Below are positions 1 to 64,000 of a DNA stretch of 64,000 nt, in pieces. Position 1 is the first letter of the stretch. Every line of letters starts with the position of its first letter. Made by a program: the position numbers and the translations under genes. The stretch spans positions 14,864 through 78,863 of the IMG/VR virus record IMGVR_UViG_3300033146_003076. The stretch is one strand, 5' to 3'. Source of the DNA: a virus. The notes beneath the pieces are model-generated. The model had not been told where the DNA came from. It saw only the letters and a list, made by a program, of their open reading frames with translations, and did not search any database.

Positions 1-2
1 CA

Positions 3-449
3 AATGTTACTTTTTATACTGTTAATCGTTTTATTGGTGATAAGAATAATGATTTCATTGTTAATACTGATGATGTTGTTGCTTATACTTTGAATGCTGA
101 TGGTACTCGTTTGAATTATGCAATTTCTAGTATTGATGCTAATTTAGGTAAAATTGTTTTAGGTATTGCTCCTCCTTCTGGAGAACAATTATATTTTACT
201 TATGTTTATGCTATGCGTAGAGTTGATGTTGTTGATTCTATGATCCGTGATGCTGCAATTTTATGTACTGCAATGTGGTGTTATCGTAAATTAAATACTG
301 GTAAAGCTACTCGGTTTAAGATGGGCAGTTTAACAGTTTTCCGTGATATGAATTCCCCCAAAGATTTTAGATTGCTTTATTATGAAGCAATTACTAATAT
401 TAATGCTGGAGTTATTGCAAATATTGCTGAAACAGATTTAATTATATAA
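3..449 (+). CDS. Head-tail connector/adaptor protein (5' partial)
   Basis: Frame open from window start; C-terminal IRDAAILCTA...KMGSLTV resembles gp6/gp15-type adaptors; position before tail genes. Confidence 0.6.
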   Translation, partial: NVTFYTVNRFIGDKNNDFIVNTDDVVAYTLNADGTRLNYAISSIDANLGKIVLGIAPPSGEQLYFTYVYAMRRVDVVDSMIRDAAILCTAMWCYRKLNTGKATRFKMGSLTVFRDMNSPKDFRLLYYEAITNINAGVIANIAETDLII

Positions 450-468
450 GGAGAAAGGTATTGTAAAA

Positions 469-831
469 ATGGTAGGAATAATATGTGATGGTACAATGAT
501 TGATGATATAATAGATGAATTTAGTATCCCTATAATTTGTCGTGTTGTTTCTAAATCTTTTGTTGATGAGTATGGTGATGCATCTGAATCTTATAAAGAT
601 TACAGTATTAATGTTGTGGTTCAATCTTGGTCTGCTGATACTCAAGAGGTTAAAGAAGGAATGTTTCATGCTGGTGCTTTAACTTTAACTTTTCGTCAGG
701 ATGATCAATTTCTTGCTGTTGAAGGTAATAAGGTAAAATACTTGGATGTTTGGTATAAGATTAATCGTGTAATTAAACAACCTATTGCTGGCACTTTATA
801 TTATGTGTATTGTTTACTTAAGAAGGGGTAA
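469..831 (+). CDS. Head-closure (SPP1 gp16-like) protein
   Basis: 120 aa beta-rich; DEYGD...EGNKVKYLDVWYKI pattern; synteny. Confidence 0.6.
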   Translation: MVGIICDGTMIDDIIDEFSIPIICRVVSKSFVDEYGDASESYKDYSINVVVQSWSADTQEVKEGMFHAGALTLTFRQDDQFLAVEGNKVKYLDVWYKINRVIKQPIAGTLYYVYCLLKKG

Positions 832-842
832 TTTATTATAAT

Positions 843-1211
843 ATGAAAAAAGACATTTTGTTTTTTGTAATTTTAATTTCTCTACTTTTTTTCTTTTTTT
901 ATTCAACTTTTTCCAATATTTCTTATCTTGAGAAGGAGGTTAGGCATGAAGTTGATTCTGTTAAAAAGTTTTATTTTTATAATCATACTGATGATGGCCT
1001 TTTCCGTAATAAATCTGAATTAATTAAGTTTGGGGGGGATTGTGAAACTTGGGCTTTGTATTATAATTCTATATTTAGTGAGAAATATTATACTTCTTTG
1101 TTAGTGTTTCCTTTTGATGAATATAAGAATCATGCTGTTTTATCTGTTTCTGATGGTTCTGAATATTGTATAATTAATCAGGTGTATTATGATTGTTATC
1201 AGATTGAATGA
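843..1211 (+). CDS. Membrane-anchored/secreted transglutaminase-like (papain-fold) protein
   Basis: N-terminal hydrophobic helix; GDCETWA...NHAV motif. Confidence 0.55.
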   Translation: MKKDILFFVILISLLFFFFYSTFSNISYLEKEVRHEVDSVKKFYFYNHTDDGLFRNKSELIKFGGDCETWALYYNSIFSEKYYTSLLVFPFDEYKNHAVLSVSDGSEYCIINQVYYDCYQIE

Positions 1212-1213
1212 AT

Positions 1214-1232
1214 AGGAAGTTTTATAAATAAA
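1214..1232 (+). promoter_or_regulatory. Archaeal BRE-TATA promoter for tail operon
   Basis: GGAAGTTTTATAAATA in intergenic gap upstream of 1356. Confidence 0.5.
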
Positions 1233-1355
1233 TTTAATCATAATATACTATATAGATATAGTAATATAATCTATGTTAATCACATTTAATTGTGATTTAT
1301 TATTATAAGAGATGATTGTTGTTGTCTCTTTTATACCGTTGTTGCGGAGCTTAGA

Positions 1356-1838
1356 ATGACAAATAAAACTATTACTTCAAAAATACATGTTTTAGGTCTA
1401 AATCCTTCTTCTCTTTACAGCGACATTTACAAAATATTTTATAATGTTTTAAAACGTAATGTTTGTGTTGGCACCAAGCGTGTTTGGTTCAGTGCATTTC
1501 CTGATATTGATATTGATAATAAAGATGATTATCCTTTTTTCATTATTGATTCCCCTTCCTTAGAAGATAGTAAATTCACACAAATCCGTGAAAAAATAAA
1601 TACTAGTATTGATATTGAGGTTAGTACAACAAGTTCTCGAACAAGAGATGAATATGCTTCAGATATTTTATATCAATTAAAATTAAATAAACATTATTTA
1701 CGAAAACTTGGTATTACAAAATTAAAATTAGTTGGTGATGATTCCAGTATGATTATGCGTGATGAAATTAAGATTCATACAAAATCATTAAGTTACACTT
1801 TTGAATTTGTTCAAACCAAGGTGTCACCATCATGGTAA
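1356..1838 (+). CDS. Tail terminator/completion protein
   Basis: FP...YPFFIID pattern, 160 aa, synteny. Confidence 0.55.
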   Translation: MTNKTITSKIHVLGLNPSSLYSDIYKIFYNVLKRNVCVGTKRVWFSAFPDIDIDNKDDYPFFIIDSPSLEDSKFTQIREKINTSIDIEVSTTSSRTRDEYASDILYQLKLNKHYLRKLGITKLKLVGDDSSMIMRDEIKIHTKSLSYTFEFVQTKVSPSW

Positions 1839-2332
1839 CTTTACCCCCTGTTGGTTTAACAATAAAAACTAGCGTTAAAAAAATAAAAGGTAAACGTATT
1901 TTATTACCTTCAACTTGGAGAAAGTTTAGTGAAGAATTGATGGATGATTATTCCAAAAAAACTTTACGTGCTATCAGGAAATACGCACCAAAGGGCCAGA
2001 CTGGTTATTTCAAAAGTAATATTAAAATTGATAAAGGTGGAAAATTAATTAAAACTATAAGTTTTGGTGGAGTTCCATGGGTTGAGGCTTTAGAAAAAGG
2101 TTGGAAAGGTCATTGGATTCCACGTTATTGGGTGGACCAATATACTAAATTTCCTGGAAATGCTCGTTTCAAACAATTAAGTAAAGCCGAAATTGCTAAT
2201 ACTGGCGGTTGGTTTTATTCAAATTCAGTAAATTATAAACATAAAGGTTTTATCAAAAAGGGTTTTCTTGCTGGTCAAAAGAACTTCCAAGGAACTGTTG
2301 ATAAATCTTTTAACAAAACAATAAAACGGTGA
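1832..2332 (+). CDS. HK97 gp10-like neck/tail completion protein
   Basis: Basic; APKGQTGYFKSNI...VEALEKG motif typical of the gp10 family. Confidence 0.65.
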   Translation: MVTLPPVGLTIKTSVKKIKGKRILLPSTWRKFSEELMDDYSKKTLRAIRKYAPKGQTGYFKSNIKIDKGGKLIKTISFGGVPWVEALEKGWKGHWIPRYWVDQYTKFPGNARFKQLSKAEIANTGGWFYSNSVNYKHKGFIKKGFLAGQKNFQGTVDKSFNKTIKR

Positions 2333-2589
2333 TTATAATGACAAAGTATAAGATAACAAATGTTTCACGTTTAACAACACGAATTAAGTATGGTGATAAT
2401 GATTTTGAGTTTATAAAAAATAAAGAAGTTATAGAGACAGATAAAAAACCACTAAATAAAACATGTGGTATAACGATTGAAATCGTTCCTGAACAGATTA
2501 TGAAAGAAGAGAAGAAAATTAAAGTTTCTTTTAAAGAGACTGTAAAAAAAGAATTAAAAAAAGAAAATAATAATCAGGAGGATGATTAA
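2329..2589 (+). CDS. Hypothetical tail-module protein
   Basis: ORF coupled to neighbours. Confidence 0.5.
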   Translation: MIIMTKYKITNVSRLTTRIKYGDNDFEFIKNKEVIETDKKPLNKTCGITIEIVPEQIMKEEKKIKVSFKETVKKELKKENNNQEDD

Positions 2590-2591
2590 AT

Positions 2592-3251
2592 ATGGGAGTA
2601 AGTGATTTAACAGTAGAACAATGGACTGAGATCGCATTTGTAGAAATTGCAGATAATGCGGAAACCCCTAATGTGGTTCAGTTTGGTACAATAACAGATA
2701 CATTAGATATTTCAATTGGTACACGAGATGTAGAGGCTATAGCTTTATTAAGTTCTGGTAGAGTTGCAAAGTTTACACCGGAAGATGTAACAGAAATAAC
2801 ATTAGAATTATATCCAATTGGTGTAACATCAATAGGATCTTCACCAAATGGTATTTTAGCTTGGTATTGGGGACAAAATCCTGGAACTAATGCTGGAAGG
2901 AATGAATTTGGTAGAAAATATTTTAGGGTTAGTATGTTATGGACTAATACAATTACAGATTTGACCTCAGTTCCTTTGGTAAGTGCTGGGCAGGAGACTA
3001 TTGGTGATTATTTGAGAATGTCATTTTGGATGAGTTATATGACTGATGCTAAGATGGATTTCACAGATGATATTTTAAAACAAACTGTAACATTTAAATG
3101 TTTACCATTTGACCGTGCTGGTGCTTCAAGAATAGTTTTCGAAGAATACTATGTTGATGGTTCAACAGTAGAGTATATGCCTGTTATGCCCGCCTTTATC
3201 AGTGGAGTTGCACCAACAGATCCAACTACTTGGGCGAACCCAACTCCTTAA
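2592..3251 (+). CDS. Major tail tube protein
   Basis: Acidic beta-rich 219 aa, strong SD, followed by T-rich terminator, upstream of chaperones and TMP. Confidence 0.7.
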   Translation: MGVSDLTVEQWTEIAFVEIADNAETPNVVQFGTITDTLDISIGTRDVEAIALLSSGRVAKFTPEDVTEITLELYPIGVTSIGSSPNGILAWYWGQNPGTNAGRNEFGRKYFRVSMLWTNTITDLTSVPLVSAGQETIGDYLRMSFWMSYMTDAKMDFTDDILKQTVTFKCLPFDRAGASRIVFEEYYVDGSTVEYMPVMPAFISGVAPTDPTTWANPTP

Positions 3252-3254
3252 ACA

Positions 3255-3282
3255 TTTATTTTTTTATTTTTTATTTTTATTT
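3255..3282 (+). terminator. Oligo-T terminator
   Basis: TTTATTTTTTTATTTTTTATTTTTATTT after tail tube stop. Confidence 0.5.
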
Positions 3283-3299
3283 CAAAGTGAGGTTGTATT

Positions 3300-3638
3300 A
3301 TGGAAGAAGAATTTCAAGATATAAAGAAGAGAATATTTAAACATAAAAACTCAGAGGAACTATTTCTAAAACGTGTTCCTGTAGGTACTGTTAAATTGTT
3401 TAAAGCTTATGCGAACGATGAGTTTGCTGGTGATTATGGATTATGCCTTAAAAGTATGACTGATGAATTATTAGTTAAACCTCCTATTTATATGAATTTA
3501 CAAGAACAATTATTTAAATTATTTGAAGAACTTGAAGAATTAAAAAAGAAGATTGAAGGTATTGACTCTCCTGAAACTGAGTCAAATAATATTGTTGAAC
3601 GTGTTAATGGCGTTAGAATGATAAAAAGAAAAGATTGA
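3300..3638 (+). CDS. Hypothetical protein (coiled coil), tail module
   Basis: ORF with GAGGT SD. Confidence 0.55.
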   Translation: MEEEFQDIKKRIFKHKNSEELFLKRVPVGTVKLFKAYANDEFAGDYGLCLKSMTDELLVKPPIYMNLQEQLFKLFEELEELKKKIEGIDSPETESNNIVERVNGVRMIKRKD

Positions 3639-3649
3639 GGATTAAAAAA

Positions 3650-4036
3650 ATGGGAATAGATATTGAAAAATTTAAAAGACACTGTAATATGGGTGTTGAT
3701 GTTATTTTAGAAAATGATGATGGTGCGAAGGATACTTTTAAATTAAAACCTTTAAATCCAAAACAGTTAGTACAATTTAATATTTTGGCTGAAGGTTATG
3801 AAGCTGGAACTTTATCTGATAAAGATACAGAGTCTATGTTTGATTTATTTACAGATGTTGTATTAAATTCATTTCCAGAATTAGACAAATCACTTGCCGA
3901 AAATTTCGCATTAAATAATTTAATTAATTTTATGAGTATTATGGACAAATTGGCTCCTAAAGTTGATAAAAAGAAAATGGATCAATTAAAAAAAATGAAA
4001 GCATTACAACAATCTAAAGTTGCTTCCAATGAATGA
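3650..4036 (+). CDS. Tail assembly chaperone
   Basis: FKLKPL motif, helical acidic protein between tube and TMP; ATG at 3650 follows GAGG. Confidence 0.6.
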   Translation: MGIDIEKFKRHCNMGVDVILENDDGAKDTFKLKPLNPKQLVQFNILAEGYEAGTLSDKDTESMFDLFTDVVLNSFPELDKSLAENFALNNLINFMSIMDKLAPKVDKKKMDQLKKMKALQQSKVASNE

Positions 4037-4271
4037 ATTAACTAAAAAGTCAATTATGGGTCGTGTTTTAGGTGGAAATAACAATTCCCCTAAAGATGTT
4101 GCTGACCAATTTATCCAAATCCACCATATTTTTATGAAAGAGTATGGTTGGATACACCCTGATGTATTTTATTCATTACCTATTGATTTCATTAATAATA
4201 TGGTAAAAGAAATAAATAATAGTCGAAAAGAAGAAAATAAGAAAAATAAAAAAAAAGGTAGAAAAAGGTAA
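4029..4271 (+). CDS. Second tail assembly chaperone-like protein
   Basis: MKEYGW...FYSLP pattern directly before TMP. Confidence 0.5.
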   Translation: MNELTKKSIMGRVLGGNNNSPKDVADQFIQIHHIFMKEYGWIHPDVFYSLPIDFINNMVKEINNSRKEENKKNKKKGRKR

Positions 4272-5978
4272 ATGGCAGGAATTAAAGCAAAAGCAGATCT
4301 TGAAATAACTCTTAAAGTTAAAAATGAACTTTTAAATAAACAGTTAGATCTAACTAAAAAGAAATTAGAACAATTAATTAAAACTAATGACAAATTAGGT
4401 CGTACTCGTCCCAGAACCCAAACTGGCAAAGACGCAAAAAAAACATCCCAAGATAAAAACGAAGAAAAGATATTGGCTGAAAAACGAAAAATTGCTAATA
4501 TGGAAGTACAAAATGCAAGTTATATAGAAAGTAAAAAAAAGAAAAGAGCTCAAGCAGAACAGCAAAGAGTTCTTAAACCTGAAACCAACAAAAAAGATGC
4601 AAAACAACAAGAAAATAATTTTCAATCTATGCGTAATGAATTAATGTTAAGTGGGATTTCTGAAAAGAAAGCTATTTCTGCAACAAATACTCTTAAAAAA
4701 AATATGAGTGATTTGGGTTTCACTATGAAAAAAAATGGGGATTTTTTTAATGAGTCTACTAACCAAACAATTGGTTTTAATAAAGCTGCTGGTTATCTTT
4801 CTCGTAGTGTAATGCCAAAATTCCATGGGCAATTCTTATCTTTAATGTTTATTGGTCAAGGAATGTCTGCTACTTTTGGAGGTATGATTCAAAGTGCCTT
4901 ACAATCAACAGGTATTTTTGAAGCATTTGGAGGTGTATTACAAAGTATTTTATTACCTGTTTTGATGCCATTAATTATGAGATGGTTGCCAAAATTAATG
5001 AAGTGGTTAGAATCACCTGGTGCTAAAGAGTTTGCTGCACAAGTTATTATTATGGGTTCTGCTTTAGGTACCACATTGTCTATGATTTCACAAGTTGTAT
5101 TATTATTGGGTTCTTTAGGATTTAGTTTAAAAGATATAGGATTATGGTTTAAGAATGGCCCCTCAGTTATTTCTAGTTTTTTTAAAGGATTAAAAAATAG
5201 TTGGATTCTTATTAAGACTGCTTTTAAAAGTAAAGGTTTATTAGCTGGTTTAAAATTAGGATTTAAATCTGTTGGTCAAAGTATTGCAAAATGGTTGCCT
5301 TTAATAAATGGTGTTGTTGGTGGTTTAACTATTTTTTGGGGTATTTTAACTGACAATATTTGGCCTGTTTTAAAAGGGATAATTTTGGTTATTGGTGCTA
5401 TTTTAACTGTTATTTTTGGTTGGCCTGCCGCTCTTGCCGCTGCGATTGTGGGTGTTGTTTTGATGTTTGATAAATTTGCTTTATTGAGAGGAATAATTTA
5501 TTCTATTACAGCCGCCAGTGTAAGTTGGTTATCTGCATTAGAATTAATTGGTCAGGCAGTTGGTAAAATATTTAAAGGAGATTGGAAAGGATTAAAAGAG
5601 GTTTTTAGTATGGACAATATGTTAAATAATACTTTGTCCGGAAAATTAGTTAAATCTGCCGCTTATCAGTTTCAAGCTGTTCAAAAAGAAGGTATTGGTG
5701 CTAAATCTACTGAAATAGATTTACAAGGGAATCTTAAAAATATACCTAAAATGGCTAGTGGTGGAATTGTTAATGACCCTACTTTAGCCGTTATTGGAGA
5801 AGCCGGCCCAGAAGCAGTTATTCCTTTAAGTTCTAATAATAGTAATTTTGCTGGAAATAAAGAAATATATTATAATCCTACTATTAATGTTAATGTTAGT
5901 GGTGGTTCTTTTAATGAGCAGGATTTAGCCGATAAAATAAATAAAGCATTATATGATGCGTTACAAAGAGGTATTTAA
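4272..5978 (+). CDS. Tape measure protein
   Basis: Helical, hydrophobic central region, C-terminal IPKMASGGIV...IGEAGPEAVIPL motif. Confidence 0.85.
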   Translation: MAGIKAKADLEITLKVKNELLNKQLDLTKKKLEQLIKTNDKLGRTRPRTQTGKDAKKTSQDKNEEKILAEKRKIANMEVQNASYIESKKKKRAQAEQQRVLKPETNKKDAKQQENNFQSMRNELMLSGISEKKAISATNTLKKNMSDLGFTMKKNGDFFNESTNQTIGFNKAAGYLSRSVMPKFHGQFLSLMFIGQGMSATFGGMIQSALQSTGIFEAFGGVLQSILLPVLMPLIMRWLPKLMKWLESPGAKEFAAQVIIMGSALGTTLSMISQVVLLLGSLGFSLKDIGLWFKNGPSVISSFFKGLKNSWILIKTAFKSKGLLAGLKLGFKSVGQSIAKWLPLINGVVGGLTIFWGILTDNIWPVLKGIILVIGAILTVIFGWPAALAAAIVGVVLMFDKFALLRGIIYSITAASVSWLSALELIGQAVGKIFKGDWKGLKEVFSMDNMLNNTLSGKLVKSAAYQFQAVQKEGIGAKSTEIDLQGNLKNIPKMASGGIVNDPTLAVIGEAGPEAVIPLSSNNSNFAGNKEIYYNPTINVNVSGGSFNEQDLADKINKALYDALQRGI

Positions 5979-5980
5979 TA

Positions 5981-6505
5981 ATGACAACTATATTATTTCA
6001 AGGTACAGGAGATTATGTAAAAATATTTTCTGTAAAGGTTGATGAACAAATTGATAAATCCCCTGTTAGTTGGGCTGATTTAGTACCTAAGGCTCAGTGG
6101 GGAACTAAACCTGCTAAACGATATGTTATGGATTTCAAGAATGTTACTAATGCCTTTGTTATTACTGGCACAATTTGTGCTGATAGTTTAGGTGTAACTG
6201 GTTCTGTGTTAGATGCACGAGATTTATTAAAAAGTTTTATTGTTGGTGGTGGTACTGTAAATATGAAATATGGTCTTGCCGCTGAGTTAGCTGGTTTAGA
6301 CCCCTCTTATTCTGCTACTTCTAATTCTTATTATGGTAGTGCTGGTTTTGAGGTTATAATTACACGATTACAATTTAGTGAGGACCCAAAAGGAGGGGAC
6401 TCTGGGGCTAATATTAGTAGTTCAACTGCTGAGGCTATTAAAGGAGTTCCAGAATTATTTAATGTTACTTTAACTTGTCAATGTGGTGTAGATTATTCTT
6501 CTTAG
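5981..6505 (+). CDS. Distal tail (Dit-like) protein
   Basis: Position right after TMP, beta-rich 174 aa. Confidence 0.5.
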   Translation: MTTILFQGTGDYVKIFSVKVDEQIDKSPVSWADLVPKAQWGTKPAKRYVMDFKNVTNAFVITGTICADSLGVTGSVLDARDLLKSFIVGGGTVNMKYGLAAELAGLDPSYSATSNSYYGSAGFEVIITRLQFSEDPKGGDSGANISSSTAEAIKGVPELFNVTLTCQCGVDYSS

Positions 6506-6529
6506 AATAATTGGATGGAATAGAAAAAA

Positions 6530-9500
6530 ATGGTAAATATTAATTTAGTTGAAAATCATAGAGTCTATATTTTAAAGAAAGATAAAAACCCTAGTGTTGG
6601 TACCCCACTTGTTGCAGATTATTATGATTTTACTGATTATTTAATGAATTTTAGTATTAATAAACAATTATGTAAACTTGCTACTCTTAATGTTACCATG
6701 GCTGGTATTGATACTCTCACCTTAAGAGATTATGTTAAAGCAGGGAATTATTTGTTTGTTATGACTGGTTATAATGATGGGTCTGTTCATAATAAATTAA
6801 TTGGTAAATTTTTGTTAGAAAAACCAATATATGGAAATAAAGGTTCTGTTAGTATAACTGGAATACAAAGTTCTGGGAAAAACACTAATAATAAACAATT
6901 GTCTCGTACTGATAATTCTTATAAGAAAACTTTTCAAACTGAAACTTTAAATACTGTTTTTTTTGGTGCAACAGGAGTTTGTGTTGACAGTAACTCTGTT
7001 AATGTTTTAGATAATGGTCTTGATAGTTCTCTAGTAAACAATAAAATATCTGTTGATGTCGATTATAATAAGCGAACTAATGTTGTTCAAAAGGTTTGTG
7101 AAAATGCTAATATTGAATGGGATATATTTCATGGGGTAAATGATTCAACAAATCCTTTTAGTGCTGGTGATTCTCTTATTATAAAAAGTAAGATTGGTAC
7201 AACTTCTTCTAGTCAACATACTTTTTATTTAAGTGGAGAACATACAAATTGTTATGCTTCTTATGGTGTTAAAAGTGTTTCTAATTTATGTAATAATGTC
7301 ATTATTAAAGGTACTGATTTAGCCGGAGATCCAATTGAAACAAATATGTTTGCTGGTGGCGTTGCCGATAGTTATATTGATACGTCTAAGTTAGGTGCAT
7401 CTTATACTTCTTTTGATGGTTGGTTATATGATGATGTTCCTTCTTATCCTTGTGGTTTAATTAAAGATACTATGGATAATGGCGATACGAATATGTATCT
7501 TTTAGAAGGGGTAGACTATACTATAACTATTGTTACTGTTATTCCTGGTTCTCCAAACACTGTTAGAATAATGAATAATGGTCAAAATTCAACCGATTTA
7601 GAAGTTGGTGAAAGTTTCACTTATTTTAATGATTCTTATATATATATAGATGCGATTGATGTATCTGGTTCACCTTATACTTGCACATTTACTTTATTTT
7701 CTTCTGAACCTGCTTCTATTAAAATTTCAAAAGGATCCGTTATTGGTTATCATGATGGGTCTATTGTTTTTGTGAAAATTGATAATGAAGTAATAAAAGG
7801 AACCGTTGATGATTCTTCTTCATTATATACTAAGATATTTAATATAACTCGTGCTGTTAATACTACTACTGTGATGGGATCTTCAACATTCCCTTTTGAC
7901 ACAGAAAGGGCAACACATAGAAAGGGTTCAGATGTTGTATTTTTGAGAGATGGTGTTGCAAGTTCAGGTGTTTTAAGTGTTGATGTTCCACTTCTTAGTG
8001 TCACTGATTTACAAGCTAATGCAGGGACAATATATATTGGTTCTGAAAGATGTGTAAATCTTGCTACAAATCATATAACTAATTGTGTTTCTGTTGTAAG
8101 AATTGACCAAACTAGTTCTTCTACTGAAGCTGATAGTTGGAAAGGTTGTTATGCACATAGTACTGGGATTAGAATTTTAAGAGCAAATAAAAGTGGAGGA
8201 GGTTATTATACACCTGATGATCCTTATCCTACTTCAAATATTGATAATGATGGTTTATTTAGTGAGGTTTTTACTGATGAAAATTCTGTTACTAAAGATG
8301 GATTGGATAAGAAATGTCAATTATTATTAATAAATCGTGCTGATATTGATGATGTTGTTGAAATTGAACCAGATAATGTTGGTGCTTGGTTTACTGATAT
8401 AAATTTGGGTGATGCCGTTTCTATTTCTGGTTCGAGTATAATTAATTTAGAAGATGTGACTGAGTATCGTTTTGTTGAGTATGATTATAGTTGGCCTGCT
8501 GCAAAATGTAAAATTTATTTGAATAAAATTGAGAAAATAAATTCCTTTAATACAAAAGATAATTTTACTGAAAATTTTGCTTCAATGTCTAATAAAATGT
8601 CTAATAATAGTATAAGGAAAAATGAATTTAATAATTATACAGATATTTCTTCTGCTGGTGAAAAATTAGGCTTTGACTTTTTTAATAAAGAAGTTAATGG
8701 TATTAATATTGATTCAGATATTTCTAATTTGGGTGATGATGATACTGATAAGGCTGTAAATGTTGGTTTATTAAAACAAAGTCTTAGCGATAGTGGGGCT
8801 AATTTATGGGCGGAAAGTGGAAGTAATTTAAGACCTACTTCTTCCGGCAAATCTATTTTTCCTAATGGTTCTGGTAATGTTGGTACTTCTTCTGAATATT
8901 GGGATAAATCTTATATTTCTGAAATGTATTTACATGAAAATTATTATTTTAAACATGTGGCTGGAACTAATGATTATTTAGAATTATTTTGTAATGAAGA
9001 AAATCTGAGTGGTTCTAATCCTGCAACACTATTACAATTTGATAAAGGAAATTTAAGTTTAAGTAGTGGTTATAAAATTCCTCGTAGTTATTTTAAGGAT
9101 AGTTTTATTATTCCTTTAACTGATGAGTCTGCTAATGTTGAGACTGTTTTACAAGATACTTTTACACAGGAAGGTTCAATTTATTATGATACTGCCACTG
9201 ATAAGTTAAGATTAATGACTGAAAGTGGATGGGAAGATGTTGGTGGAGACAATTCCCCTTTAACAACGAGAGGTGATATTTATATTTATTCAACTACTAA
9301 TGCTAGACTTGCTGCTGGCTCCAACGGTCAAGTTTTAACGGCTGATAATACTATCGCAGACGGTTTAAAATGGGCTACTCCTTCCAGTGGTTTTACAGAT
9401 CCTATGACTCATGTAGGAGATATTATTTATAAAGATTCTTCAAATATTACAACTCGTTTGCCACTTGGATCTTCTGGAAAAGTATTAAAAAGTGATGGTA

Positions 9501-10366
9501 GTAATTTAATTTGGGGGGATGAACAAACAAATTATTGGGAATTAGACACTGGCGTTACTCCTGGATTATTATCCCCCATAAGTAATTATGATGTTCATTT
9601 AAAAAATATTTTAAATGATTCTTCTGCTCCAACAATTTCTTTTTATAAATGTAGAGAGAATGTTGGAGTAAAACAAAATCTAACTGTTAGTGATACAATC
9701 TGTGCTATATCTTCCAACTTTGAACAATCATCAGGTGGTGTAAAAAATGGTTTTTCTTTTGCTGCTAAAATGTTGGATGTTGCTATTGGTAGTGAATTAG
9801 TAGGATTATATTTAAATACATGGGATTCTAGTACAAGTGCATTAACAGAAAGGTTACGTTTGGATGGTAATGGTTTTACTATAAATTCTAGTAAAATGTT
9901 AAATTCTTTAAGTTTATACTCTAATAGTTCTGTTGTTCCTCAGTGTGTAATTGATACTGATGGGGCACATGCAAATGGCGGAAAAATTTATTTTAAAAAA
10001 GAAAGAAGTGGTGGGTCTATATCTGATTCAGATGTTGTATCTCAAATTCAAAGTGTTTTTAAAAATAGTGCAAGTGAACTTATAACTGCATCAACCATAG
10101 AAGTTAAAGTTGATGATGTAACTGATGGTACTGAGGATACTTCTGTTTTTATTAGTAATATGAATAATGGTATTTACAAAAATCAATTCAAAATTGCTGC
10201 CAATGAAGTTTATTTAGGGGATGTTGATAATACAAATCGTACAACCATATCCTCTACAACAGGGCATATAAAAGTTAATAATGGTTCTGCTTATGGTAAA
10301 CTTACTGTTAGCACTTCTTCCCCTTCTGGAGGGGCATCAGGAGATATTTGGTTTAAATATAGTTAA
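6530..10366 (+). CDS. Tail tip/baseplate hub fused to tail-fibre domains
   Basis: 1278 aa; N-terminal hub-like region; two copies of a fibre motif (PLTTRGDI...RLAAGSNGQVL...LKW); ends GDIWFKY. Confidence 0.7.
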   Translation: MVNINLVENHRVYILKKDKNPSVGTPLVADYYDFTDYLMNFSINKQLCKLATLNVTMAGIDTLTLRDYVKAGNYLFVMTGYNDGSVHNKLIGKFLLEKPIYGNKGSVSITGIQSSGKNTNNKQLSRTDNSYKKTFQTETLNTVFFGATGVCVDSNSVNVLDNGLDSSLVNNKISVDVDYNKRTNVVQKVCENANIEWDIFHGVNDSTNPFSAGDSLIIKSKIGTTSSSQHTFYLSGEHTNCYASYGVKSVSNLCNNVIIKGTDLAGDPIETNMFAGGVADSYIDTSKLGASYTSFDGWLYDDVPSYPCGLIKDTMDNGDTNMYLLEGVDYTITIVTVIPGSPNTVRIMNNGQNSTDLEVGESFTYFNDSYIYIDAIDVSGSPYTCTFTLFSSEPASIKISKGSVIGYHDGSIVFVKIDNEVIKGTVDDSSSLYTKIFNITRAVNTTTVMGSSTFPFDTERATHRKGSDVVFLRDGVASSGVLSVDVPLLSVTDLQANAGTIYIGSERCVNLATNHITNCVSVVRIDQTSSSTEADSWKGCYAHSTGIRILRANKSGGGYYTPDDPYPTSNIDNDGLFSEVFTDENSVTKDGLDKKCQLLLINRADIDDVVEIEPDNVGAWFTDINLGDAVSISGSSIINLEDVTEYRFVEYDYSWPAAKCKIYLNKIEKINSFNTKDNFTENFASMSNKMSNNSIRKNEFNNYTDISSAGEKLGFDFFNKEVNGINIDSDISNLGDDDTDKAVNVGLLKQSLSDSGANLWAESGSNLRPTSSGKSIFPNGSGNVGTSSEYWDKSYISEMYLHENYYFKHVAGTNDYLELFCNEENLSGSNPATLLQFDKGNLSLSSGYKIPRSYFKDSFIIPLTDESANVETVLQDTFTQEGSIYYDTATDKLRLMTESGWEDVGGDNSPLTTRGDIYIYSTTNARLAAGSNGQVLTADNTIADGLKWATPSSGFTDPMTHVGDIIYKDSSNITTRLPLGSSGKVLKSDGSNLIWGDEQTNYWELDTGVTPGLLSPISNYDVHLKNILNDSSAPTISFYKCRENVGVKQNLTVSDTICAISSNFEQSSGGVKNGFSFAAKMLDVAIGSELVGLYLNTWDSSTSALTERLRLDGNGFTINSSKMLNSLSLYSNSSVVPQCVIDTDGAHANGGKIYFKKERSGGSISDSDVVSQIQSVFKNSASELITASTIEVKVDDVTDGTEDTSVFISNMNNGIYKNQFKIAANEVYLGDVDNTNRTTISSTTGHIKVNNGSAYGKLTVSTSSPSGGASGDIWFKYS

Positions 10367-10393
10367 ATAATGTAAGGGGGATGTGAATAGAAA

Positions 10394-12478
10394 ATGGCTT
10401 TTTCAACAAGTGAAAAATTTGCAGCATCAAAAATTGCTTATGCTTCCTCTTCTTCCGTAAATAATTGGGCTGTTTATACTTCAGGCAATTATTATGCTAA
10501 ACTCGTTGGTGCCGCAGCAAGAGCTAGTTCAGGATATTTAAGAATATATGGTTTTGGTTTTTCAACTTCTGATTTTACATCAAGAAGTATTGATTTTATT
10601 TCTTATTCTTCAAGAATAGTAGGGGTAACATTTACACTTAATTGTAAGACTTATTCTGGTAATATTGTTTATGATGAAGAAGTATACTTAAAAACAGATT
10701 CAGGGACTGGCCATTCAGGTAATAATAAAGCAAGTGGTAGTTCTTGGGGTACTAGTTATTATGATAAAAATTATGGGTCTAGTAGTGATACATGGGGACA
10801 TTCTCTTGATATAGGTGATGTTACTGGATTAAATTTTGGAGTTTTATTAAAAATACAACTTGGACCTGTTGGTGCTGGAGATAATCATAGAGGGAATGTT
10901 CGTATGACTACTGAGGGTAGTGATGAAAAAACACGTTCTACAGTTTATTATAAAAAACCCGCATATTACCCTGATATTAGTATAAGGTCTGCTACTAATA
11001 TAGATTATGAATCCGCTACTATAAGAGGTGATATTGATATTTTACAAGATTATGATGAAGTAGATACCCAATTTTGTTATAGAGAATATAATTTTGGTAG
11101 TGCAGATTTTAGTCCTTCCCAAACAATTGCAGATGGAGTTCAAACATATAATGTTTCTGGTAATAGTTATGAGATAACTCTTAAAGAAATTAATGTTTCT
11201 TTGGGTGCAAGATTTATGGTTAATGGCCAAGTTACTTGTCATTTAGATGAAGATGAAGGAAGCAGATTAGATGTTGGAAGTGGTAATGCATTTATTGAGG
11301 TTACAAATATTTCTGGAAATACAGTTAGTTTTAAATTATGGGATAATGTTGGGGCTTGGACTACAACTAGTTCAATTACTAGAGATTCAACAGGAACATA
11401 TTCTGAAAATATTTCTTCTTTGGATAGTGAAACAGATTATATTTATTATTTTAAACAAATTACTTCTGACTCAGGGGTTGATAGTGATTATTATTCTTTG
11501 GAAACAGAGCATAATAGTCGTGTTACAACATTTACAACATCTGCCCCACCTAGTTCAGGAGTACATTATAATGTTGGTGGTCTTTGGAAAGATATTGGAG
11601 AAGTACATTATAAAATAGGTTCTACTTGGGAAAAGATTGATGAAGTTTATTATAATCTTTTTTCTTGGTCTGTAGGAGGTAATTTATCTGTTGCAAAACA
11701 TGCTTTAGGTGGGGCTGGAACTCAGTCTGCTGGTTTATCTTTTGGAGGTTTTACTGGTTCTTATTCTAATGCCACGGAGGAATATAATGGTACTTCTTGG
11801 TCTGGAGGGGGCAATTTAACTAGTGCCCGGTATATGTTAGGTGGATGTGGTACTCAAACAGCTGGTTTAAGTTTTGGGGGATATAATCCAAGTTATTCTT
11901 CTGTTACTGAAGAGTATGATGGTTCTAGTTGGAGTGGTGGTGGTAATTTGAATACTGCTCGTTATGGTTTAGCCGGTTGTGGCACTCAATCTTCTGGTTT
12001 ATCTTTTGGTGGAACTACTGGTAGTAGAAGTAATATTACTGAGGAGTATGATGGTTCTAGTTGGAGTAGTGGTGGTAATTTGTCTACTGCCAGATTTGGT
12101 TTAGCTGGGTGTGGGACCCAATCTTCTGCCTTATCTTTTGGTGGAACTAATGGTGCTTCTTCTTATAATATTACCGAAGAGTATGATAGTGGTTCTTGGA
12201 GTAGTGGGGGAACTTTAAATACTGCTAGATTTGGTTTAGCTGGTTGTGGTACTCAAAGTTCTGGTTTAAGTTTTGGAGGAACTTCTGGTGGTCCTTCTAA
12301 TGTTACCGAAGAATATGATGGTGGTTCATGGAGTATTTGTTCTAATTTAAATACCGCTAGATATGATCTGGGTGGTGTTGGATTAAGTGCGAGTGGGTTA
12401 TCTTTTGGTGGTCATGAGGGAAGTGGATATTCACAAGCTACCGAAGAATATAATCTTTCTTGGAAATTATTAGAATAA
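10394..12478 (+). CDS. Adhesin/tail protein with FN3-like domain and C-terminal Kelch-like beta-propeller
   Basis: Six ~44-aa repeats WSxGGNLxTARxGLAGCGTQSSGLSFGG...TEEYDGSS. Confidence 0.75.
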   Translation: MAFSTSEKFAASKIAYASSSSVNNWAVYTSGNYYAKLVGAAARASSGYLRIYGFGFSTSDFTSRSIDFISYSSRIVGVTFTLNCKTYSGNIVYDEEVYLKTDSGTGHSGNNKASGSSWGTSYYDKNYGSSSDTWGHSLDIGDVTGLNFGVLLKIQLGPVGAGDNHRGNVRMTTEGSDEKTRSTVYYKKPAYYPDISIRSATNIDYESATIRGDIDILQDYDEVDTQFCYREYNFGSADFSPSQTIADGVQTYNVSGNSYEITLKEINVSLGARFMVNGQVTCHLDEDEGSRLDVGSGNAFIEVTNISGNTVSFKLWDNVGAWTTTSSITRDSTGTYSENISSLDSETDYIYYFKQITSDSGVDSDYYSLETEHNSRVTTFTTSAPPSSGVHYNVGGLWKDIGEVHYKIGSTWEKIDEVYYNLFSWSVGGNLSVAKHALGGAGTQSAGLSFGGFTGSYSNATEEYNGTSWSGGGNLTSARYMLGGCGTQTAGLSFGGYNPSYSSVTEEYDGSSWSGGGNLNTARYGLAGCGTQSSGLSFGGTTGSRSNITEEYDGSSWSSGGNLSTARFGLAGCGTQSSALSFGGTNGASSYNITEEYDSGSWSSGGTLNTARFGLAGCGTQSSGLSFGGTSGGPSNVTEEYDGGSWSICSNLNTARYDLGGVGLSASGLSFGGHEGSGYSQATEEYNLSWKLLE
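11660..12460 (+). repeat. Six ~132-bp coding tandem repeats (Kelch-like blades)
   Basis: Visible at DNA and protein level. Confidence 0.85.
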
Positions 12479-12503
12479 AAATAAAATAAAAAAAATAAAA
12501 TAG
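12476..12503. terminator. Convergent terminator region
   Basis: A-tracts (T-tracts on minus strand) between convergent + and - operons. Confidence 0.5.
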
Positions 12504-12845
12504 TTATTTTCCTTGTTCAATTGTTGCTAAATGTTTATCAATATTTAATAATGCTATTTCTAAACCTTTAATGTTTTTTGTTAATGCTTCTTTTTCTTTT
12601 AACTGTTCAGATTTTTTACTCATTTCAACAAACTTTTTTACTTCTTCGTCGTCTTCCAAATCCATTACTTTCACAAGTTTTGATTTTGCATCATTTAATT
12701 GTGATGTTATTTGATTTTTGTATGCTTTTCTTTCATAAATATTTTGTTGTAATTCTTGTTCAGTCATTGTTTGTGTTTCCACTATTTCTAAAACATAATT
12801 ATCTTCTTTTTTCTTTAATGTTGTGTTTACATCTACTTGTGCCAT
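12504..12845 (-). CDS. Hypothetical coiled-coil protein
   Basis: ORF with GAGGT SD. Confidence 0.6.
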   Translation of the reverse strand: MAQVDVNTTLKKKEDNYVLEIVETQTMTEQELQQNIYERKAYKNQITSQLNDAKSKLVKVMDLEDDEEVKKFVEMSKKSEQLKEKEALTKNIKGLEIALLNIDKHLATIEQGK

Positions 12846-12858
12846 TTTTTCTTTTACC

Positions 12859-13941
12859 TCATATCTCCTTATCTTTTTCAGAAAAGATAATTTCTTTTAG
12901 GAACTTGTCCCATTTTTTAAAAAATTTGTTTAAGCTCCAATCAATATTATTACATTTTTTTTGGAGTGTATTGTAAATATCTTTTTGTATTAGTAATGTT
13001 TTTGTGTATGATAAAAATTGCATATTATAATACTCTGACCCCGGTTCTCCTTCTATTAATATGCCTGGTGGTTGATTTGTCATGGTATTAACTAATGCTG
13101 CTTTCTTTGATGTTATTACTGGTGTACCACACATTAAACTTTGCATTATACTTGTACAACATGTTTCATCGTATGTGTTTGGGTATACCATTAATACACT
13201 TTCTTTCATATGTCTTGCTAGTTCTTCTTGTGGTACAGTTCCGTGATACACAACCTGTTTCATTTTTTTTGCTCTTGAATATAATTTTTCATATTCATCT
13301 TTTTCTCCTGTTGCGTACATATCCATCCCACTAAATATGTGTAATTCTGTGTAAGGTATTTTCCTTAATTTTGGAAACATGTCCAGTAATTCTTTTAATC
13401 CTCTGTATGGTGCTGATGCGTATATAATTTTCCTGTGTACTTTTTCTAAGTTCACCATATTAAATATTGTTCCGTCTACTCCTAATGGTATTGGTACAAT
13501 TTTATTTTTTACTTCTGGAAACTTTGTACAAATGTTTTCTTTGTGCCATTCTGATACAGAAACAATTTTATCAATTTTGTTTATTGCTTCTCCAATTTTA
13601 TCCATCGCCGGTGTATCCACAAAATCATGGCACCATAATACAACTTTACAGTTATGTTTTTTTATGTCAAAGAAATTAATAAAATATGAATCTCTTAATA
13701 CTATTAGGATGTCTGGTTTATGATCATATAATCCATCATGAACATTTTCTGCAAATTTATATTTAACTCCATTATATTCTTTTTCTTCTATGGTATTACA
13801 ATATACACTTACATCATTAGTTTTTGCTAAGTGTTTTGCTAAATGGATTAATACTGTTTCTGTTCCACCCATCCCTTTTATTTTAAGATCGTTTGGACTA
13901 AATAATGCTTGTGCTGTTGTTAGGAAAAATATCTTTACCAT
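12859..13941 (-). CDS. GT-B (family 4-like) glycosyltransferase
   Basis: GMGGTE, LWCHD, VSEWHK, ETCCTSIMQSLMCGTPVITS motifs. Confidence 0.9.
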   Translation of the reverse strand: MVKIFFLTTAQALFSPNDLKIKGMGGTETVLIHLAKHLAKTNDVSVYCNTIEEKEYNGVKYKFAENVHDGLYDHKPDILIVLRDSYFINFFDIKKHNCKVVLWCHDFVDTPAMDKIGEAINKIDKIVSVSEWHKENICTKFPEVKNKIVPIPLGVDGTIFNMVNLEKVHRKIIYASAPYRGLKELLDMFPKLRKIPYTELHIFSGMDMYATGEKDEYEKLYSRAKKMKQVVYHGTVPQEELARHMKESVLMVYPNTYDETCCTSIMQSLMCGTPVITSKKAALVNTMTNQPPGILIEGEPGSEYYNMQFLSYTKTLLIQKDIYNTLQKKCNNIDWSLNKFFKKWDKFLKEIIFSEKDKEI

Positions 13942-14606
13942 CCGCTATCCTCCACGCTGGTTACTTTAACATTCTCTTTTTTGATAGGTTCTTCTATGAT
14001 TTCTTTTTCAGGTTCCTTTTCTTCAACAACTTCTGGTTCTATTACTTCTTTTTCAAACATTGCTGCTTTTCTTTTTGGTGTTGGAACTTCTTTATCTTTA
14101 TTCATTTCTTCGATGTCAATTGGTTCATCCATTTTCCTGTTAATAGTTATTAAACCTTGTTTTTCTAATTCTTTAAGATTATTGACGCTAACTTTTATGT
14201 ATTCAATTTTACTTATTTTTGTTGGATTTAATGCTTCTGTCATTCTTGTTAATATTTTTTCTTGTAAATCTAGTTGTCCTCTTATTTCTTTTATTGCTTT
14301 AAGTTTTATTGTATCTTCTATTTCAATGTTATCCATCATTCTCCATGTGATGTCATTAATTTTTTTAAGTTGATCAGCTGTGTTAAGTATTGGTTCTATT
14401 AATTGTTGTTTAACTTTTTCATCTCCTGCAATAATTTCAGAAGTTTTATTAACAAATTTATTGTATGCTGTTGTAACAGAATTGGCAGTAATGTTCATTT
14501 CAAATTCTGTGTTAAGTTTTTCTGCTACCATTGTGTTTGGCATGTTTAATCCTTTCAGTTCACCCATTCTCATTAACACTTCTGGTTCATATAATTTATC
14601 TTCCAT
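13935..14606 (-). CDS. HTH plus helical protein, possible terminase small subunit
   Basis: N-terminal HTH-like segment, LKAIKEIRGQLDLQ helical hairpin, acidic tail. Confidence 0.4.
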   Translation of the reverse strand: MEDKLYEPEVLMRMGELKGLNMPNTMVAEKLNTEFEMNITANSVTTAYNKFVNKTSEIIAGDEKVKQQLIEPILNTADQLKKINDITWRMMDNIEIEDTIKLKAIKEIRGQLDLQEKILTRMTEALNPTKISKIEYIKVSVNNLKELEKQGLITINRKMDEPIDIEEMNKDKEVPTPKRKAAMFEKEVIEPEVVEEKEPEKEIIEEPIKKENVKVTSVEDSGW

Positions 14607-14627
14607 ATTATTTTCCTCTTTTCCCTA

Positions 14628-14861
14628 TTATTGGTTAAACCATTTTTTTTCAAGTATATAATAATTTGAACTACTCATTTTCCTTTTGAATACATATCCT
14701 TTTTCAATTGCCATTTTACCATAATTTTTTATTGTTGCCGCTGGAATTTTACTTTTTTCTTCCATCTCTACAGCATTTAATCCTTCTGGATATTTACGCA
14801 ATAGTTCGCAAATTATATCGACTTTTTCTCTTTTCGTAAGTAAATGTAGGTTTATCGACAT
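14628..14861 (-). CDS. Winged-helix DNA-binding protein
   Basis: YPEGLNAVEMEEKSKIPAATIKNY...EKGYV. Confidence 0.7.
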   Translation of the reverse strand: MSINLHLLTKREKVDIICELLRKYPEGLNAVEMEEKSKIPAATIKNYGKMAIEKGYVFKRKMSSSNYYILEKKWFNQ

Positions 14862-15156
14862 AGTATACTTTTTGATTTCCTCTTATTCTTTTCTTCACAC
14901 TTCCTTCTTCAATAAGTTTTGCTAATAGATCCATAACATAAATCACATTTTTTGTTTGTATTAAATTCATTATTTGTGTTAATCCTAAATCACTTGAATC
15001 GTATAATACTTTTTTTATTGCTAATTCTCTGTTATGAACCCAAATTGTGTGATAATAATTTCCTCTTTTCTGAAGTGCGGGTTCATTTTTATGTTTATTA
15101 ATATATCTTTTCATATAATAATAATAAGCAATCTTAGTTATGAATACTCCAGACAT
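14794..15156 (-). CDS. Winged-helix protein
   Basis: LAKLIEEGSVKKRIRGNQKVYYV. Confidence 0.6.
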   Translation of the reverse strand: MSGVFITKIAYYYYMKRYINKHKNEPALQKRGNYYHTIWVHNRELAIKKVLYDSSDLGLTQIMNLIQTKNVIYVMDLLAKLIEEGSVKKRIRGNQKVYYVDKPTFTYEKRKSRYNLRTIA

Positions 15157-15671
15157 TATATTTTATCTTCATCATCATCAAGATTAACATACAATAATGC
15201 TCCAACTGGTCCATCTTCCACACTTAATGAATCCACAATAAATTCGTATTCTCTGTTTAAGTTAATAAATTTATCTTTGAATTCTTTACTTAATGCTTTA
15301 CATAACATCTTTTTTGTATATTCTCTTATCTGTGATATTTTACTTAATGTTTTATCTCTTATAATGAGTTTATTTCCTAAGAAGTTTTTCCCATCATATA
15401 ATGGTTTTGTTAATTCATTTGAACTACTTTCTGTCATAAATTTTACAACTTTCTCTCTTATCCTTCTATTTCTTATGGAATATTTTTCTTCTCTCAAATT
15501 AACATCTGCTAATACTTCCAACAATTTACTTGATGAATATCCTTTGTATGGATTAATTTGATATATTTTTCCTAATTCTTTTTCAGTTTCTTTTTTCACT
15601 AATTCATAACCTAATTGTTTTGCCATATCTTTAACTAATTCTAATGTTTTATTTACTTTTTCTTTTGCCAT
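15156..15671 (-). CDS. Hypothetical protein
   Basis: ORF; start moved to SD-preceded ATG. Confidence 0.55.
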   Translation of the reverse strand: MAKEKVNKTLELVKDMAKQLGYELVKKETEKELGKIYQINPYKGYSSSKLLEVLADVNLREEKYSIRNRRIREKVVKFMTESSSNELTKPLYDGKNFLGNKLIIRDKTLSKISQIREYTKKMLCKALSKEFKDKFINLNREYEFIVDSLSVEDGPVGALLYVNLDDDEDKI

Positions 15672-15672
15672 T

Positions 15673-16176
15673 TTATTTCCTCTCATGTATCCCTTTTTCT
15701 TCTGGATATACATTTTTTAACATTCTTATTTCTGTATCATAATAAAGTCCATGAATATAATCTACTAATTTGTATAGCTTTTTATTAAAACTTCTTTTTG
15801 CATATCTTATTTGTGTACTATCTAAAAGATGTTTTATCTCGTCGCTGATATTAAGTAGTTCAAATTTAGGTTCTGACTTTGTGTCAACATAAACCTTTGT
15901 ATCCCAAAATTTATGGTATGAATTAATACATTCAAATACTAAATTTGCCACATCTGTTTTTACATCTTTTACATCTTTTGCATCATATTTTTTTATGTAG
16001 TAATGTTTAAGTAAAGAGTGTTTATCTCCCATATCTTCAAAGAAGTTTTTACATCCACTTTTTATAATAAGGTCTATATTAAAATTCCTTAATACATTAT
16101 TATCTACTGCTATAATACAACAACTTATTGGTCCAAACTTTGCTTCTGCTCCTTTAACTGTTACTAATAGTTTCAT
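15673..16176 (-). CDS. Degenerate RNase HII-like protein
   Basis: Aligns by eye with RNase HII (GPISCCIIAVD, KVYVD, YDTEIRMLKNVYPE) but DEAGRG is replaced by TVKGAE. Confidence 0.5.
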   Translation of the reverse strand: MKLLVTVKGAEAKFGPISCCIIAVDNNVLRNFNIDLIIKSGCKNFFEDMGDKHSLLKHYYIKKYDAKDVKDVKTDVANLVFECINSYHKFWDTKVYVDTKSEPKFELLNISDEIKHLLDSTQIRYAKRSFNKKLYKLVDYIHGLYYDTEIRMLKNVYPEEKGIHERK

Positions 16177-16523
16177 CTTGTTTTCCTCATATCTTCAGGG
16201 ATCATATTAATTATTCTTGCTGATGATGTTAAGTAGGTCATTGTCCCTTTAGTACATTTAGCACTGAATGTTATTTTGTTTAATTTAAATAAATGTCCTT
16301 CTAAAAATATATCTTTTTTACGTAAATCTTCAAGTGATAATACAAACTCTTTTTTACAGTATTTACACCATACTTTAATATTTTTATTATTCTTTCTATA
16401 ATTAATAACTAATCTACAATGCCTATTTTTCATAGGGTCAATTTTTTTATCTAACGCCATTTTCTCGTTAAATTGTATTGCTGTTTTGTTTGTGTTTATC
16501 TTAAAATATTTTTTCTCAGACAT
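16173..16523 (-). CDS. Zn-ribbon-containing hypothetical protein
   Basis: CKYC motif. Confidence 0.5.
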   Translation of the reverse strand: MSEKKYFKINTNKTAIQFNEKMALDKKIDPMKNRHCRLVINYRKNNKNIKVWCKYCKKEFVLSLEDLRKKDIFLEGHLFKLNKITFSAKCTKGTMTYLTSSARIINMIPEDMRKTR

Positions 16524-16998
16524 TTTCTAGTATTTCCTCTCTTCTTTTTTTGTTTGCATCCACAATCCTAACTTCTAAATTTGGTGGATATTTCTTTTTT
16601 TTCTCTTCTAACATTTCAATTGTTTCACTTTTTATTACTTCAAATATTATCCCTCTTGTAATGTCTAAAATATCTGCTCTTCCATTATTAATAAATATTG
16701 GTTCAACTAAAACATCGTATCCTTTTTTTCTTAATTCTTTGAATACTTCAAATTTAGTATCTTCGTGCAAATCTGTATTATTTGGATAATAAATGAAATG
16801 ATTAATATAACTTCCACTTTTGTTTGAAAATCTTATCAATCTTAATATTTCGTTTTGTTTGAATTGTTTTGTTTCTTTTTTTCTGTTAACCATTCTTTCA
16901 TAAGATTTTTGTTTAGCAAGTTTTGCTTTTTCTAATCTTTTGTTGAATAGTTCTTGGTTCAAATTATTCCTCCTATGTGTCCAACATGGAACGAACAA
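16516..16998 (-). CDS. PD-(D/E)xK family nuclease
   Basis: HEDTK...EPIF...GRADILD...IFEVIKSE. Confidence 0.65.
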   Translation of the reverse strand: MFVPCWTHRRNNLNQELFNKRLEKAKLAKQKSYERMVNRKKETKQFKQNEILRLIRFSNKSGSYINHFIYYPNNTDLHEDTKFEVFKELRKKGYDVLVEPIFINNGRADILDITRGIIFEVIKSETIEMLEEKKKKYPPNLEVRIVDANKKRREEILENV

Positions 16999-17597
16999 TC
17001 TATTGCTACTGTGTATTTGTTTTCTTTCATTACTTTAAAGAAGAAATATGTGTCCTCTCCAATAATGTTTCCATCAATGTTTTCACATCTGAATGCGAAT
17101 GAATGTTTTTCTCTTATTAAAGAAGGGATTGTTGTAGGCATTAAACACATACCTAATCCTGGACAACCACATTCCAAATACTTTTCTTCTTTTTTTACTA
17201 ATTCAGGATTAATTTTAGTCATAATAGGGATAGAGATTTCTTCATTAAAGTTATATGCTACAACTTGTCCTGGTTCTGTTCTACTATTATACCAACCCCC
17301 AACAATATCAAATTCAGAGAACATTGCTTTTCTAACAAAATTTTCTAATTCAATTACATCAAATTGGTGATCAGAATCAATCCACAGTATATAATCACAT
17401 TTCTTTTTTATTGCTTCATCAACGATCATGTTTCTTGCTGTATCAACAAAACAGCTATCAATTGTAATAATTTCATAATCATCAAATTTATCTGCAAATA
17501 AATCTTTAATGTGTAAGTGTCTTTGTAGTCCCATGATTGATGTAACTGCTTGTGTTGGCACTTGTTTATACATTGGTATCCCTATTGCAATTTTCAT
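16959..17597 (-). CDS. GT-A (family 2-like) glycosyltransferase
   Basis: IAIGIP, ARNMIV, WIDSD (DxD), GEDTYFF, HIG. Confidence 0.85.
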   Translation of the reverse strand: MKIAIGIPMYKQVPTQAVTSIMGLQRHLHIKDLFADKFDDYEIITIDSCFVDTARNMIVDEAIKKKCDYILWIDSDHQFDVIELENFVRKAMFSEFDIVGGWYNSRTEPGQVVAYNFNEEISIPIMTKINPELVKKEEKYLECGCPGLGMCLMPTTIPSLIREKHSFAFRCENIDGNIIGEDTYFFFKVMKENKYTVAIDCSFHVGHIGGII

Positions 17598-17599
17598 TT

Positions 17600-17800
17600 T
17601 TATTCTTTAATTTCTTGAACTTCTACTGCTTCAACTGGTCCGTCTTCTTCTGGATTATTTTGTGCTTCTTGTTCTTGTTTTGCTCGTTCAACTAATACTT
17701 TATACAATTCTTGATGTTGATTTTGTTTGTATCTTATTTCTTCGTTTAAATCAAATAATAATACTTTAATATCTTTTGTTTCTAATTTATTTACGTCCAT
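17600..17800 (-). CDS. Small coiled-coil protein
   Basis: ORF with SD. Confidence 0.55.
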   Translation of the reverse strand: MDVNKLETKDIKVLLFDLNEEIRYKQNQHQELYKVLVERAKQEQEAQNNPEEDGPVEAVEVQEIKE

Positions 17801-17822
17801 TTTCTTTTTACCTCACTTGTTT

Positions 17823-18545
17823 TTAATTTTGAATTCCACGTTGTAGATCTGATGTGTCTTGGTTTCTTAATGCGAATAATAATTTTTCTGCATTGATTAC
17901 TTTATCTAATGGTAATGTTTTTAGTATTGTTATACATCTTCCTATTGTTTCTTCTTTCATTCCTTTTTTTATGTATGGATTACCTTTTGATACAAGTTCA
18001 TCTTTTCTATCTTGAATATGTTCTCTTAATTGTTTACAAGTCCATCTTTCATCAATACCTTCTTTTTCCAGCATTTCTCTTTCTAATGGATTAAGTCCGT
18101 GTTTTTCTAATTCGAAATAATATTCCCAGAAAATACTTCCATCTTTCTTTTTGTATGGTTTAATTTGTGTTTCTATATTATCTTCTTGAGAATTAATATA
18201 TTCAATTAATTCTGGTCGTCTATTAATTAATCTCATACCTTGCCAGATTCTATCAATTGAAACGAATTGTTTTAAGTCAGGGTGTTGTCTAACTTTATTT
18301 AATATATCCTTAATACTTTCTTTTGGAAAATCACTTGTTATTCCTTTAATCATCATACACAATTTAATTGTATTATTCTGAATTAATTCTACATGTTTAT
18401 TCCATTCAACAATTATCTTTTCAACAACTTCATTAATTTCTGTTGTTGTTATTTCTCTTGTTTGTTTTTTGTTATAAATTACTGCTTCTTTCACTGGTTG
18501 TTCTTCGACTATTTGTTGTCCTGTTGTTGGTTGTTCTTCTTCCAT
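17823..18545 (-). CDS. YhcG/DUF1016 N-terminal-like DNA-binding protein
   Basis: IFWEYYFEL...EREMLEKEGIDERWTCKQLREHI resembles the YhcG LSWSHY.EL...W..R.L...I motif. Confidence 0.5.
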   Translation of the reverse strand: MEEEQPTTGQQIVEEQPVKEAVIYNKKQTREITTTEINEVVEKIIVEWNKHVELIQNNTIKLCMMIKGITSDFPKESIKDILNKVRQHPDLKQFVSIDRIWQGMRLINRRPELIEYINSQEDNIETQIKPYKKKDGSIFWEYYFELEKHGLNPLEREMLEKEGIDERWTCKQLREHIQDRKDELVSKGNPYIKKGMKEETIGRCITILKTLPLDKVINAEKLLFALRNQDTSDLQRGIQN

Positions 18546-18548
18546 TTT

Positions 18549-19112
18549 TTAGTATCCCTCAATTTCCATCCTGACTTCTTTTTGTGCTTTATATAATTTC
18601 TTTGTTATTTCTTTTAATGCATCGCACCAATTATCATCAAAACTTGCTCCTTTGTTTAATGATGCTAATGCGTATGATTCTGCTATAATCCCACAAGCAT
18701 TATTGAAAGCCATTCCAAAAGAAAATTTATCTGCTTCCATTGCTTTATAATCTGGGTTTATTTTTGGTTTGAATGCAGGTTTCTGTGTAATTTGTGTTTC
18801 TTCTTTTTTTACTGGCATTGTAACCCCATTGTCTAAAGTATCTTGTTTATCTGTATCACTACTCATACTAACAGATTCAACTATTGATTCTACGTTTCTA
18901 AATATTGTGGGATTTCCATTATATACACTTTCTGTTTCTTTGTAAACTACTTGAACAGTGCTTCCTACATTTATTTCTATACCCATTTCATAATCCCAAC
19001 AAGAATATTTATGTCCATCTATTGTGAATTTGATATATTTTGCTCCTTTCTTGTTAAGTTTTTCTTCTTTTTCTTGTACAATTCCACTCATTTGTTTTAC
19101 AATTTGTTCCAT
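18549..19112 (-). CDS. OB-fold ssDNA-binding protein
   Basis: GIVQEKEEK...YIKFTIDG..YSCWD...GSTVQVVY N-terminal OB pattern. Confidence 0.55.
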   Translation of the reverse strand: MEQIVKQMSGIVQEKEEKLNKKGAKYIKFTIDGHKYSCWDYEMGIEINVGSTVQVVYKETESVYNGNPTIFRNVESIVESVSMSSDTDKQDTLDNGVTMPVKKEETQITQKPAFKPKINPDYKAMEADKFSFGMAFNNACGIIAESYALASLNKGASFDDNWCDALKEITKKLYKAQKEVRMEIEGY

Positions 19113-19124
19113 TTTATTGACCTC

Positions 19125-19445
19125 TTAACCCATATAACTTGGGGTTAGTTTATTTTCTTTTTCAACTTTATTTTGATTTTTTATAAAATAATTTGCATCT
19201 TTCTTTTCTACTTTAATTTTTCTACTATTTAATTTACCATGGTATACTCCTGATAATAAACTCATAGCAAATATTGTTTCCAGTTTTTTCTGATCTTCTG
19301 GATCTAATTGTGCTTCAATGTTCCCATAATATTTCCAGAAATCTTTTATTTTGAATGGTGTTTGTTCCATGTAATCTGTAACAATTTTAGTAAAATCTGT
19401 TACATTTTTTAATACAATATACTTCTCTTCTTTTTTCTTTTCCAT
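19125..19445 (-). CDS. Hypothetical protein
   Basis: Start at SD-preceded ATG downstream of palindrome. Confidence 0.55.
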   Translation of the reverse strand: MEKKKEEKYIVLKNVTDFTKIVTDYMEQTPFKIKDFWKYYGNIEAQLDPEDQKKLETIFAMSLLSGVYHGKLNSRKIKVEKKDANYFIKNQNKVEKENKLTPSYMG

Positions 19446-19488
19446 TTTTGCCTCAACTGGTGTCAACACCAACTACATAAATCTCTAT

Positions 19489-19791
19489 CTATATAAATGT
19501 TTTGATTTTTTCGGAGTTGGCACAACTTGAGCAAAGGAATTGTGTAACTTTTATTTTCCTTCCTTTCTTAGTCTCTTCACTATTATATATCTCCCTTACA
19601 GTCTTTTTACCACATTTAGGACATATAGAGGGTTTATCTTGATTAAATGTGTTGAATATTGTCACATTATAATGTTCTTTTAAACAGTACTTGCATACTT
19701 TCACATCTTTATTTTTATATTTTAAACAGTATGTTAATGTTTCTTTTCCACAGTTATCACATTTCCTAATAATTGATCCGTGTATTTCCAT
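19489..19791 (-). CDS. Double Zn-finger protein
   Basis: Four CxxC pairs. Confidence 0.65.
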   Translation of the reverse strand: MEIHGSIIRKCDNCGKETLTYCLKYKNKDVKVCKYCLKEHYNVTIFNTFNQDKPSICPKCGKKTVREIYNSEETKKGRKIKVTQFLCSSCANSEKIKTFI

Positions 19792-20197
19792 TTTTTATTT
19801 CCATGCTTCTCTTATTGTTTTCAGACATTTTGTTAATCTTATTAATTCTTTTGCTTGATAATTATTTTTTTTAGTTAGTTTATCTCTTGATACTTTTAAT
19901 CTATTAAATATCTTTTTACTTATACTTTCTTCTTGTATTATTTCTAATAATATTTTAATATCTTTTTTTATATTTTCATCTATTGTTGTGTATTTCAATA
20001 TTCTTTCTATTTTTCCTTTATTTCTTGCTGTAGTCATTTTTCTGAAAATAAAAACCAAAAGACAAGAGACAATCAAATAAGAGAGAGGGGTTTTTTTTAT
20101 TGTCTTTTGGTCATCTCTTTATTAAAGAGTATAAAGGGAAGGATAAGGTAAAGAGGTCTAAACCCTACCCTTCCTGATGATGAATGAGTTTTTTAAA

Positions 20198-21049
20198 TTA
20201 TATTTTACTTATTCTTGTTTTAAACAATCTTGCTGTTAATTTACCAATAGCTTTTATTGCTGCTTGACTTTCTACTATTTCTCCTTTTGCTTCTCTTAAT
20301 ACATCTTCCATCATTGCTTTAATGACTTTTCCTGTATCTTCAATTTTATCAGTGTTATCTAACTTATCAAGAACATGTGTTAATCTCATTGGAGTGACCC
20401 ATTCTTCAGCAATTTCTTCTGCTTCTTTTAATATTTTAAGTTGTTCTGGGTCAACTTCTCGAGGAGTTTTAGTTTCCATGAATTCATTTCTTTTATGTTT
20501 TGTAATAACCCTATTACCTCTTTTATCAGTAAATTCTTCCAAAGGTTTAATCACAATCCCTTCTCTTATTTTATCAGTTCCACAACCCCTTTTCATAGCT
20601 ACAATTGATGGTGAATCTTTTTCTTTGTTTAATAATTCTAAACTTGTTGATATTTTTTTATATGGTACAAATTCAAGATTTAACTTATTTGCAACATCTT
20701 TAGCATTAGGAACATTTAACCAAGCAGTATCTATTTTAACTTCAAACACAATAAACATTGGTTCTTTACCATAGGTTCCACTCATGGCTTGTTGCTTTCC
20801 ACCGTATTGTTCTCCATAAATTGTAACATTTATATCTTCAAATTGTTCCATAAAACAGTTGTGTAATTCAGTGGTATTAAAAATACTCACAAATGTTTCA
20901 TATTTACATCCACCAGAATGAAAAAATATAGTGTTGTTTTTCCACTGGAGTCTTGCTGAAGTACCATGAACCTTTTCCATAGCATAACATTCTTTAAAAT
21001 TAAAAATTCTATCATCTTTGTACAAATTTTGGATATGGAGGTAACCCAT
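20198..21049 (-). CDS. RNA ligase (Rnl2-like nucleotidyltransferase)
   Basis: Motif I EKVHGTS, motif III YGEQYG, IIIa VFEV, IV REGIVIKP, V TKHK. Confidence 0.85.
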   Translation of the reverse strand: MGYLHIQNLYKDDRIFNFKECYAMEKVHGTSARLQWKNNTIFFHSGGCKYETFVSIFNTTELHNCFMEQFEDINVTIYGEQYGGKQQAMSGTYGKEPMFIVFEVKIDTAWLNVPNAKDVANKLNLEFVPYKKISTSLELLNKEKDSPSIVAMKRGCGTDKIREGIVIKPLEEFTDKRGNRVITKHKRNEFMETKTPREVDPEQLKILKEAEEIAEEWVTPMRLTHVLDKLDNTDKIEDTGKVIKAMMEDVLREAKGEIVESQAAIKAIGKLTARLFKTRISKI

Positions 21050-21115
21050 TTTATTTCACCTTTTTTTTGTATGAATTTACTTCTTTCCATAAATGTTCAC
21101 ATTTATTCATTTTTA

Positions 21116-21328
21116 TTAACCTCTTGTAATATTTTGTAAAGGACTGTGTATTATTTTCTCAATATGATTAACCGAGTTATTATAATGATGATAATAAGAA
21201 GTATTATAATGGTCAACCACTACAACCTCTTTACAATCAATTTCTGTTGTCTTAATATTCATAATGAATAAAGACTGAAAAATAATAAAAAGTGTTAAAC
21301 ATAAGATTATAATTTTATCAAAGTTCAT
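21116..21328 (-). CDS. Small membrane/secreted protein
   Basis: N-terminal TM helix. Confidence 0.5.
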   Translation of the reverse strand: MNFDKIIILCLTLFIIFQSLFIMNIKTTEIDCKEVVVVDHYNTSYYHHYNNSVNHIEKIIHSPLQNITRG

Positions 21329-22209
21329 TTTAACTCCTTGTTTATGAATTCATTAAAATATTCAATACCTATATGGAATCCTGCTGCATTTTTATGCCCA
21401 CCACCACCAAATTCTTTTGCAATAATACTAACATCCAATTCACCAATACTGTTTAATCCAAATATTACTTTATCTTTATTAAAACCATATTTTAAGGCAA
21501 TATCATAACCATTATTACAAATCATATTTCCTAATAATGATCCATCATATATATTACTATTATTAATAAATAATGTTTTTTTGTTTCTAAATGTTACGGG
21601 TAATCCAGTACTAATAATTTTTTCAATTCTTTCTTTTTTTAGTTCAAATAACATTTTACCTTTTTCAAGTAATGGTTCCATCTTATTTGTATCACTATTA
21701 GTTATTAATTCAATCCATCTTTCAATGGACCAGTTTTTGTTTAGTTCTGCAAACCAGTGTGTTTTTTCTCCTAGTTTATGTTGCCACCTATCATAATCAT
21801 CAACCAAGTTTATTTCTTTTGTGCTGGTCCTCGTTTTATACAAATATTCATATGTTAATAACGCTCCACACCGATCTAAATTTCTTATTCCTGGTTGGTT
21901 AATATCTTCCCACATTTCTTCTAATTTTTCTTTTGCTGATTTATGATGATCACACCATACTAAATAATAATTATTTTTTATTGTTTCCATTTCTTCTTTT
22001 TCTAATGAAAAATCAACAATAAAAACCATATCATAATGAGGCACTGTTTCATTTACTAATAAATGTTTTAATTTATCTTTATAATTAGTATATCCCACTT
22101 CTATTAATTCACAAGTATGGTTTTCTATATTCATATAATTCTTAACTATTGCTCCGGCTAATTTCCCATCAGAATCGTTATGATGTATACATAGTATCTT
22201 TTTATTCAT
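21325..22209 (-). CDS. DHH/DHHA1 phosphoesterase (NrnA-like)
   Basis: HHNDSDG, VDFS, CDHHKS, GGGGHKNAAGF. Confidence 0.92.
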   Translation of the reverse strand: MNKKILCIHHNDSDGKLAGAIVKNYMNIENHTCELIEVGYTNYKDKLKHLLVNETVPHYDMVFIVDFSLEKEEMETIKNNYYLVWCDHHKSAKEKLEEMWEDINQPGIRNLDRCGALLTYEYLYKTRTSTKEINLVDDYDRWQHKLGEKTHWFAELNKNWSIERWIELITNSDTNKMEPLLEKGKMLFELKKERIEKIISTGLPVTFRNKKTLFINNSNIYDGSLLGNMICNNGYDIALKYGFNKDKVIFGLNSIGELDVSIIAKEFGGGGHKNAAGFHIGIEYFNEFINKELK

Positions 22210-23696
22210 TTTTTCCCTCTTATTTCTTCAATGGTGTCGTAAACAGCTTTTTGCAATTTATTATTACACTCACAACAAACATCTCTGTATTGTTGTTTAT
22301 CCACACCTACAATAAATTCACTATAACCTGGTTGATTAAAATATATTTCTACAAATACCATGCCATCTCCCATTTTCTTCCCACATAAATCACATGTTAT
22401 TACTTTCATTTTCTGTCCAACGCAGCAGTACCTTTTCTGCTCAACAATCCATCTTGTTGTAATGTTTCCATTACCATCTGTAATGTTTCTTTATCAACAG
22501 ATTTCATAAATGATGCTTGACTGTGTTGTTTCATAATTGGATATCTTTGTCCTAATAATTCTAACGCTGCAGCACCTTTTAATTCTTCTGAAGTCTTAGA
22601 ATATGGGTCAATCCCTAAAGCATCTAACACATCACTTATTGCTCTTGCTTTGTCCACTAATGTATCTTTTTTAAACCATACCATTTTTATTTTACCTCTT
22701 GATTATTTAATTTATTCAGCTTGTAAGAAAACATACTAGCATATCTGTTCCATGTTTGATGTTTAACAGCCAAATATCCTAATCTTTCATAATTAGGTTG
22801 TTCATGTAACTGTTCGTGTGCGTGTTTCTTTGCATACTTCTGTTCAAAATCATAATATATTTGAGATATATCTAACTCTGGTGCTGCTGTTAATAATCTC
22901 TCAATCCCATCTACTCTTCCTTGTCTCATTCTAATTTTCCTCAATCCATTCTCTAAAAATATCTTCAATTGTCATTCTTGATTATTTCTAATATTTTTTT
23001 CTTTAAAATCACTCTATCATTTTTCCTTTGATTGATAACTGCTTTAAGTTCGTGATATTCTGTATATGCTAAAACCCTTGATGTAAGTTTTGATAAATTA
23101 AACATATCTAACATACTAATTTTTAAAGTTACCTTAGGGTTTTTAATATCAAATGCTGGTAAAACAGTATCAATAAATTTATCTACTGTAAAACTTTCAT
23201 TCTTTCTGATACGACCTTTAGACCGTTCACCTACTTGTACAAATTTTGTTGTATTAACCATTTTATTTTTCCTCCAATTCATTATCATCCATATAATTGT
23301 ATTTCCAGTCTCCTTTAGCTTCTGCTTGAACAGCTTGCCTAAAGAAATATGTCAAATTAATTCCTCTCTTATTTAATTTATCTTTCATAGATTTTTCTAA
23401 GTCCATTGAAATTTTTATTAAGTTTTTAAATATTTTTGTTACCATGTTTTTCTTTCTTCCATATATTTAACTAACATATCATCAACATCATCTTCTGGAT
23501 TTTCTTCTATGTATTCTTCCTTTTCTTCTCTTAATATTTCTTCTTTTTGTCTTAAAAGTGAATGTTCATAATGCATTGTTTCCAGCGTGTCTATTATGTC
23601 ATCTGCGTTATCTTCTGTTATGAAATATAGATCTGCCATTGTATTAACTAAACATTGGACTTGCTTTTTTAAGTGTTTTAAAATAATTTCTTCCAT
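22206..23696 (-). CDS. Cluster of six small hypothetical genes (Zn finger 22206-22409; RHH-like 23263-23445)
   Basis: Translationally coupled ORFs from the ORF track. Confidence 0.55.
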
Positions 23697-23715
23697 ACCA
23701 ACCCTATATATAGCC

Positions 23716-23737
23716 TATATATAAATGTTTCGTTTTT
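23716..23737 (-). promoter_or_regulatory. Archaeal BRE-TATA promoter (leaderless)
   Basis: Minus strand AAAAACGAAACATTTATATATAG about 25 nt upstream of ATG 23696. Confidence 0.7.
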
Positions 23738-23941
23738 AGAATTTGTTGATGTTAACACTAACTTTCAAAAATAAAAAGAAAAAAAAGAAAAAAAAGTTAG
23801 CCAGAATTGATTAATTTGGCCCAGACTATTTAAAGGTTTTGTTAATTATCATTAAATTCTATTTCCACATCTGACAAATCTGTTTCTTCTCTAACAAGTT
23901 CACCTTGTTTGTAATATAAATTTATACTTTTCATTTTTAAA

Positions 23942-25882
23942 TCACCTGTTAAATCTTTTATTATAAGCGTCACAATCATTATTGTATTCTATATGTCTAT
24001 GGGTACAATCATGTTTAGTTATTGCACAGTAGCCATAGTAACTCTTATTATCATAATGTGGTTCTCTAAGGTATCCACACATGTTCATATCTTTCTGTGC
24101 ATGTTTTAACATTTCTCCAACATCTACCTTATGTCCAGGGTATGATTCTTTAACTATATCATTAAGATGTTGATTATGTTTTCTATCCTTGTTTGCTTTT
24201 CTTCTATTCTTTGTCATCTCTTAACACCCATTCTAATAATGCCACAGCACGTTCTACTAACTCTGTGAAACTTTCTTCATAATCAATAGGATTTTTATTA
24301 TGTCTTTTTAATTCTTCTTGATACATCACTAATCTTTCAGTTATTTCAGTTTTAGTTTTCATCTTCTATTCTTTCTACATATATTATTTTATAAGTTTAG
24401 TTACAATTTCTTTTTTTTACATCTTTTATTAATTCTTTTATATCAAAATCTTTTTTTAAATTAATATAAATTTTATCTATTATTTTATCTTTTGTTTCTG
24501 GGTTAAAATTTATTCCCTCAAAAGAAGCATAAAAACCACCTGTATTAGATTTCATTCCAAAACTCCTTCTACATGAATCATCTGATAATTTTTCTATTTG
24601 TCTTTTAATACTATCTCTAAACAAATGGGGTGACTCTTCAACTACTCTATTAATCTTAATTTTTAATTCTTTTTCTAATATTTCCTGATACTTTTCTTGA
24701 AATATTTCTCTAATAGTAGATTTTATTTCATCATCCATTATAGAATTAATTAATTCTTTTCTTTCTGGTTTTGTTAATTTAATATTCATTTTCTACCTCT
24801 TCTAATACATCATAATATTTCTTTATACATTTCAAAGTTAATTCTTTATCAAATTCTACGAACTCTATATTTTTATTCATCTTTTATAGCACCCACATCT
24901 TCTCATTATTTCTTTAACAGTATCAATTTTATGCATACTAATCTCATCATAATCCTCACCCATACTTTCATAATCTTTACATAATGTAATTAATTCTTCG
25001 TTTAAAGATTTCACTGAAATAAACATATTATCCTTTTTAAAACCTTCATGATTTGCCAATTTATTTAGTTCAGATAGGTTATATAATTTCATTATTTATT
25101 CCTCTTCAAATTATAATACATCGCCGTTAAATGATGAGTTGATATATCATTGTCCCAGTTATCTGCATACTTCTTAGCATAGCCCATTTCTATCCATTTA
25201 TCCATGGCTTTATCATAACCTATATCATAACCTGCTTCTTCTGAAAACTCGTACTTAAACTTGTCTATAAGCTTAACTTGCATAGCTTGTCTATCACTTA
25301 ATGGATTATGTAACATAAGATATTTAAGGAAACAACTATCTTTAGTGCAACCATCTTCAGCACAGATTTCTTGTAAAAGTTTTCTATCTTTCATTCTATT
25401 TAATCTACAACATAATCTATTTCATCGACACAATCACAAGATTTTATATGTCTCAAAAGTCTTATTATCTCAATACTTTGCCCATTTTCATTTAAAGTTA
25501 TTTCAATCTTTGCAAAACTCATTTTCTCTTACCTCATCTTTCATTTTATCTTACTAATGTAAAGTACACCACATCTTGAACACATGGCTATAGTGTATTC
25601 AATATCTATTAATATAAATTTTGCATTTATTTTCTTAAATGTTTTATCTTCTCTATGATGAAAAAAATAACATATTATTTTATTTAACATTTTCTCTTAC
25701 TCCTCTTGACTATATTTATCAAATCTTTCTCTAGCTTTGTTAAGTTCTTTCGGTGTGAATAAGTATTCATTTATTCTTTCGCCTCTTGACCTATTAATAT
25801 AGATATATGTTTTTTTATCAAATATAACTGTTTTTATGTTTTTCATTTTATATAATGCCCTCCCCCCTACTTCATCTTTCAT
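23942..25882 (-). CDS. Cluster of small hypothetical genes (25092-25394 DUF4032-like)
   Basis: ORFs 23942-24217, 24397-24789, 24877-25092, 25092-25394 (KYEFSEEAGYDIGYDKAMDKW), 25697-25882. Confidence 0.5.
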
Positions 25883-25945
25883 TTTATATGACCTTCTTCC
25901 AGATGTTAGGAAAAAGGTTTTTCTTTCTCCGATTCAGTACCATTT

Positions 25946-26422
25946 TTAATTACCCTTCCTAATTCTTAATCTTATACAAACTTCTTCGTTGAATATTTTA
26001 TTCCAATTACCCACATAATAATAGTTTTGTAATATTCTAACTTCTGCCATTTTTAACCCAGTAACAGTATTATAAGATTGTAGTATTGTTTTTTTATAAT
26101 TTAAAGGATTTGTTTTTATTAGTTCTTGTACTATTTTTGAAGAACCAATATAATTCTCCCAATCAGAACTAACTTTTTTATGTATCTTTAATTTCCTTGT
26201 ACTAACAATCCTTTTTCCCTTTTTATCTTTAATATGTTTACCATCTTTCATTTTAAATTTTGGTGGTTTAGTTTTGTTTGTTTTCCAATATTTTTTTATA
26301 CCAAAATATTTCATACCGGAAGAAATTTCTTTTATTTCATATAAAAATCCTATATACTCATCAATATTTTCTGGAACATTTTTCCATACAATTCCTTTAT
26401 ATTGTGATTCTTTATTTGACAT
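25946..26422 (-). CDS. GIY-YIG-like endonuclease
   Basis: GFLYEI...KYFGIK...DWENYIGSS...E motif. Confidence 0.7.
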   Translation of the reverse strand: MSNKESQYKGIVWKNVPENIDEYIGFLYEIKEISSGMKYFGIKKYWKTNKTKPPKFKMKDGKHIKDKKGKRIVSTRKLKIHKKVSSDWENYIGSSKIVQELIKTNPLNYKKTILQSYNTVTGLKMAEVRILQNYYYVGNWNKIFNEEVCIRLRIRKGN

Positions 26423-26606
26423 TTTTTAATTTAACGAATAGTTTTATTATTTGTTTTTCTCTTGGTTTGAGATTTTTATTTTTTATTAGCATATCTAAAT
26501 CTTTTTGTAATTCTTTTGGATGTACTTGTTGAATATGTATTTTTGCATTCCTATGTAACCTTTTACAGTATGGACATTTACTCAATAGTTCTTCTTTTAT
26601 TTCCAT
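26412..26606 (-). CDS. C2H2 zinc-finger protein
   Basis: CPYC-x8-HIQQVH. Confidence 0.7.
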   Translation of the reverse strand: MEIKEELLSKCPYCKRLHRNAKIHIQQVHPKELQKDLDMLIKNKNLKPREKQIIKLFVKLKNVK

Positions 26607-26691
26607 TTTATTTAAATCTTTTGTTTCTAGTTAGTGTCAACTCCAAGTTCAAAAGGGCTTTGATTAGACTGTCCCCCTTGAAGATGAAATT

Positions 26692-27111
26692 TTACCAAAT
26701 ACCATTTCCAGTTTTATTGAATCTACTTTCTAAATGGTTCCATTTGTTGTTGTAAAAATATTCCAATGTGTCGTGCTTGTCTCCGTTTCCATCATATCCT
26801 CGGACTAACCTTGACCAAACTCCTTGTTTGTATAACATGTATTGTTTTAACATTGCTTTATCTGTACAATCTCCTTTGAGTTCTTCCCAAGTAATATCTA
26901 TTCCTCTTTGAAACCAATGAAATTCATACATAACAGACATTTCTACCCACGATGATATTTGGTATACTTTTGCTTCTGTGTTGTTTCCTAATTTGCTAAC
27001 AATATTATCTGAGAACATTTCTATTCTTGGATCATATCCTTCAACAAACAATGGCATTAATAATAAAAAAAAGAAAAAAAGAGTAAAGGATTTGTATCTC
27101 TTACTTTTCAT
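26692..27111 (-). CDS. Secreted transglutaminase-like protein
   Basis: Signal peptide; KGDCTDKAML...LVRG...HDTLE...W. Confidence 0.7.
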   Translation of the reverse strand: MKSKRYKSFTLFFFFLLLMPLFVEGYDPRIEMFSDNIVSKLGNNTEAKVYQISSWVEMSVMYEFHWFQRGIDITWEELKGDCTDKAMLKQYMLYKQGVWSRLVRGYDGNGDKHDTLEYFYNNKWNHLESRFNKTGNGIW

Positions 27112-27112
27112 C

Positions 27113-27562
27113 TTAATCTTTCCACGGATTAATTTCACCTATACTACTTGCTAATTCTGTAGATTTAACTCCTGCTTGATCAGTGTATTCGTAGTTATAA
27201 TCTTTTACCAATACTTCTGCTTCTGCTCCAATAAGATTATCTGTTTCGATTCCATTCTCAGAGAATTCCCAACCTAAGTTTTTGAATACTTTTGTTGAGT
27301 TTGAGTTTGGTGTTAATGCTGTGTTATAAGTTCCATCTTCATTCTTATATTTGTAATATGTTTCGAATGCTAATGTTAAATATTCACCGTTTTCTTCTTT
27401 GTATGCTTCGTCCAATATACTAAACAACAATACTAATTTATAACCAAATTTACTTTCTGTTTTCTTTGGTTTAATTTCGTTTAGTCTTGCTTTGTAGTAC
27501 CCTTTCTTTGTGTACGGTCTTTTCATTTTCACAGCCACTTTATCACTTACTTCTAATTTCAT
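27113..27562 (-). CDS. DUF669-like putative ssDNA-binding protein
   Basis: KGYYKARLNEI...LIGAEAEVLV pattern; next to helicase. Confidence 0.5.
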   Translation of the reverse strand: MKLEVSDKVAVKMKRPYTKKGYYKARLNEIKPKKTESKFGYKLVLLFSILDEAYKEENGEYLTLAFETYYKYKNEDGTYNTALTPNSNSTKVFKNLGWEFSENGIETDNLIGAEAEVLVKDYNYEYTDQAGVKSTELASSIGEINPWKD

Positions 27563-27638
27563 TTTCTATTTACCTCGTTTTATTTATTTTTTATTTATTA
27601 TTTATTTATTTTGGCAATAATGGTAATTTAACCCAATC

Positions 27639-27983
27639 TTATTTACCATAAACACTATTTTTTTCAACCAAATGTATTATTGAAACAGTTCCATGTGTTA
27701 TACCTTTCCTTTTAAATTCCGTAGTTAATAAACCTTCCTCTTTTATCCACTTAATATCTCTATCAAATGTTTTTCTACAATGTGAATATCCTTTTGTTCT
27801 TAATCTTCTGTATAACCTTTCTTTTGAAATACCTTCTTCTACATGTTTCATAATTAGGTTTCTTCTCAGATCTAAACTATGTGTTGACGCTGGTTGTACT
27901 TCTACTAAAATATTTTGTTTCTTTAATATTGGCATTATCTTTTTAAGTTCATCTGTTGAACATATTATTTTTATTTCTACCAT
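27639..27983 (-). CDS. Winged-helix protein
   Basis: RKTFDRDIKWIKEEGLL. Confidence 0.6.
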   Translation of the reverse strand: MVEIKIICSTDELKKIMPILKKQNILVEVQPASTHSLDLRRNLIMKHVEEGISKERLYRRLRTKGYSHCRKTFDRDIKWIKEEGLLTTEFKRKGITHGTVSIIHLVEKNSVYGK

Positions 27984-28091
27984 TTTTCTTTACCTCTTAT
28001 TTTTTTAATATTTTTATCGGACCAGATACGAAATCTAGAAATAGTACATTTGAGGTGAAATAAATCAAAATCACACCTGGTCTTTCGATAA

Positions 28092-30920
28092 TTATATAGT
28101 TTTGTAAAATCCTGGTCTTGGTCTTATTATATCTCCTCTATGGACTAAAATATTAATTATCCCATCAAAATCTATTTCTTTTTCTCCTGTTAAGTTACTC
28201 CATTTCTCTAATACTTCTTCATGTGGACTTATTCCAATTTCATTTTTACATGAGTCTATACATTCCCTTAATACATACATCTTATCTCTTTTCTTTTTAG
28301 GGACAATTTGTTCTATTGCATTAATATTTAATCTTCCATCGGCAATATCATTAGTCATTATACCTTGTGCTTTAAATGATTCAACAAATATTTCTATTGC
28401 TTCTTCTGCGTCTTGTACTTCTATAATTTTACTTAACCTTGATTTCGCACATGCTGTTGAAACTCTTATTATATTTGTAATTAATCTACTAGAAAAATAT
28501 GCTTGTTCATCACCTGGATTTGCTGGTTTTGTTAATTTTATATATTCATTAGTTATATGTTTTATTGCTTCATTACTCATAACTGGTTTAACATAATTTT
28601 TAACATAAGCTAAATATTTTAATATTTTCTCATTGTTATAATTAACATCAACCTCATCATCTTCATTATACTTATTGAATATTGTTTTGATTATTTTTCT
28701 TTGATGTTCTTCTGTTTCTATTGCATGCATTGGAAATACTAAATCAAACCTATCCATAAAGTCTTTAGGGAACCCAATTTGTTTCCATACTGCTTCATAC
28801 TTATCAAAGACTCTATTAACTGGGTTTGCTGTTGCTAAAACTGTTGTTTCTGTTCTTATTATACTATGAATATTTGCTTTGTCAAATGGTACTTCTAAGT
28901 CCATTAATGCATTATTAAGTTTAGCCATATCATCTTTTTCTAATTTATCACATTCATCAAGAACAACTAAACTTCCTGTTGATAATGCTAACACCCCTGC
29001 TTCTAATACCCAACATCCTAATTCTTCATCTTTTGTTATTGCCGCAACTAATCCAACTCCTGTTGTTGATGATCCACTAGATAATCTACTATTAGGCAGA
29101 TAATGTAATGAACATTTTGCTAATTTTGTTTTACCAGAATTATGCGTGATTACACCATTATCTAAAATAAAATTATGGGTGTCCGGCACAATTAAGTCCC
29201 ACATTTCTTTTTTTTCCTTGCTCTTGTATAATTGTGTAATTTTGCATGGCATGATTGACAAAGAATTGTTAAATTGTCCAGAACATTGTTTTTGTTGTTC
29301 CCATCTATGTGATGAATAACCAAGTCCATTTTTGTATTGTTTTTTCCACAAGTGTGACAAATCCAGTACAAATATTCTTTTGCTATTTTTACATACTTTT
29401 TTCTGTTTTTGCTTAAACCCACGCTTAACCCATTTTTGTAAGCCGGATTTTTTTCTCCTTCTTTTCCTTTGAATTTGTATAAATTTTGAGAAATTCCTAA
29501 ACTTACTTGTTCTTTGAAGGACCTCATAGGTATGCCCATCATTTTTAACCTTCTTATTATTACATGATGATCGTGCCCCACTATTTTTCCTATTTGTGTT
29601 GCAGATAATTGTTTTTCTTGATATAACCTTTTTATTAAGTTTAAATCCAAATTTACCCACATATTGTTTTTTTCTAATGTTTGATCTCGTTGCATATTTT
29701 TCATCATTTTTAACCACCCTTAATAATAAATCTGTTATTTTTAATTCATTTGTTTTTATTTCCATGATGATCTTATTTCTTATTACTATCCATATATGGT
29801 CTTTTGAACATTTTAATTCCTCTTTCTCTGTACAAATAATATATACATCTTTTTGGCCTGTGCATTTCGGGATGCACATACTTTCAACTTTTTCAAATTT
29901 ATCATTAATTGTTAAACAAGTTTTTGCTTCTGATATTTTTTTTAATCCATCTTTTGTTTGGATTAATTGGTCTTTTAACATACATCCTGGATTTCCACAT
30001 ATTAATACATGGATTAAACCTCTTTCTTCTAATTTATTATTGATGTATAAATGTTCTCCACCAATTAGCTGTAAGAATAATGCTTTTTTAATTATATCAT
30101 GTCCATAAATAGTTCCATAAATCTCTTGGATAATATTTTCTCTAAAGTTTGTTTGTGTTGACATTAACTTTATTTCTTCAATATCATCTTCAGATAATTT
30201 TACAGTTCCTATTCCTTCTTCAATCATTTCTATGTTATTTGCTTCAACATATTTAATTTGATCTACACTATTATCTTTTCTTGGTTTTTCTTTTAATATT
30301 CCTGTAACTTTAATTTTTTTACTTGGTTGAACATTTTTATCTATGTTCTCATGACATAATGAACCTTTCAATGATATTAACATTGTTCGTGGTTTTTGTG
30401 CAGGGTCAATCATATTAATATCTTCTTCGATAACTAACTTTTGTAAATCTTCTAAATCTCTTGTTGTTTCTTTGAATCTTGTTTTATTTCCACATTGACA
30501 TATTTGTGGTTTTGTTATTTTTTCAGAGAGTTGTACGAGAGGTATTGTATTTCCACATGAAGGACAATCATAGTGTATTACTTTTGGGAAATGTGTAACT
30601 TCTGTTGTCTTTCTTATATATCCTGTTATAGATACTAATTTTGAAACATCTTTTGCTCTTAGTTTCCAAATATCTTTATGTTCTGACTGTGGTATGTTTG
30701 TAAATCTGATAGAAGTATTTTTCTTTCCGGATATACCTTCGTATGCTATTTCACATACTTTAATTGCTTCTTCAAAATCATCTAAGATATAATCTCCTAG
30801 TTCTGGTGATACTTGGATAATTTTCCCAAAATCCACGTATAAAGAATTATTTATTATTACATTATCACTTTTATTAAAAAAGGTTTTTGCTGAATCGATT
30901 AGTTTTGCTATTTCACTCAT
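28092..30920 (-). CDS. mcm: MCM replicative helicase (about 660 aa after splicing) with intein
   Basis: N-terminal Zn finger/OB, Walker A GNPG|SGKT, LEAGVLAL, LDECDK, ATANP, DRFDL, SSR. Confidence 0.97.
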   Translation of the reverse strand: MSEIAKLIDSAKTFFNKSDNVIINNSLYVDFGKIIQVSPELGDYILDDFEEAIKVCEIAYEGISGKKNTSIRFTNIPQSEHKDIWKLRAKDVSKLVSITGYIRKTTEVTHFPKVIHYDCPSCGNTIPLVQLSEKITKPQICQCGNKTRFKETTRDLEDLQKLVIEEDINMIDPAQKPRTMLISLKGSLCHENIDKNVQPSKKIKVTGILKEKPRKDNSVDQIKYVEANNIEMIEEGIGTVKLSEDDIEEIKLMSTQTNFRENIIQEIYGTIYGHDIIKKALFLQLIGGEHLYINNKLEERGLIHVLICGNPGCMLKDQLIQTKDGLKKISEAKTCLTINDKFEKVESMCIPKCTGQKDVYIICTEKEELKCSKDHIWIVIRNKIIMEIKTNELKITDLLLRVVKNDEKYATRSNIRKKQYVGKFGFKLNKKVISRKTIICNTNRKNSGARSSCNNKKVKNDGHTYEVLQRTSKFRNFSKFIQIQRKRRRKKSGLQKWVKRGFKQKQKKVCKNSKRIFVLDLSHLWKKQYKNGLGYSSHRWEQQKQCSGQFNNSLSIMPCKITQLYKSKEKKEMWDLIVPDTHNFILDNGVITHNSGKTKLAKCSLHYLPNSRLSSGSSTTGVGLVAAITKDEELGCWVLEAGVLALSTGSLVVLDECDKLEKDDMAKLNNALMDLEVPFDKANIHSIIRTETTVLATANPVNRVFDKYEAVWKQIGFPKDFMDRFDLVFPMHAIETEEHQRKIIKTIFNKYNEDDEVDVNYNNEKILKYLAYVKNYVKPVMSNEAIKHITNEYIKLTKPANPGDEQAYFSSRLITNIIRVSTACAKSRLSKIIEVQDAEEAIEIFVESFKAQGIMTNDIADGRLNINAIEQIVPKKKRDKMYVLRECIDSCKNEIGISPHEEVLEKWSNLTGEKEIDFDGIINILVHRGDIIRPRPGFYKTI
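29139..29984 (-). mobile_element. Intein (282 aa) in MCM Walker A
   Basis: Starts CMLKDQ, block B CSKDHIW, block F/G MWDLIVPDTHNFILDNGVITHN followed by Ser. Confidence 0.95.
29192..29707 (-). CDS. HNH homing endonuclease nested out of frame in the intein
   Basis: N-terminal HTH, NUMOD-like NPAYKNG, CHTC...IHHIDGNNKNNVLDNLTILCQSCHAKLH; own SD-like GGGTGG plus ATG. Confidence 0.9.
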   Translation of the reverse strand: MMKNMQRDQTLEKNNMWVNLDLNLIKRLYQEKQLSATQIGKIVGHDHHVIIRRLKMMGIPMRSFKEQVSLGISQNLYKFKGKEGEKNPAYKNGLSVGLSKNRKKYVKIAKEYLYWICHTCGKNNTKMDLVIHHIDGNNKNNVLDNLTILCQSCHAKLHNYTRARKKKKCGT

Positions 30921-31067
30921 CTTTCTTCACCTTTTATCCTTTTTTGTTAATATTAGTAATCTGTTGATAACTTCATCATAACTTTCTCTGTTAGTTATTC
31001 TTCTCTCTTTTAATTCCTCTCTTGTTGTTTTTTCAATTTGTATCGTTGTCATTTTACACCTCTTCTT

Positions 31068-31991
31068 TTATTTTGTTTTTACATTATGATATTTTAATAA
31101 TTTACCCATATTACCATCACACCAAACATTTAATATAGTATTATGAAGTTTAGGGTTTTCAATTTTCATTCTTTGAAATCTGTTTGGTTCTTTTTCTAAG
31201 TGAACTCCAAAACCACAACCAACACATCCTGTACGTTTTGCTTTTGTTGTTTCCCATTTACCTTCAACTTTAATTATTTCTCCATAAGCATCACAATAAT
31301 CTAGATCATATTGTTTAATATATTCTAGTATGTCCTGTTCTGTCCAGAAACCTAAAGGAGTACATTGTCCTTTTTCCCAATCGATACACCCATTTTGAAG
31401 ATATTGTTTTTTTCTTTGTTGTCCGTCACTAGCCATGGTTGCAATAAATCCTTTCATGCCTGATTTTTTATTAAATCTTTTTATTGGTTCTTTCTTTAAA
31501 TAATGGCAGCACATATCACTTACTTCTATATCTGAAGTAATTATATCTTTCCATTTATTAGATATTTTAAACATTGTTTTACTTCCATCCTTCATTATCC
31601 CTGTTATTAACCTACTTCTTAAGTAATCTGACTTTGTATGTTTTGCTTGATAAATAAAATGTGCTTGTTGTTTAGTTGGGAATGGTATACCATATTTATT
31701 CCACACTTCCAACATACTCTTTTTTGGTTTTAAAACAATGTTTGCTTTTTTTAATGCGTGATCTCTTGTGTGTAGTTCAGTTCCTGTATCTACAAATAAT
31801 ACTTTAACATCTGGAAAAAAGGATTTTATTAAATGTAACATAACTTCCGAATCTTTACCCCCACTATAAGAGATATAAACCTCTCCATTATATTCTTGAT
31901 AGAACTTTCTAATCTTAATTAACGAAAGATTAATCTTTACATTTAAAGATAATTTCTGTCTTTGTTCTAATTGCCATTTTTCCATCTTCAT
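31068..31991 (-). CDS. PAPS reductase-family (PP-loop, Fe-S) protein
   Basis: SYSGGKDS, DTGTE, CCHYLKKEP, RTGCVGC. Confidence 0.9.
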   Translation of the reverse strand: MKMEKWQLEQRQKLSLNVKINLSLIKIRKFYQEYNGEVYISYSGGKDSEVMLHLIKSFFPDVKVLFVDTGTELHTRDHALKKANIVLKPKKSMLEVWNKYGIPFPTKQQAHFIYQAKHTKSDYLRSRLITGIMKDGSKTMFKISNKWKDIITSDIEVSDMCCHYLKKEPIKRFNKKSGMKGFIATMASDGQQRKKQYLQNGCIDWEKGQCTPLGFWTEQDILEYIKQYDLDYCDAYGEIIKVEGKWETTKAKRTGCVGCGFGVHLEKEPNRFQRMKIENPKLHNTILNVWCDGNMGKLLKYHNVKTK

Positions 31992-32011
31992 TATACCCAA
32001 TCTATATACAA

Positions 32012-32035
32012 CCTGTATATAAACCTTTGTTTTAC
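32012..32035 (-). promoter_or_regulatory. Archaeal BRE-TATA promoter
   Basis: Minus strand AAAACAAAGGTTTATATACAG. Confidence 0.65.
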
Positions 32036-32187
32036 TTTTCAGTAGTTATCTAACAATCTCTAACTTCACAAGGAGAAAAGAATTAGACTGTCCCCCTTTG
32101 GATAAAGAAAATAAAGGAAAGGAAGATTTTAGTTTTCATTTAAACGGAGATAAAAATGGATTGTTTCCTTCCCTTTATTTTTTGTGA

Positions 32188-33222
32188 TTAAGATCGTCTG
32201 TTGATATTTACTGAATAGTTTCTTTGTTCTTCTGATACTTTAAATAATTCTTCAATGAATAACATCTTTTTAATGAATCTTTCTGATGTCCTTATTGTGT
32301 TTACAATTCCTTTTTTAATTAAAATCTTTTTAAGTTCTGTTGTTGTTATATCTTTTGTTCCTATAAGAGAATGTAATAATACTCTCTCTCTACTTGATAC
32401 TTTTAGTTCTGATTTTAATTCTTTCTTCCAGTCTAAATCATTTTGTTTACAGAAGTTATATGTTTTGAATGCTTTGTATTGTGTTCTTAAGTTTATGTCG
32501 ACACAAACTTCTTTTTTTATTAATTCAATTAAATGTTTTGTTACTTCTTTTTCAAATGTTTTTGTTGCTATTAGTCGCATTATATTTATTATTTCTTCTT
32601 TCGTGAAAAATACTTCAATATAATCCCCTCTTGATTGTAATGCGTTTAAGTCTTCTTGTAATCCCTTTATAGCTATTGCATTATAATCAAATATAAATTT
32701 ACAATTACATTCAAACTTGTCTGGTAAATCTTCTTGAACTTTTGAATAATTGTTTTTTGTTAATAAACATTTATCCTCACTTTCTGTTGCTGCTTTTAAT
32801 AAGTTTAATGCATCTTGCATCTTTAACAATTTAACAAAATCTTTCAACCAGATAATCTTCCCATTATTTTCATACAATAATCTGTATAAATATGCTGATG
32901 AAATATCTCCAGATAATTCTACAAATTCTGCATTATCATTATTTAATACTGTTCTTATTTGTTTACTTTTCCCAACGCCTGCAGTTCCTTTAACAAATAA
33001 AATTTTACTATATCCTTGAGTAACTTTCTTTATTGCATTACCTAATTTATAATAATACTTTTTTGTTATTTCTTCTTCATTCATTTTTTTTCTTGCAAGG
33101 GTCTTGTTTTCCAAATATGTTAAGTCTGGGTTATACAATTCCATTGGGTCTAAATCTGGTCTTAAATGTTTTAACCATTCAACGTAGTTATCATACGTTG
33201 TTATCTCTTTTTGTGTTATCAT
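32188..33222 (-). CDS. P-loop/AAA+ ATPase with C-terminal winged helix
   Basis: GTAGVGKS, LNLLKAA, ALQSRG, NLR, terminal wHTH. Confidence 0.8.
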   Translation of the reverse strand: MITQKEITTYDNYVEWLKHLRPDLDPMELYNPDLTYLENKTLARKKMNEEEITKKYYYKLGNAIKKVTQGYSKILFVKGTAGVGKSKQIRTVLNNDNAEFVELSGDISSAYLYRLLYENNGKIIWLKDFVKLLKMQDALNLLKAATESEDKCLLTKNNYSKVQEDLPDKFECNCKFIFDYNAIAIKGLQEDLNALQSRGDYIEVFFTKEEIINIMRLIATKTFEKEVTKHLIELIKKEVCVDINLRTQYKAFKTYNFCKQNDLDWKKELKSELKVSSRERVLLHSLIGTKDITTTELKKILIKKGIVNTIRTSERFIKKMLFIEELFKVSEEQRNYSVNINRRS

Positions 33223-33691
33223 TTTCTTCTTGCCCCACTTCTAGTTCATAGTATTTTTTATTCTCTTCTACAAACTCTTTAACTTCTTTTATTACATTCT
33301 CTACTAAAGACACATATCTCACGCACTTATTATCTTTTTGTATAGATATGTAACCTTGATATTTTAACAGGTTTACTATTGCATAATACTGATGGTCATT
33401 TGACCCTAATTCTTTTTTTATTTCTTTTGCTGTTGTAAATCTTTTCTTCAATAATATACAAAACAATTTATATCTTTTTCTTGACGGTTTTATTCCTATC
33501 CTTTTCTTCATTAACCCTGATGGTATTTGTCCTGTTTTATGTATTCTTTCTAGTTCTGTTCTTACTATTTTCTTAATGTTTATTTCTGAAAACATTGCCA
33601 CCATATCCCTTATTCCTGTTTTAAATATATATTTCCTTAATATTTCTTCAACTTTTTCTTCAATAATTATTTGTGTTTTCTCTTCTAACAT
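33191..33691 (-). CDS. Winged-helix protein
   Basis: TAKEIKKELG...LLKYQGYI. Confidence 0.6.
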   Translation of the reverse strand: MLEEKTQIIIEEKVEEILRKYIFKTGIRDMVAMFSEINIKKIVRTELERIHKTGQIPSGLMKKRIGIKPSRKRYKLFCILLKKRFTTAKEIKKELGSNDHQYYAIVNLLKYQGYISIQKDNKCVRYVSLVENVIKEVKEFVEENKKYYELEVGQEENDNTKRDNNV

Positions 33692-33847
33692 AATTCTTCA
33701 CCTTTTTTTATTTGTCCATAAAAATTAATTTAAATCCTTCATAACGGAATTTGCATCCACACTCTTTACACTCATAATGGGTTGGGTGTGTTATTAATCT
33801 CATCTTTCTACATTTAGCACATTTTCTTATTACCATTATATCACCTT

Positions 33848-34841
33848 TCAATATTTGTGAGCATTATCCATATTATTTGTATGTTTGTTTAATGCATTCT
33901 CAATCTTTAAAATCATATCTATCACATCATCAATTCTTTTATTTGTTGAAACAAACATTTCTTCGGTAGATTCTTTTACTTTTTTTATTTTCATTATTCT
34001 ATCCATATCTTTTGGTTCAATAATATGTCCTGTTGTTTGATGGTTTTCTTTTATTCCATTAGTGACTGCATCATTTGTTGATATTTCTGAATCAACCTTG
34101 AAATTTTTATTTATAAATTTATCACTTCCCCCCACTAAACTAACTCTTGCAAGTTCTAAACCATTATATGCTCCTTGCCCATAATCATCTTTAGAACCAC
34201 ATTCTAATTGTATTTGTTTTAAATCTTTTAGTGCCATTTCAATCGTTTGTTTTACTATTCCTGAAAATATGTCACTTCTTTTTACTTTTTTTAATTCTTC
34301 TTCATCCATTTTTCTTTTCCTCCTTAACCGGTTCAGCAGAGATTAGTGCGTCCCCTTTATCTTCTTTAAAATTAGCATAATATGTTTTCATTATTTCTGT
34401 TGTTTCTTTGATTGCGTTTAATTCGTTAATTAAATCTTTACACAAGTCCATTACTTCAATAATATATAAATTTATTGTTTCCAGTGTTGCCTCTGGTTCG
34501 TTATGTTTTCTTCCTTCATTAGTGTGTTTAATCTTATTAATATAATTATAAATCTCTATTAACCTTACACTATTCTTACCATACTTTTCAAGAACCATAT
34601 CTTGGGATATAATATTATTGGTTATTAATTCAATCATCTTGTTATACTTTTGTTTATTCTTTTCTTCTTTACTGATAACAATAATCCTTTCATCAAATAA
34701 TGTTCCTATCTCTCCTTTTAGTATAACTTTAGATGGTGGATAATTTAATGGATTGTCTATTCTACAAAAACAATCATTATCCAAATATAATTTTATATCT
34801 TTCTCGTCAATATACTTTAATTTAACTTCTTCTTCTCCCAT
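33848..34841 (-). CDS. Two hypothetical coiled-coil proteins (33848-34309, 34302-34841)
   Basis: ORFs with SD. Confidence 0.55.
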
Positions 34842-34852
34842 TTTTTCTTCCT

Positions 34853-35437
34853 CTAATGTTTATTAAAACAAACATTTCCTTTCTTCATACAATATTTACA
34901 TTCAATACATGTTAACCCTTTTGTTTGATTAAGACATTGCACAAACTTTTTTGGTAAAGGATCTTGTTTAAGTTTCATTTTAGATACTCCATCAAATTGT
35001 TTATATTTAGTTTTCCATATTCCTTTATCATCACTAATGTATAATGTAAAGTTCTTAGGTCTTTTTACTTTGATGTCTACATTTTTAGTGTATGTGTAAA
35101 AGATTATGTCTGGGAATGTTTTACATATCTTAACCCATTTATCAAAATATTCTTGACTATAAAATTCTCCACATGTGTGTATTCTAAAATATTTTATGTT
35201 TTGTTTTTTTATTAGTTTACTTATTTCTTCCACAAAATCTTTTCTTCTTGATGCTCTTAGATTATTATTAAGGAAAGGTGTCTGTGCAGGATATAATCTT
35301 TTAAACTTATTATAGTAACAGTGTTTAAGGCATCCTTGTTCTTTACATCCTTTAATCTTTTTGCATATTGTGTTGTTAATATTAAATGATACTATCTTTG
35401 TTTTACTATTTGGTGGACTTAACTTTAGTTGATTCAT
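34853..35437 (-). CDS. Gp88-like (radical-SAM-related) phage protein
   Basis: C...C...CYY, FRIHTCGEFYSQEY...W...F.TYTK, C-terminal CxxCxxC. Confidence 0.75.
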   Translation of the reverse strand: MNQLKLSPPNSKTKIVSFNINNTICKKIKGCKEQGCLKHCYYNKFKRLYPAQTPFLNNNLRASRRKDFVEEISKLIKKQNIKYFRIHTCGEFYSQEYFDKWVKICKTFPDIIFYTYTKNVDIKVKRPKNFTLYISDDKGIWKTKYKQFDGVSKMKLKQDPLPKKFVQCLNQTKGLTCIECKYCMKKGNVCFNKH

Positions 35438-35501
35438 TATCTTTACCTCTTGTTTAAAAAATAAAATGGTTGGTGTTGCCACCAACTTTTAAAGAACTCT
35501 T

Positions 35502-35870
35502 TTACAAATTGTTTTTTTCTCTAATGATTGCTTCCATTGTTACTACTAATTTTGTTGCTTGTTCCATCGCTTCGTCTGGTGTTAGTGCATAACATTTAAC
35601 TTCCCCTGAGAATTGTCCTTTTGCATTAACAGAGATTTTAACACTATCTTTTGGGTCTACTACTACTTCTGCTGCTTTTGTTTTCTCTTCTTCTACTTTA
35701 CCATTTGGTTTTTTTACTGTTTTCTTTTCTTTAAGTTCCTGTATAAGAAGTGAGTTCTTTAACACTTTTGTTTTGATGTCTTGTAATAACATAATAACAT
35801 CACCCATTTCTTCTTTTGTTTGTTCCATTTTAACTTCTTCAATTTCAATTTTTTCTATGTCTTGTTCCAT
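35502..35870 (-). CDS. Hypothetical protein
   Basis: ORF with GAGGT SD. Confidence 0.6.
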   Translation of the reverse strand: MEQDIEKIEIEEVKMEQTKEEMGDVIMLLQDIKTKVLKNSLLIQELKEKKTVKKPNGKVEEEKTKAAEVVVDPKDSVKISVNAKGQFSGEVKCYALTPDEAMEQATKLVVTMEAIIREKNNL

Positions 35871-35891
35871 TTTCTATTTACCTCATTTAAT

Positions 35892-36221
35892 TTATTCTTC
35901 TTCGTTGTGAAAGTTTTCGTACCAATCTGCATCTTTTAATGTTGTGTCTAATATTGACCATATAAAGATCGCTAAATTAGGGATACATAAAAAGAATACA
36001 CCAATTATACATGCTGATAATCCTACCCAAAACTTCCATAAATCTCTCTTTGCTGTGTATAACCAAGTCCAATAACTAAACAGTACTGCTAAAATTACTG
36101 CTGTTGATTTCTTCTTTGTTTTACCAACTGAAATTGTTTTAACTCTACATCCACAACCAGGACAGATTTCACAATTCTCTACTACTTTTTTCCCACATTC
36201 TCTACAATATTTTTCATTCAT
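35892..36221 (-). CDS. Zinc-ribbon plus TM2-like membrane protein
   Basis: CRECG...CPGCG, KKKSTAVILAVLF, two TM helices. Confidence 0.75.
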   Translation of the reverse strand: MNEKYCRECGKKVVENCEICPGCGCRVKTISVGKTKKKSTAVILAVLFSYWTWLYTAKRDLWKFWVGLSACIIGVFFLCIPNLAIFIWSILDTTLKDADWYENFHNEEE

Positions 36222-36233
36222 TTTTTCTTAACC

Positions 36234-36653
36234 TCATTCTATTTTTATTTTAGAAGGGAATGTCACAATAACATTTTCTTCTATATCTACTATATCTACT
36301 TCATTACTCTTAGCAAAACTTTCAAATACTTTTTTATCTAACATTTCCTTTATACAAACTGGCATGTTTTCTTTAGCCCATGTAATTGCAGTTTTAGAAT
36401 CGTATATCAATTTTTTCCTAACTTGAATACCAATTCCTCCATAATGTTTTTTATTTCCTGTTTGATAATATTCTTTTTTAACTTGTTCTTTTATTATATC
36501 TTTCCTTTCTTCTATTACTTTATTATGGTTACTTATTTCTTCAATTAATATCTTGTTTTCTTCATCAAATTGTTCTTGTTTTTGTTTTAATTTGTTTGTT
36601 AATTCTTCTTTCTGTTCTATCTTTTCTTTTAATTTTTTTATCTGTTCTTCCAT
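36234..36653 (-). CDS. Gam/Gp157-like coiled-coil protein
   Basis: N-terminal coiled coil then GIGIQVRKKLIYD...WAKEN. Confidence 0.45.
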   Translation of the reverse strand: MEEQIKKLKEKIEQKEELTNKLKQKQEQFDEENKILIEEISNHNKVIEERKDIIKEQVKKEYYQTGNKKHYGGIGIQVRKKLIYDSKTAITWAKENMPVCIKEMLDKKVFESFAKSNEVDIVDIEENVIVTFPSKIKIE

Positions 36654-36672
36654 TTTTAACCTCATTCTATAT

Positions 36673-37620
36673 TTAATCTGTTATTATTGCTAATTCTTCT
36701 CCAAGAATACTTCCAATAATTATACATTTTTTATTTTCTATTTCTCCAAAATCTTTTTTATATCTGTCCGCAGAAGCAAATATATTTACATTCTCTTTAA
36801 GCAATTTTATGATTTCAAACAGGTTTGTTTTATTATTTTCTATTATAAAACAATCTTTCTCTGAGTCATATCTTGCATTTTTTAACATTTCAATTATTTC
36901 ATTTTTAGTAAATCTTTTCTCACTCATTGTTGTTACCTCATTCAATTTGGTGTTATCACTAACGATTAGTGCGTCCCCTTTACTTCTCATGTTCAGGGTA
37001 TTTGTCTGCACTTCTAATATATCTTAACATTCTATCATGTTTAGTTTCTAAGTTTAATTCTCCTAACATTCTTATTTCCCATTCTGGCAATTCACTTAAT
37101 GGTGGTCTTTCCATTTTAGTTTTCCCCCTCCATGGCCAAATTATATCTTTCACTAATATAATCATTTGGAACATCTTTTATTTTTAAGTTTTCAATGTAT
37201 TGTTCTTCTGCGTCTTCATAATCATCTTTAACTAAACCTTCATATAATTCATTTGGAAATTCATCTATATCATTTCTGTATGATTCTAATATATTTTCTT
37301 CATTAGATTCAATCCAACTATTATATTCATCTGCTTCATCTCCTCTTCTTTCTGCTTCTTTAACCCACGCATCACTCATTTTACAACCCTCTACTCTCTA
37401 ATTTTTCATGTAATTCTATTGATTCTTCTTTTGTTAATTCATCTGTATAACTTCTTACAATCTCTTTTAATCTTAAAACCACTTCATCTGGTTGTGTTGA
37501 TTCATACAATCCAAACTCTGCTGTTGCCCATACTTCCTCTAATAGATCAACCATTGTCATTTTAAATTTATCTTGTTTTTCTTTTTCCATTTTATCTTCA
37601 CCAACTGGAATGATATTCAA
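36673..37620 (-). CDS. Small early hypothetical genes (36673-36927, 36980-37174, 37116-37379, 37381-37620)
   Basis: ORFs with SD; acidic. Confidence 0.5.
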
Positions 37621-38035
37621 AATACCAGTCCTTATTTAATTTTAAACATTTATCAATAAACTTAATTGTTAGTTTTAGATTATCAAAATACCATTCATTA
37701 TATTTAACACCACCATAAAAGAATCCTTCTTTTGTTGGTAATAAATCTTCTGCTCTTCCTTTTTCTTTTAATACTGTTTCACATAGATTCTTTAGCTCTT
37801 CTAATTCATCTCCCGATACTTCATAATTACCACAATCATCTTTTCCATTCTGGCAATTTTCCACAAACCATAAATGAATTGCATTAGCTTTTCTCCAATA
37901 CCCTGCTTCAAAAGATATTGTTTTTAATTTCATCCCTTTCATTTCTGGAAATAATTTGTTTACTTGTTTTGTTTCGCTTTCTTTTTTACCTGACCAAAAA
38001 TATTGTTTCGCATATAAATACATATCTAATCCCAT
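37598..38035 (-). CDS. Conserved phage protein (MGLDMY...YWRKANAIH family)
   Basis: Recognisable motifs, ends YHSSW. Confidence 0.7.
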   Translation of the reverse strand: MGLDMYLYAKQYFWSGKKESETKQVNKLFPEMKGMKLKTISFEAGYWRKANAIHLWFVENCQNGKDDCGNYEVSGDELEELKNLCETVLKEKGRAEDLLPTKEGFFYGGVKYNEWYFDNLKLTIKFIDKCLKLNKDWYFEYHSSW

Positions 38036-38036
38036 T

Positions 38037-38579
38037 TTAATCCCTCCGTATTGATTTTGGATAATCAATACATTCTAATTGATTGAATGTTTTCATCCCA
38101 TCTTCAAATTCTTTCATTTGTTTTTTATTATACCCTTTCTTGTCTGAGTACCATTCTTTTGTTGTAAGGTATTGTTTTGCATTATGTTTAATAAATTCTC
38201 CATTATCATTTCTTGTAATAAAACAATATTGAATATTATTTTTTTCATCAAACTTCAAATACAAAAACCCATCATTATTATCTAATGTCTTTAGGAATGT
38301 TTCAAATCTTCCTATTCTTTTTTTATCTAAGATATATTCATTATCTCTGTTTTCAGTTACTGCATCATAATAATCACAAAAAGAATTCATATCATTAAAC
38401 TTTCCGTAACAACTCCCATAAAGATATTCTTTGAACTCATAAAATTTATGTTTTTGTTTCATGTATCCTCTTATTGCTGTTCCTATTCTTCTTATCGCAT
38501 ACATACCATATAACCATTGGAAATGTATTACCTTTAAGTCTCCTCTACGATTTAAGATTATTTGAAATCTTTGTCCCAT
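38037..38579 (-). CDS. Conserved phage protein (MGQR...HFQW...DNNDG family)
   Basis: Motifs. Confidence 0.55.
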   Translation of the reverse strand: MGQRFQIILNRRGDLKVIHFQWLYGMYAIRRIGTAIRGYMKQKHKFYEFKEYLYGSCYGKFNDMNSFCDYYDAVTENRDNEYILDKKRIGRFETFLKTLDNNDGFLYLKFDEKNNIQYCFITRNDNGEFIKHNAKQYLTTKEWYSDKKGYNKKQMKEFEDGMKTFNQLECIDYPKSIRRD

Positions 38580-38750
38580 TTTAATTTGCCTCCAATTTAT
38601 AATTCTTAATTTGTTTTGTTGCTTTTAATGCAGCATTATTTAATATCTCTCTTAGGTCTGAAGTTGATATAGTAAATGTTTCCCCTTTACTATTCTTCAA
38701 GTATATTGTGTTATGACTTATCCATAACATTTTGAAATCTTTTTCCATTT

Positions 38751-39272
38751 TTATTCCTCCTTCACATTATCTTTTTCATATTTCTTATTAGATGGTAATT
38801 TGTTTAATTTATATTCTGATAATAAATTTTCTCCATCATAATTACAATATGATTCAAATTTCATTTTGTCTAAATCAATAACATAATAATATTCACAGAA
38901 CAATGTGTCTTTAATAAATTCAGATGAATCAACCATTATTCCAATATCTCCATTCATATATTCTGTGATTTCTCCTTGCAGGTTTCTTAATAATTGATAA
39001 TACGTATTAATCTTTATGTTATCCATGCTACCTCCAACAGCAGTGTTTGCATATTTAGAATATTTTTTTATATGTTCTTTTGTTGGTTTAGATTCTTCAT
39101 CTTTAATCAACTCAATATTATTTATGTTTTCTTTTACATCTTTCCAATCAATCATTTTTCTTAATTCTTCAAGAATATTTATTCCTAATCCTTCCGGATA
39201 TGAATCGTAATGATTATACATACCAAAAAACTTTTCATTAACTTTAAAACATACGCATCCTCTTGTTCCCAT
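38751..39272 (-). CDS. Conserved phage protein (MGTR...YNHYDSYPEGLG family)
   Basis: Motifs, EYYYVIDLD. Confidence 0.7.
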   Translation of the reverse strand: MGTRGCVCFKVNEKFFGMYNHYDSYPEGLGINILEELRKMIDWKDVKENINNIELIKDEESKPTKEHIKKYSKYANTAVGGSMDNIKINTYYQLLRNLQGEITEYMNGDIGIMVDSSEFIKDTLFCEYYYVIDLDKMKFESYCNYDGENLLSEYKLNKLPSNKKYEKDNVKEE

Positions 39273-39933
39273 TATAATCTACCTCCATAGATTTATTTTA
39301 ATTAATTTGCAGGGTTACACAGAAATTAGACTGTCCTCTTTCTTTACTTTGTGTTGACTCTAACTTTACTTTTCCCAACTAAATTTGTCTCTTACTTCTA
39401 AGACTTCTATTCTTTCTCTTTTACAATCCCATTCCATCCCAGTCATTAAACATAATTTATTAATATCCATTATGTTCCACTCAACTGTGTTTATTACATA
39501 CTTAGTCATTTTTTCTTTTTCTTTTCTTTTGTTGAAGGGTCTTGTTTATTTATTATCTCGTTAAGTATATCTTCATCTATAATGTATAGTTCTCTTTCTG
39601 TCCTACCCATTATTCCTTTCAATCTTATTCTGTTTACTTCTCCTGTTTTCTTACTCTTTATTATTTTGTTTACAAACTCTTTACCTTTTGTTGTTAATTT
39701 TCTTTCTTTGGTGTATCCCAATTTTTCTAGTGTCATTCTTCTTCTACCTCTCCTATTAATCCTACTGTCATGTGTTTACAATCTTTATGTCCAAACTCTC
39801 CAAAAAATAAACTGTTTGCTAGGTTAATATTCATTTCATCTAATGATGTTCTGTCTATTTCTTCTCCATTTTCAAATAATCCATATATGTATGCCTTCAT
39901 TTTATCCTCTTATTATTTTGTCGTTTGTGTCGT

Positions 39934-40353
39934 TTAATTTCTTTTTTTAAGATAATTAATAATTAAATCAAATTGTTTTGTACTTAGTATTGTATTACCC
40001 CATGTAGATTTGTATCTTCTAAATACTGTGTGTTTACTTTCTTTTCTTAATGAGGGTATTGAATATGTTTTAATCCATCTTAATTCTGTTTCAGAAACAA
40101 TCTTTAATATTTTATCTTCATAACTTTCTAATTTTATTTTATCTAATTTTTCATTTATTATTTCTATTTGTTTTTCGTATTCTTTTTTTCTTTTAATTAA
40201 TGCAGATCTATTATTGTGTGCATAATATAATTCTTCAATGAATTCTGAAACATTATACACTTCTGGATCTTCTTTAATTTCTTTTATAAAAAATTCATTA
40301 AATCTTTCGTTTAATCTATCTTTCATTTTTATTTTTTTATCTTTCATTTTCAT
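39934..40353 (-). CDS. Hypothetical protein adjacent to putative origin
   Basis: ORF. Confidence 0.55.
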   Translation of the reverse strand: MKMKDKKIKMKDRLNERFNEFFIKEIKEDPEVYNVSEFIEELYYAHNNRSALIKRKKEYEKQIEIINEKLDKIKLESYEDKILKIVSETELRWIKTYSIPSLRKESKHTVFRRYKSTWGNTILSTKQFDLIINYLKKRN

Positions 40354-40399
40354 TTTTTTTATTACCTATATCTATTTATATCTTCTCTTTTTCTTTGGC

Positions 40400-40700
40400 G
40401 TCAACTTGGCCCTTTTACGCACACTTCAGAAATAATGGTTTTTGAAACCTTTTACAAAAGGGTCAACTTGGCCCTTTTACGCACACTTGTTTGCTCTTTT
40501 TTCTTTAATCTCTAACTCAACTCTTCTTTTTTTGTTATTACTAAGAAAAGACTACACTTATAAATATAGGGTATATATATATATATATAAATATATTAAT
40601 ATAGTTATATATATACTGTGTTGTGCGTAATGGCACCACTTTGGCCCTTTTGTAAAAGTATAGGTAAACAGTTTTTTCCAAAGTGTGCGTAATTACCCTT
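40400..40700. other. Putative replication origin
   Basis: 27-bp direct repeats 40400-40426 and 40462-40488, central (TA)n tract, mirror-image inverted copies on the other side. Confidence 0.6.
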
Positions 40701-40937
40701 TTTTAGTGCCAAAGAATTAAAGGTCTTTTTAGAACTTTTTTTGTAAAGTTTGTGTTAACATTAACTAATCTTGATCATAAAGAATTTGTATTAAATCATA
40801 TTTAATTTCTTCTAGTTTTCCAATTAATTCAAATGTTTCTTTTTTAGATAAGTTATGTATTCCATTTGTTCTATGTTCACATTTCCCAAACTCATAATAT
40901 ATTTTTATTAATTCATCTTCCATTTTATTTTACCTCC

Positions 40938-43900
40938 TTAAAAGAATATCATCTCATCATAATCTATTATTTTAATAAACCATTCAAAATTATTTAATAT
41001 ATTAATAAAGCCATCTATGTTATGTGCTTCATTCTTTTGGTATAACTTTAATAGGTTTTTAAATTCTTTAATACTTTCTTCTTTAATAATGATGATTGGG
41101 TATTCACTTGCTTCATTATCATATAATTTAATTGTTCTTATTTTTTCCATTTTCTTTTCCTCTTAACTTTTCAATTAATCTTAAGACATCTTCATCTTTT
41201 GTTCTTTGGTATAACCTATTTAATATTTCTAATTCTTCTTCATTCATCATCGTCTCTCCAATCTAAAACAATAATGTGTGGACAACCTTCACAAGTATAT
41301 TTATCATAAACATAATTATCATATTTTGTTTTTCCAGCGTATTCTAATGGTTTTATACAATTTGGACATATCATTTTATTGCACCTCTTTTCTTAATTCT
41401 TTAATATCAATTTCTATATTATCAAATAAGAAAACAACAAAATCATTATTTGTAAGTTTAATAATTTCTTCTTCTGTTGCTTCTTTTAATTTCTCTTTTA
41501 ATAAATCTAAATCAGTATCCTTATAATTATAACTTGTATAACTATAATTCTCACAAGTATGAAATCCTCCCTGTACATCATTACGAATATCAAATTTTAA
41601 TATTTTATTAATTTCATTTCTGGCCATTTGTAATATATGATCATAAATAATATAACAAATATCTAAATCTTTAAATGGTGCTTCTGTTTTTTTTGCCCAT
41701 TCTTCACATAAATCATAAAATTTTGAAACAGTTATATTTACTTCTCTTGCTACTCTTATTGCCTCATAGATATTGCTACTACCAAAAGGACAACAATAAT
41801 GTTTAAATTCATTAATACTATCTAATCCCATTTTATTGCCCCCTCCCTTCGTAAACTTCTTTTAAAAACTCATCATATTTTATCCAAAATTTACATTCTT
41901 TTTTAACAGAACATAAATTACAATCTTCTTTTTCTAAATATTCACATTTCATCTTTTCCTCCTTAACTCTCTCAAGCAGTGATTAGTGCGACCCCCTTTG
42001 TATTAAAGGGATTGTTAATATTCTCCACTTAACATAAATACATTATCAGTAAAGAAACATTTAACATTTCTTTTTGCGTCTGTCCATTTGTATTCCTGTT
42101 TGTATAATTCTTTTGTATCTCCATCTGTTATGATCATCATTGCCATTTCTTCTTCTACTTCTAGTTTAACTGTACAGAATGGTTCTTTTATTTTATTTTT
42201 TAGTATTACAAGAGCGTCTGTTACAAACCATGAGTAACCATTCTCCATTAGGTATTTAATTCCATCTGTGCATTTAGCGTTTAATATATCATAGTATTTT
42301 TCTGTTCCGTTGAATATGTGTAATTCTTTTAGTTCTTTATCCATTTTACAATCCCCACTGTGTTAGTTGATTACTAACTTGTATTTTTTCTTCATCATTA
42401 ATGCTATCAAAATACTGCATTAACAATTTATATCCTGCTTCGTAGTTACCGCTGCATTGATTTCTATTATTTAATTCTCTTGTTATAACTTTAATCTTAT
42501 GTTTCAAGAACTCTGTTGATATTTCTTTTACATCCATTTTATTTTACCTCTTATTTATCATTCTTTATAACTTCTAAATAAGTTTCAATATTTTGAATAA
42601 CATCATAATAACATGCGTCTATTAACATATTACTATCTTCTGGTATCTTTATATTTCTATTTTTCAAAAATACCATTAGTAAAATATTTAATTTTTCTTC
42701 TTCTTCCTCATTCATTTCCATTTTATTTTACCTCTAACATTCTGCTTCGAATCTACATTCTCCTTGTGCTTCTACACATTCTAATATTTTCTTACCTAAT
42801 CCTTCTCTCGCATACCATGTTAATAATTCTTTAACTTTACTTTCATTTACTTTAAAATATTCAGCCAACTTTTCATAAGTATAACCACATTTTCCTTTAA
42901 AATAATTATCTAATTTACTTTTGAACCCTTTTAGATTTTCTTTACATTCCTTTAATCCTTTCCTAATATCTTTTAAGTTGTCTTCATCAAAATAATATTC
43001 TATGTATGCTGGTTCAAATCCTTTTGATCCAAAAAACTCAGCATCATCACTGGATTGTATTCCAAATCAGAACTTTCCTTCTATGTCTCCTGAAAAATAT
43101 CTTCCCATTTTAATTACCTCTAAATTGTTTTATTATTTTATTTATTGCATACCTTTGTGAATCTATGATCCTTGTGCTTAAAGGGTCTGTAAAATCAAGA
43201 TAACAATTCCTTTTCTTAATATACATCATTTGGTTATAGTCTTTGTTAAATCCCCCTGGTGCGTTTAAGTATCCATCCATATCTATGTTAATTGTTTCTA
43301 TTGTCTTTCTTCCATGTCTGTTTGTTATTAGTATTTGTTTTGTTTCTGTGTTTAATTCTGCTGTTTGGTTGTTATCTCTTACAGATTTGTTTGTTTCTTT
43401 AATCATCATTTTAATTCACCTCAAAATTAAACTCTGTAATTAAGATCATGTTTCTTCTATCGTATAAAAAATATAAATCTAAATCTATAAGAAAATTTCC
43501 TTCATTTTTTATTTCCACTACAATTTCATAATCGCTGGGGAAATAATCATCCTCTGCATAACTTTTAAAACTTAAATCTATTTTTGCTTCTGAAAAAAGT
43601 TCTTTTAGTTTTCTTTTAATATCTTTTAAATCATTAAATCTCATTCCTTCCATCATTGAAAAAAATATATCCATGTTGTTTATGTGCATCATTTTCTTTT
43701 CCTCCTTTGAGTTGGTGTTGACACCAACGATTAGTCTGTCCCCTTTAATTATCTTCTTCCATACATTTCAAATAATCTTTTTTTGCTTTTTTAAAGGACT
43801 GTAAATATTTCTCTTTTAATTCTTCTTCTGTTATCCCTATTGCTTCTAGTGTTTCATCAATATCATAAGTAATACAATATTCATGGTTAGCTAATTCATA

Positions 43901-44516
43901 TCTAAACATTTGAAATTGATATTCTTTATCTTTCCTTAGTTCTTCTTCTCTTTTGTGTTGTTTCTCCATTAGTTCTGAATAGTCTTTTTCATTTTCCTTT
44001 TTAATAAATCCACAATAACCTATTGTTACTATTTCTTTTTTTGTGCAATTAAATTTCTTTAATCCTTCGTTCATTTGTTCTTCTGAGAATGCAAAGAATA
44101 TTGGAAATTCATTTATTTCTTTTTGCACTAATTCTTGATTCATAATATATTTATTCATTTTATTAGCTCCTTTATTTTATTAATAAACCTTTTTGATATA
44201 ATTTTTGTCTTTTTATTCTTGTTTCTTGTGATGCCTTAACTTGTGTTTCCCTATCATAATATATCATACTGCCACCTCTTTCTTTTCTTCTTAATAGGTT
44301 TTGTTCATGTTTATCTGGATCACCTATCCATCTAATTAAACTTCTTGATACATTAAATCTTTTTGCTAATTTTCTTTGCGATATTTCTCCATACAATCTC
44401 TTTATCATTTTTCTATCTTCTAAAGATAATTTAACCCTTTTATCTTTATTTCTGGGTATTTTAAGATGTGTGTATTCACTTTTATAAGGCATATTACTCA
44501 CGCTCCATTTATTCAT
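40938..44516 (-). CDS. Early small-gene cluster (41376-41831, DUF6876-like 42015-42344, 43110-43409, 43411-43692, 43745-44158, HTH 44172-44516)
   Basis: SD-led ORFs; TDGIKYL...SWFVTD...MLSGEY; ISQRKLAKRFNVSRSLI HTH. Confidence 0.6.
43704..43747. repeat. 44-bp intergenic repeat copy 1 (palindrome plus oriented motif)
   Basis: Identical to 44522-44565. Confidence 0.95.
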
Positions 44517-44521
44517 TTTCC

Positions 44522-44565
44522 CCTTTGAGTTGGTGTTGACACCAACGATTAGTCTGTCCCCTTTA
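44522..44565. repeat. 44-bp intergenic repeat copy 2
   Basis: Identical to 43704-43747. Confidence 0.95.
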
Positions 44566-44967
44566 TTATAAAAGGTCTTGTTCACGAAAGGAATAATATT
44601 CTTCTTTAGTTACTATAATATGATCTATTAGTTTAATATCTATTATTTCTCCTGCTTCCTTAATTTTCTTTGTAACTTCTTTATCTTGTGTTGATGGTTT
44701 GTTATTTCCGCTTGGGTGGTTGTGAGCCATTATTATTGCGTTACAGCTCATTGTTATTGCTTTCTTAAATATTTCTCTTGGTGCAATAATTGTGGCGTTA
44801 AGAGTACCTATTGCCACGATTTCTCTATATATTGGGTTGTTTGCTGTGTTTAATCCTATTACTATCACAAACTCCCTATCTTCTTCTTCAAATTCTCTTA
44901 GATATTTCTTTAAGATCTTTGGTGAATTTATTTTTTTGTTTGTTTCTATTTCTTTTAACAGTTTCAT
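44566..44967 (-). CDS. radC: RadC-like JAB domain protein
   Basis: REF...IGTLN...PREIFK..HNHPSG...PS..D...LIDHII. Confidence 0.92.
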   Translation of the reverse strand: MKLLKEIETNKKINSPKILKKYLREFEEEDREFVIVIGLNTANNPIYREIVAIGTLNATIIAPREIFKKAITMSCNAIIMAHNHPSGNNKPSTQDKEVTKKIKEAGEIIDIKLIDHIIVTKEEYYSFREQDLL

Positions 44968-45321
44968 TTTATCCCATATATGAGTTTTTTACTTCGTACA
45001 ATTCTTTTACTTCATACTTCTTATAAATTAATTCTAATTGGTAATCTATAACTGCGTCTGTTTCTTGTTCTTCCATTCCTGGTTCAACTTTATTTAATAT
45101 TTCTAATATCTGTTCCAACATTTTCTTTCCCTCAATATTCAAAAAATACATTATTTCCCATTTGGAAGTCGTATTCTTTATTATTTAAATTGGGTAATTT
45201 CCAGTTAAATGTTTCTCCTTTACAGTGCAAATTTATTCCTTCTACTAAATAAGGGTATTTTTTATTTTTTGACCTAATAGTCATTTTCTTTATAATCCAA
45301 TGTTTCATTTTGTTTTCCTCC

Positions 45322-45702
45322 TTATTCTAATACAACTCTTTCATGTTTACACCAAGAATCTTTTTGAAATTCCTCAAAATCTTTGTAGGTTATTCCTTTT
45401 GTTCCTTTAAATCTATCAAATGTTTCTTCAATATGTTTTAATTTTGGGTTTTCAATTTGTTCAAACCTTTGAGATCCCTTTCCTGTTTCTATTGTTGGTT
45501 TACAAACACTGGCAAAATCAATTCCAAAGAAGTATCCTATTTGAATGTATGCAATTTGGTTCTTCTTATTTAGTACATGAACCCAAGAATAGTCTTTTGT
45601 TACTGGGATATATACTTTATATCCATTTTCTATTAATACTTTGACATATTTTTTTAATGTTTCTTTATCTCTTCCCTTAAAATTTAAATCTTTTTGTTTC
45701 AT
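45322..45702 (-). CDS. Hypothetical protein
   Basis: ORF with GGTGA SD directly downstream of repeat copy 3. Confidence 0.65.
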   Translation of the reverse strand: MKQKDLNFKGRDKETLKKYVKVLIENGYKVYIPVTKDYSWVHVLNKKNQIAYIQIGYFFGIDFASVCKPTIETGKGSQRFEQIENPKLKHIEETFDRFKGTKGITYKDFEEFQKDSWCKHERVVLE

Positions 45703-45709
45703 TTTATCA

Positions 45710-45753
45710 CCTTTGAGTTGGTGTCAACACCAACAATTAGTTTGTCCCCTTTT
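45710..45753. repeat. 44-bp intergenic repeat copy 3 (5 mismatches)
   Basis: CCTTTGAGTTGGTGTCAACACCAACAATTAGTTTGTCCCCTTT. Confidence 0.9.
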
Positions 45754-46159
45754 TATTTGTTAAAGGATTGTGAATTTCTTGTTCCTTCAAGAGTATCACA
45801 TAAGGGTGTGTAGTGTTCCATTAATATTATCATATCTTTCATTTTCTTTTACCTCTTTTTTATTTTCTCGAAGTTCCTATCAAAACTCCTACTAATGCTC
45901 CATTTACCATACATCCTACTAAAGGTATGTAATCTGTGTAATCCGCCCCAAATTGTATCATTGAGTTACCTATAATCACTATTGTTATGCCTATTAATAA
46001 TTTTATATTTTGGTTCATTTTCTTTTACCTCTCATTAATTTTTCGTAATCATTATTTTTATCGCATAAGATCTTTAATCTTGATGCTAACATTTCTTCTC
46101 CTGCTTCTGGGTATCTTTCTGCGATCCATTTTGCTTTCCTTAAAAATGCTTTATTCATT

Positions 46160-46660
46160 TTCTGTTTGATTCTGGGTTTTTCCCAGAATTTAATCTGTTG
46201 TTATAAGTTGGATTAACAACTTTAAACATCAATTTACTTATGTTATCTAAATATTCTTTTTTGTATTTCATTTTCTTTTCCTCTTTGATTCTGGGTTAAT
46301 CCCCTAATCTTATCTTCATTTGGTTGTGTCAACACCATCCACTTTAAACTTAAAGTTAATGTTGACACCAACTCTAGTGATTAGTGCGTCCCCTTTAATC
46401 TGTTAAAAAAAATAGTTCCTTCAGTTAGGGGTTAAGAAGGAACTTAGAATAAGTGTGATTCTGGGTTAATCCCTTAATAGCCTGCAGGTATTCACCTGAA
46501 TATTATTATGGGATTATTCCCTAATTTGTTTAAGTTGGAGTTAATGTCAACACCAACTCTTAAAAGGAGGTGTTTGGGAAAAGGGACTTCTCCTTTTCCC
46601 ATTTAAGTATGAAGAGAGAATGTAAAGGAATTACCACAAGGGGATCTATACCTTTAACCT
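46160..46660. promoter_or_regulatory. Non-coding regulatory hub with three motif classes and hairpins
   Basis: Four TGGG-N5-CCC-type palindromes, three GTT..TGT..ACACCAAC-type palindromes, one GATTAGTGCGTCCCC motif, hairpins at about 46414-46444 and 46575-46601. Confidence 0.7.
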
Positions 46661-46996
46661 TATTAATCTTTAATCTAATTAACTATAACTATTATAATTA
46701 ATTATTTAGAATTTTATTTATTTAATTTATTTTAAAATAATTTAAACTAAATAAATATAGAAATATAAATAAGTAGAATACTTTAAAAGGTTATTCTTCT
46801 AAAACCTTTTATACTTTTTTAAAACTACAATTTTAATATAGTTGATTTAAGTTGTTATACTTTTTTTCAACTATCTTATTTGAATATAGTTTTATTAAGT
46901 AAATTACTTATTTGTTTTGTGTTATGACTAGGCATAATCACACAAATAAATTTGTGAAAACAACATTAATTTGTCGCTTGAGTGGTTTATTCTAAC

Positions 46997-47791
46997 TTAA
47001 TTTAAATGATTCATAAATAAATCATTTAATACTCTTTGTTGTGATTTCTTAATACTTTTTAGTATTAAGTTTGAGAAGTTATAATTTAAACTATAACTTC
47101 TCTTTTGGACCTTATTACATATAAAAAAAGCATATAATTGTTTTGCTTTATTTGTTATTATTCCACTTCTTAATAGGTTTAATTCCCTATTATAAAGTGG
47201 TTTTAAGTAAGTTTTAAACTTAATATCCTTTTTAATGTTCTTTATTTGGATATTAATATATTTAATTAATTCTTTAAAATATTGATGCTTTGCTTTATAG
47301 CCATCAATTTTATTTAAAAATGAAATATCAAAAGAATATTTATTTAAGATTTCTGTTTTAATCTTTTCGATTAATTCAACAGAATTATTATTGTTATTAT
47401 CATTATCATTAGGAATATAATTATAATTAGAAATATTATTATTGAAATCTTTAAAAAAAGATATTCTTTTTTTCTGTTCTTTAAAAGAAATATCAATTTT
47501 TTTGTTATTAATTGAAAACTTTTTAAGGTTTTCAAGATAATTATATCTTTTCTTTTGTTGTTCAAAAGAAAAAACATTGTTTACTTTAGTTTTAAGAATA
47601 CTTTTAAACTCAAGTATCCTTTTTTTATGTCCTTGCAACTGTGCAAGAACTTTAAAAGCAACACTAGGGTATACTTTGTTATAATTAGTATTAAAACTAT
47701 TCTTATATAGTAATAATACTTTATAATCCTTTAAAGAAGTGTTGCTTATTACTTCCTTAATATCTTTTTTAATAGTAATTCTGTTTTCCAT
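46997..47791 (-). CDS. Basic low-complexity hypothetical protein
   Basis: 264-codon ORF in extremely AT-rich DNA. Confidence 0.5.
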   Translation of the reverse strand: MENRITIKKDIKEVISNTSLKDYKVLLLYKNSFNTNYNKVYPSVAFKVLAQLQGHKKRILEFKSILKTKVNNVFSFEQQKKRYNYLENLKKFSINNKKIDISFKEQKKRISFFKDFNNNISNYNYIPNDNDNNNNNSVELIEKIKTEILNKYSFDISFLNKIDGYKAKHQYFKELIKYINIQIKNIKKDIKFKTYLKPLYNRELNLLRSGIITNKAKQLYAFFICNKVQKRSYSLNYNFSNLILKSIKKSQQRVLNDLFMNHLN

Positions 47792-47849
47792 TTTCTTGAC
47801 TTATTTTTTAAATTTAATTCAAATAAAAAAAATAAAATAATAGTCTAAT

Positions 47850-48600
47850 TTATAGACTAAAATTTTTATACTCGCTCTCTAATTCAGTTTTATTTGATTT
47901 TCTAACTAATCCAATAACTGAATTTTTCACAAGAAATTTTTCTACATTATCTTTTAAAGTTTCAATTTCTTTTAAACTTTCTGTTGAAACTTTTGTTTTA
48001 AAATTAGTTTCTTTTGAAATTTTAACTTCATTTCCTTTGGTATCTTCCAAAGTAATTGTTGATTTAATTGCTTTTGTACTTGCAATTATTTCTTTTTGTG
48101 TGTTGATTCTTTTAATTGCTTTTTCTTGCAATTCTTTTAATTCAAATTCAATATATTTATTTTTGTTTTCCATTTTTTGTCTCCAATATAACTTTTAAAG
48201 TTATATTTATTTTGTTGGTTTAAACGGCATTTAATCCTCTTTAAACCTTTAAATAATCCCTTTTCAGGCATTAATTGGTTTATATCCTTTGTGTTGTCCT
48301 TTGCTTATTCTTATGGGTCTTTTGTTCCTTTGATAATTTGTGTTTAATTCTTTTATTGTTTTCATTTTGTCACCTTTTTTTTTAAATATCTTTTTTATGT
48401 ACCCATAACTTAAAAGAAAACCTATTAAATGGTTTCTTTATTAATGGTATTAACCAATTTGTAAATGGTAAACATAATAAAATAATACTCACAATTATAA
48501 ATAAATATGGTATATTAATTGATTTACCATATTGTTTATATGTTTCTCTTTTACAATTCATTTTTTTAAGCATTTTGTTAATACTTTTTTGGTTTGTCAT
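47850..48600 (-). CDS. First early genes (47850-48173 coiled coil; 48382-48600 membrane protein)
   Basis: ORFs downstream of strong promoter. Confidence 0.55.
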
Positions 48601-48619
48601 ATATAGATAATAGTGTAGT

Positions 48620-48640
48620 GGTATATAAACCTTTTGGTTG
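48620..48640 (-). promoter_or_regulatory. Archaeal BRE-TATA promoter (leaderless)
   Basis: Minus strand CAACCAAAAGGTTTATATACC about 25 nt upstream of ATG 48600. Confidence 0.75.
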
Positions 48641-48641
48641 T

Positions 48642-48855
48642 TTCTGACATTATCCCGTAATCTTTTTTTGTATTCTGGTATTATTCCATAATTTGGTGGT
48701 TTTTTATACTTTTTTGTGTCGTTTGTGTCGGTTATTTGTTATTATGGGATAATACCAGAACGTGAGGATCAGGATTCTTGTCGGAATGATACCAGAATAT
48801 ACCTGCATGGCTTCTGTTGGGATTATACCAGAACGTATGTCGGGATATACCCCCC
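48642..48855. repeat. Array of six imperfect palindromes TTMTGGK-N5-MCCAKAA
   Basis: Copies at 48642, 48672, 48741, 48778, 48815, 48837. Confidence 0.75.
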
Positions 48856-49288
48856 ATCGTTTTTATTCAATAGGAAGTAATAACTGCTATAGTCACTTGT
48901 TATTATTGCTTATACATTTTTGAGAATTCTTACTGCTTTTCACTGTTTTCCTGTTGATTCTTACTGTTTTCCACTAATTCCGAATTTCGTTTTCTCCGTA
49001 TTTCGTACTTTTGAGAAACCTATTTCCTGTGGAACTCTGTTATTTGGGTTGGTGAGTATGGGGATTAGGCTATTCTTCCTTATGAAATGAAAGGGTTATC
49101 CTTTATTATGGGTTATTGGCTACTACCCTACTTTTTACATCCATTAGAATGGTATTCTTTGTAATAATACCCGGGACAAAATTGAGTCCCCTTTTTCCTT
49201 GTTTCCACCTATTGTTCTTGTGGAACCTTCTTAAAATTTTTTTCCTTAGAATTCTTTATGCTTAATTTTTTTTCGAATATCTTTATGT

Positions 49289-50059
49289 TTATTCTTCCTT
49301 TTTAATTTGATTTTTTATTTCTTGTTTAATCATGTTATATTTTTTATTTCTTAGGTTTCTGTGTGTAAAATATTTTATTAGTTTATGTAGATCTTCTGCG
49401 AATACTTCTATTATTACTTTATATGTTGATGTTCCATTTCCGTACCATCCTTTTCTTATTTCAAAATTATTAAGTGTTGGATAATTATTTTCAATAAACC
49501 TTTCTTTTTTATTTAATTCTGTTTTTAATTGTTCAATAATTTGTTTATGGTCTATAATTTCCTTTTTCAGTTCTTCTATTTTTTTATTCTTCATTTTTTC
49601 CTCTTTTTCTTACTTTTGCTAATTTTTTTTCGAGCCTTCGGCTTTATTTTATCTTTCTTCATTTCTTCATGATATTCTTCTGCTTCTTTTGTGTGTCTGA
49701 ATAAATTTTTTTCATATTCTTTTCTGCATGATTTTTGGAATCCACATAATTTGCATGTTAGTGTTGGTTGATGAAAGTATGTTTTTCCGTAGCAGCATGT
49801 TGATATTTCTTGTTTGTCTGTTGTCATTTTATATTACCTTTATTCCTAATTTTATTACTATTATTAATCCTATTATTAGTGTTATTATGCATGCTATTGC
49901 TAATACTAATAATAGTGTTGCTAATAAGAATCCTAATGCTTGGCCTATTTTGTAGTATATTGCTACCTTTTTTGTTGAAATGTTATGTTTTTTCATTATT
50001 TCCCACCTTTTATTTTTTTTGTGACCTTTTTTGTATTCTGTTTGTGTTTTATTTTTCAA
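49289..50059 (-). CDS. Three small genes (coiled coil, Cys-rich, membrane)
   Basis: ORFs 49289-49594, 49591-49827, 49829-50059; promoter-like AAAAGGTTTAAATA at about 50062-50076. Confidence 0.5.
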
Positions 50060-50424
50060 TCTATTTAAACCTTTTGTTTATTGTTTTATACTTGTATACT
50101 TTTTTGTATATTAGCAATCCAAACATTTAAATACTTAGGATTTCTAATTCTTTTTAATAAGGAGGTTTTTTTTATGATAGAGAATATGATTATTGGTTTT
50201 GGTGCTACTTGTTATGATATAGATTACACTTTTGTTGATGGTGTTTTCCGTGTTTTGTATGTTGACGATGTAAGTTTTTTGGTATAATTTTTTGGTGATA
50301 ATATGACTTTAACTGAATATGATTATAAATGTGATATTAATTTATTAAAACGTCAAAAATTCGAGTTACTTATTTTACTTTTGAGTATGGTTTTTATTAT
50401 TATTATAATTTTGATAGTTAAGCG

Positions 50425-50655
50425 GTGAAAAAGAAGATGAAAGCTAGAGGAATATCATCGCCAGATGAAGCTGATGCGTTTGTATTATCTAATACAAGTT
50501 TAATTTATAATAAAGAAGTCATGTCCAACATAGTTGATGAACCTGAACATGATTTAGAAACTGTTCAAGAAAAAGTTAAAGAGTTTCATAATAGTGGTTT
50601 TGATGAACGTAAGAAGTTTTTAATGAGTAATATGAAACGTCGTAAACGTTACTAA
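50425..50655 (+). pseudogene. Relic C-terminal fragment of a terminase large subunit
   Basis: KKKMKARGISSPDEADAFVLS matches the TerL nuclease end motif (K..MK.RG..SPD.ADA); in-frame stop just upstream. Confidence 0.55.
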
Positions 50656-50695
50656 AATAAAAACATTTATATGTTATTAATATAAATAATATAAT

Positions 50696-50859
50696 AATTG
50701 TAAGATATTTAAATACTGGCACGGGAGATACCCTATAACTCAAAGGGGCTGGCAAGTGCTGAAAGGAGAAATCCAAAGTCGAGTTAAAGTGGAGTTTGTT
50801 TTTTCGAGGTAAAGGCGTTAGCTGGGTGTTCAAGTCCCCCTCTTAAATATCTTACAATT
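50696..50859 (+). ncRNA. Unclassified structured ncRNA with T-arm-like 3' element
   Basis: 17-bp perfect closing stem, internal helices, GNRA hairpin, GTTCAAGTC loop, TATA box about 25 nt upstream. Confidence 0.6.
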
Positions 50860-50884
50860 TTATAATTACAAGAGGTAAAACATA

Positions 50885-51133
50885 ATGAAAAAAATATATA
50901 AAATTAAATTAAAAGATTGGACTTATGATGAGTGGGATAGTTGGGTAGTTATTGCAGAGAATGAAGAAGAAGTAAAAAAGTTATGTAATATTAGAGAATT
51001 AGAAGACCCAGAGAATGATAAGAGAATGCATGATAATCAATATGAAAACAATATTGAATATATTAAAGAGATTGGTGTTACTAAAGGAGATGTCAAGTCA
51101 GAGATAGCACTAGGAAGTTTTAATGCAGGATAA
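50885..51133 (+). CDS. Hypothetical phage protein
   Basis: YDEWDSWVVIAENEEEV motif; SD. Confidence 0.65.
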   Translation: MKKIYKIKLKDWTYDEWDSWVVIAENEEEVKKLCNIRELEDPENDKRMHDNQYENNIEYIKEIGVTKGDVKSEIALGSFNAG

Positions 51134-51195
51134 ATAAAGATGAAAAAAAAAGAATCAACAGGACAAATGATAAAAGAGTATAGAAATAAAACTTT

Positions 51196-51309
51196 TTGCT
51201 TATAGCTTAGTTTGGTCAGAGTGTTGGTTGGGTGATGTATTAATCACGACTAGGTTGGTAATACACAACTGAAGTTCCAAAGACGTGAGTTCAAATCTCA
51301 CTAAGCCCT
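51196..51309 (+). tRNA. tRNA(-like) gene, probably Phe(GAA), with 40-nt insertion at 30/31 and imperfect acceptor stem
   Basis: TAGCTTAGTTTGGTCAGAGT D-arm, GTGAGTTCAAATCTCAC T-arm, GCTTA/TAAGC acceptor; removing 51228-51267 gives TTGGA-CTGAAGT-TCCAA. Confidence 0.6.
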
Positions 51310-51384
51310 GTCATAAGTGTAGGAGAAATTCGAACAATGAGGCGTCAGTTCACGCCTACAATTTCATAAGTAGAGGGAAAGAAG

Positions 51385-51840
51385 ATGAAAATAATTGAAA
51401 CAAAATTAGAAAAAAAGATATATGATGATGTTGAAGAAACAGAAGGTGACAGTTTAAGAATAGCACGAAAAGGTATGAGTTTTTTCTTAATTGATGCAAA
51501 CGATAATAAAATTACAAAAGATTATGATAGAATATTAAAATTAAATAATGTAACAGGTTTGAGAAAAGTTAAAACAAAAGATGGATGGTTCTTCTTTAGT
51601 GCTGTTATAAACAAACAAGTCGGAGAAACATTTAATCGTTTGTATGAATTCGAAAAAGATGGTGTAGCTTTAGCATTAATATCCAAACCTACAGATGAGG
51701 AATTCGGATATAAATATGTTTTAGCAGATTTAAGAGGTAATGTAATTAGTAATGAGTATGAAGCTATAGGTCAGCTAAGTGAAGGTAAGCGAATAGCATC
51801 AATTGGTGATGATGAGTTTGAATTAATAGTTGAAAAATGA
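51385..51840 (+). CDS. WG/KWG-repeat-like protein
   Basis: FFLID..., YVLADLRGNVISNEYEAIGQLSEG repeats. Confidence 0.55.
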   Translation: MKIIETKLEKKIYDDVEETEGDSLRIARKGMSFFLIDANDNKITKDYDRILKLNNVTGLRKVKTKDGWFFFSAVINKQVGETFNRLYEFEKDGVALALISKPTDEEFGYKYVLADLRGNVISNEYEAIGQLSEGKRIASIGDDEFELIVEK

Positions 51841-52288
51841 GAGCAAGAGAAAATGAAAATGGGAAATAAATCAGGAAGTAAATATGCAACCTTGGCTGAG
51901 GCCATGAATGATACTAAGAATTATTATTTATTGGCTTATCATACAAAGATAAGTTTAATTGATTGGTCCTCCATTTTCAAAGAATTAAAAGAAAGGATAG
52001 TGTTGATAAAATGAAATGTCGTCGTTGTAAAAAAGAAATTGAAAAAGATTTAAAACCTATTTTAGCTATGTCTGCTATATGTAGAGTATATAATCCTAAT
52101 CATTTATGTAGAAAATGCAGGAAATTAAGTAATACAAATCGTAGGTTGGTATAAATGGAATTAAAAAATATAAATTTACTAGTTTTATTTTTGTGTTTAA
52201 CTTTTGTTGTATTTACATTTATAATATTCTGTGTGGAGTTTTTATAATGGAATATGTAAATGGAAAAAGAATTGAGGGGGTGATGCCT

Positions 52289-53374
52289 ATGTCAAAAACA
52301 ATTAAATTATTTGAAATGTTTAGTGGTTTTGGTGGGGCTAGTTTTGCTTTAAAAAAAGCTGGGATAGATTTTGAATGTGTTGGTTTTTCAGAAATAGATA
52401 AGTTCGCTATTCAATGCTACGAGCAGAATCATTGCTTCAAGTTTCCGGATTGCCTTCGAGGTGAAGTGATAAGACCACCTAACTTTGGTGATTGTACGAA
52501 AATAGATCCTAATGATATTCCTAATTTTGATTTATTGACTGGTGGTTTTCCTTGTCAATCTTTTAGTACTGCTGGTAAAGGGCTGGGTGAATTAGATACA
52601 AGAGGAACTTTATTTAATGAAATTATTCGAATTGCTGAAGTTAAACAACCTAAATATATGTTACTTGAAAATGTAAAAGGATTAACTAATAAAAAACATA
52701 AAGCCACTTTTGAAAAGATTTTAAGTGAACTTAAAAGAATAGGTTATAATGTTCATTGGGAAATATTAAATTCTAAAAATTATGGTATTCCACAAAATAG
52801 AAACCGCATATTTTTTATGTGTTGTAGAAGAGACTTAGTTTATACAAATAATTCTATGACTTTTCCAGAAAAAGAAGAACTTAAAATATTTCTCAAAGAT
52901 ATTCTTGAGGATGATGTTGACGAAAAATATTATTTAAAACAAGAACAGATTGATAGAATTCTTAATTCAACTTTTCATCAAGAAAAATTAAGAATTCAAG
53001 ATAATAAAATTTCTAGTACTTTATTAGCTAGGGATTATAAAGATCCAAAATGTGTTAGAATTACTGGTTTTTATGATAAGCCTGGTAAAACTCATCAAGC
53101 AGGGAGTATTTATGATAAAGAAATGATTTCTCCTGCTTTAGATACGGCTCAAGGTGGAAATCGTCAACCTTTTATTGCTACATCGAAAGGATTAATCAAA
53201 GATGATATTTTTTCAATTCGTAAATTAACCCCCACAGAATATTTCAGATTAATGGGTTTTTTGAATGATGAGATTAATTTAATTGGATTATCAAATTCTC
53301 AGCGATATAAAATTGCTGGAAATGGATTTGATGTGAATCTTGTTAGTAAAATATTTAAGGAGATGTTTTTATAA
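52289..53374 (+). CDS. dcm: DNA (cytosine-5)-methyltransferase
   Basis: FSGFGG, SEID, GFPCQSFS, ENVKG, PQNRNRIF, RKLTP, AGN. Confidence 0.95.
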   Translation: MSKTIKLFEMFSGFGGASFALKKAGIDFECVGFSEIDKFAIQCYEQNHCFKFPDCLRGEVIRPPNFGDCTKIDPNDIPNFDLLTGGFPCQSFSTAGKGLGELDTRGTLFNEIIRIAEVKQPKYMLLENVKGLTNKKHKATFEKILSELKRIGYNVHWEILNSKNYGIPQNRNRIFFMCCRRDLVYTNNSMTFPEKEELKIFLKDILEDDVDEKYYLKQEQIDRILNSTFHQEKLRIQDNKISSTLLARDYKDPKCVRITGFYDKPGKTHQAGSIYDKEMISPALDTAQGGNRQPFIATSKGLIKDDIFSIRKLTPTEYFRLMGFLNDEINLIGLSNSQRYKIAGNGFDVNLVSKIFKEMFL

Positions 53375-53474
53375 TGGATTTTGATAGTGATAGTCGTTGT
53401 ATAATGTGTGGAAAGTATAGTCACGGTTATAATAAATTTTGTCCTGACTGTTTAAAGAAGTGGGGTGGTTAAAT

Positions 53475-54023
53475 ATGGGTGAAGAGAAATTAGATAATGA
53501 TGATAAGCAGATGTTGTTTGACTTGGCTTCTAAGGAGCTTGGCACCGATACTGTTATAACTAAAGAGAATTTGGCTAAATTTGATGAAGTTGGTCCTGCT
53601 AAACGTGGCCGTCCTTCTTTGTCTAATGATAGTTCTGTTAATCTTCCTCGTGGTGATTCTTCTTTTGATAAACCTTCTCCTGGTTTCATGCATCCAGACC
53701 GAGAATTATCTTCTGACGAGTTCCATAAAATTTTTGACAAAGATTATAAGGATGAATTAGATTTGTATAAGCGTATCCATGTTGTAAAGGAAGCTTTTTT
53801 TGAGGTATTTAATAATTGTGTTGATATATATTTTAAACAGGTTAAACATAAATATGGTAATAGTGGTGTAATTTTTGTTCCTACTCGTTATATTGGCAGT
53901 AATTGTACTGTTATTGTTTGGCCTAAGAATGGTGATGATCCTCGTATAACTAATATACGTGAAACCATGTTAAAAATGAAGGAGGCTGAAGTTTATGCGG
54001 ACGTTAAAAGAAATAATTCCTGA
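53475..54023 (+). CDS. Hypothetical protein with AT-hook-like KRGRP and DUF2080/AbrB-like domain; candidate small terminase
   Basis: KQVKHKYGNSGVIFVPTRYIG; overlaps TerL start. Confidence 0.5.
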   Translation: MGEEKLDNDDKQMLFDLASKELGTDTVITKENLAKFDEVGPAKRGRPSLSNDSSVNLPRGDSSFDKPSPGFMHPDRELSSDEFHKIFDKDYKDELDLYKRIHVVKEAFFEVFNNCVDIYFKQVKHKYGNSGVIFVPTRYIGSNCTVIVWPKNGDDPRITNIRETMLKMKEAEVYADVKRNNS

Positions 54024-55404
54024 TGGTATGAGTGAATGTGAGTTTAGTGATCGTTGTTTTTTAGATTTAGATTTTTTCATGGTTCATGTCTTGGGTTTCC
54101 AGGTTAAAGATTTTCATTCTGCTATGTTAAATTCTCCTTTCCGTAGTAAGCGTATTTTAATTAAAGCTAGTCGTGGTTTTGGTAAGAGTACTGTTATGGC
54201 TTTGGTTTATCCTTTGTGGATGTTAATGTATAAACCTTCTTGTGAGATTATGTTTACTGCTAGTGAGACTCGTCAGGCTGAGCGTTTGTTACGTAATGTT
54301 GTTGACGAGATTGAAGATAACGAATTTTTGTGTGAATTAAAACCTTCAATTCCTGATGTTTGGAGTAGTCGTCAGATTAAAACTTCTAATGGTTGCAAAA
54401 TTTGGTGCCGTAGTTTCACTAAGAGTTTGAAAGGTTATCATGTTGATTATTGTTTTGTTGATGAGGTCCAAGACATTATTGACCGTGTAAATTATTATGA
54501 TGGTGTTTTACATATTGTTGGTAATAAGAATGGTGTTATTGTTGCTGTTGGTACTGATAATGATCCTGCTGATATGTTGAATGAGTTATATAATAAAAGT
54601 GAGTATTACACTTTAAAGATTCCCATCTTAAAAAAGGACGGTGTTCCTATGTGGCCCGAGAAATATCCTATTGAGAAGATCCAGGCAATTCGTCATGATG
54701 CCGGTGAAAGTTCTTTCCAGCGTCAGTGTATGTTAAATCCTAATGCTTCTTTTGAGGAGAGTATTTATTCAACTGAGTGGGTTTCAAATTGTTATGATAA
54801 TACTGTTGGTTTTGTTAGTTGTAAACAGCATGAAGGTAGTAGTGTTTTCATTGGTGCTGATTTCGCTATAAGTAGTGCTAAGTGGGCAGATTTTGATGCT
54901 TATACTGTTGTTGAGAAGTTTGGTGGTTTCATTCGTTTACTTTATGCTGAGCGTCATAAAGGTTTACCTAAAGATGCTAAAAAGGAGCGTTTACGTCAAT
55001 TATATAAACAATATTCTGCTAATAAGATTATTCTTGATCCTGCTAATGTTGGTGAGGGCATTTTACAAGATTTGCGTATGGATGGTTTCATTGTTGAGTC
55101 TGGCGAGTTTCATGCTCGTGCTCGTAATAAGATGTTGGTCAATTTGGTTAATATGGTTCAGCCTGATGAGAAGACTGGCCGTAGTATTTTACAATTACCA
55201 CGGAACCCTGATGACTTGTCTTGTATGACTTATACTAATATTTTAACTAGTGAGTTGATTGGTTTTCGTGAAGTTAAGAGTGCTTCTACTGGTATGACTA
55301 GTATTCAGTCTAGTACTGCTCATGATGATACTGTTATGAGTATGGCTTTGGCTTGTAAGGCTGCTGATGAAAGTCGTGTTTGTGGCGATATGATGGCTAT
55401 GTAA
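53995..55404 (+). CDS. terL: Terminase large subunit
   Basis: KASRGFGKS Walker A, FVDEVQD Walker B, IGADFA and HDDTVMS nuclease motifs. Confidence 0.95.
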   Translation: MRTLKEIIPDGMSECEFSDRCFLDLDFFMVHVLGFQVKDFHSAMLNSPFRSKRILIKASRGFGKSTVMALVYPLWMLMYKPSCEIMFTASETRQAERLLRNVVDEIEDNEFLCELKPSIPDVWSSRQIKTSNGCKIWCRSFTKSLKGYHVDYCFVDEVQDIIDRVNYYDGVLHIVGNKNGVIVAVGTDNDPADMLNELYNKSEYYTLKIPILKKDGVPMWPEKYPIEKIQAIRHDAGESSFQRQCMLNPNASFEESIYSTEWVSNCYDNTVGFVSCKQHEGSSVFIGADFAISSAKWADFDAYTVVEKFGGFIRLLYAERHKGLPKDAKKERLRQLYKQYSANKIILDPANVGEGILQDLRMDGFIVESGEFHARARNKMLVNLVNMVQPDEKTGRSILQLPRNPDDLSCMTYTNILTSELIGFREVKSASTGMTSIQSSTAHDDTVMSMALACKAADESRVCGDMMAM

Positions 55405-55492
55405 TTTTTTCTTATTTCTTTTTTTTACCGTGGTATTTGTGATATGGTTACTTCTACTTGTGCAAAGATATATATACTAGTTCCGTTATAAC

Positions 55493-55771
55493 ATGATTAT
55501 GGCTACTACTCTCTTATCAAAAATCTTTACTTTTGTCACGAAATGCTATAAGTTTAGCCATCCATTTTTCATTGAAATCTCCAAGTTTGTTTTTATTCTT
55601 TTCTTTTATGGTTTCCTTCTAAATTTCATAAGTTCAATATTTTTCTCATATTCCTTTTCCTTTTTCCGTGTTTTATCTTTTGGTGTTGTGTATTACTTTT
55701 TCAAGATTGAGTTCCCTTCAGTTTTCCTTTCATGTTTTCCAATTCGATTTAATAATAAAAATAAGAGATAG
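55493..55771 (+). CDS. Small membrane protein
   Basis: Two hydrophobic helices; TATA-like element at about 55465-55476. Confidence 0.4.
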   Translation: MIMATTLLSKIFTFVTKCYKFSHPFFIEISKFVFILFFYGFLLNFISSIFFSYSFSFFRVLSFGVVYYFFKIEFPSVFLSCFPIRFNNKNKR

Positions 55772-55777
55772 ATAAAA

Positions 55778-57067
55778 ATGAAACCTATATTTGATATGTT
55801 ATTGTCTGGTAATGTTGCTAGTTCTTCCTCTAAATTTCTTTCTGGTGCATCTGCTGGTGTTCCTTCTTCAACCCGTGAAACTCCTAAACAGAAGCGTGTT
55901 GGTTTAAGTGAGTTAGAATTATGTTATATGGCTGACCCTGTAATTTTTAATGGTGTTAATAAGATTGTTGATACTATAATGAGTGGCAAGATTTCTATTG
56001 TTGCTAAGGATAGAAAGGTCCAAAAATATTTTGACAATTTTGTTAAAAATTTAGGCACTAGTGGTGCTACTAATAGTTGGCGTGATTTGTTAACTTTAAT
56101 TTTCAAATACCAATGTATTTATGCTCGTGTTCCTGTCGAGAATGTTATGAATAAGCGTAAAAACCGTGTGGTTGATTGGGACATATTTGATCCTAAACAG
56201 ATTGATTATGCCAAGGATGATATACAAAATATTGTTCTTGACGATTTCAATAAACCTGTGGGTTATTTCCAATTATTGAGTTATGGTAATCTTGATTCTT
56301 CGGGCGAGAAAAAAATTGCTGTTAATTCTCTTCAGCCTTTGCCCCCTAAAGTTTCTCGTCCTTCAAGTTACCCTAACTCAATATTCTTTCCAAAAAATAA
56401 AATTTCTTTAATAAAATTTTCCAGTGTTGGTGACGGTTTTTATCCTATTGGTTTAGTTGAACCAATTTATAAGGCTTCTCTTCGTAAGATGAATGTTGAA
56501 GAATCTTTGGCTAGTGCTTTGTATCGTATGGGCAATCCCATTTTATGGGCTAAACTTGGTGATCTTTCTCATGAACCAACTCCCAATTTGATTAAAACTA
56601 TGCTTGATAAGTTAAAGAATTTATCTTCTCGTAATGAGGTTACTACTCCTTATTATTACGATTTAGAATATTTAAAATCTGACATTGATACTGGTGTCCG
56701 TGACAATTTGGATTATTATATAAATCAGGAAGTTGCTGGTTTGGGTATTCCTCATTCTTATGTTACTGGTGGTGCTGAGAATGCAAATTCTGCTTCTTTA
56801 GGTAATCAGTCAACTATGTTTTCTTTAACTATTAAAAATTTGATTAGTGCTACTACTTCTTCAATTGAGAAGGAGATGTTTGCTGTTATTTGTAAGTATG
56901 AAGGTTTCAAAGAGATTCCTAAATTAATTATAGATTTGGATACTGATGATGAGTTAAATGATCGTGCTAAGCGTTTATTTCAATATTGTCAAGCTGGTCT
57001 TATTACTTATAGTAAAGATATTGAGAATGTTATACGAAAGTCCGAGGGTTTACCTTTAAAAAAATGA
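55778..57067 (+). CDS. Portal protein
   Basis: 429 aa after TerL; Y..DPVIFNGV, YPIGLVEP, AGLGIP motifs. Confidence 0.85.
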   Translation: MKPIFDMLLSGNVASSSSKFLSGASAGVPSSTRETPKQKRVGLSELELCYMADPVIFNGVNKIVDTIMSGKISIVAKDRKVQKYFDNFVKNLGTSGATNSWRDLLTLIFKYQCIYARVPVENVMNKRKNRVVDWDIFDPKQIDYAKDDIQNIVLDDFNKPVGYFQLLSYGNLDSSGEKKIAVNSLQPLPPKVSRPSSYPNSIFFPKNKISLIKFSSVGDGFYPIGLVEPIYKASLRKMNVEESLASALYRMGNPILWAKLGDLSHEPTPNLIKTMLDKLKNLSSRNEVTTPYYYDLEYLKSDIDTGVRDNLDYYINQEVAGLGIPHSYVTGGAENANSASLGNQSTMFSLTIKNLISATTSSIEKEMFAVICKYEGFKEIPKLIIDLDTDDELNDRAKRLFQYCQAGLITYSKDIENVIRKSEGLPLKK

Positions 57068-59067
57068 GTATACAAAATTTCCTTGAGGTAAAAGATTGTG
57101 TAATTATCAATTCTTCTTGTTTGAGTCGTGTTTTATCTGGTTCTCGGTCTATGTTAATTAATCCTTTATTAGTTCGTGGTGTTGTTAATCGTTTTGTTTA
57201 CTTGGTATCTGGCACTCTTTGTTATGGTGTTATAACTTTGGTTAATCCTTCTAAATTAAATTTAAAAGAGTTTGATTCTTTGTTTGAGTTTCATAATATT
57301 TCTAAAGAAAACTTATCTAAGTGGTGGCCTTCTAAAGAAGTTTTGTTTGGTTATGATATTAATGTTATAAAATTGTTTGATTCTCCTCGTGAGATTATTC
57401 ATTCTTTGAAAGATAACAAATTATTACAACATTTTGAGTTTAAAGATAATGTTGAAGTTCCTGTTTTAGATTTTTCTGATTCTGATGTTAATGTTTTAAA
57501 ATCCATGCTTGATTCTTTGGAAGATTATTCTTGTACTTCTCCTGGTGTCAGTAAAAAAGAAGTTGACGCTTTGCGTAAGAAGTATAATTTAATGAGTGAT
57601 CGTTCAGATTTAGATTTTGGCGAGATTGATATTGATTATGCAGAATTAAAGTTCACTTATCATGAGTTTGATAATATTTTTGAGGCTGTTGAGCATATGT
57701 TTGTTAATGATAGTTCTTTTATTGTTGAGCAGGACCAGTCTGGTGTTACTTGTACTTTGGTTAAACAAGGCGACCTTTGCAAATTATATTATACTAATAA
57801 GCTTGATATAACTTCTTATTTCCCAGATTTAATGAAACAAGTGCGATTATTGTCTAGTTCAGATTTCGCTTTAGATGTTCGTTTATGTATTCCTGATAAA
57901 TCTAAGAAAGCTATTGATATTATTATCAAATCCCAAAAAAAATTTTCTTCTGACGTATTTTTACATGTTATTGATTGTTTATATTTTGGTTCTGATGTCC
58001 GTAATCTTCCTTATGTAAATCGTAAAAAACATTTGAATAGTTTATCTTATACAAATAATATTATTGAGAGTCCTTATTTTGTTGTTGAAAATCAAGAACA
58101 ATTAAAAGAGAGTTATAATATAATCAATATGTTAAGTGATGAAGTAATTGTTACTAGTAATAATAAGTCTGATGCTTATTTAGTTTCTGAAGATTTATCT
58201 TCAAGTTCTATTAGTAATCATTCATATTTTTCAAAACAATCTGGTCCTATGTTTTATTTCCTTGGTTTTTTAAGTTGTGATGGTCATGTTGATGTTGACA
58301 CTAACCGTGTTGAGATTCATATTGCTAAGGATGATTCTGAGATTATTAAAAATTTCCAAAAAGCTTTAGGTGATAATCGTGATATTACTAATGGTTTTTT
58401 AAAATTCAAATCTAAAGAGTTGGTTAAAGATTTAGCAAAATATGATTTAACTAAATTGAAACCTTTACGTCGAACTTTTAATAAGATTCCTTCTTCTTAT
58501 AAGTGGGATTTTATTCGTGGTTGTTTTGATGCTGATGGTACAATTTTAAAAGAAAAATTACAATTTGATTCTGGGAACCGCCCTATGGTACGTTGGTTAT
58601 ATGACCAGTTTAAGAAAATAGGTGGTGATGATGTTAAATACTATAATTACGACTCTACATCAAAATGTACAGTTTATAAAAATTCGGTTAATGAAATTCA
58701 TTCTAAAATATATTCTGGGGGTCGTCCCTATTTATCGAGGAAAAAAAATTATTTGTCTGGTAAAAATTCGGTAGAACATTCATCTTCTGATGTTGATTCT
58801 GTTAAAGAAACTTCTCCTGAATCTATCCCCTTATCTCCTCGTCGTCGTGTTTTAAGTCCTGGCGTTATGTTTTCTGTTGAGGACATTATTCGTTTTGATA
58901 AAATTGGTGATAATTTCAAGATTTATTTAATTAAATCTTATAATGCTTTTGTTGTTAAGACTACTAATAATTTTGGTAATGGTGTTGATGAAGTTATGGA
59001 ATATTACCGTTTTAATACTATAGAAAAAGCTACAAGTGTGTATGAGGAGATTTACAATGGATTTTAA
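57064..59067 (+). CDS. Fusion: ASCH-like + inactive ATP-dependent ligase-like + LAGLIDADG endonuclease
   Basis: FIVEQDQSG (no motif I Lys), DITSYFPDL, VIDCLYFG...LPY..RK; FLGFLSCDG and FIRGCFDADG. Confidence 0.7.
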   Translation: MSIQNFLEVKDCVIINSSCLSRVLSGSRSMLINPLLVRGVVNRFVYLVSGTLCYGVITLVNPSKLNLKEFDSLFEFHNISKENLSKWWPSKEVLFGYDINVIKLFDSPREIIHSLKDNKLLQHFEFKDNVEVPVLDFSDSDVNVLKSMLDSLEDYSCTSPGVSKKEVDALRKKYNLMSDRSDLDFGEIDIDYAELKFTYHEFDNIFEAVEHMFVNDSSFIVEQDQSGVTCTLVKQGDLCKLYYTNKLDITSYFPDLMKQVRLLSSSDFALDVRLCIPDKSKKAIDIIIKSQKKFSSDVFLHVIDCLYFGSDVRNLPYVNRKKHLNSLSYTNNIIESPYFVVENQEQLKESYNIINMLSDEVIVTSNNKSDAYLVSEDLSSSSISNHSYFSKQSGPMFYFLGFLSCDGHVDVDTNRVEIHIAKDDSEIIKNFQKALGDNRDITNGFLKFKSKELVKDLAKYDLTKLKPLRRTFNKIPSSYKWDFIRGCFDADGTILKEKLQFDSGNRPMVRWLYDQFKKIGGDDVKYYNYDSTSKCTVYKNSVNEIHSKIYSGGRPYLSRKKNYLSGKNSVEHSSSDVDSVKETSPESIPLSPRRRVLSPGVMFSVEDIIRFDKIGDNFKIYLIKSYNAFVVKTTNNFGNGVDEVMEYYRFNTIEKATSVYEEIYNGF

Positions 59068-59791
59068 AGATAAATATATTTCAAATACTGTTAAATCATG
59101 TCCTGATAAAAGGGATCATCTTTTAACTTTGTCTGGCAAGAAGATTCCTTCTTGTTATTTAATTAAGCATGATGTTCCTATTCGTTCGCAAAAAGGCATT
59201 GGTTCGTGCTGCTCGCATGCCGTTGTTCGTGCTGTTGAGATTCAGATGAAAAAGAAACGTAATCATTTTGTTGAGGGGAGTGAATTATTTCATTATTATA
59301 TGGCTCGTAAAAATGTTAATAATGATTATCCTTATGATAAGGGTATGAGTGTTCGTGATGGTTGTAAAACTATGCAAAAATATGGTTCTTCTTTGGAGAT
59401 GTTATGGCCTTATATTACTAAGCGTTTTAATACTGCTCCTTCTTTAGTTTCTAAATGGTGTGCTGGTTTAACTAAGGCTAAATCTTATTCTCGTGTTCGT
59501 CATTTATCTCAATTAAAGGAATGTATTAGTGATAATGTTCCTATCGTTTGTGGTGTTAGTGTTGACACTAATTTTTACAAATTATTACGTAGTGGCAAGA
59601 ACAATTTATGGTCCCCTGGTGGAATTGTTAATGGTGGTCATGCTGTTATTGTTATTGGTTATGATGATGATGAAAAGGTATTGTATTTAGAAAACTCTTG
59701 GGGCACTCGTTTTGGTGATAAGGGTTTATTTAAGATTGATTATGCAGATTTTGTCAATGTAAGTTTTGACTGGTTTGCTTTAAATATATGA
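59057..59791 (+). CDS. Papain-like C1 cysteine peptidase
   Basis: QKGIGSCC, GHAVIVIGYD, ENSWG..FGDKG. Confidence 0.92.
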   Translation: MDFKDKYISNTVKSCPDKRDHLLTLSGKKIPSCYLIKHDVPIRSQKGIGSCCSHAVVRAVEIQMKKKRNHFVEGSELFHYYMARKNVNNDYPYDKGMSVRDGCKTMQKYGSSLEMLWPYITKRFNTAPSLVSKWCAGLTKAKSYSRVRHLSQLKECISDNVPIVCGVSVDTNFYKLLRSGKNNLWSPGGIVNGGHAVIVIGYDDDEKVLYLENSWGTRFGDKGLFKIDYADFVNVSFDWFALNI

Positions 59792-59801
59792 GGTATATAA
59801 A

Positions 59802-60020
59802 ATGGAAATATTAAATTATTTAATGAAACACAGTGTTGAGATTGTTGCTATTATTGGTGGTGGTATTACTGTTGCTACTATGATTGCTAGATTAACTCCT
59901 ACACAAGAGGATGATAAGTTTATTGAAAAGTTCCGTAAATTTTTCGAACAGATTAGTAATGTATTTTTACCAAATATTGGTGTAAAGACTGCTAAAGTTT
60001 CAAAATCTAAAAAAAGGTGA
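59802..60020 (+). CDS. Holin-like small membrane protein
   Basis: Single TM, IARLTPTQEDD motif, basic C-terminus. Confidence 0.55.
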   Translation: MEILNYLMKHSVEIVAIIGGGITVATMIARLTPTQEDDKFIEKFRKFFEQISNVFLPNIGVKTAKVSKSKKR

Positions 60021-60172
60021 GAGGTAAGAACCCTGGCAAATTGAATATATCTTATGCTGATATACGAACAATTATTCTTATGACTAAAGAAGGTTGTTTT
60101 CGTTCTGAGATAAGTGATGCAATTTCCAAAAGTAAACAAACTGTTTACAATTATCAAAAAAAATTTTGTTAA
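60017..60172 (+). CDS. Small HTH protein (51 aa, not in ORF track)
   Basis: GTG start; ...RSEISDAISKSKQTVYNYQKKFC. Confidence 0.6.
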   Translation: MRGKNPGKLNISYADIRTIILMTKEGCFRSEISDAISKSKQTVYNYQKKFC

Positions 60173-60178
60173 CTAAAA

Positions 60179-60580
60179 ATGGCTGAAGAGTTACAAACAC
60201 AAACAAAAGATGGTACAGTACAGAAAAAAGTTATGTCTATTGCTAGTGGTATCCATGGATATAATCTTACTGATCAACTTTTCAAACCTTTGTTAGTTGA
60301 TGATGATGGTAAACTTGTTGTTAGTAGTAGTGGTGGCAGTAGTACTTCAGATTTAAAAAGTTACATTTTGAATGATTATGAGGTTGCTTCTGCAACTTTA
60401 ACTTATTTAGGTAAAGAGAAGAGTGATGGTACTTGGTTGTTAGTATCTATTGATGGTTCAACTGGCCAGTTTCGTTTTGCTAATGTTAGCAATAATTCCT
60501 CTTTAACAACTTACACGACTGCCTATGCTGCTCGTGCAACTTTAACATATGATGTATTAGAAAACTTAACGGGGTTGTGA
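60179..60580 (+). CDS. Virion structural protein
   Basis: PLLVDDDGKL, TYLGKE..DGTWL motifs seen in phage structural proteins. Confidence 0.55.
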   Translation: MAEELQTQTKDGTVQKKVMSIASGIHGYNLTDQLFKPLLVDDDGKLVVSSSGGSSTSDLKSYILNDYEVASATLTYLGKEKSDGTWLLVSIDGSTGQFRFANVSNNSSLTTYTTAYAARATLTYDVLENLTGL

Positions 60581-60585
60581 TTATT

Positions 60586-61473
60586 ATGGCTAAACCTGTA
60601 ATAGACTTAATCCTTGGCGATGCTTTAATGCATGACCATACTTATACTGGCGAAGCTGAACGTAATGTTGGTGGAATCAGTGAGGGTGATGTTTTTACGA
60701 ACAGCACTCTTGAGGCAATGTGGGATAAATTAATAAAACAGGAAAAGTTTCCTATTTTAACTAATCCTAGTTCTGGTTTTACAAGTAATCAGACAGGGTA
60801 TAAAGAGATTGGTTCAATTTTATCCATAACTTTTTCGGCAAGTTTTAACCGTGGAAGTATTAACCCACAATATACTGCAACAAGTCCATTTCGTAGTGGT
60901 TTACCAAATGAGTATCAATATACTGGAACTGGTTTATCTAATCAATTCAAAACTGATTTAACTGATTCACAGGTTGTTACTGGTTATACTGTTGTTATTG
61001 GTTCACAATCTTGGCGAGGTCGTGTAGCTTATGATGCTGGTGTTCAACCAAAATCTAGTTATGATAATGATTATGATTCACCTTTGAGTGCTGGTAACAC
61101 TTCCTATACAACTAGAACAATAACTGGTGTTTATCCTTATTATGCCACAACCGTTTCACTTACTGTTTTAACAAAACAATCTTTAACTTCAATGTCTAGT
61201 GGTTATGTTCAGACTGATGTTGTTGCTGAAGATGGTACAAATAAACAAACTGTTGATTTCCCTGATGTTTGGAGTACTATAACTGGTATTCAGTTTTATA
61301 ATACTGTATCTTCGACTTGGGAATGGATTAATGGTAGTAAAGCTAATAGTTTATTAACATTTACTGTTACTTCAACAACTCACACTGTTCAGGGTAATGT
61401 TGTAAATTATTCAAGATATACTAATAATAGTAGTACTATTGGTGCTCGTCAATTACGGTGGTACACAACATGA
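60586..61473 (+). CDS. Virion structural protein (Ig-like, S/T-rich)
   Basis: Composition; TITGVYPYY. Confidence 0.55.
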   Translation: MAKPVIDLILGDALMHDHTYTGEAERNVGGISEGDVFTNSTLEAMWDKLIKQEKFPILTNPSSGFTSNQTGYKEIGSILSITFSASFNRGSINPQYTATSPFRSGLPNEYQYTGTGLSNQFKTDLTDSQVVTGYTVVIGSQSWRGRVAYDAGVQPKSSYDNDYDSPLSAGNTSYTTRTITGVYPYYATTVSLTVLTKQSLTSMSSGYVQTDVVAEDGTNKQTVDFPDVWSTITGIQFYNTVSSTWEWINGSKANSLLTFTVTSTTHTVQGNVVNYSRYTNNSSTIGARQLRWYTT

Positions 61474-62390
61474 GCAGAGAAAAAGGTTTAGCATCATTTT
61501 CAGCAAATTTCGAGTCCCAGATGGCTTCACCTATTGATGCTCGTATGATTGTTGATACTAAAGCTGATTTATTATTAACTGATACTTGGACTGCTAATGA
61601 TGGTGGTGTTTATACTTATTTAGGTATGATTGTTGCTGTTCATTCAGATTCAATTGATGCTAATAATGGTGTTTATCGTTTAATTGCTGCTAACTATGCT
61701 TTGGAGTCAAGTTGGGAAGCTGTTGGTGGTACTGATCCAGAAAAATATTTACAATACACTGATACTTTTACTACAACTGATTGGGCTGGAAGTGTCCCAC
61801 CATATTATTTAACATATTTAGCTGCGACTCATTTACAAGGTGAGACACAGAATTTAACAACTACTATTAAAAAAGATAATGGAGATAATACCTTCGATGA
61901 TGTCATTGTTGATATACGAACATCTAATGTGGGTAACATAAATATATATTCAAATATTAAATTTGGCGGAGTGATTAATATCGGAAAAATAGGTGGACTA
62001 GGAAATATCAATTTTGTTGATGCAAAGAAGGATGGTGTTGGTTGTAGTGGTGACGCTGGTGATGGTAATGTTATTGTTGCAGGTGTAAAGTTTTTTATTG
62101 ATATTCCTTATAATTGTACTGTATCAAGTTGGAGTGTTACTAGTGGTTCAGGTGAAAGCGGTAATATTGCTTTTGATGTTCGGAAAGCTAATGGTTCAAT
62201 TCCTACTGTTAGCGATAGTATTTTAGATAGTAATTATTTAAATTTAAGTGGACAAAGTTATAATCAAAGTTCAAATTTAAGTGGATGGACAACTGTCACT
62301 TTTACTGCTGGTGATGTGTTATGTTTTAGTGTAGTTGATGATTCAACGATACAAAAAGTGGTATTAAATTTATGGGTGACTAAAGAATGA
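61470..62390 (+). CDS. Virion structural protein
   Basis: PIDARM...YLGMIVAV and IPYNCTVSSW...FDV motifs. Confidence 0.6.
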   Translation: MSREKGLASFSANFESQMASPIDARMIVDTKADLLLTDTWTANDGGVYTYLGMIVAVHSDSIDANNGVYRLIAANYALESSWEAVGGTDPEKYLQYTDTFTTTDWAGSVPPYYLTYLAATHLQGETQNLTTTIKKDNGDNTFDDVIVDIRTSNVGNINIYSNIKFGGVINIGKIGGLGNINFVDAKKDGVGCSGDAGDGNVIVAGVKFFIDIPYNCTVSSWSVTSGSGESGNIAFDVRKANGSIPTVSDSILDSNYLNLSGQSYNQSSNLSGWTTVTFTAGDVLCFSVVDDSTIQKVVLNLWVTKE

Positions 62391-64000
62391 CAATTTATAA
62401 TGTAGACGTAATTTTAGGGGACAATAGTGCTGGCGATGGTTCATGGGGAAATCCTTATCTAAGTCCTAATCATGTTTTAACATTTTGTGCATCAGATGAT
62501 GAAATACATATTAAAGAAACAGGTCCTCACACAGTTATTACTGCAGACTGTACTTTTACTAATAACAGTAAATATATTGAAACTGCGACAGATTTAACTG
62601 GAAGTTTAAGTGTAGGAGATTATATTGGAAAACCAGACGCTGTTGGTAATGGTACTGTTGATGGTTCTGCAATGGAACGATTTGGAAGGATTGAATCTAT
62701 TACCAGTACACGAATTACTTTGGAATGTTATTATTATGGTTTAACTGAAACAGTTTCTAGTATTAAACAAGCCCATCCTATTGCTATTGCAGAAGTAAAT
62801 CAAGCCTGTCTTTATGCAACAAGAAATATTGATAGAATTATATTTAAAGGTGGTTATGATACTGAGACAACTCAAAATGGTGAAACTTGGATTAAACCAA
62901 ACGGTTCAATGACAACTTATTCTGGAATAGATGCTAGTAATGCTGGTTATTTATTTGCGAGTGAAGTTGATAGAATTAATTTTGTTGATGTTGAATATTT
63001 AAAAGAACGGGCAGTAGGAACTATTTTTACTAACTGTTTCACTTGGACTTATAAGGCGTTGTGGGTTAGTGGAACAAGTTCAAGTAATCCGGCTAAATTT
63101 ATTAATTGTATTATTGCAAGTGAAGGTGCTCAAGGATATTATGCTTATGGTCTTAAATATGAAATTACTGATTCTATTCTATTTGGAGATAAAGGAACTT
63201 ATATTCACATGGGTGTTTCTCATCATGGTCAAAGATTTATTCGAAGTAAAATATATGCGATGTCTGCTGGTATTCAGTCCTGGAGTGCTAATACTCCTTA
63301 TGGTCATTATTTTGAAGATTTAGAAATACATTATTGTACCACAGGTTTAAATGTAGGTAATGTTCCATTATTAATTGATGGTATAAAATTTTATAGTTGC
63401 GGTGACGGGGTAAGAACAGGTGCCGGTGGGGATGGGTTAGTAGTTCAAAACTGTGAATTTCACGATTGCACAGGTGATGATATAGATATTCTTCAAGCTG
63501 CGAATGTTGTGTGTATAAATAATATTCATAGGAACTCTAATGATTGCATTCAAACAGATGTTTATTGTGGTGGAATTAAAGCTATAAATTGCGATTTTGG
63601 TAATCCAAGCAGTTATGCATTTAAAGCAGCATACCAGACAGTTGGTAATGAAGTAATTGATTGTAGTATTGATGCAGGGTATGAAAATAAATTAATTTAC
63701 GACCCTAATTCGACACGAGATACATTAGAACCAAGATACATTTTAAGTGGAACTAATGCAGATTATTATTTCGCAGAAGGAAGTTATTATCCTAAATATA
63801 GTATTGTTAAATCTACTAATGTGCACAGTAGTTATCCAAGTCTGAAAATTCAGATGAAATCTACATATACATATCTTGAAAAAGATGGTAAAATATTTTC
63901 TACTTATGTTAAGGTAGGTACTGGTAAAAAGATTAGTTTTTATTATAAAATGGATTCTGGTTGGGTTGGCACTATTCAATTCAAAGCAAGAAATAATGGA
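62387..64000 (+). CDS. Right-handed beta-helix (pectin-lyase-like) adhesin, 3' partial
   Basis: MTIYNVD..GDNSAGDGSWGNPY start; NC.F repeats; reads in frame at both ends, and a stop-less ORF would explain its absence from the ORF track. Confidence 0.7.
   Translation, partial: MTIYNVDVILGDNSAGDGSWGNPYLSPNHVLTFCASDDEIHIKETGPHTVITADCTFTNNSKYIETATDLTGSLSVGDYIGKPDAVGNGTVDGSAMERFGRIESITSTRITLECYYYGLTETVSSIKQAHPIAIAEVNQACLYATRNIDRIIFKGGYDTETTQNGETWIKPNGSMTTYSGIDASNAGYLFASEVDRINFVDVEYLKERAVGTIFTNCFTWTYKALWVSGTSSSNPAKFINCIIASEGAQGYYAYGLKYEITDSILFGDKGTYIHMGVSHHGQRFIRSKIYAMSAGIQSWSANTPYGHYFEDLEIHYCTTGLNVGNVPLLIDGIKFYSCGDGVRTGAGGDGLVVQNCEFHDCTGDDIDILQAANVVCINNIHRNSNDCIQTDVYCGGIKAINCDFGNPSSYAFKAAYQTVGNEVIDCSIDAGYENKLIYDPNSTRDTLEPRYILSGTNADYYFAEGSYYPKYSIVKSTNVHSSYPSLKIQMKSTYTYLEKDGKIFSTYVKVGTGKKISFYYKMDSGWVGTIQFKARNNG

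Follow-up and report, generated by a model that had tools for sequence, protein, structure and literature searches.

We asked what function might be served by a short, oriented sequence that recurs along one strand of a viral genome fragment, and what might read it. The fragment, which comes from an uncultured tailed virus and is referred to here as the window, is a stretch of 64,000 nt (positions 14,864 to 78,863) of the IMG/VR record IMGVR_UViG_3300033146_003076, a contig of 78,863 bp, and all coordinates below are those of the window. The virus is of archaeal type, as seen from its intein-containing MCM gene, a tRNA with an intron, and promoters of the BRE/TATA kind that are followed by leaderless starts. 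Archaeal viruses are generally thought to depend on host TBP, TFB, and RNA polymerase and on TATA-type promoters, and their temporal switches are, to our knowledge, understood in very few cases. A preliminary description of this DNA had reported 10 copies of an 18-nt motif in a single orientation and had proposed a dedicated transcription signal with a core like that of T7 and SP6 promoters, naming an RNA processing site or an antitermination site as the alternative.

Sequence and placement of the motif

A scan of the window for AAAGGGGACNNNCTAAT(Y), with up to 2 mismatches allowed, returned 10 minus-strand matches, compared with a chance expectation of 0.51 matches and a maximum of 3 in 100 dinucleotide shuffles. 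The reported copy number and common orientation thus hold, and scanning the whole 78,863-bp contig, a check that had been suggested previously, added no further copies. Under a position weight matrix built from the copies, these scored 25 to 34 bits and the next best site 12.5 bits, a bimodal distribution with no weak copies. The motif has an information content of ~22 bits, plus 1.7 bits at position 18, and its edges are sharp, with ~0.2 bit per position in the flanks; information past position 18 comes only from the subset of copies that bear a palindrome (described below). The consensus in the preliminary description was right overall, but 4 of the 10 copies depart from it at 1 to 2 positions (AAGGGGGAC twice, AAAGAGGAC, and AAGGGGGTC), and one has the spacer AAA, which had not been listed. 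Start coordinates in that account are lower than ours by 1 because the 18th base (C/T) was counted in.

All 10 copies are oriented with the genes, and 9 of them are intergenic, compared with 17% of the sequence (P of ~1e-6). For eight copies, the distance from the motif end to the next start codon is 29, 32, 33, 37, 37, 52, 55, or 56 nt, and these starts are SD-led. The distances for the remaining copies are 81 nt (copy at 32082) and ~108 nt (copy at 46380), so that the earlier statement that most copies lie 29 to 56 nt upstream of a start codon is true for 8 of 10. Several copies touch the stop codon of the preceding gene or overlap with it, and nearly every gene has an SD of its own.

Taken in the direction of transcription, the first copy (46380 to 46396; minus strand, like all others) reads AAAGGGGACGCACTAAT followed by C, and its downstream start is likewise SD-led. 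Next come the copies at 45736 to 45752 (spacer AAA, with an SD and ATG 33 nt after), at 44548 to 44564 (spacer AGA, preceding an HTH gene at 44172 to 44492), and at 43730 to 43746 (spacer AGA, sharing 2 nt with the stop codon of the gene before it, with an ATG 37 nt after). The copy at 41982 to 41998 (AAGGGGGTCGCACTAAT) has the shortest leader of the ten, with its ATG 29 nt after, while the ATG follows 52 nt after the copy at 39325 to 39341 (AAAGAGGACAGTCTAAT) and 37 nt after the copy at 36965 to 36981, which again shares 2 nt with the preceding stop codon. The copy at 34342 to 34358 lies, as had been described, within a coding 3′ end (KGDALIS codons of ORF 34302 to 34841), and the next ATG is 32 nt on. 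The last two copies, at 32082 to 32098 (AAGGGGGACAGTCTAAT) and at 26663 to 26679 (the same variant), lie near canonical promoters. Three copies fall within a longer duplicated cassette that comprises the motif, the palindrome, and CTCAAAGG, and two others have a common leader.

Relation to canonical promoters, palindromes, and terminators

The canonical promoters of this virus combine a purine-rich BRE with a TATA box (TTTAWATA) about 21 to 24 nt before the start, and the first genes behind them are mostly leaderless, beginning 21 to 24 nt past the TATA box. The minus-strand block opens with one such promoter (50062 to 50075, AAAAGG followed by TTTAAATA), and further BRE/TATA promoters on this strand are located at 48622 to 48635, 32016 to 32023 (TATA box), 26609 to 26622, 23827 to 23840, 23718 to 23731, and 19490 to 19503; a plus-strand BRE/TATA promoter has its TATA box at 50126 to 50133. 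The BRE is slightly relaxed at 32016, a promoter behind which genes for a PAPS-reductase-like protein and MCM are placed, while the other minus-strand canonical promoters have a strict BRE and TATA box.

These canonical promoters form a set distinct from the motif and flank the motif-rich stretch. Between 46.4 and 32.1 kb, a distance of 14 kb that contains eight motif copies, there is no canonical BRE/TATA promoter on the minus strand. A canonical BRE and TATA box was found upstream of none of the 10 copies, and the motif itself has no TATA box; its 5′ part, AAAGGGG, resembles the BRE of the virus (AAAAGG). The earlier remark that most sites have no obvious TATA box therefore stands for canonical elements, but weak TATA-like 8-mers (at least 6 of 8 matches) occur 0 to 4 nt upstream of 6 of the 10 copies (P of ~0.02). 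Their spacing varies, and they are missing in four copies.

The copies at 32082 and 26663 lie ~50 and ~40 nt, respectively, upstream of the canonical promoters at 32016 to 32023 and 26609 to 26622 (38 to 50 nt in each case), a position upstream of ordinary promoters for which a simple promoter model has no need.

An 18-bp palindrome, GTTGGTGT(CA/TG)ACACCAAC, accompanies a subset of the copies. It begins 2 nt past the motif in the copies at 43730 (palindrome at 43711 to 43728), 44548 (44529 to 44546), 45736 (45717 to 45734), and 36965 (36946 to 36963, degenerate), begins 7 to 16 nt past it in two copies (46355 to 46372 and, in degenerate form between motif and canonical promoter, 26630 to 26647), and is absent in four. 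Additional palindromes lie at 46322 to 46339 and 46540 to 46557, and four more without the motif (19456 to 19473, 23745 to 23762, 35469 to 35486, and 40748 to 40765) overlap, closely follow, or closely precede promoters of the canonical or TATA-like kind. Since the palindrome also occurs at promoters that are free of the motif, it is probably a DNA-level operator, with the motif as its promoter-type neighbor.

A terminator-like hairpin with a 9-bp stem and T8 (46405 to 46444, minus strand) ends the unit upstream of the first motif copy, and because it ends 8 nt before that copy, a new start would be needed there. Other intergenic T8 runs in minus sense were located at 47825 to 47832, 23779 to 23795, and 12488 to 12495, and a T7+T8 run at 27065 to 27080; no strong intergenic terminator was found between 46405 and 27080. 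Minimum free energy and pair-probability calculations gave no consistent RNA fold that includes the motif, with pairing partners that differ among the ten copies, and no Rfam family was found at the motif.

A putative virus-specific promoter element

We favor, with moderate confidence, the explanation that the motif serves a delayed-early and replication gene class as a promoter element peculiar to this virus, which would act as a DNA signal for transcription start of ~10 co-oriented units on the minus strand, from 46.4 to 26.6 kb of the window. Under this scheme, expression would begin with a few small immediate-early genes, transcribed by host RNA polymerase from the canonical promoters at 50062 and 48622, and this immediate-early unit would stop at the T8 terminators. 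The motif units would then fire, and their reader is probably host RNA polymerase together with a sequence-specific factor that recognizes the asymmetric word and helps or redirects the enzyme; this putative factor could be virus-encoded or, less likely, host-encoded. The start site would be expected just past the 3′ end of the motif or ~20 nt further, and the SD would stay in the leader either way. The 18-bp palindrome would be a separate operator for a dimeric regulator, for which the HTH protein at 44172 to 44492, a generic one, is a positional candidate. A copy inside an upstream ORF, as at 34342, is acceptable for a promoter and would be harmful for a terminator or cleavage site.

The orientation of the copies, the intergenic location of 9 of 10, the 14-kb canonical-free stretch, the terminator, and the palindrome all agree with the original idea of a dedicated transcription signal, while the links drawn there to T7/SP6 promoters and to an RNA polymerase or TFB were not supported (see below). 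Archaeal pre-initiation complexes normally need a TATA box, and a motif without one is a point against the promoter reading. Conservation in related viruses, another check proposed at the outset, did not add to the case. The only genome-level relative found was an IMG/VR genome (G001) with 27 to 56% amino acid identity, and no close relatives were found in IMG/VR, JGI metagenomes, or GTDB genomes. Neither the motif nor an analogous dispersed motif was detected in those parts of the early block that are present in this distant relative, whose early block is truncated.

Alternative explanations

It is also conceivable, but distinctly unlikely, that the missing part of the genome encodes an RNA polymerase of the virus, T7-like and single-subunit or of another small type, that starts right after CTAAT(Y). 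Like the promoters of the T7 group (T7, T3, SP6, and K11), the motif has a 17-nt upstream part of very high conservation and many co-oriented copies, either intergenic or within the 3′ end of the gene before, and a partial in-register match to these promoters (GAC.CACTA) is seen in four copies. Phage polymerase promoters typically combine very high information content with an absence of weak copies, as the motif does, and the contig is indeed incomplete, with an open ORF at its right end and a gap in an accessory insertion. The best alignment with T7/K11 falls exactly in register −17 to −1 and has G-11 A-10 C-9 and C-5 T-4 A-3 in common. However, the likeness to a T7/SP6 core asserted in the preliminary description is not significant and amounts to a lead only: the T7 alignment at register 0 matches 8 of 14 fixed positions (P of 0.12 against shuffled motifs), and the best variant, GCA, matches at 10 of 17 positions (P of 0.03). 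Unlike in the T7 group, there is no conserved initiation region, since CTAAT is followed by C or T and then by variable bases, with no conservation from +1 to +6 and no G-rich start. A search for the T7-like or other RNA polymerase or TFB homologue envisaged earlier came back empty, as Pfam and PHROGs returned no RNA polymerase, TFB, TBP, or sigma-like homologue among the ORFs tested in the 78.9-kb incomplete contig. The same 78.9 kb contain no DxDGD-type motif and no polymerase-like ORF by size; the large ORFs encode MCM or structural proteins, and the tape measure protein (4272 to 5978) has just 568 aa. The immediate-early region, the expected place of a T7-style polymerase gene, holds only ORFs of ≤264 aa, and a 101-aa immediate-early protein has no recognizable fold. 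We know of no single-subunit T7-type polymerase from archaeal viruses. A TATA-independent transcription system of the virus's own, with the motif as a complete promoter, seems to us unlikely; its reader could be a viral RNA polymerase whose gene lies in the DNA not covered by the contig, or else a small protein of the virus that enables host polymerase to start without TATA recognition by TBP/TFB.

Rather unlikely, too, is a role as operator only, whereby weak host-type promoters with poor upstream TATA-like boxes would suffice for initiation and the motif, between TATA box and start, would be a repressor or timing-switch site. Given the canonical TATA-to-start spacing of 21 to 24 nt, the TATA-like 8-mers at 6 of 10 copies would place the start 0 to 7 nt past the motif, and a conserved block is likewise placed between TATA box and start in the class I repeats of HF2 (PMC8707807). 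Yet no TATA-like box is found in four copies and a purine BRE adjoining the TATA in none; the motif is asymmetric, unlike typical dimeric repressor sites, in a genome where a separate palindromic operator is already in place, and its ~22 to 30 bits are far above the need of a simple operator half-site. We give similarly limited credence to an RNA-level signal, in which long transcripts reading through the 20-kb stretch would carry the motif as a protein-recognized cleavage, stability, or translation-control site for each cistron group. The lack of a strong intergenic terminator from 46405 to 27080, an SD at nearly every gene as in polycistronic RNAs, and a position after stop codons and before SDs that fits an intercistronic signal all speak for it, and the intergenic RNase III sites of T7 are similar in number. 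Against it, the motif has neither a consistent secondary structure nor an Rfam match, an unstructured site of 17 nt is unusual for RNA-binding nucleases, the copy in ORF 34302 to 34841 would cut the message before its stop codon, the first copy starts only 8 nt after the T8 terminator, and the palindrome next to the motif acts like an operator at the DNA level; the missing fold and the coding copy thus weaken the RNA processing alternative raised at the outset. The same terminator weakens the other alternative raised there, antitermination, and it appears very unlikely that each gene group opens with an ops/put/nut-like site, read on the elongating complex, at which an antitermination or processivity factor is loaded. 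Although an oriented conserved word with a hairpin-forming palindrome in several copies recalls boxA-boxB or ops elements, and two copies are near ordinary promoters, these two are upstream of the promoters and not in their leaders, the other eight have no promoter in front, and ten copies in 20 kb are far above usage in such systems. We would be no less surprised if the motif proved to be a polar DNA signal with no role in expression, for example a site of recombination at cassette boundaries or of strand-specific nicking, as known from T5- or phiKMV-like phages. All copies are on one strand, the longer cassette of three copies and the common leader of two suggest module duplication or shuffling, and several nucleases of homing type (GIY-YIG, HNH, and LAGLIDADG) are encoded in the genome, but no recombinase adjoins the copies, and their constant placement before SD-led starts, intergenic bias (P of 1e-6), and complementarity with the canonical promoters point to expression.

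Comparison with known systems and implications

Among known arrangements, the promoter-early stem-loop (PeSL) cassettes of T4-type phages are similar in that a promoter-type word and an adjoining hairpin-forming inverted repeat recur between small early genes whose function is unknown, with some copies duplicated as longer cassettes, but here the palindrome is also found alone at other promoters. The promoter of a PeSL follows the early consensus for host sigma-70, and genome comparison has shown that these cassettes play a part in gene shuffling. In halovirus HF2, also an archaeal tailed virus, intergenic repeats carry promoters whose start site falls within a conserved, virus-specific gamma block that is essential for activity (PMC8707807). 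The class I and II repeats of HF2 are 29 to 58 bp long, have a TATA box at −26 and a BRE, are active with host factors alone in a reporter, and are kept across the genus Haloferacalesvirus (PMC8707807). Both viruses have a repeated virus-specific sequence oriented with the genes and 5′ of long multigene units, which is exclusively intergenic in HF2 and intergenic in 9 of 10 copies here. In contrast to HF2, the motif described here is a 17- to 18-nt word without a TATA box that coexists with a distinct class of canonical promoters, and, instead of being genus-wide, the motif is absent from the sole relative found, which is distant and truncated in the early block. SIRV2 and other archaeal viruses have early genes with common virus-specific consensus sequences (PMC11065993), and there, too, many small early genes that form one temporal class have an upstream sequence in common. 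Such consensus sequences of SIRV2 and other crenarchaeal viruses differ from virus to virus, sometimes with inverted repeats for a repressor (PMC11065993), and are built around a strong BRE/TATA core, which the word described here does not have.

Two clearly separate promoter-like classes are present in one genome, one with BRE/TATA and leaderless starts and the other with a TATA-less 17- to 18-nt word and SD-led starts. Together with their common, probable palindromic operator, they represent a compact, testable case of possible transcription reprogramming by an archaeal virus. Should the word prove active without a TATA box, it would define a mode of promoter recognition that is new for Archaea and would also provide an orthogonal promoter part of very high specificity.

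Genome organization and host

The window has a G+C content of 28% and contains a minus-strand gene block of ~37 kb (12.5 to 49.8 kb), with plus-strand morphogenesis genes on both flanks. Plus-strand genes for the major capsid protein, tail proteins, and a tape measure protein (4272 to 5978) lie to its left, while those for a C5 methylase, the large terminase, and a Mu-type portal lie to its right. The block itself encodes an MCM helicase with an intein, a PAPS-reductase-like protein, an AAA ATPase, an RNA ligase, a DHH phosphoesterase, RadC, a GIY-YIG nuclease, and a winged-helix protein, along with many small open reading frames (ORFs) without family assignment. Two genes seem to contain inteins, that for MCM (28092 to 30920, minus strand; intein splicing domain) and a head-morphogenesis-like gene (57064 to 59067, plus strand; LAGLIDADG hit), and more HNH and GIY-YIG nucleases are dispersed across the genome.

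The host is an archaeon, since MCM matches in GenBank phage records are to archaeal viruses only, a plus-strand tRNA (51198 to 51306; missed by ARAGORN) carries a 40-nt anticodon-loop insertion at the archaeal-type intron position, and the promoters are of textbook archaeal form. Alignment of the MCM against GTDB genomes gave no match and so none pointing to a host lineage. A second tRNA-like 3′ half, with T-arm GGGTGTTCAAGTCCCCC, lies ~350 nt upstream of the tRNA (~50790 to 50850, plus strand). The genome is incomplete at the right end of the contig, where a plus-strand ORF of >538 amino acids (62387 to 64000), with a pattern reminiscent of a right-handed beta-helix or pectate lyase, is truncated. 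Comparison with a relative, G001 (described below), locates the gap in the contig within an accessory insertion.

An oriented word and a second class of upstream signal

Ten sites in the window match AAAGGGGACNNNCTAAT with at most two mismatches, all on the minus strand (26663, 32082, 34342, 36965, 39325, 41982, 43730, 44548, 45736, and 46380, the last being copy 1). The same search of shuffled sequence returned a mean of 0.51 and a maximum of 3 matches; the ten-copy observation is real and far above chance. No further copy was found in the remainder of the 78,863-bp linear IMG/VR contig, of which the window makes up bases 14864 to 78863. With a weight matrix derived from these ten sites, their own scores are 25 to 34 bits, whereas no other site in the window exceeds 12.5 bits; the word is thus a discrete class without weak members. 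Measured against the strand's own base composition, it holds ~22 bits of information plus 1.7 bits for C/T at position 18; the 25 nt on its 5′ side hold ~0.2 bit per position. The coordinates and form reported in the preliminary description were borne out, but with small variants: AAGGGGGAC in two copies and AAAGAGGAC, AAGGGGGTC, and an AAA spacer in one copy each.

Ordinary promoters of this virus consist of a purine BRE followed directly by TTTAWATA (e.g., AAAAGG-TTTATATA), and the first gene usually lacks a Shine-Dalgarno (SD) sequence and starts 21 to 24 nt past the TATA box. Such canonical promoters occur on the minus strand at 50062 and 48622 (block head) and also at 32016, 26609, 23827, 23718, and 19490, with a divergent plus-strand promoter at 50126. 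None was found on the minus strand between 46.4 and 32.1 kb, the stretch that holds 8 of the 10 word copies. Genes that follow a word copy have a strong SD, and in eight cases they start 29 to 56 nt past the word. Nine of the 10 copies are intergenic, versus 17% intergenic sequence in that stretch (P ~1e-6); several overlap the upstream gene's stop codon or lie directly against it, and the copy at 34342 lies within the last 20 codons of ORF 34302-34841. Elsewhere, an identical 22-mer, TTTATAAATAAATTTAATCATA, precedes two late-gene groups (window positions 1221 to 1242 and contig positions 3394 to 3415, both plus strand), each time after a T-rich terminator-like tract, and is likely a late-promoter class of TATA type.

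Intergenic T8 runs in the minus sense mark 47825, 46405, 23779 to 23795, and 12488, and a T7+T8 run lies at 27065 to 27080. The run at 46405, which a 9-bp hairpin precedes, stops 8 nt short of word copy 1, and transcripts from the canonical promoters at the block head (50062 and 48622) likely end there. The 19 kb beyond this terminator hold nine word copies, no comparable intergenic terminator, and a sole canonical promoter (32016), ~50 nt past the ninth copy.

Other features were noted in the non-coding DNA of this region. Members of a third repeat family, CTGGKWTWATCCC, lie at 48644 to 48831 (three direct copies ~36 nt apart and two inverted), within a 690-nt non-coding stretch immediately 5′ of the canonical promoter at 48622. 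Longer copies (GGGATTAACCCAGAATCA, minus strand) at 46286 to 46303 and 46456 to 46473 lie on either side of the word at 46380; these repeats may be iterons that a replication or regulatory protein recognizes. A non-coding tract of extreme A+T richness (46700 to 46990) adjoins ORF 46997-47791, a putative gene for a K/N/I-rich protein of 264 amino acids with 23% G+C and three internal T6-T7 runs, and both lie between two T8 terminators. In immediate-early non-coding DNA (49170 to 49200, minus strand), an isolated half-site, AAAGGGGAC, is followed by TCAATTTTGTCCC, with a GGGAC/GTCCC hairpin possible.

Association of the word with a palindrome

An 18-bp palindrome, GTTGGTGT(CA/TG)ACACCAAC, starts 2 nt past the word at 43730, 44548, 45736, and 36965 (the last a degenerate copy) and lies 7 to 16 nt past the word at 46380 and 26663. 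Where the word is absent, palindromes cover the position at which transcription from the canonical promoter at 19490 would be expected to start, lie directly behind a TATA-like box at 35469, and occur just 5′ of promoter 23718 and just 5′ of a TATA-like box near 40700. Since some palindromes fall within transcribed leaders and others do not, the most plausible reading is a DNA operator that a dimeric regulator would bind, and the palindrome's pairing with the word places the word in the same functional category as canonical promoters. A helix-turn-helix (HTH) protein (44172 to 44492) encoded between two word-palindrome pairs is a positional candidate for this regulator; modeling gave a generic three-helix HTH whose matches are likewise generic and none significant.

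Interpretation of the word

We regard the word, at roughly even confidence, as a virus-specific TATA-less promoter element of a delayed-early/replication gene class, coupled to the palindromic operator. A DNA-level start signal is favored over a site for processing, stability, or antitermination because one copy lies in ORF 34302-34841, a terminator precedes copy 1, and the copies are associated with the operator; the RNA processing or antitermination site offered as an alternative in the preliminary description is disfavored on these grounds. A cleavage or termination signal inside that ORF would harm its message; a promoter would do no such harm. Folding of 117 nt around each copy gave no common RNA structure, the word pairing with differing partners or none, and Rfam reported a tRNA alone, with no RNA family at the word. 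Elsewhere, the word has no reverse-complement match, which argues against a virus-encoded antisense guide and led us to reject a trans-acting antisense RNA. We consider an RNA-level signal unlikely and an antitermination loading site very improbable, and we give equally little credence to a recombination or nick site. An origin-recognition box was rejected, because the copies are spread out in a single orientation and do not cluster around an AT-rich tract, and a homing-endonuclease target was also considered and rejected.

It is also rather improbable that the word is an operator only, acting on weak host-type promoters. As a promoter element, the word might be read in two ways. Weak TATA-like 8-mers lie 0 to 4 nt 5′ of six copies (P 0.02). 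The word could span about −18 to −1, in which case such a weak TATA with the canonical spacing of 21 to 24 nt would place the start 0 to 7 nt past the word, a geometry much like that of the gamma block of class I repeats in halovirus HF2. Alternatively, its 5′ AAAGGGG could serve as a BRE (the virus's own BRE being AAAAGG), with ACNNNCTAAT taking the TATA box's place, and the start would fall ~20 nt downstream, just past the palindrome and just before the SD. Either geometry would keep the SD in the leader and would require a dedicated sequence-specific reader.

A promoter remains the best explanation, as the preliminary description had proposed, but the viral polymerase or TFB-like reader suggested there was not found in this incomplete contig: ~70 ORFs searched with Pfam or PHROGs yielded no RNA polymerase, TFB, TBP, or sigma-like domain, and no long ORF contains a DxDGD motif. 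All ORFs of >500 amino acids encode MCM or structural proteins, and a search for a tape-measure-fused or other virion polymerase found none. As a possible reader, the product of ORF 46997-47791 has no family and a poor Atlas model (pLDDT 0.42). The obvious candidates are small immediate-early proteins, namely, a 78-amino-acid Cys-rich basic protein and proteins of 101, 72, and 107 amino acids, encoded at 49591 to 49827, 49289 to 49594, 48382 to 48600, and 47850 to 48173. The 101-amino-acid protein has nine homologue clusters in metagenomes, a homologue at no IMG/VR locus, and a confident model (pLDDT 85) with no fold match (Foldseek E > 1; VIA Z ≤ 4.2, coiled-coil matches only).

The preliminary description likened the word to T7 and SP6 promoters. 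In register −17 to −1, the word agrees with the T7 promoter at 8 of 14 fixed positions (P 0.12) and its GCA variant at 10 of 17 (P 0.03), by shuffling, with both P values allowing for four reference promoters and nine registers. The initiation region is not conserved past the word, and we treat the resemblance as a lead, not evidence. A promoter for an unseen viral polymerase is still conceivable because the contig is incomplete, with its open right-end ORF and the gap in the accessory insertion, and we assign it a slim probability.

Distribution and known systems

The only genome-level relative found, G001 (IMGVR_UViG_3300009320_000019; loci L251-L253), was recovered via MCM alignment. It is 56.6 kb long with 29% G+C, has ~20 genes in common with this virus at 27 to 56% identity (56% for the major capsid protein), is laid out in the same divergent manner, and uses canonical promoters of one type with ours (BRE/TATA, leaderless). 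In the comparison with relatives proposed in the preliminary description, G001, whose early block is cut by contig ends, has no word copy even at three mismatches and lacks the palindrome family. A repeat search that recovers both word and palindrome in our window found no comparable dispersed intergenic motif in what G001 retains of that block or elsewhere in it.

Apart from G001, searches of IMG/VR, JGI metagenomes, and GTDB genomes with other protein probes and with sequence patterns yielded either no match or unrelated ones. A 14-base pattern returned, among the IMG/VR matches listed, single chance matches only and three unrelated look-alike contigs, and an 18-mer variant pattern returned one unrelated sequence present in three contigs. 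The look-alike phage contigs (L022:197-264, L072:6570-6637, and L079:99-166; G+C ~54%) carry tandem copies, spaced by 51 nt, of a unit with AAAGGGGACCCGCTAAT, which we rejected as a relative of the word, it being a chance look-alike in a different repeat system of GC-rich unrelated phages. A composite word-palindrome pattern had no match in JGI metagenomes or GTDB genomes. A TerL probe reached no more than 28% identity in IMG/VR and 56% on a metagenome contig of 1.2 kb, a DUF7659 probe found relatives at 33 to 45% identity, all without the word, and MCM alone as a probe found no relatives. Contigs with a 69%-identical PAPS-reductase have almost nothing else in common with this virus.

Among known systems, those closest to the word are the HF2 intergenic repeats that bear promoters (PMC8707807) and the consensus sequences of early genes in crenarchaeal viruses such as SIRV2 (PMC11065993), both of which, unlike the word, have a TATA/BRE core. 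As far as the data go, the word system is specific to this lineage.

Follow-up and report, generated by a model that had tools for sequence, protein, structure and literature searches.

The 64,000-nt window that we analysed (positions 14,864 to 78,863 of the IMG/VR virus record IMGVR_UViG_3300033146_003076) contains a gene for an MCM replicative helicase whose reading frame includes an intein, and the centre of this intein can also be read, one nucleotide off on the same strand, as a gene for an HNH endonuclease with a helix-turn-helix (HTH) module. Does this nested gene provide the intein with its homing endonuclease, and are the two overlapping frames kept open by selection or by chance?

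The source of the window is a low-GC tailed virus whose hosts are probably DPANN archaea. Pfam recognizes MCM (E 9e-48), MCM_OB, MCM_lid, and Intein_splicing in the 942-aa ORF, which aligns with intein-less MCM relatives of 652 to 675 aa. P0005, P0009, and P0010 are continuous at the point where the MCM of the window carries a 282-aa insert between GNPG and SGKT, and the P-loop of P0005 reads GSPG-TGKT without interruption (alignment A1). The insertion site is the MCM P-loop, with the arrangement GNPG/C...HN/SGKT. A terminase gene lies within the same window.

The insert displays the features of an intein splicing domain. PF14890 matches both of its ends with 48.4 bits (cut-off 35.8), and the catalytic residues are all there: Cys1, the His of block B (CSKDH), the terminal THN, and Ser at +1. 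In block B, Ser replaces the usual Thr (SKDH), as it does in the intein of a related MCM protein, P0006, and block F/G reads "...DLIVPDTHNFILDNGVITHN". The N-terminal subdomain aligns with the N-terminal part of the solved polymerase mini-intein 9hth, and its codon-usage odds are positive in the MCM frame only. Using phmmer, the C-terminal subdomain, which overlaps the HNH ORF's end by its first four codons, was matched to the C terminus of the Pyrococcus horikoshii RadA intein (E 0.02). Between the two lies a strongly basic filler loop (20% K, 9% R, and 4.6% D+E, for a net charge of +42), and Pfam finds no endonuclease family in the intein frame. A single-sequence AlphaFold model of the intein, with a pLDDT of 38, was uninformative. 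A group I or group II intron was also considered and is not favoured: a search for an intron ribozyme with Rfam over 27900-31100 gave no match at E ≤ 1, and an intron is unnecessary because the MCM frame is continuous and the intein blocks are there.

Table 1. Features of the MCM gene, its intein, and the nested HNH gene (positions in the window).
Feature	Position	Strand	Description or basis
MCM replicative helicase gene	28092..30920	-	942-aa precursor = 660-aa extein + 282-aa intein; ORF and Pfam
N-extein, residues 1-312	29985..30920	-	Ends ...ICGNPG (Walker A P-loop, first half); alignment A1
Class-1 intein, 282 aa, residues 313-594	29139..29984	-	Cys1 to terminal His-Asn; PF14890, homology to P0006 intein
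N-terminal splicing subdomain	29720..29984	-	Blocks A, B (CSKDH), and N4-like (ELKITDLL); single-coding; 9hth and P0006 alignments
Stop codon TAA in HNH frame	29720..29722	-	Four codons before ATG; sequence
Shine-Dalgarno-like GGGTGG	29714..29719	-	6 nt upstream of HNH ATG; sequence
A5 run	29707..29711	-	Frame junction 5' of HNH gene; sequence
Nested HTH + HNH endonuclease gene, 171 aa	29192..29707	-	Own ATG and TAA; +1 frame relative to MCM; PF01844
HTH DNA-binding module, residues ~22-56	29540..29644	-	Predicted helices 22-31, 36-43, and 47-56; VIA
HNH catalytic core	29234..29359	-	Two CxxC zinc knuckles; alignment A2, VIA
A8 run	29208..29215	-	Frame junction 3' of HNH gene; sequence
Intein-frame filler loop, ~172 aa	29205..29719	-	No family match
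C-terminal splicing subdomain, M573-N594	29139..29204	-	Blocks F and G; phmmer, P0006
C-extein, residues 595-942	28092..29138	-	Begins SGKT (Walker A, second half); Pfam, alignment with relatives

The nested ORF starts at nucleotide offset 1213 of the MCM ORF, which places it in frame +1, and it is located between the N- and C-terminal splicing blocks of the intein. Its product matches the Pfam HNH family PF01844 with 25.1 bits (cut-off 21.4). In phmmer searches, the family to which it belongs has 4982 representatives at E<1e-3 and 84 at E<1e-10, most of which are stand-alone HTH-HNH proteins of 150 to 320 aa, the closest match being P0002 with 54% identity. The HNH protein of the window is full-length and intact, with all 13 invariant and all 9 nearly invariant family columns kept (alignment A2); C117, C120, H132, H133, N145, C150, C153, H154, and H158, which are invariant or nearly invariant in that alignment, are present. 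An AF2 model of the protein has a pLDDT of 86, its C-terminal domain resembling HNH folds and its N-terminal domain HTH folds. With VIA, the model scores in a middling range, consistent with an HNH fold, against the HNH domains of ZRANB3 (Z 6.5), phage GVE2 (6.4), McrA (5.5), and I-HmuI (4.9), while the HTH module gives Z of 5.3 to 5.9 to the HTH domains of GcrA, Mos1/SETMAR, and Tn3 resolvase. A Foldseek search of the PDB with the HNH model returned nothing at E ≤ 0.001.

Both frames are open over 171 to 175 codons, while the third frame of the same span contains 23 stops; in the genes of the window, off-frame stop density is 0.085 (+1) and 0.148 (+2) per codon. When the HNH protein was held fixed and its codons were resampled, 21.4 ± 2.6 stops were expected in the MCM frame, with a minimum of 12 in 20,000 trials, and none is observed. 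A permutation confined to the synonymous codons that the ORF itself uses gave a mean of 10.3 stops and a minimum of 3. Conversely, with the filler protein held fixed, 6.6 stops were expected in the HNH frame and there are 0 inside the ORF. The signature of this avoidance is visible in codon choice, since T occupies 24% of third positions in the HNH ORF compared with 48% in window genes, and AA, AG, or GA never comes after any of its 40 NNT codons. Codon-usage odds are close to 0 in both frames of the overlap; in the rest of the MCM gene the in-frame values lie at +0.14 to +0.31 and the off-frame values at -0.7 to -1.7. Related low-GC MCM genes contain no nested ORF of at least 90 aa on the same strand. 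These findings show that biased codon choice in the HNH ORF keeps the intein frame stop-free, and that selection, not chance, holds both frames open. Our analysis bears out a preliminary description of this locus, which had claimed intact splicing blocks, a central K/R-rich segment without an endonuclease motif, a complete HTH + HNH ORF with its own GGGTGG, ATG, and stop, and selection on the stop-free intein frame. Other long off-frame runs in the window (118 codons in terL and 115 in a 694-aa ORF) are hydrophobic, L/I/V-rich strings that look like chance.

A sister element offers an indirect view of this arrangement. The intein of P0006, which is encoded on a 6,674-bp contig of an independent assembly in ENA, is homologous to that of the window over its full length (BLASTP E 4e-15), with a z of 15.6 for the C-terminal part, and is inserted in the MCM zinc finger, unlike the intein of the window. 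Its in-frame middle is also K/R-rich and without an endonuclease family, and the two in-frame fillers have no significant similarity to each other (z 1.8). We examined this middle by degenerate back-translation of the protein. The +1 frame fits the HNH profile, with a score of 184.6 versus 83.3 ± 8.0 for shuffles (z 12.7), whereas the +2 frame does not (z -0.1); the positive control gave a z of 28.7 and the negative control, a LAGLIDADG intein, a z of 1.5. Judged from the protein sequence, 17 of the 18 conserved HNH columns are encodable in the +1 frame and no stop is obligatory there, so the P0006 intein can encode the same HNH family in that frame. P0006 and P0007 share 98.2% identity in their exteins and the intein is found in P0006 only, which suggests a recent gain or loss and recent mobility of the P0006 intein. 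Searches for further relatives covered several collections. Among 5.8 billion proteins, the only close relative of the intein region was itself; the HNH protein and the C-extein found nothing in IMG/VR; the intein alignment (A3), run against IMG/VR and GTDB genomes, yielded L189 alone, a fractured gene that is unrelated; in GenBank phages there was a single weak match without annotation; and P0006 itself was found in neither IMG/VR nor GTDB.

We consider it likely that this is a non-canonical MCM intein whose homing endonuclease is the separately translated HTH-HNH protein of the +1 frame. The MCM frame runs uninterrupted across the element and would yield a precursor in which the N-terminal subdomain, the basic filler of ~172 residues, and the C-terminal subdomain follow one another; the intein would then excise itself together with the filler and restore the GNPG-SGKT P-loop. 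Ribosomes starting at the HNH gene's own GGTGG/ATG on the MCM transcript would make the endonuclease separately, and its cleavage of intein-less MCM alleles would lead to the whole unit being copied in. Such an element may have originated when a mini-intein was invaded by a free-standing HNH gene, and since that invasion the HNH frame would have been selected for its protein sequence and the intein frame for nothing more than freedom from stops.

The nuclease could instead be idle, either recently immobilized or a passenger that was never translated, in which case the intein would persist by splicing, without homing. Homing endonuclease genes often decay after fixation (10.1101/2025.01.02.630785; 10.64898/2026.09.14.751524), the viral record contains only one copy of the element, and no close relatives were found. 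Yet the ORF is intact, its ribosome-binding motif and every conserved catalytic and zinc-binding residue have been kept, and about 6.6 stops would be expected if the filler protein were the sole constraint. Moreover, the HNH profile can still be matched in the +1 frame of the divergent P0006 intein, which is also polymorphic between alleles that are 98% identical. An idle nuclease therefore appears unlikely.

How the two frames meet bears on the way in which the HNH protein would be made. The TAA upstream of its ATG closes the HNH frame, so the HNH protein is not an N-terminal fusion produced by simple read-through. Its Shine-Dalgarno-like motif has counterparts elsewhere in the window, where other genes, MCM included, have GGTG(G/A) 5 to 10 nt upstream of the start (the gene starting at 53475, with gGGTGGttaaatATG, is an example); the background of GGTGG in 19-nt windows is 0.8%. 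Internal initiation within a translated ORF is usually inefficient. Single-base indels in the A5 and A8 runs would bring HNH into the intein frame, and slippage at these two runs might make it an internal domain of the intein, instead of or besides a free protein. At the first, tRNA-Lys on the AAA of GTT-AAA-AAT could re-pair one base downstream, making ATG the next codon, and lengthening the A8 run by one A would connect the HNH frame to block F. However, two slips per molecule would be required, neither a stimulatory structure nor a known recoding signal was found (Rfam being empty over the interval searched), and the ribosome-binding motif and ATG of the HNH gene are ordinary ones. That the MCM frame has been selected to stay stop-free likewise indicates that straight read-through is the product that counts, which makes recoding very improbable.

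The HTH-HNH family of the window is also found nested, again in the +1 frame, in N6/N4 DNA-methylase genes without an intein (L089 and L003), where its members sit at the conserved DPPY motif. This bears on whether the HNH protein might have been domesticated to serve the virus in another way, for instance by packaging DNA, by degrading host DNA, or in competition with other viruses. Phage HNH proteins have several roles (PMC11855218), and there is a terminase gene in the same window. Nevertheless, the gene is placed exactly where inteins carry their homing endonuclease, members of its family are embedded at conserved motifs of further conserved genes, and the P0006 intein shows presence/absence polymorphism, all of which is typical of homing; we thus regard domestication as a slight possibility. 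Finally, we find it scarcely credible that a canonical in-frame HNH intein was displaced by two compensating homopolymer errors during assembly, for although the A5 and A8 runs bound the HNH ORF, one deletion and one insertion would fuse it to both subdomains, and in-frame HNH inteins are known (10.1101/2025.01.02.630785), the MCM frame would then be an unselected -1 frame with about 21 stops expected (10 with the ORF's own codons) where none is seen over 20,000 trials, stop-avoiding codon bias cannot arise from sequencing error, the independent P0006 assembly has the same open K/R-rich intein frame and +1 HNH signal, and the HNH gene starts behind a stop in its frame and with a ribosome-binding motif of its own.

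The preliminary description had overrated the novelty of this layout, since out-of-frame intein endonucleases have been on record since Gorbalenya (1998), with further accounts by Gosselin et al. (2025) and Phillips et al. (2026). It had also suggested that homing would be decoupled from host-gene expression; this may hold at most for translation, because no separate promoter was seen. Gosselin, Arsenault, and Gogarten reported actinobacteriophage inteins with the endonuclease in another frame or on the other strand, and proposed that they originated from a free-standing endonuclease gene invading an intein (10.1101/2025.01.02.630785). Those inteins share with ours a bona fide splicing domain, an in-frame centre without an endonuclease motif, and an endonuclease ORF of free-standing type between the splicing blocks of an intein frame that stays open. 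They differ in that the same-strand out-of-frame case is endonuclease VII-like and in frame 3, their HNH inteins being in frame, and in that the hosts are terminase, polymerase, capsid, and ThyX genes of actinophages, whereas the window has an HTH-HNH enzyme in frame +1 of an archaeal-type MCM gene in a low-GC tailed virus. Phillips, DeSimone, and Gogarten described a cyanobacterial dnaX intein whose LAGLIDADG endonuclease is encoded out of frame, with purifying selection on the endonuclease frame and relaxed constraint on the intein frame in the overlap, for which they proposed secondary invasion of a mini-intein (10.64898/2026.09.14.751524); in the account given there, this layout was first proposed by Gorbalenya in 1998. 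In both the dnaX intein and the window, the endonuclease is in an overlapping frame of the same strand, but the dnaX endonuclease is of the LAGLIDADG type and in the +2 frame of a cellular gene, and its dN/dS was measured on many alleles, whereas our case is one genome and one sister judged from its protein sequence. We found no published archaeal-virus example of this layout in the literature. The element would extend non-canonical inteins to an HNH enzyme, an MCM helicase, and a probable archaeal (DPANN) tailed virus, and is a strong statistical example of a homing endonuclease gene overprinted in an intein, with the two frames under different selection.

Two other arrangements resemble the window in part. 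The "hidden" out-of-frame HNH insertions of the ShiLan type, found in phage DNA-methylase genes by Arsenault, Gosselin, and Gogarten in 2025, also place an HNH gene out of frame in a host ORF whose reading frame remains open, and what that frame encodes there is a disordered loop of unknown function (PMC11855218). We judge this likeness from the layout. ShiLan-type insertions have no splicing domain and their loop remains in the host protein, whereas the loop of the window lies inside an intein and is predicted to be spliced out; a non-splicing insertion of this type was rejected for the window, which has a complete intein splicing domain. A single HNH family would join out-of-frame intein endonucleases with the hidden insertions in methylases. 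In the fractured genes of Dassa et al. (2009), of which L189 is an example, split inteins have a free-standing endonuclease gene between their halves (PMC2677866), much as the window has an endonuclease gene of this type between the N- and C-terminal parts of its intein. In these genes, however, the two halves are separate products of a broken host frame and are joined by trans-splicing, while the MCM frame of the window is continuous over 942 codons, so that a fractured gene or split intein was rejected as well. Gene callers overlook nested genes of this kind, and homing endonucleases of viral inteins are therefore probably under-counted.

Canonical archaeal LAGLIDADG inteins (P0008 and L183) use the same insertion point as the intein of the window, between positions 68 and 69 of the Pfam MCM profile, which falls between PG and [ST]GK[ST], but their endonuclease is an in-frame one. 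The resemblance of their splicing domains to that of the window is only weak (BLASTP E 1.8; z of 2.4 and -0.3 for the N-terminal part), so that a shared lineage with these same-site inteins is not supported, and the intein of the window is much closer to the P0006 intein at the zinc-finger site. A further reading, which we hold to be somewhat less likely than not, is that the intein makes up a single composite mobile unit together with the HNH gene in its +1 frame, in which an HTH-HNH lineage specialized for out-of-frame life in genes uses the intein as a "safe harbour" where the filler is spliced away, and that this unit moved between two MCM sites, the P-loop and the zinc finger of P0006, in DPANN viruses. 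Such a move would imply that the nuclease was re-targeted. The link that one HNH family makes between out-of-frame intein endonucleases and the hidden insertions in methylase genes lends support to the model of intein evolution in which the splicing domain comes first and the endonuclease invades later.

The MCM helicase ORF matches MCM_OB, the MCM P-loop domain (E 9e-48), MCM_lid and an intein splicing domain in Pfam. Its intein is inserted within the Walker A motif (GNPG/C...THN/SGKT, slashes marking the intein ends), which alignment shows to be uninterrupted in intein-less relatives (GSPG-TGKT). The splicing residues reported as intact in the preliminary description were all found, namely Cys1, block B with its His (CSKDH) and the terminal THN/S. 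The insert also has an N4-like ELKITDLL and a block F/G (...DLIVPDTHNFILDNGVITHN), which matches (E 0.02) the C-terminal end of the Pyrococcus RadA intein, whose structure is solved; the PF14890 score of 48.4 bits exceeds its cut-off of 35.8. No Pfam family matched the ~172-residue in-frame middle (the filler), which is strongly basic (K 20%, R 9%, D+E 4.6%, net charge +42), in agreement with its earlier portrayal as K/R-rich and free of endonuclease motifs. An antisense ORF lies opposite the N-terminal part of the intein; since antisense ORFs of 90–266 codons are frequent opposite related low-GC MCM genes, it is probably a composition effect.

One nucleotide off frame on the same strand lies the ORF that had been described as an HTH and HNH endonuclease, and its Pfam HNH match indeed exceeds the cut-off. 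Its frame is closed by a TAA four codons ahead of the ATG, and the TAA ending it falls within the first codons of intein block F. Since it spans the region between the splicing subdomains, the nested gene occupies exactly the position of the homing endonuclease in canonical inteins. An exhaustive phmmer search with its product yielded 4,982 cluster representatives at E<1e-3, of which 84 reach E<1e-10; the top matches are 150–320-aa proteins aligned end to end, such as the 213-aa HNH-family protein P0002 (54% identity). In a 19-sequence alignment, 13/13 invariant and 9/9 nearly invariant columns are kept, including two CxxC knuckles, the HH pair, Asn145 and His154/His158. With this alignment as input, AlphaFold produced a model (pLDDT 86) whose C-terminal half (97–171) superposes on ZRANB3 (Z 6.5), phage GVE2 (6.4), McrA (5.5) and the homing enzyme I-HmuI (4.9), and whose N-terminal half (14–66) superposes on the HTH binders GcrA (5.9), Mos1/SETMAR (5.4) and Tn3 resolvase (5.3). 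Because these Z values are middling and Foldseek alone returned nothing significant with the model, we regard the fold as only supportive of an HNH and HTH identity.

Coordinates of the nested element, of related loci and of other open frames
Feature	Sequence	Coordinates	Strand	Details
MCM helicase ORF	window	28092-30920	minus	942 codons; Pfam
Intein	window	29139-29984	minus	282 residues (313-594); surplus versus relatives of 652-675 aa in alignment
Nested HTH-HNH ORF	window	29192-29707	minus	171 codons; offset 1213 of MCM ORF, +1 frame
Antisense ORF	window	29596-30108	plus	170 codons
ORF just past portal gene	window	57064-59064	plus	667 aa
Off-frame open run, terL	window	54872-55225	plus	118 codons, +1
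Off-frame open run, 694-aa ORF	window	11271-11615	plus	115 codons, +1
N6/N4 methylase	L089	1990-3177
Nested HTH-HNH	L089	2171-2626
N6/N4 methylase	L003	897-1895
Nested HTH-HNH	L003	1072-1719
'Fractured gene'	L189	1095-4868
N-terminal intein half	L189	1095-1811		end of host ORF
Free-standing endonuclease-like ORF	L189	1836-2987		383 aa
Next ORF	L189	2971-3999		starts with C-terminal intein half, ends in another N-terminal half
Further ORF	L189	4035-4868		after second N-terminal half

Off-frame stop density in the window's genes is 0.085 per codon in +1 and 0.148 in +2, and the third frame across the nested span holds 23 stops. When the HNH protein is fixed and codons are drawn from window usage, 21.4 ± 2.6 stops are expected in the MCM frame (20,000 trials, minimum 12) and none is observed; when only synonymous codons are shuffled within the ORF, the mean is 10.3 (minimum 3). 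With the filler protein fixed, ~6.6 HNH-frame stops are expected and none occurs within the ORF. How the MCM frame stays stop-free is visible in codon choice: third-position T drops to 24% in the HNH ORF versus 48% across the window's genes, and 0/40 of its NNT codons are followed by AA, AG or GA. For the exteins and N-terminal splicing subdomain, codon-usage odds lie clearly above zero in frame and far below it off frame; within the overlap they are ~0 in both coding frames and -1.2 in the third. Among 26 related MCM loci, those with GC ≤0.35 contain no same-strand nested ORF of at least 90 codons. The stop deficit and biased codons bear out the earlier proposal of selection on a stop-free intein frame, and show two overlapping open frames under selection. 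The nested gene is flanked by an A5 and an A8 run, where two homopolymer errors could in principle have displaced an in-frame HNH domain, but we reject this artefact because a stop-free alternative frame with biased codons cannot arise from sequencing error.

The nested gene also has the SD-like GGGTGG, ATG and stop ascribed to it, with a motif like that of the virus's other genes, which carry GAGG, GGAG, AGGT or GGTG 5–10 nt ahead of ATG. GGGTGG lies 6 nt ahead of the HNH ATG, and this context (aagGGTGGttaaaaATG) almost matches that of the gene at 53475 (gGGTGGttaaatATG) and resembles the MCM's own (aaGGTGaagaaagATG). Since GGTGG is rare in the background (0.8% of 19-nt windows) and matches the virus's other genes, an independent translation start is plausible.

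A metagenomic MCM relative, P0006 (968 aa; C-extein 51% identical to the window's MCM), has an intein in its N-terminal zinc finger (KCQ/C...THN/CGC) that is homologous to the window's along its whole length (BLASTP E 4e-15; splicing parts z 16.7 N-terminal and 15.6 C-terminal). Its in-frame middle is K/R-rich (26%) and matched no endonuclease family. From the protein sequence alone, we derived the residue sets encodable off frame by each neighbouring residue pair and aligned them to an HNH-family profile built without the window's own row. The +1 frame scored 184.6 against 83.3 ± 8.0 for shuffles (maximum 114.9; z 12.7) and the +2 frame had a z of -0.1, while +1 controls gave z 28.7 for the window's own filler (positive) and 1.5 for a LAGLIDADG intein middle (negative). 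The +1 alignment covers columns 6–169, with 17/18 conserved columns encodable, including both CxxC pairs and the HH pair, and no obligatory stop in the aligned span. Since +1 fits the HNH profile while the two fillers show no significant likeness (z 1.8), the +1 frame would carry the conserved protein across both diverged elements and the intein frame merely open, indirectly so for P0006, which is judged from protein only. The same pattern has been reported for a dnaX intein (Phillips et al. 2026, bioRxiv 10.64898/2026.09.14.751524). P0007, another metagenomic relative with exteins 98.2% identical to those of P0006, lacks the P0006-type intein; its own is a LAGLIDADG intein, located at a third site after ...KASIHA. 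Presence in one allele and absence from the other is as expected for mobile inteins. Of the 12 extein differences between them, two fall ≤10 residues past the P0006 insertion point and could be a co-conversion tract.

Among 160 loci encoding HNH relatives, L089 and L003 gave the best full-length matches of those whose +2 frame is open, and both have an HTH-HNH ORF in the +1 frame of a DNA-methylase ORF (PF01555, E 6e-23 in L089), inserted at the DPPY motif. The L089 HTH-HNH matches the window's HNH at BLASTP E 8e-15. Insertion is between (V/I)TD and PPY of the catalytic motif, and the insert closes with a second ...VTD, so the methylase motif is regenerated. Phage ShiLan's 'hidden HNH' has the same layout (methylase, out-of-frame HNH, no intein). 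Both contigs have higher GC; the free-standing family members L087 and L088 have 37 stops in the corresponding frame.

Intein and HNH gene, the latter with its own start signals, are both intact in the sequence. We propose that MCM read-through would give a precursor from which the intein, disordered basic middle loop included, splices out, restoring the P-loop, and that a minority of ribosomes would initiate at the internal GGTGG/ATG, yielding free HTH-HNH protein. The latter could cut intein-less MCM alleles during co-infection, repair then copying intein and gene. The element may have originated when a free-standing HNH gene invaded a mini-intein, in which case an insertion would need an open read-through frame to survive; such invasion has been proposed by Dassa (2009, PMC2677866) and Gosselin (2025, bioRxiv 10.1101/2025.01.02.630785). 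The 'fractured gene' of L189 (IMGVR_UViG_3300033889_000457) would be an alternative outcome of such invasion.

Gorbalenya (1998, as cited) proposed that inteins can harbour endonuclease genes in another frame or on the complementary strand. Gosselin et al. (2025) described such inteins in actinobacteriophages, Phillips et al. (2026) an out-of-frame LAGLIDADG with frame-specific selection in the cyanobacterial dnaX intein, and Arsenault et al. (2025, PMC11855218) intein-free methylase genes with an HNH gene nested out of frame. The element is therefore a well-supported further case of a known, recently characterised layout, and the literature searched contained no report of it in an MCM or archaeal virus. 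New here are the MCM and probable DPANN-virus setting, a sister intein at a second MCM site (from protein sequence), and the family link between the window's HNH and intein-less hidden HNH insertions.

The source record is a 78.9-kb IMG/VR virus, estimated 56% complete, and is a tailed virus, since the window encodes a large terminase and a Mu-like portal, along with a C5 methylase, a PAPS-reductase-like protein and a glycosyltransferase. The nearest cellular MCMs (34–37% identity) come from Woesearchaeota and Nanoarchaeia MAGs, plus MAGs labelled Methanosarcinales, which suggests a DPANN host. Canonical in-frame LAGLIDADG inteins occur in related MCMs, in some cases (P0008 and locus L183) at the identical P-loop site. 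Their splicing domains are barely like the window's. Just past the portal gene lies an ORF with an in-frame LAGLIDADG_3 domain (Pfam E 5e-7, ~residues 398–500). This domain could belong to a degenerate intein or to a LAGLIDADG insertion, in frame, within a head-morphogenesis protein; the intein splicing profile has no further match in the record. The window's next-longest off-frame open runs, in terL and the 694-aa ORF, have L/I/V-rich translations and no start context, and look like chance.
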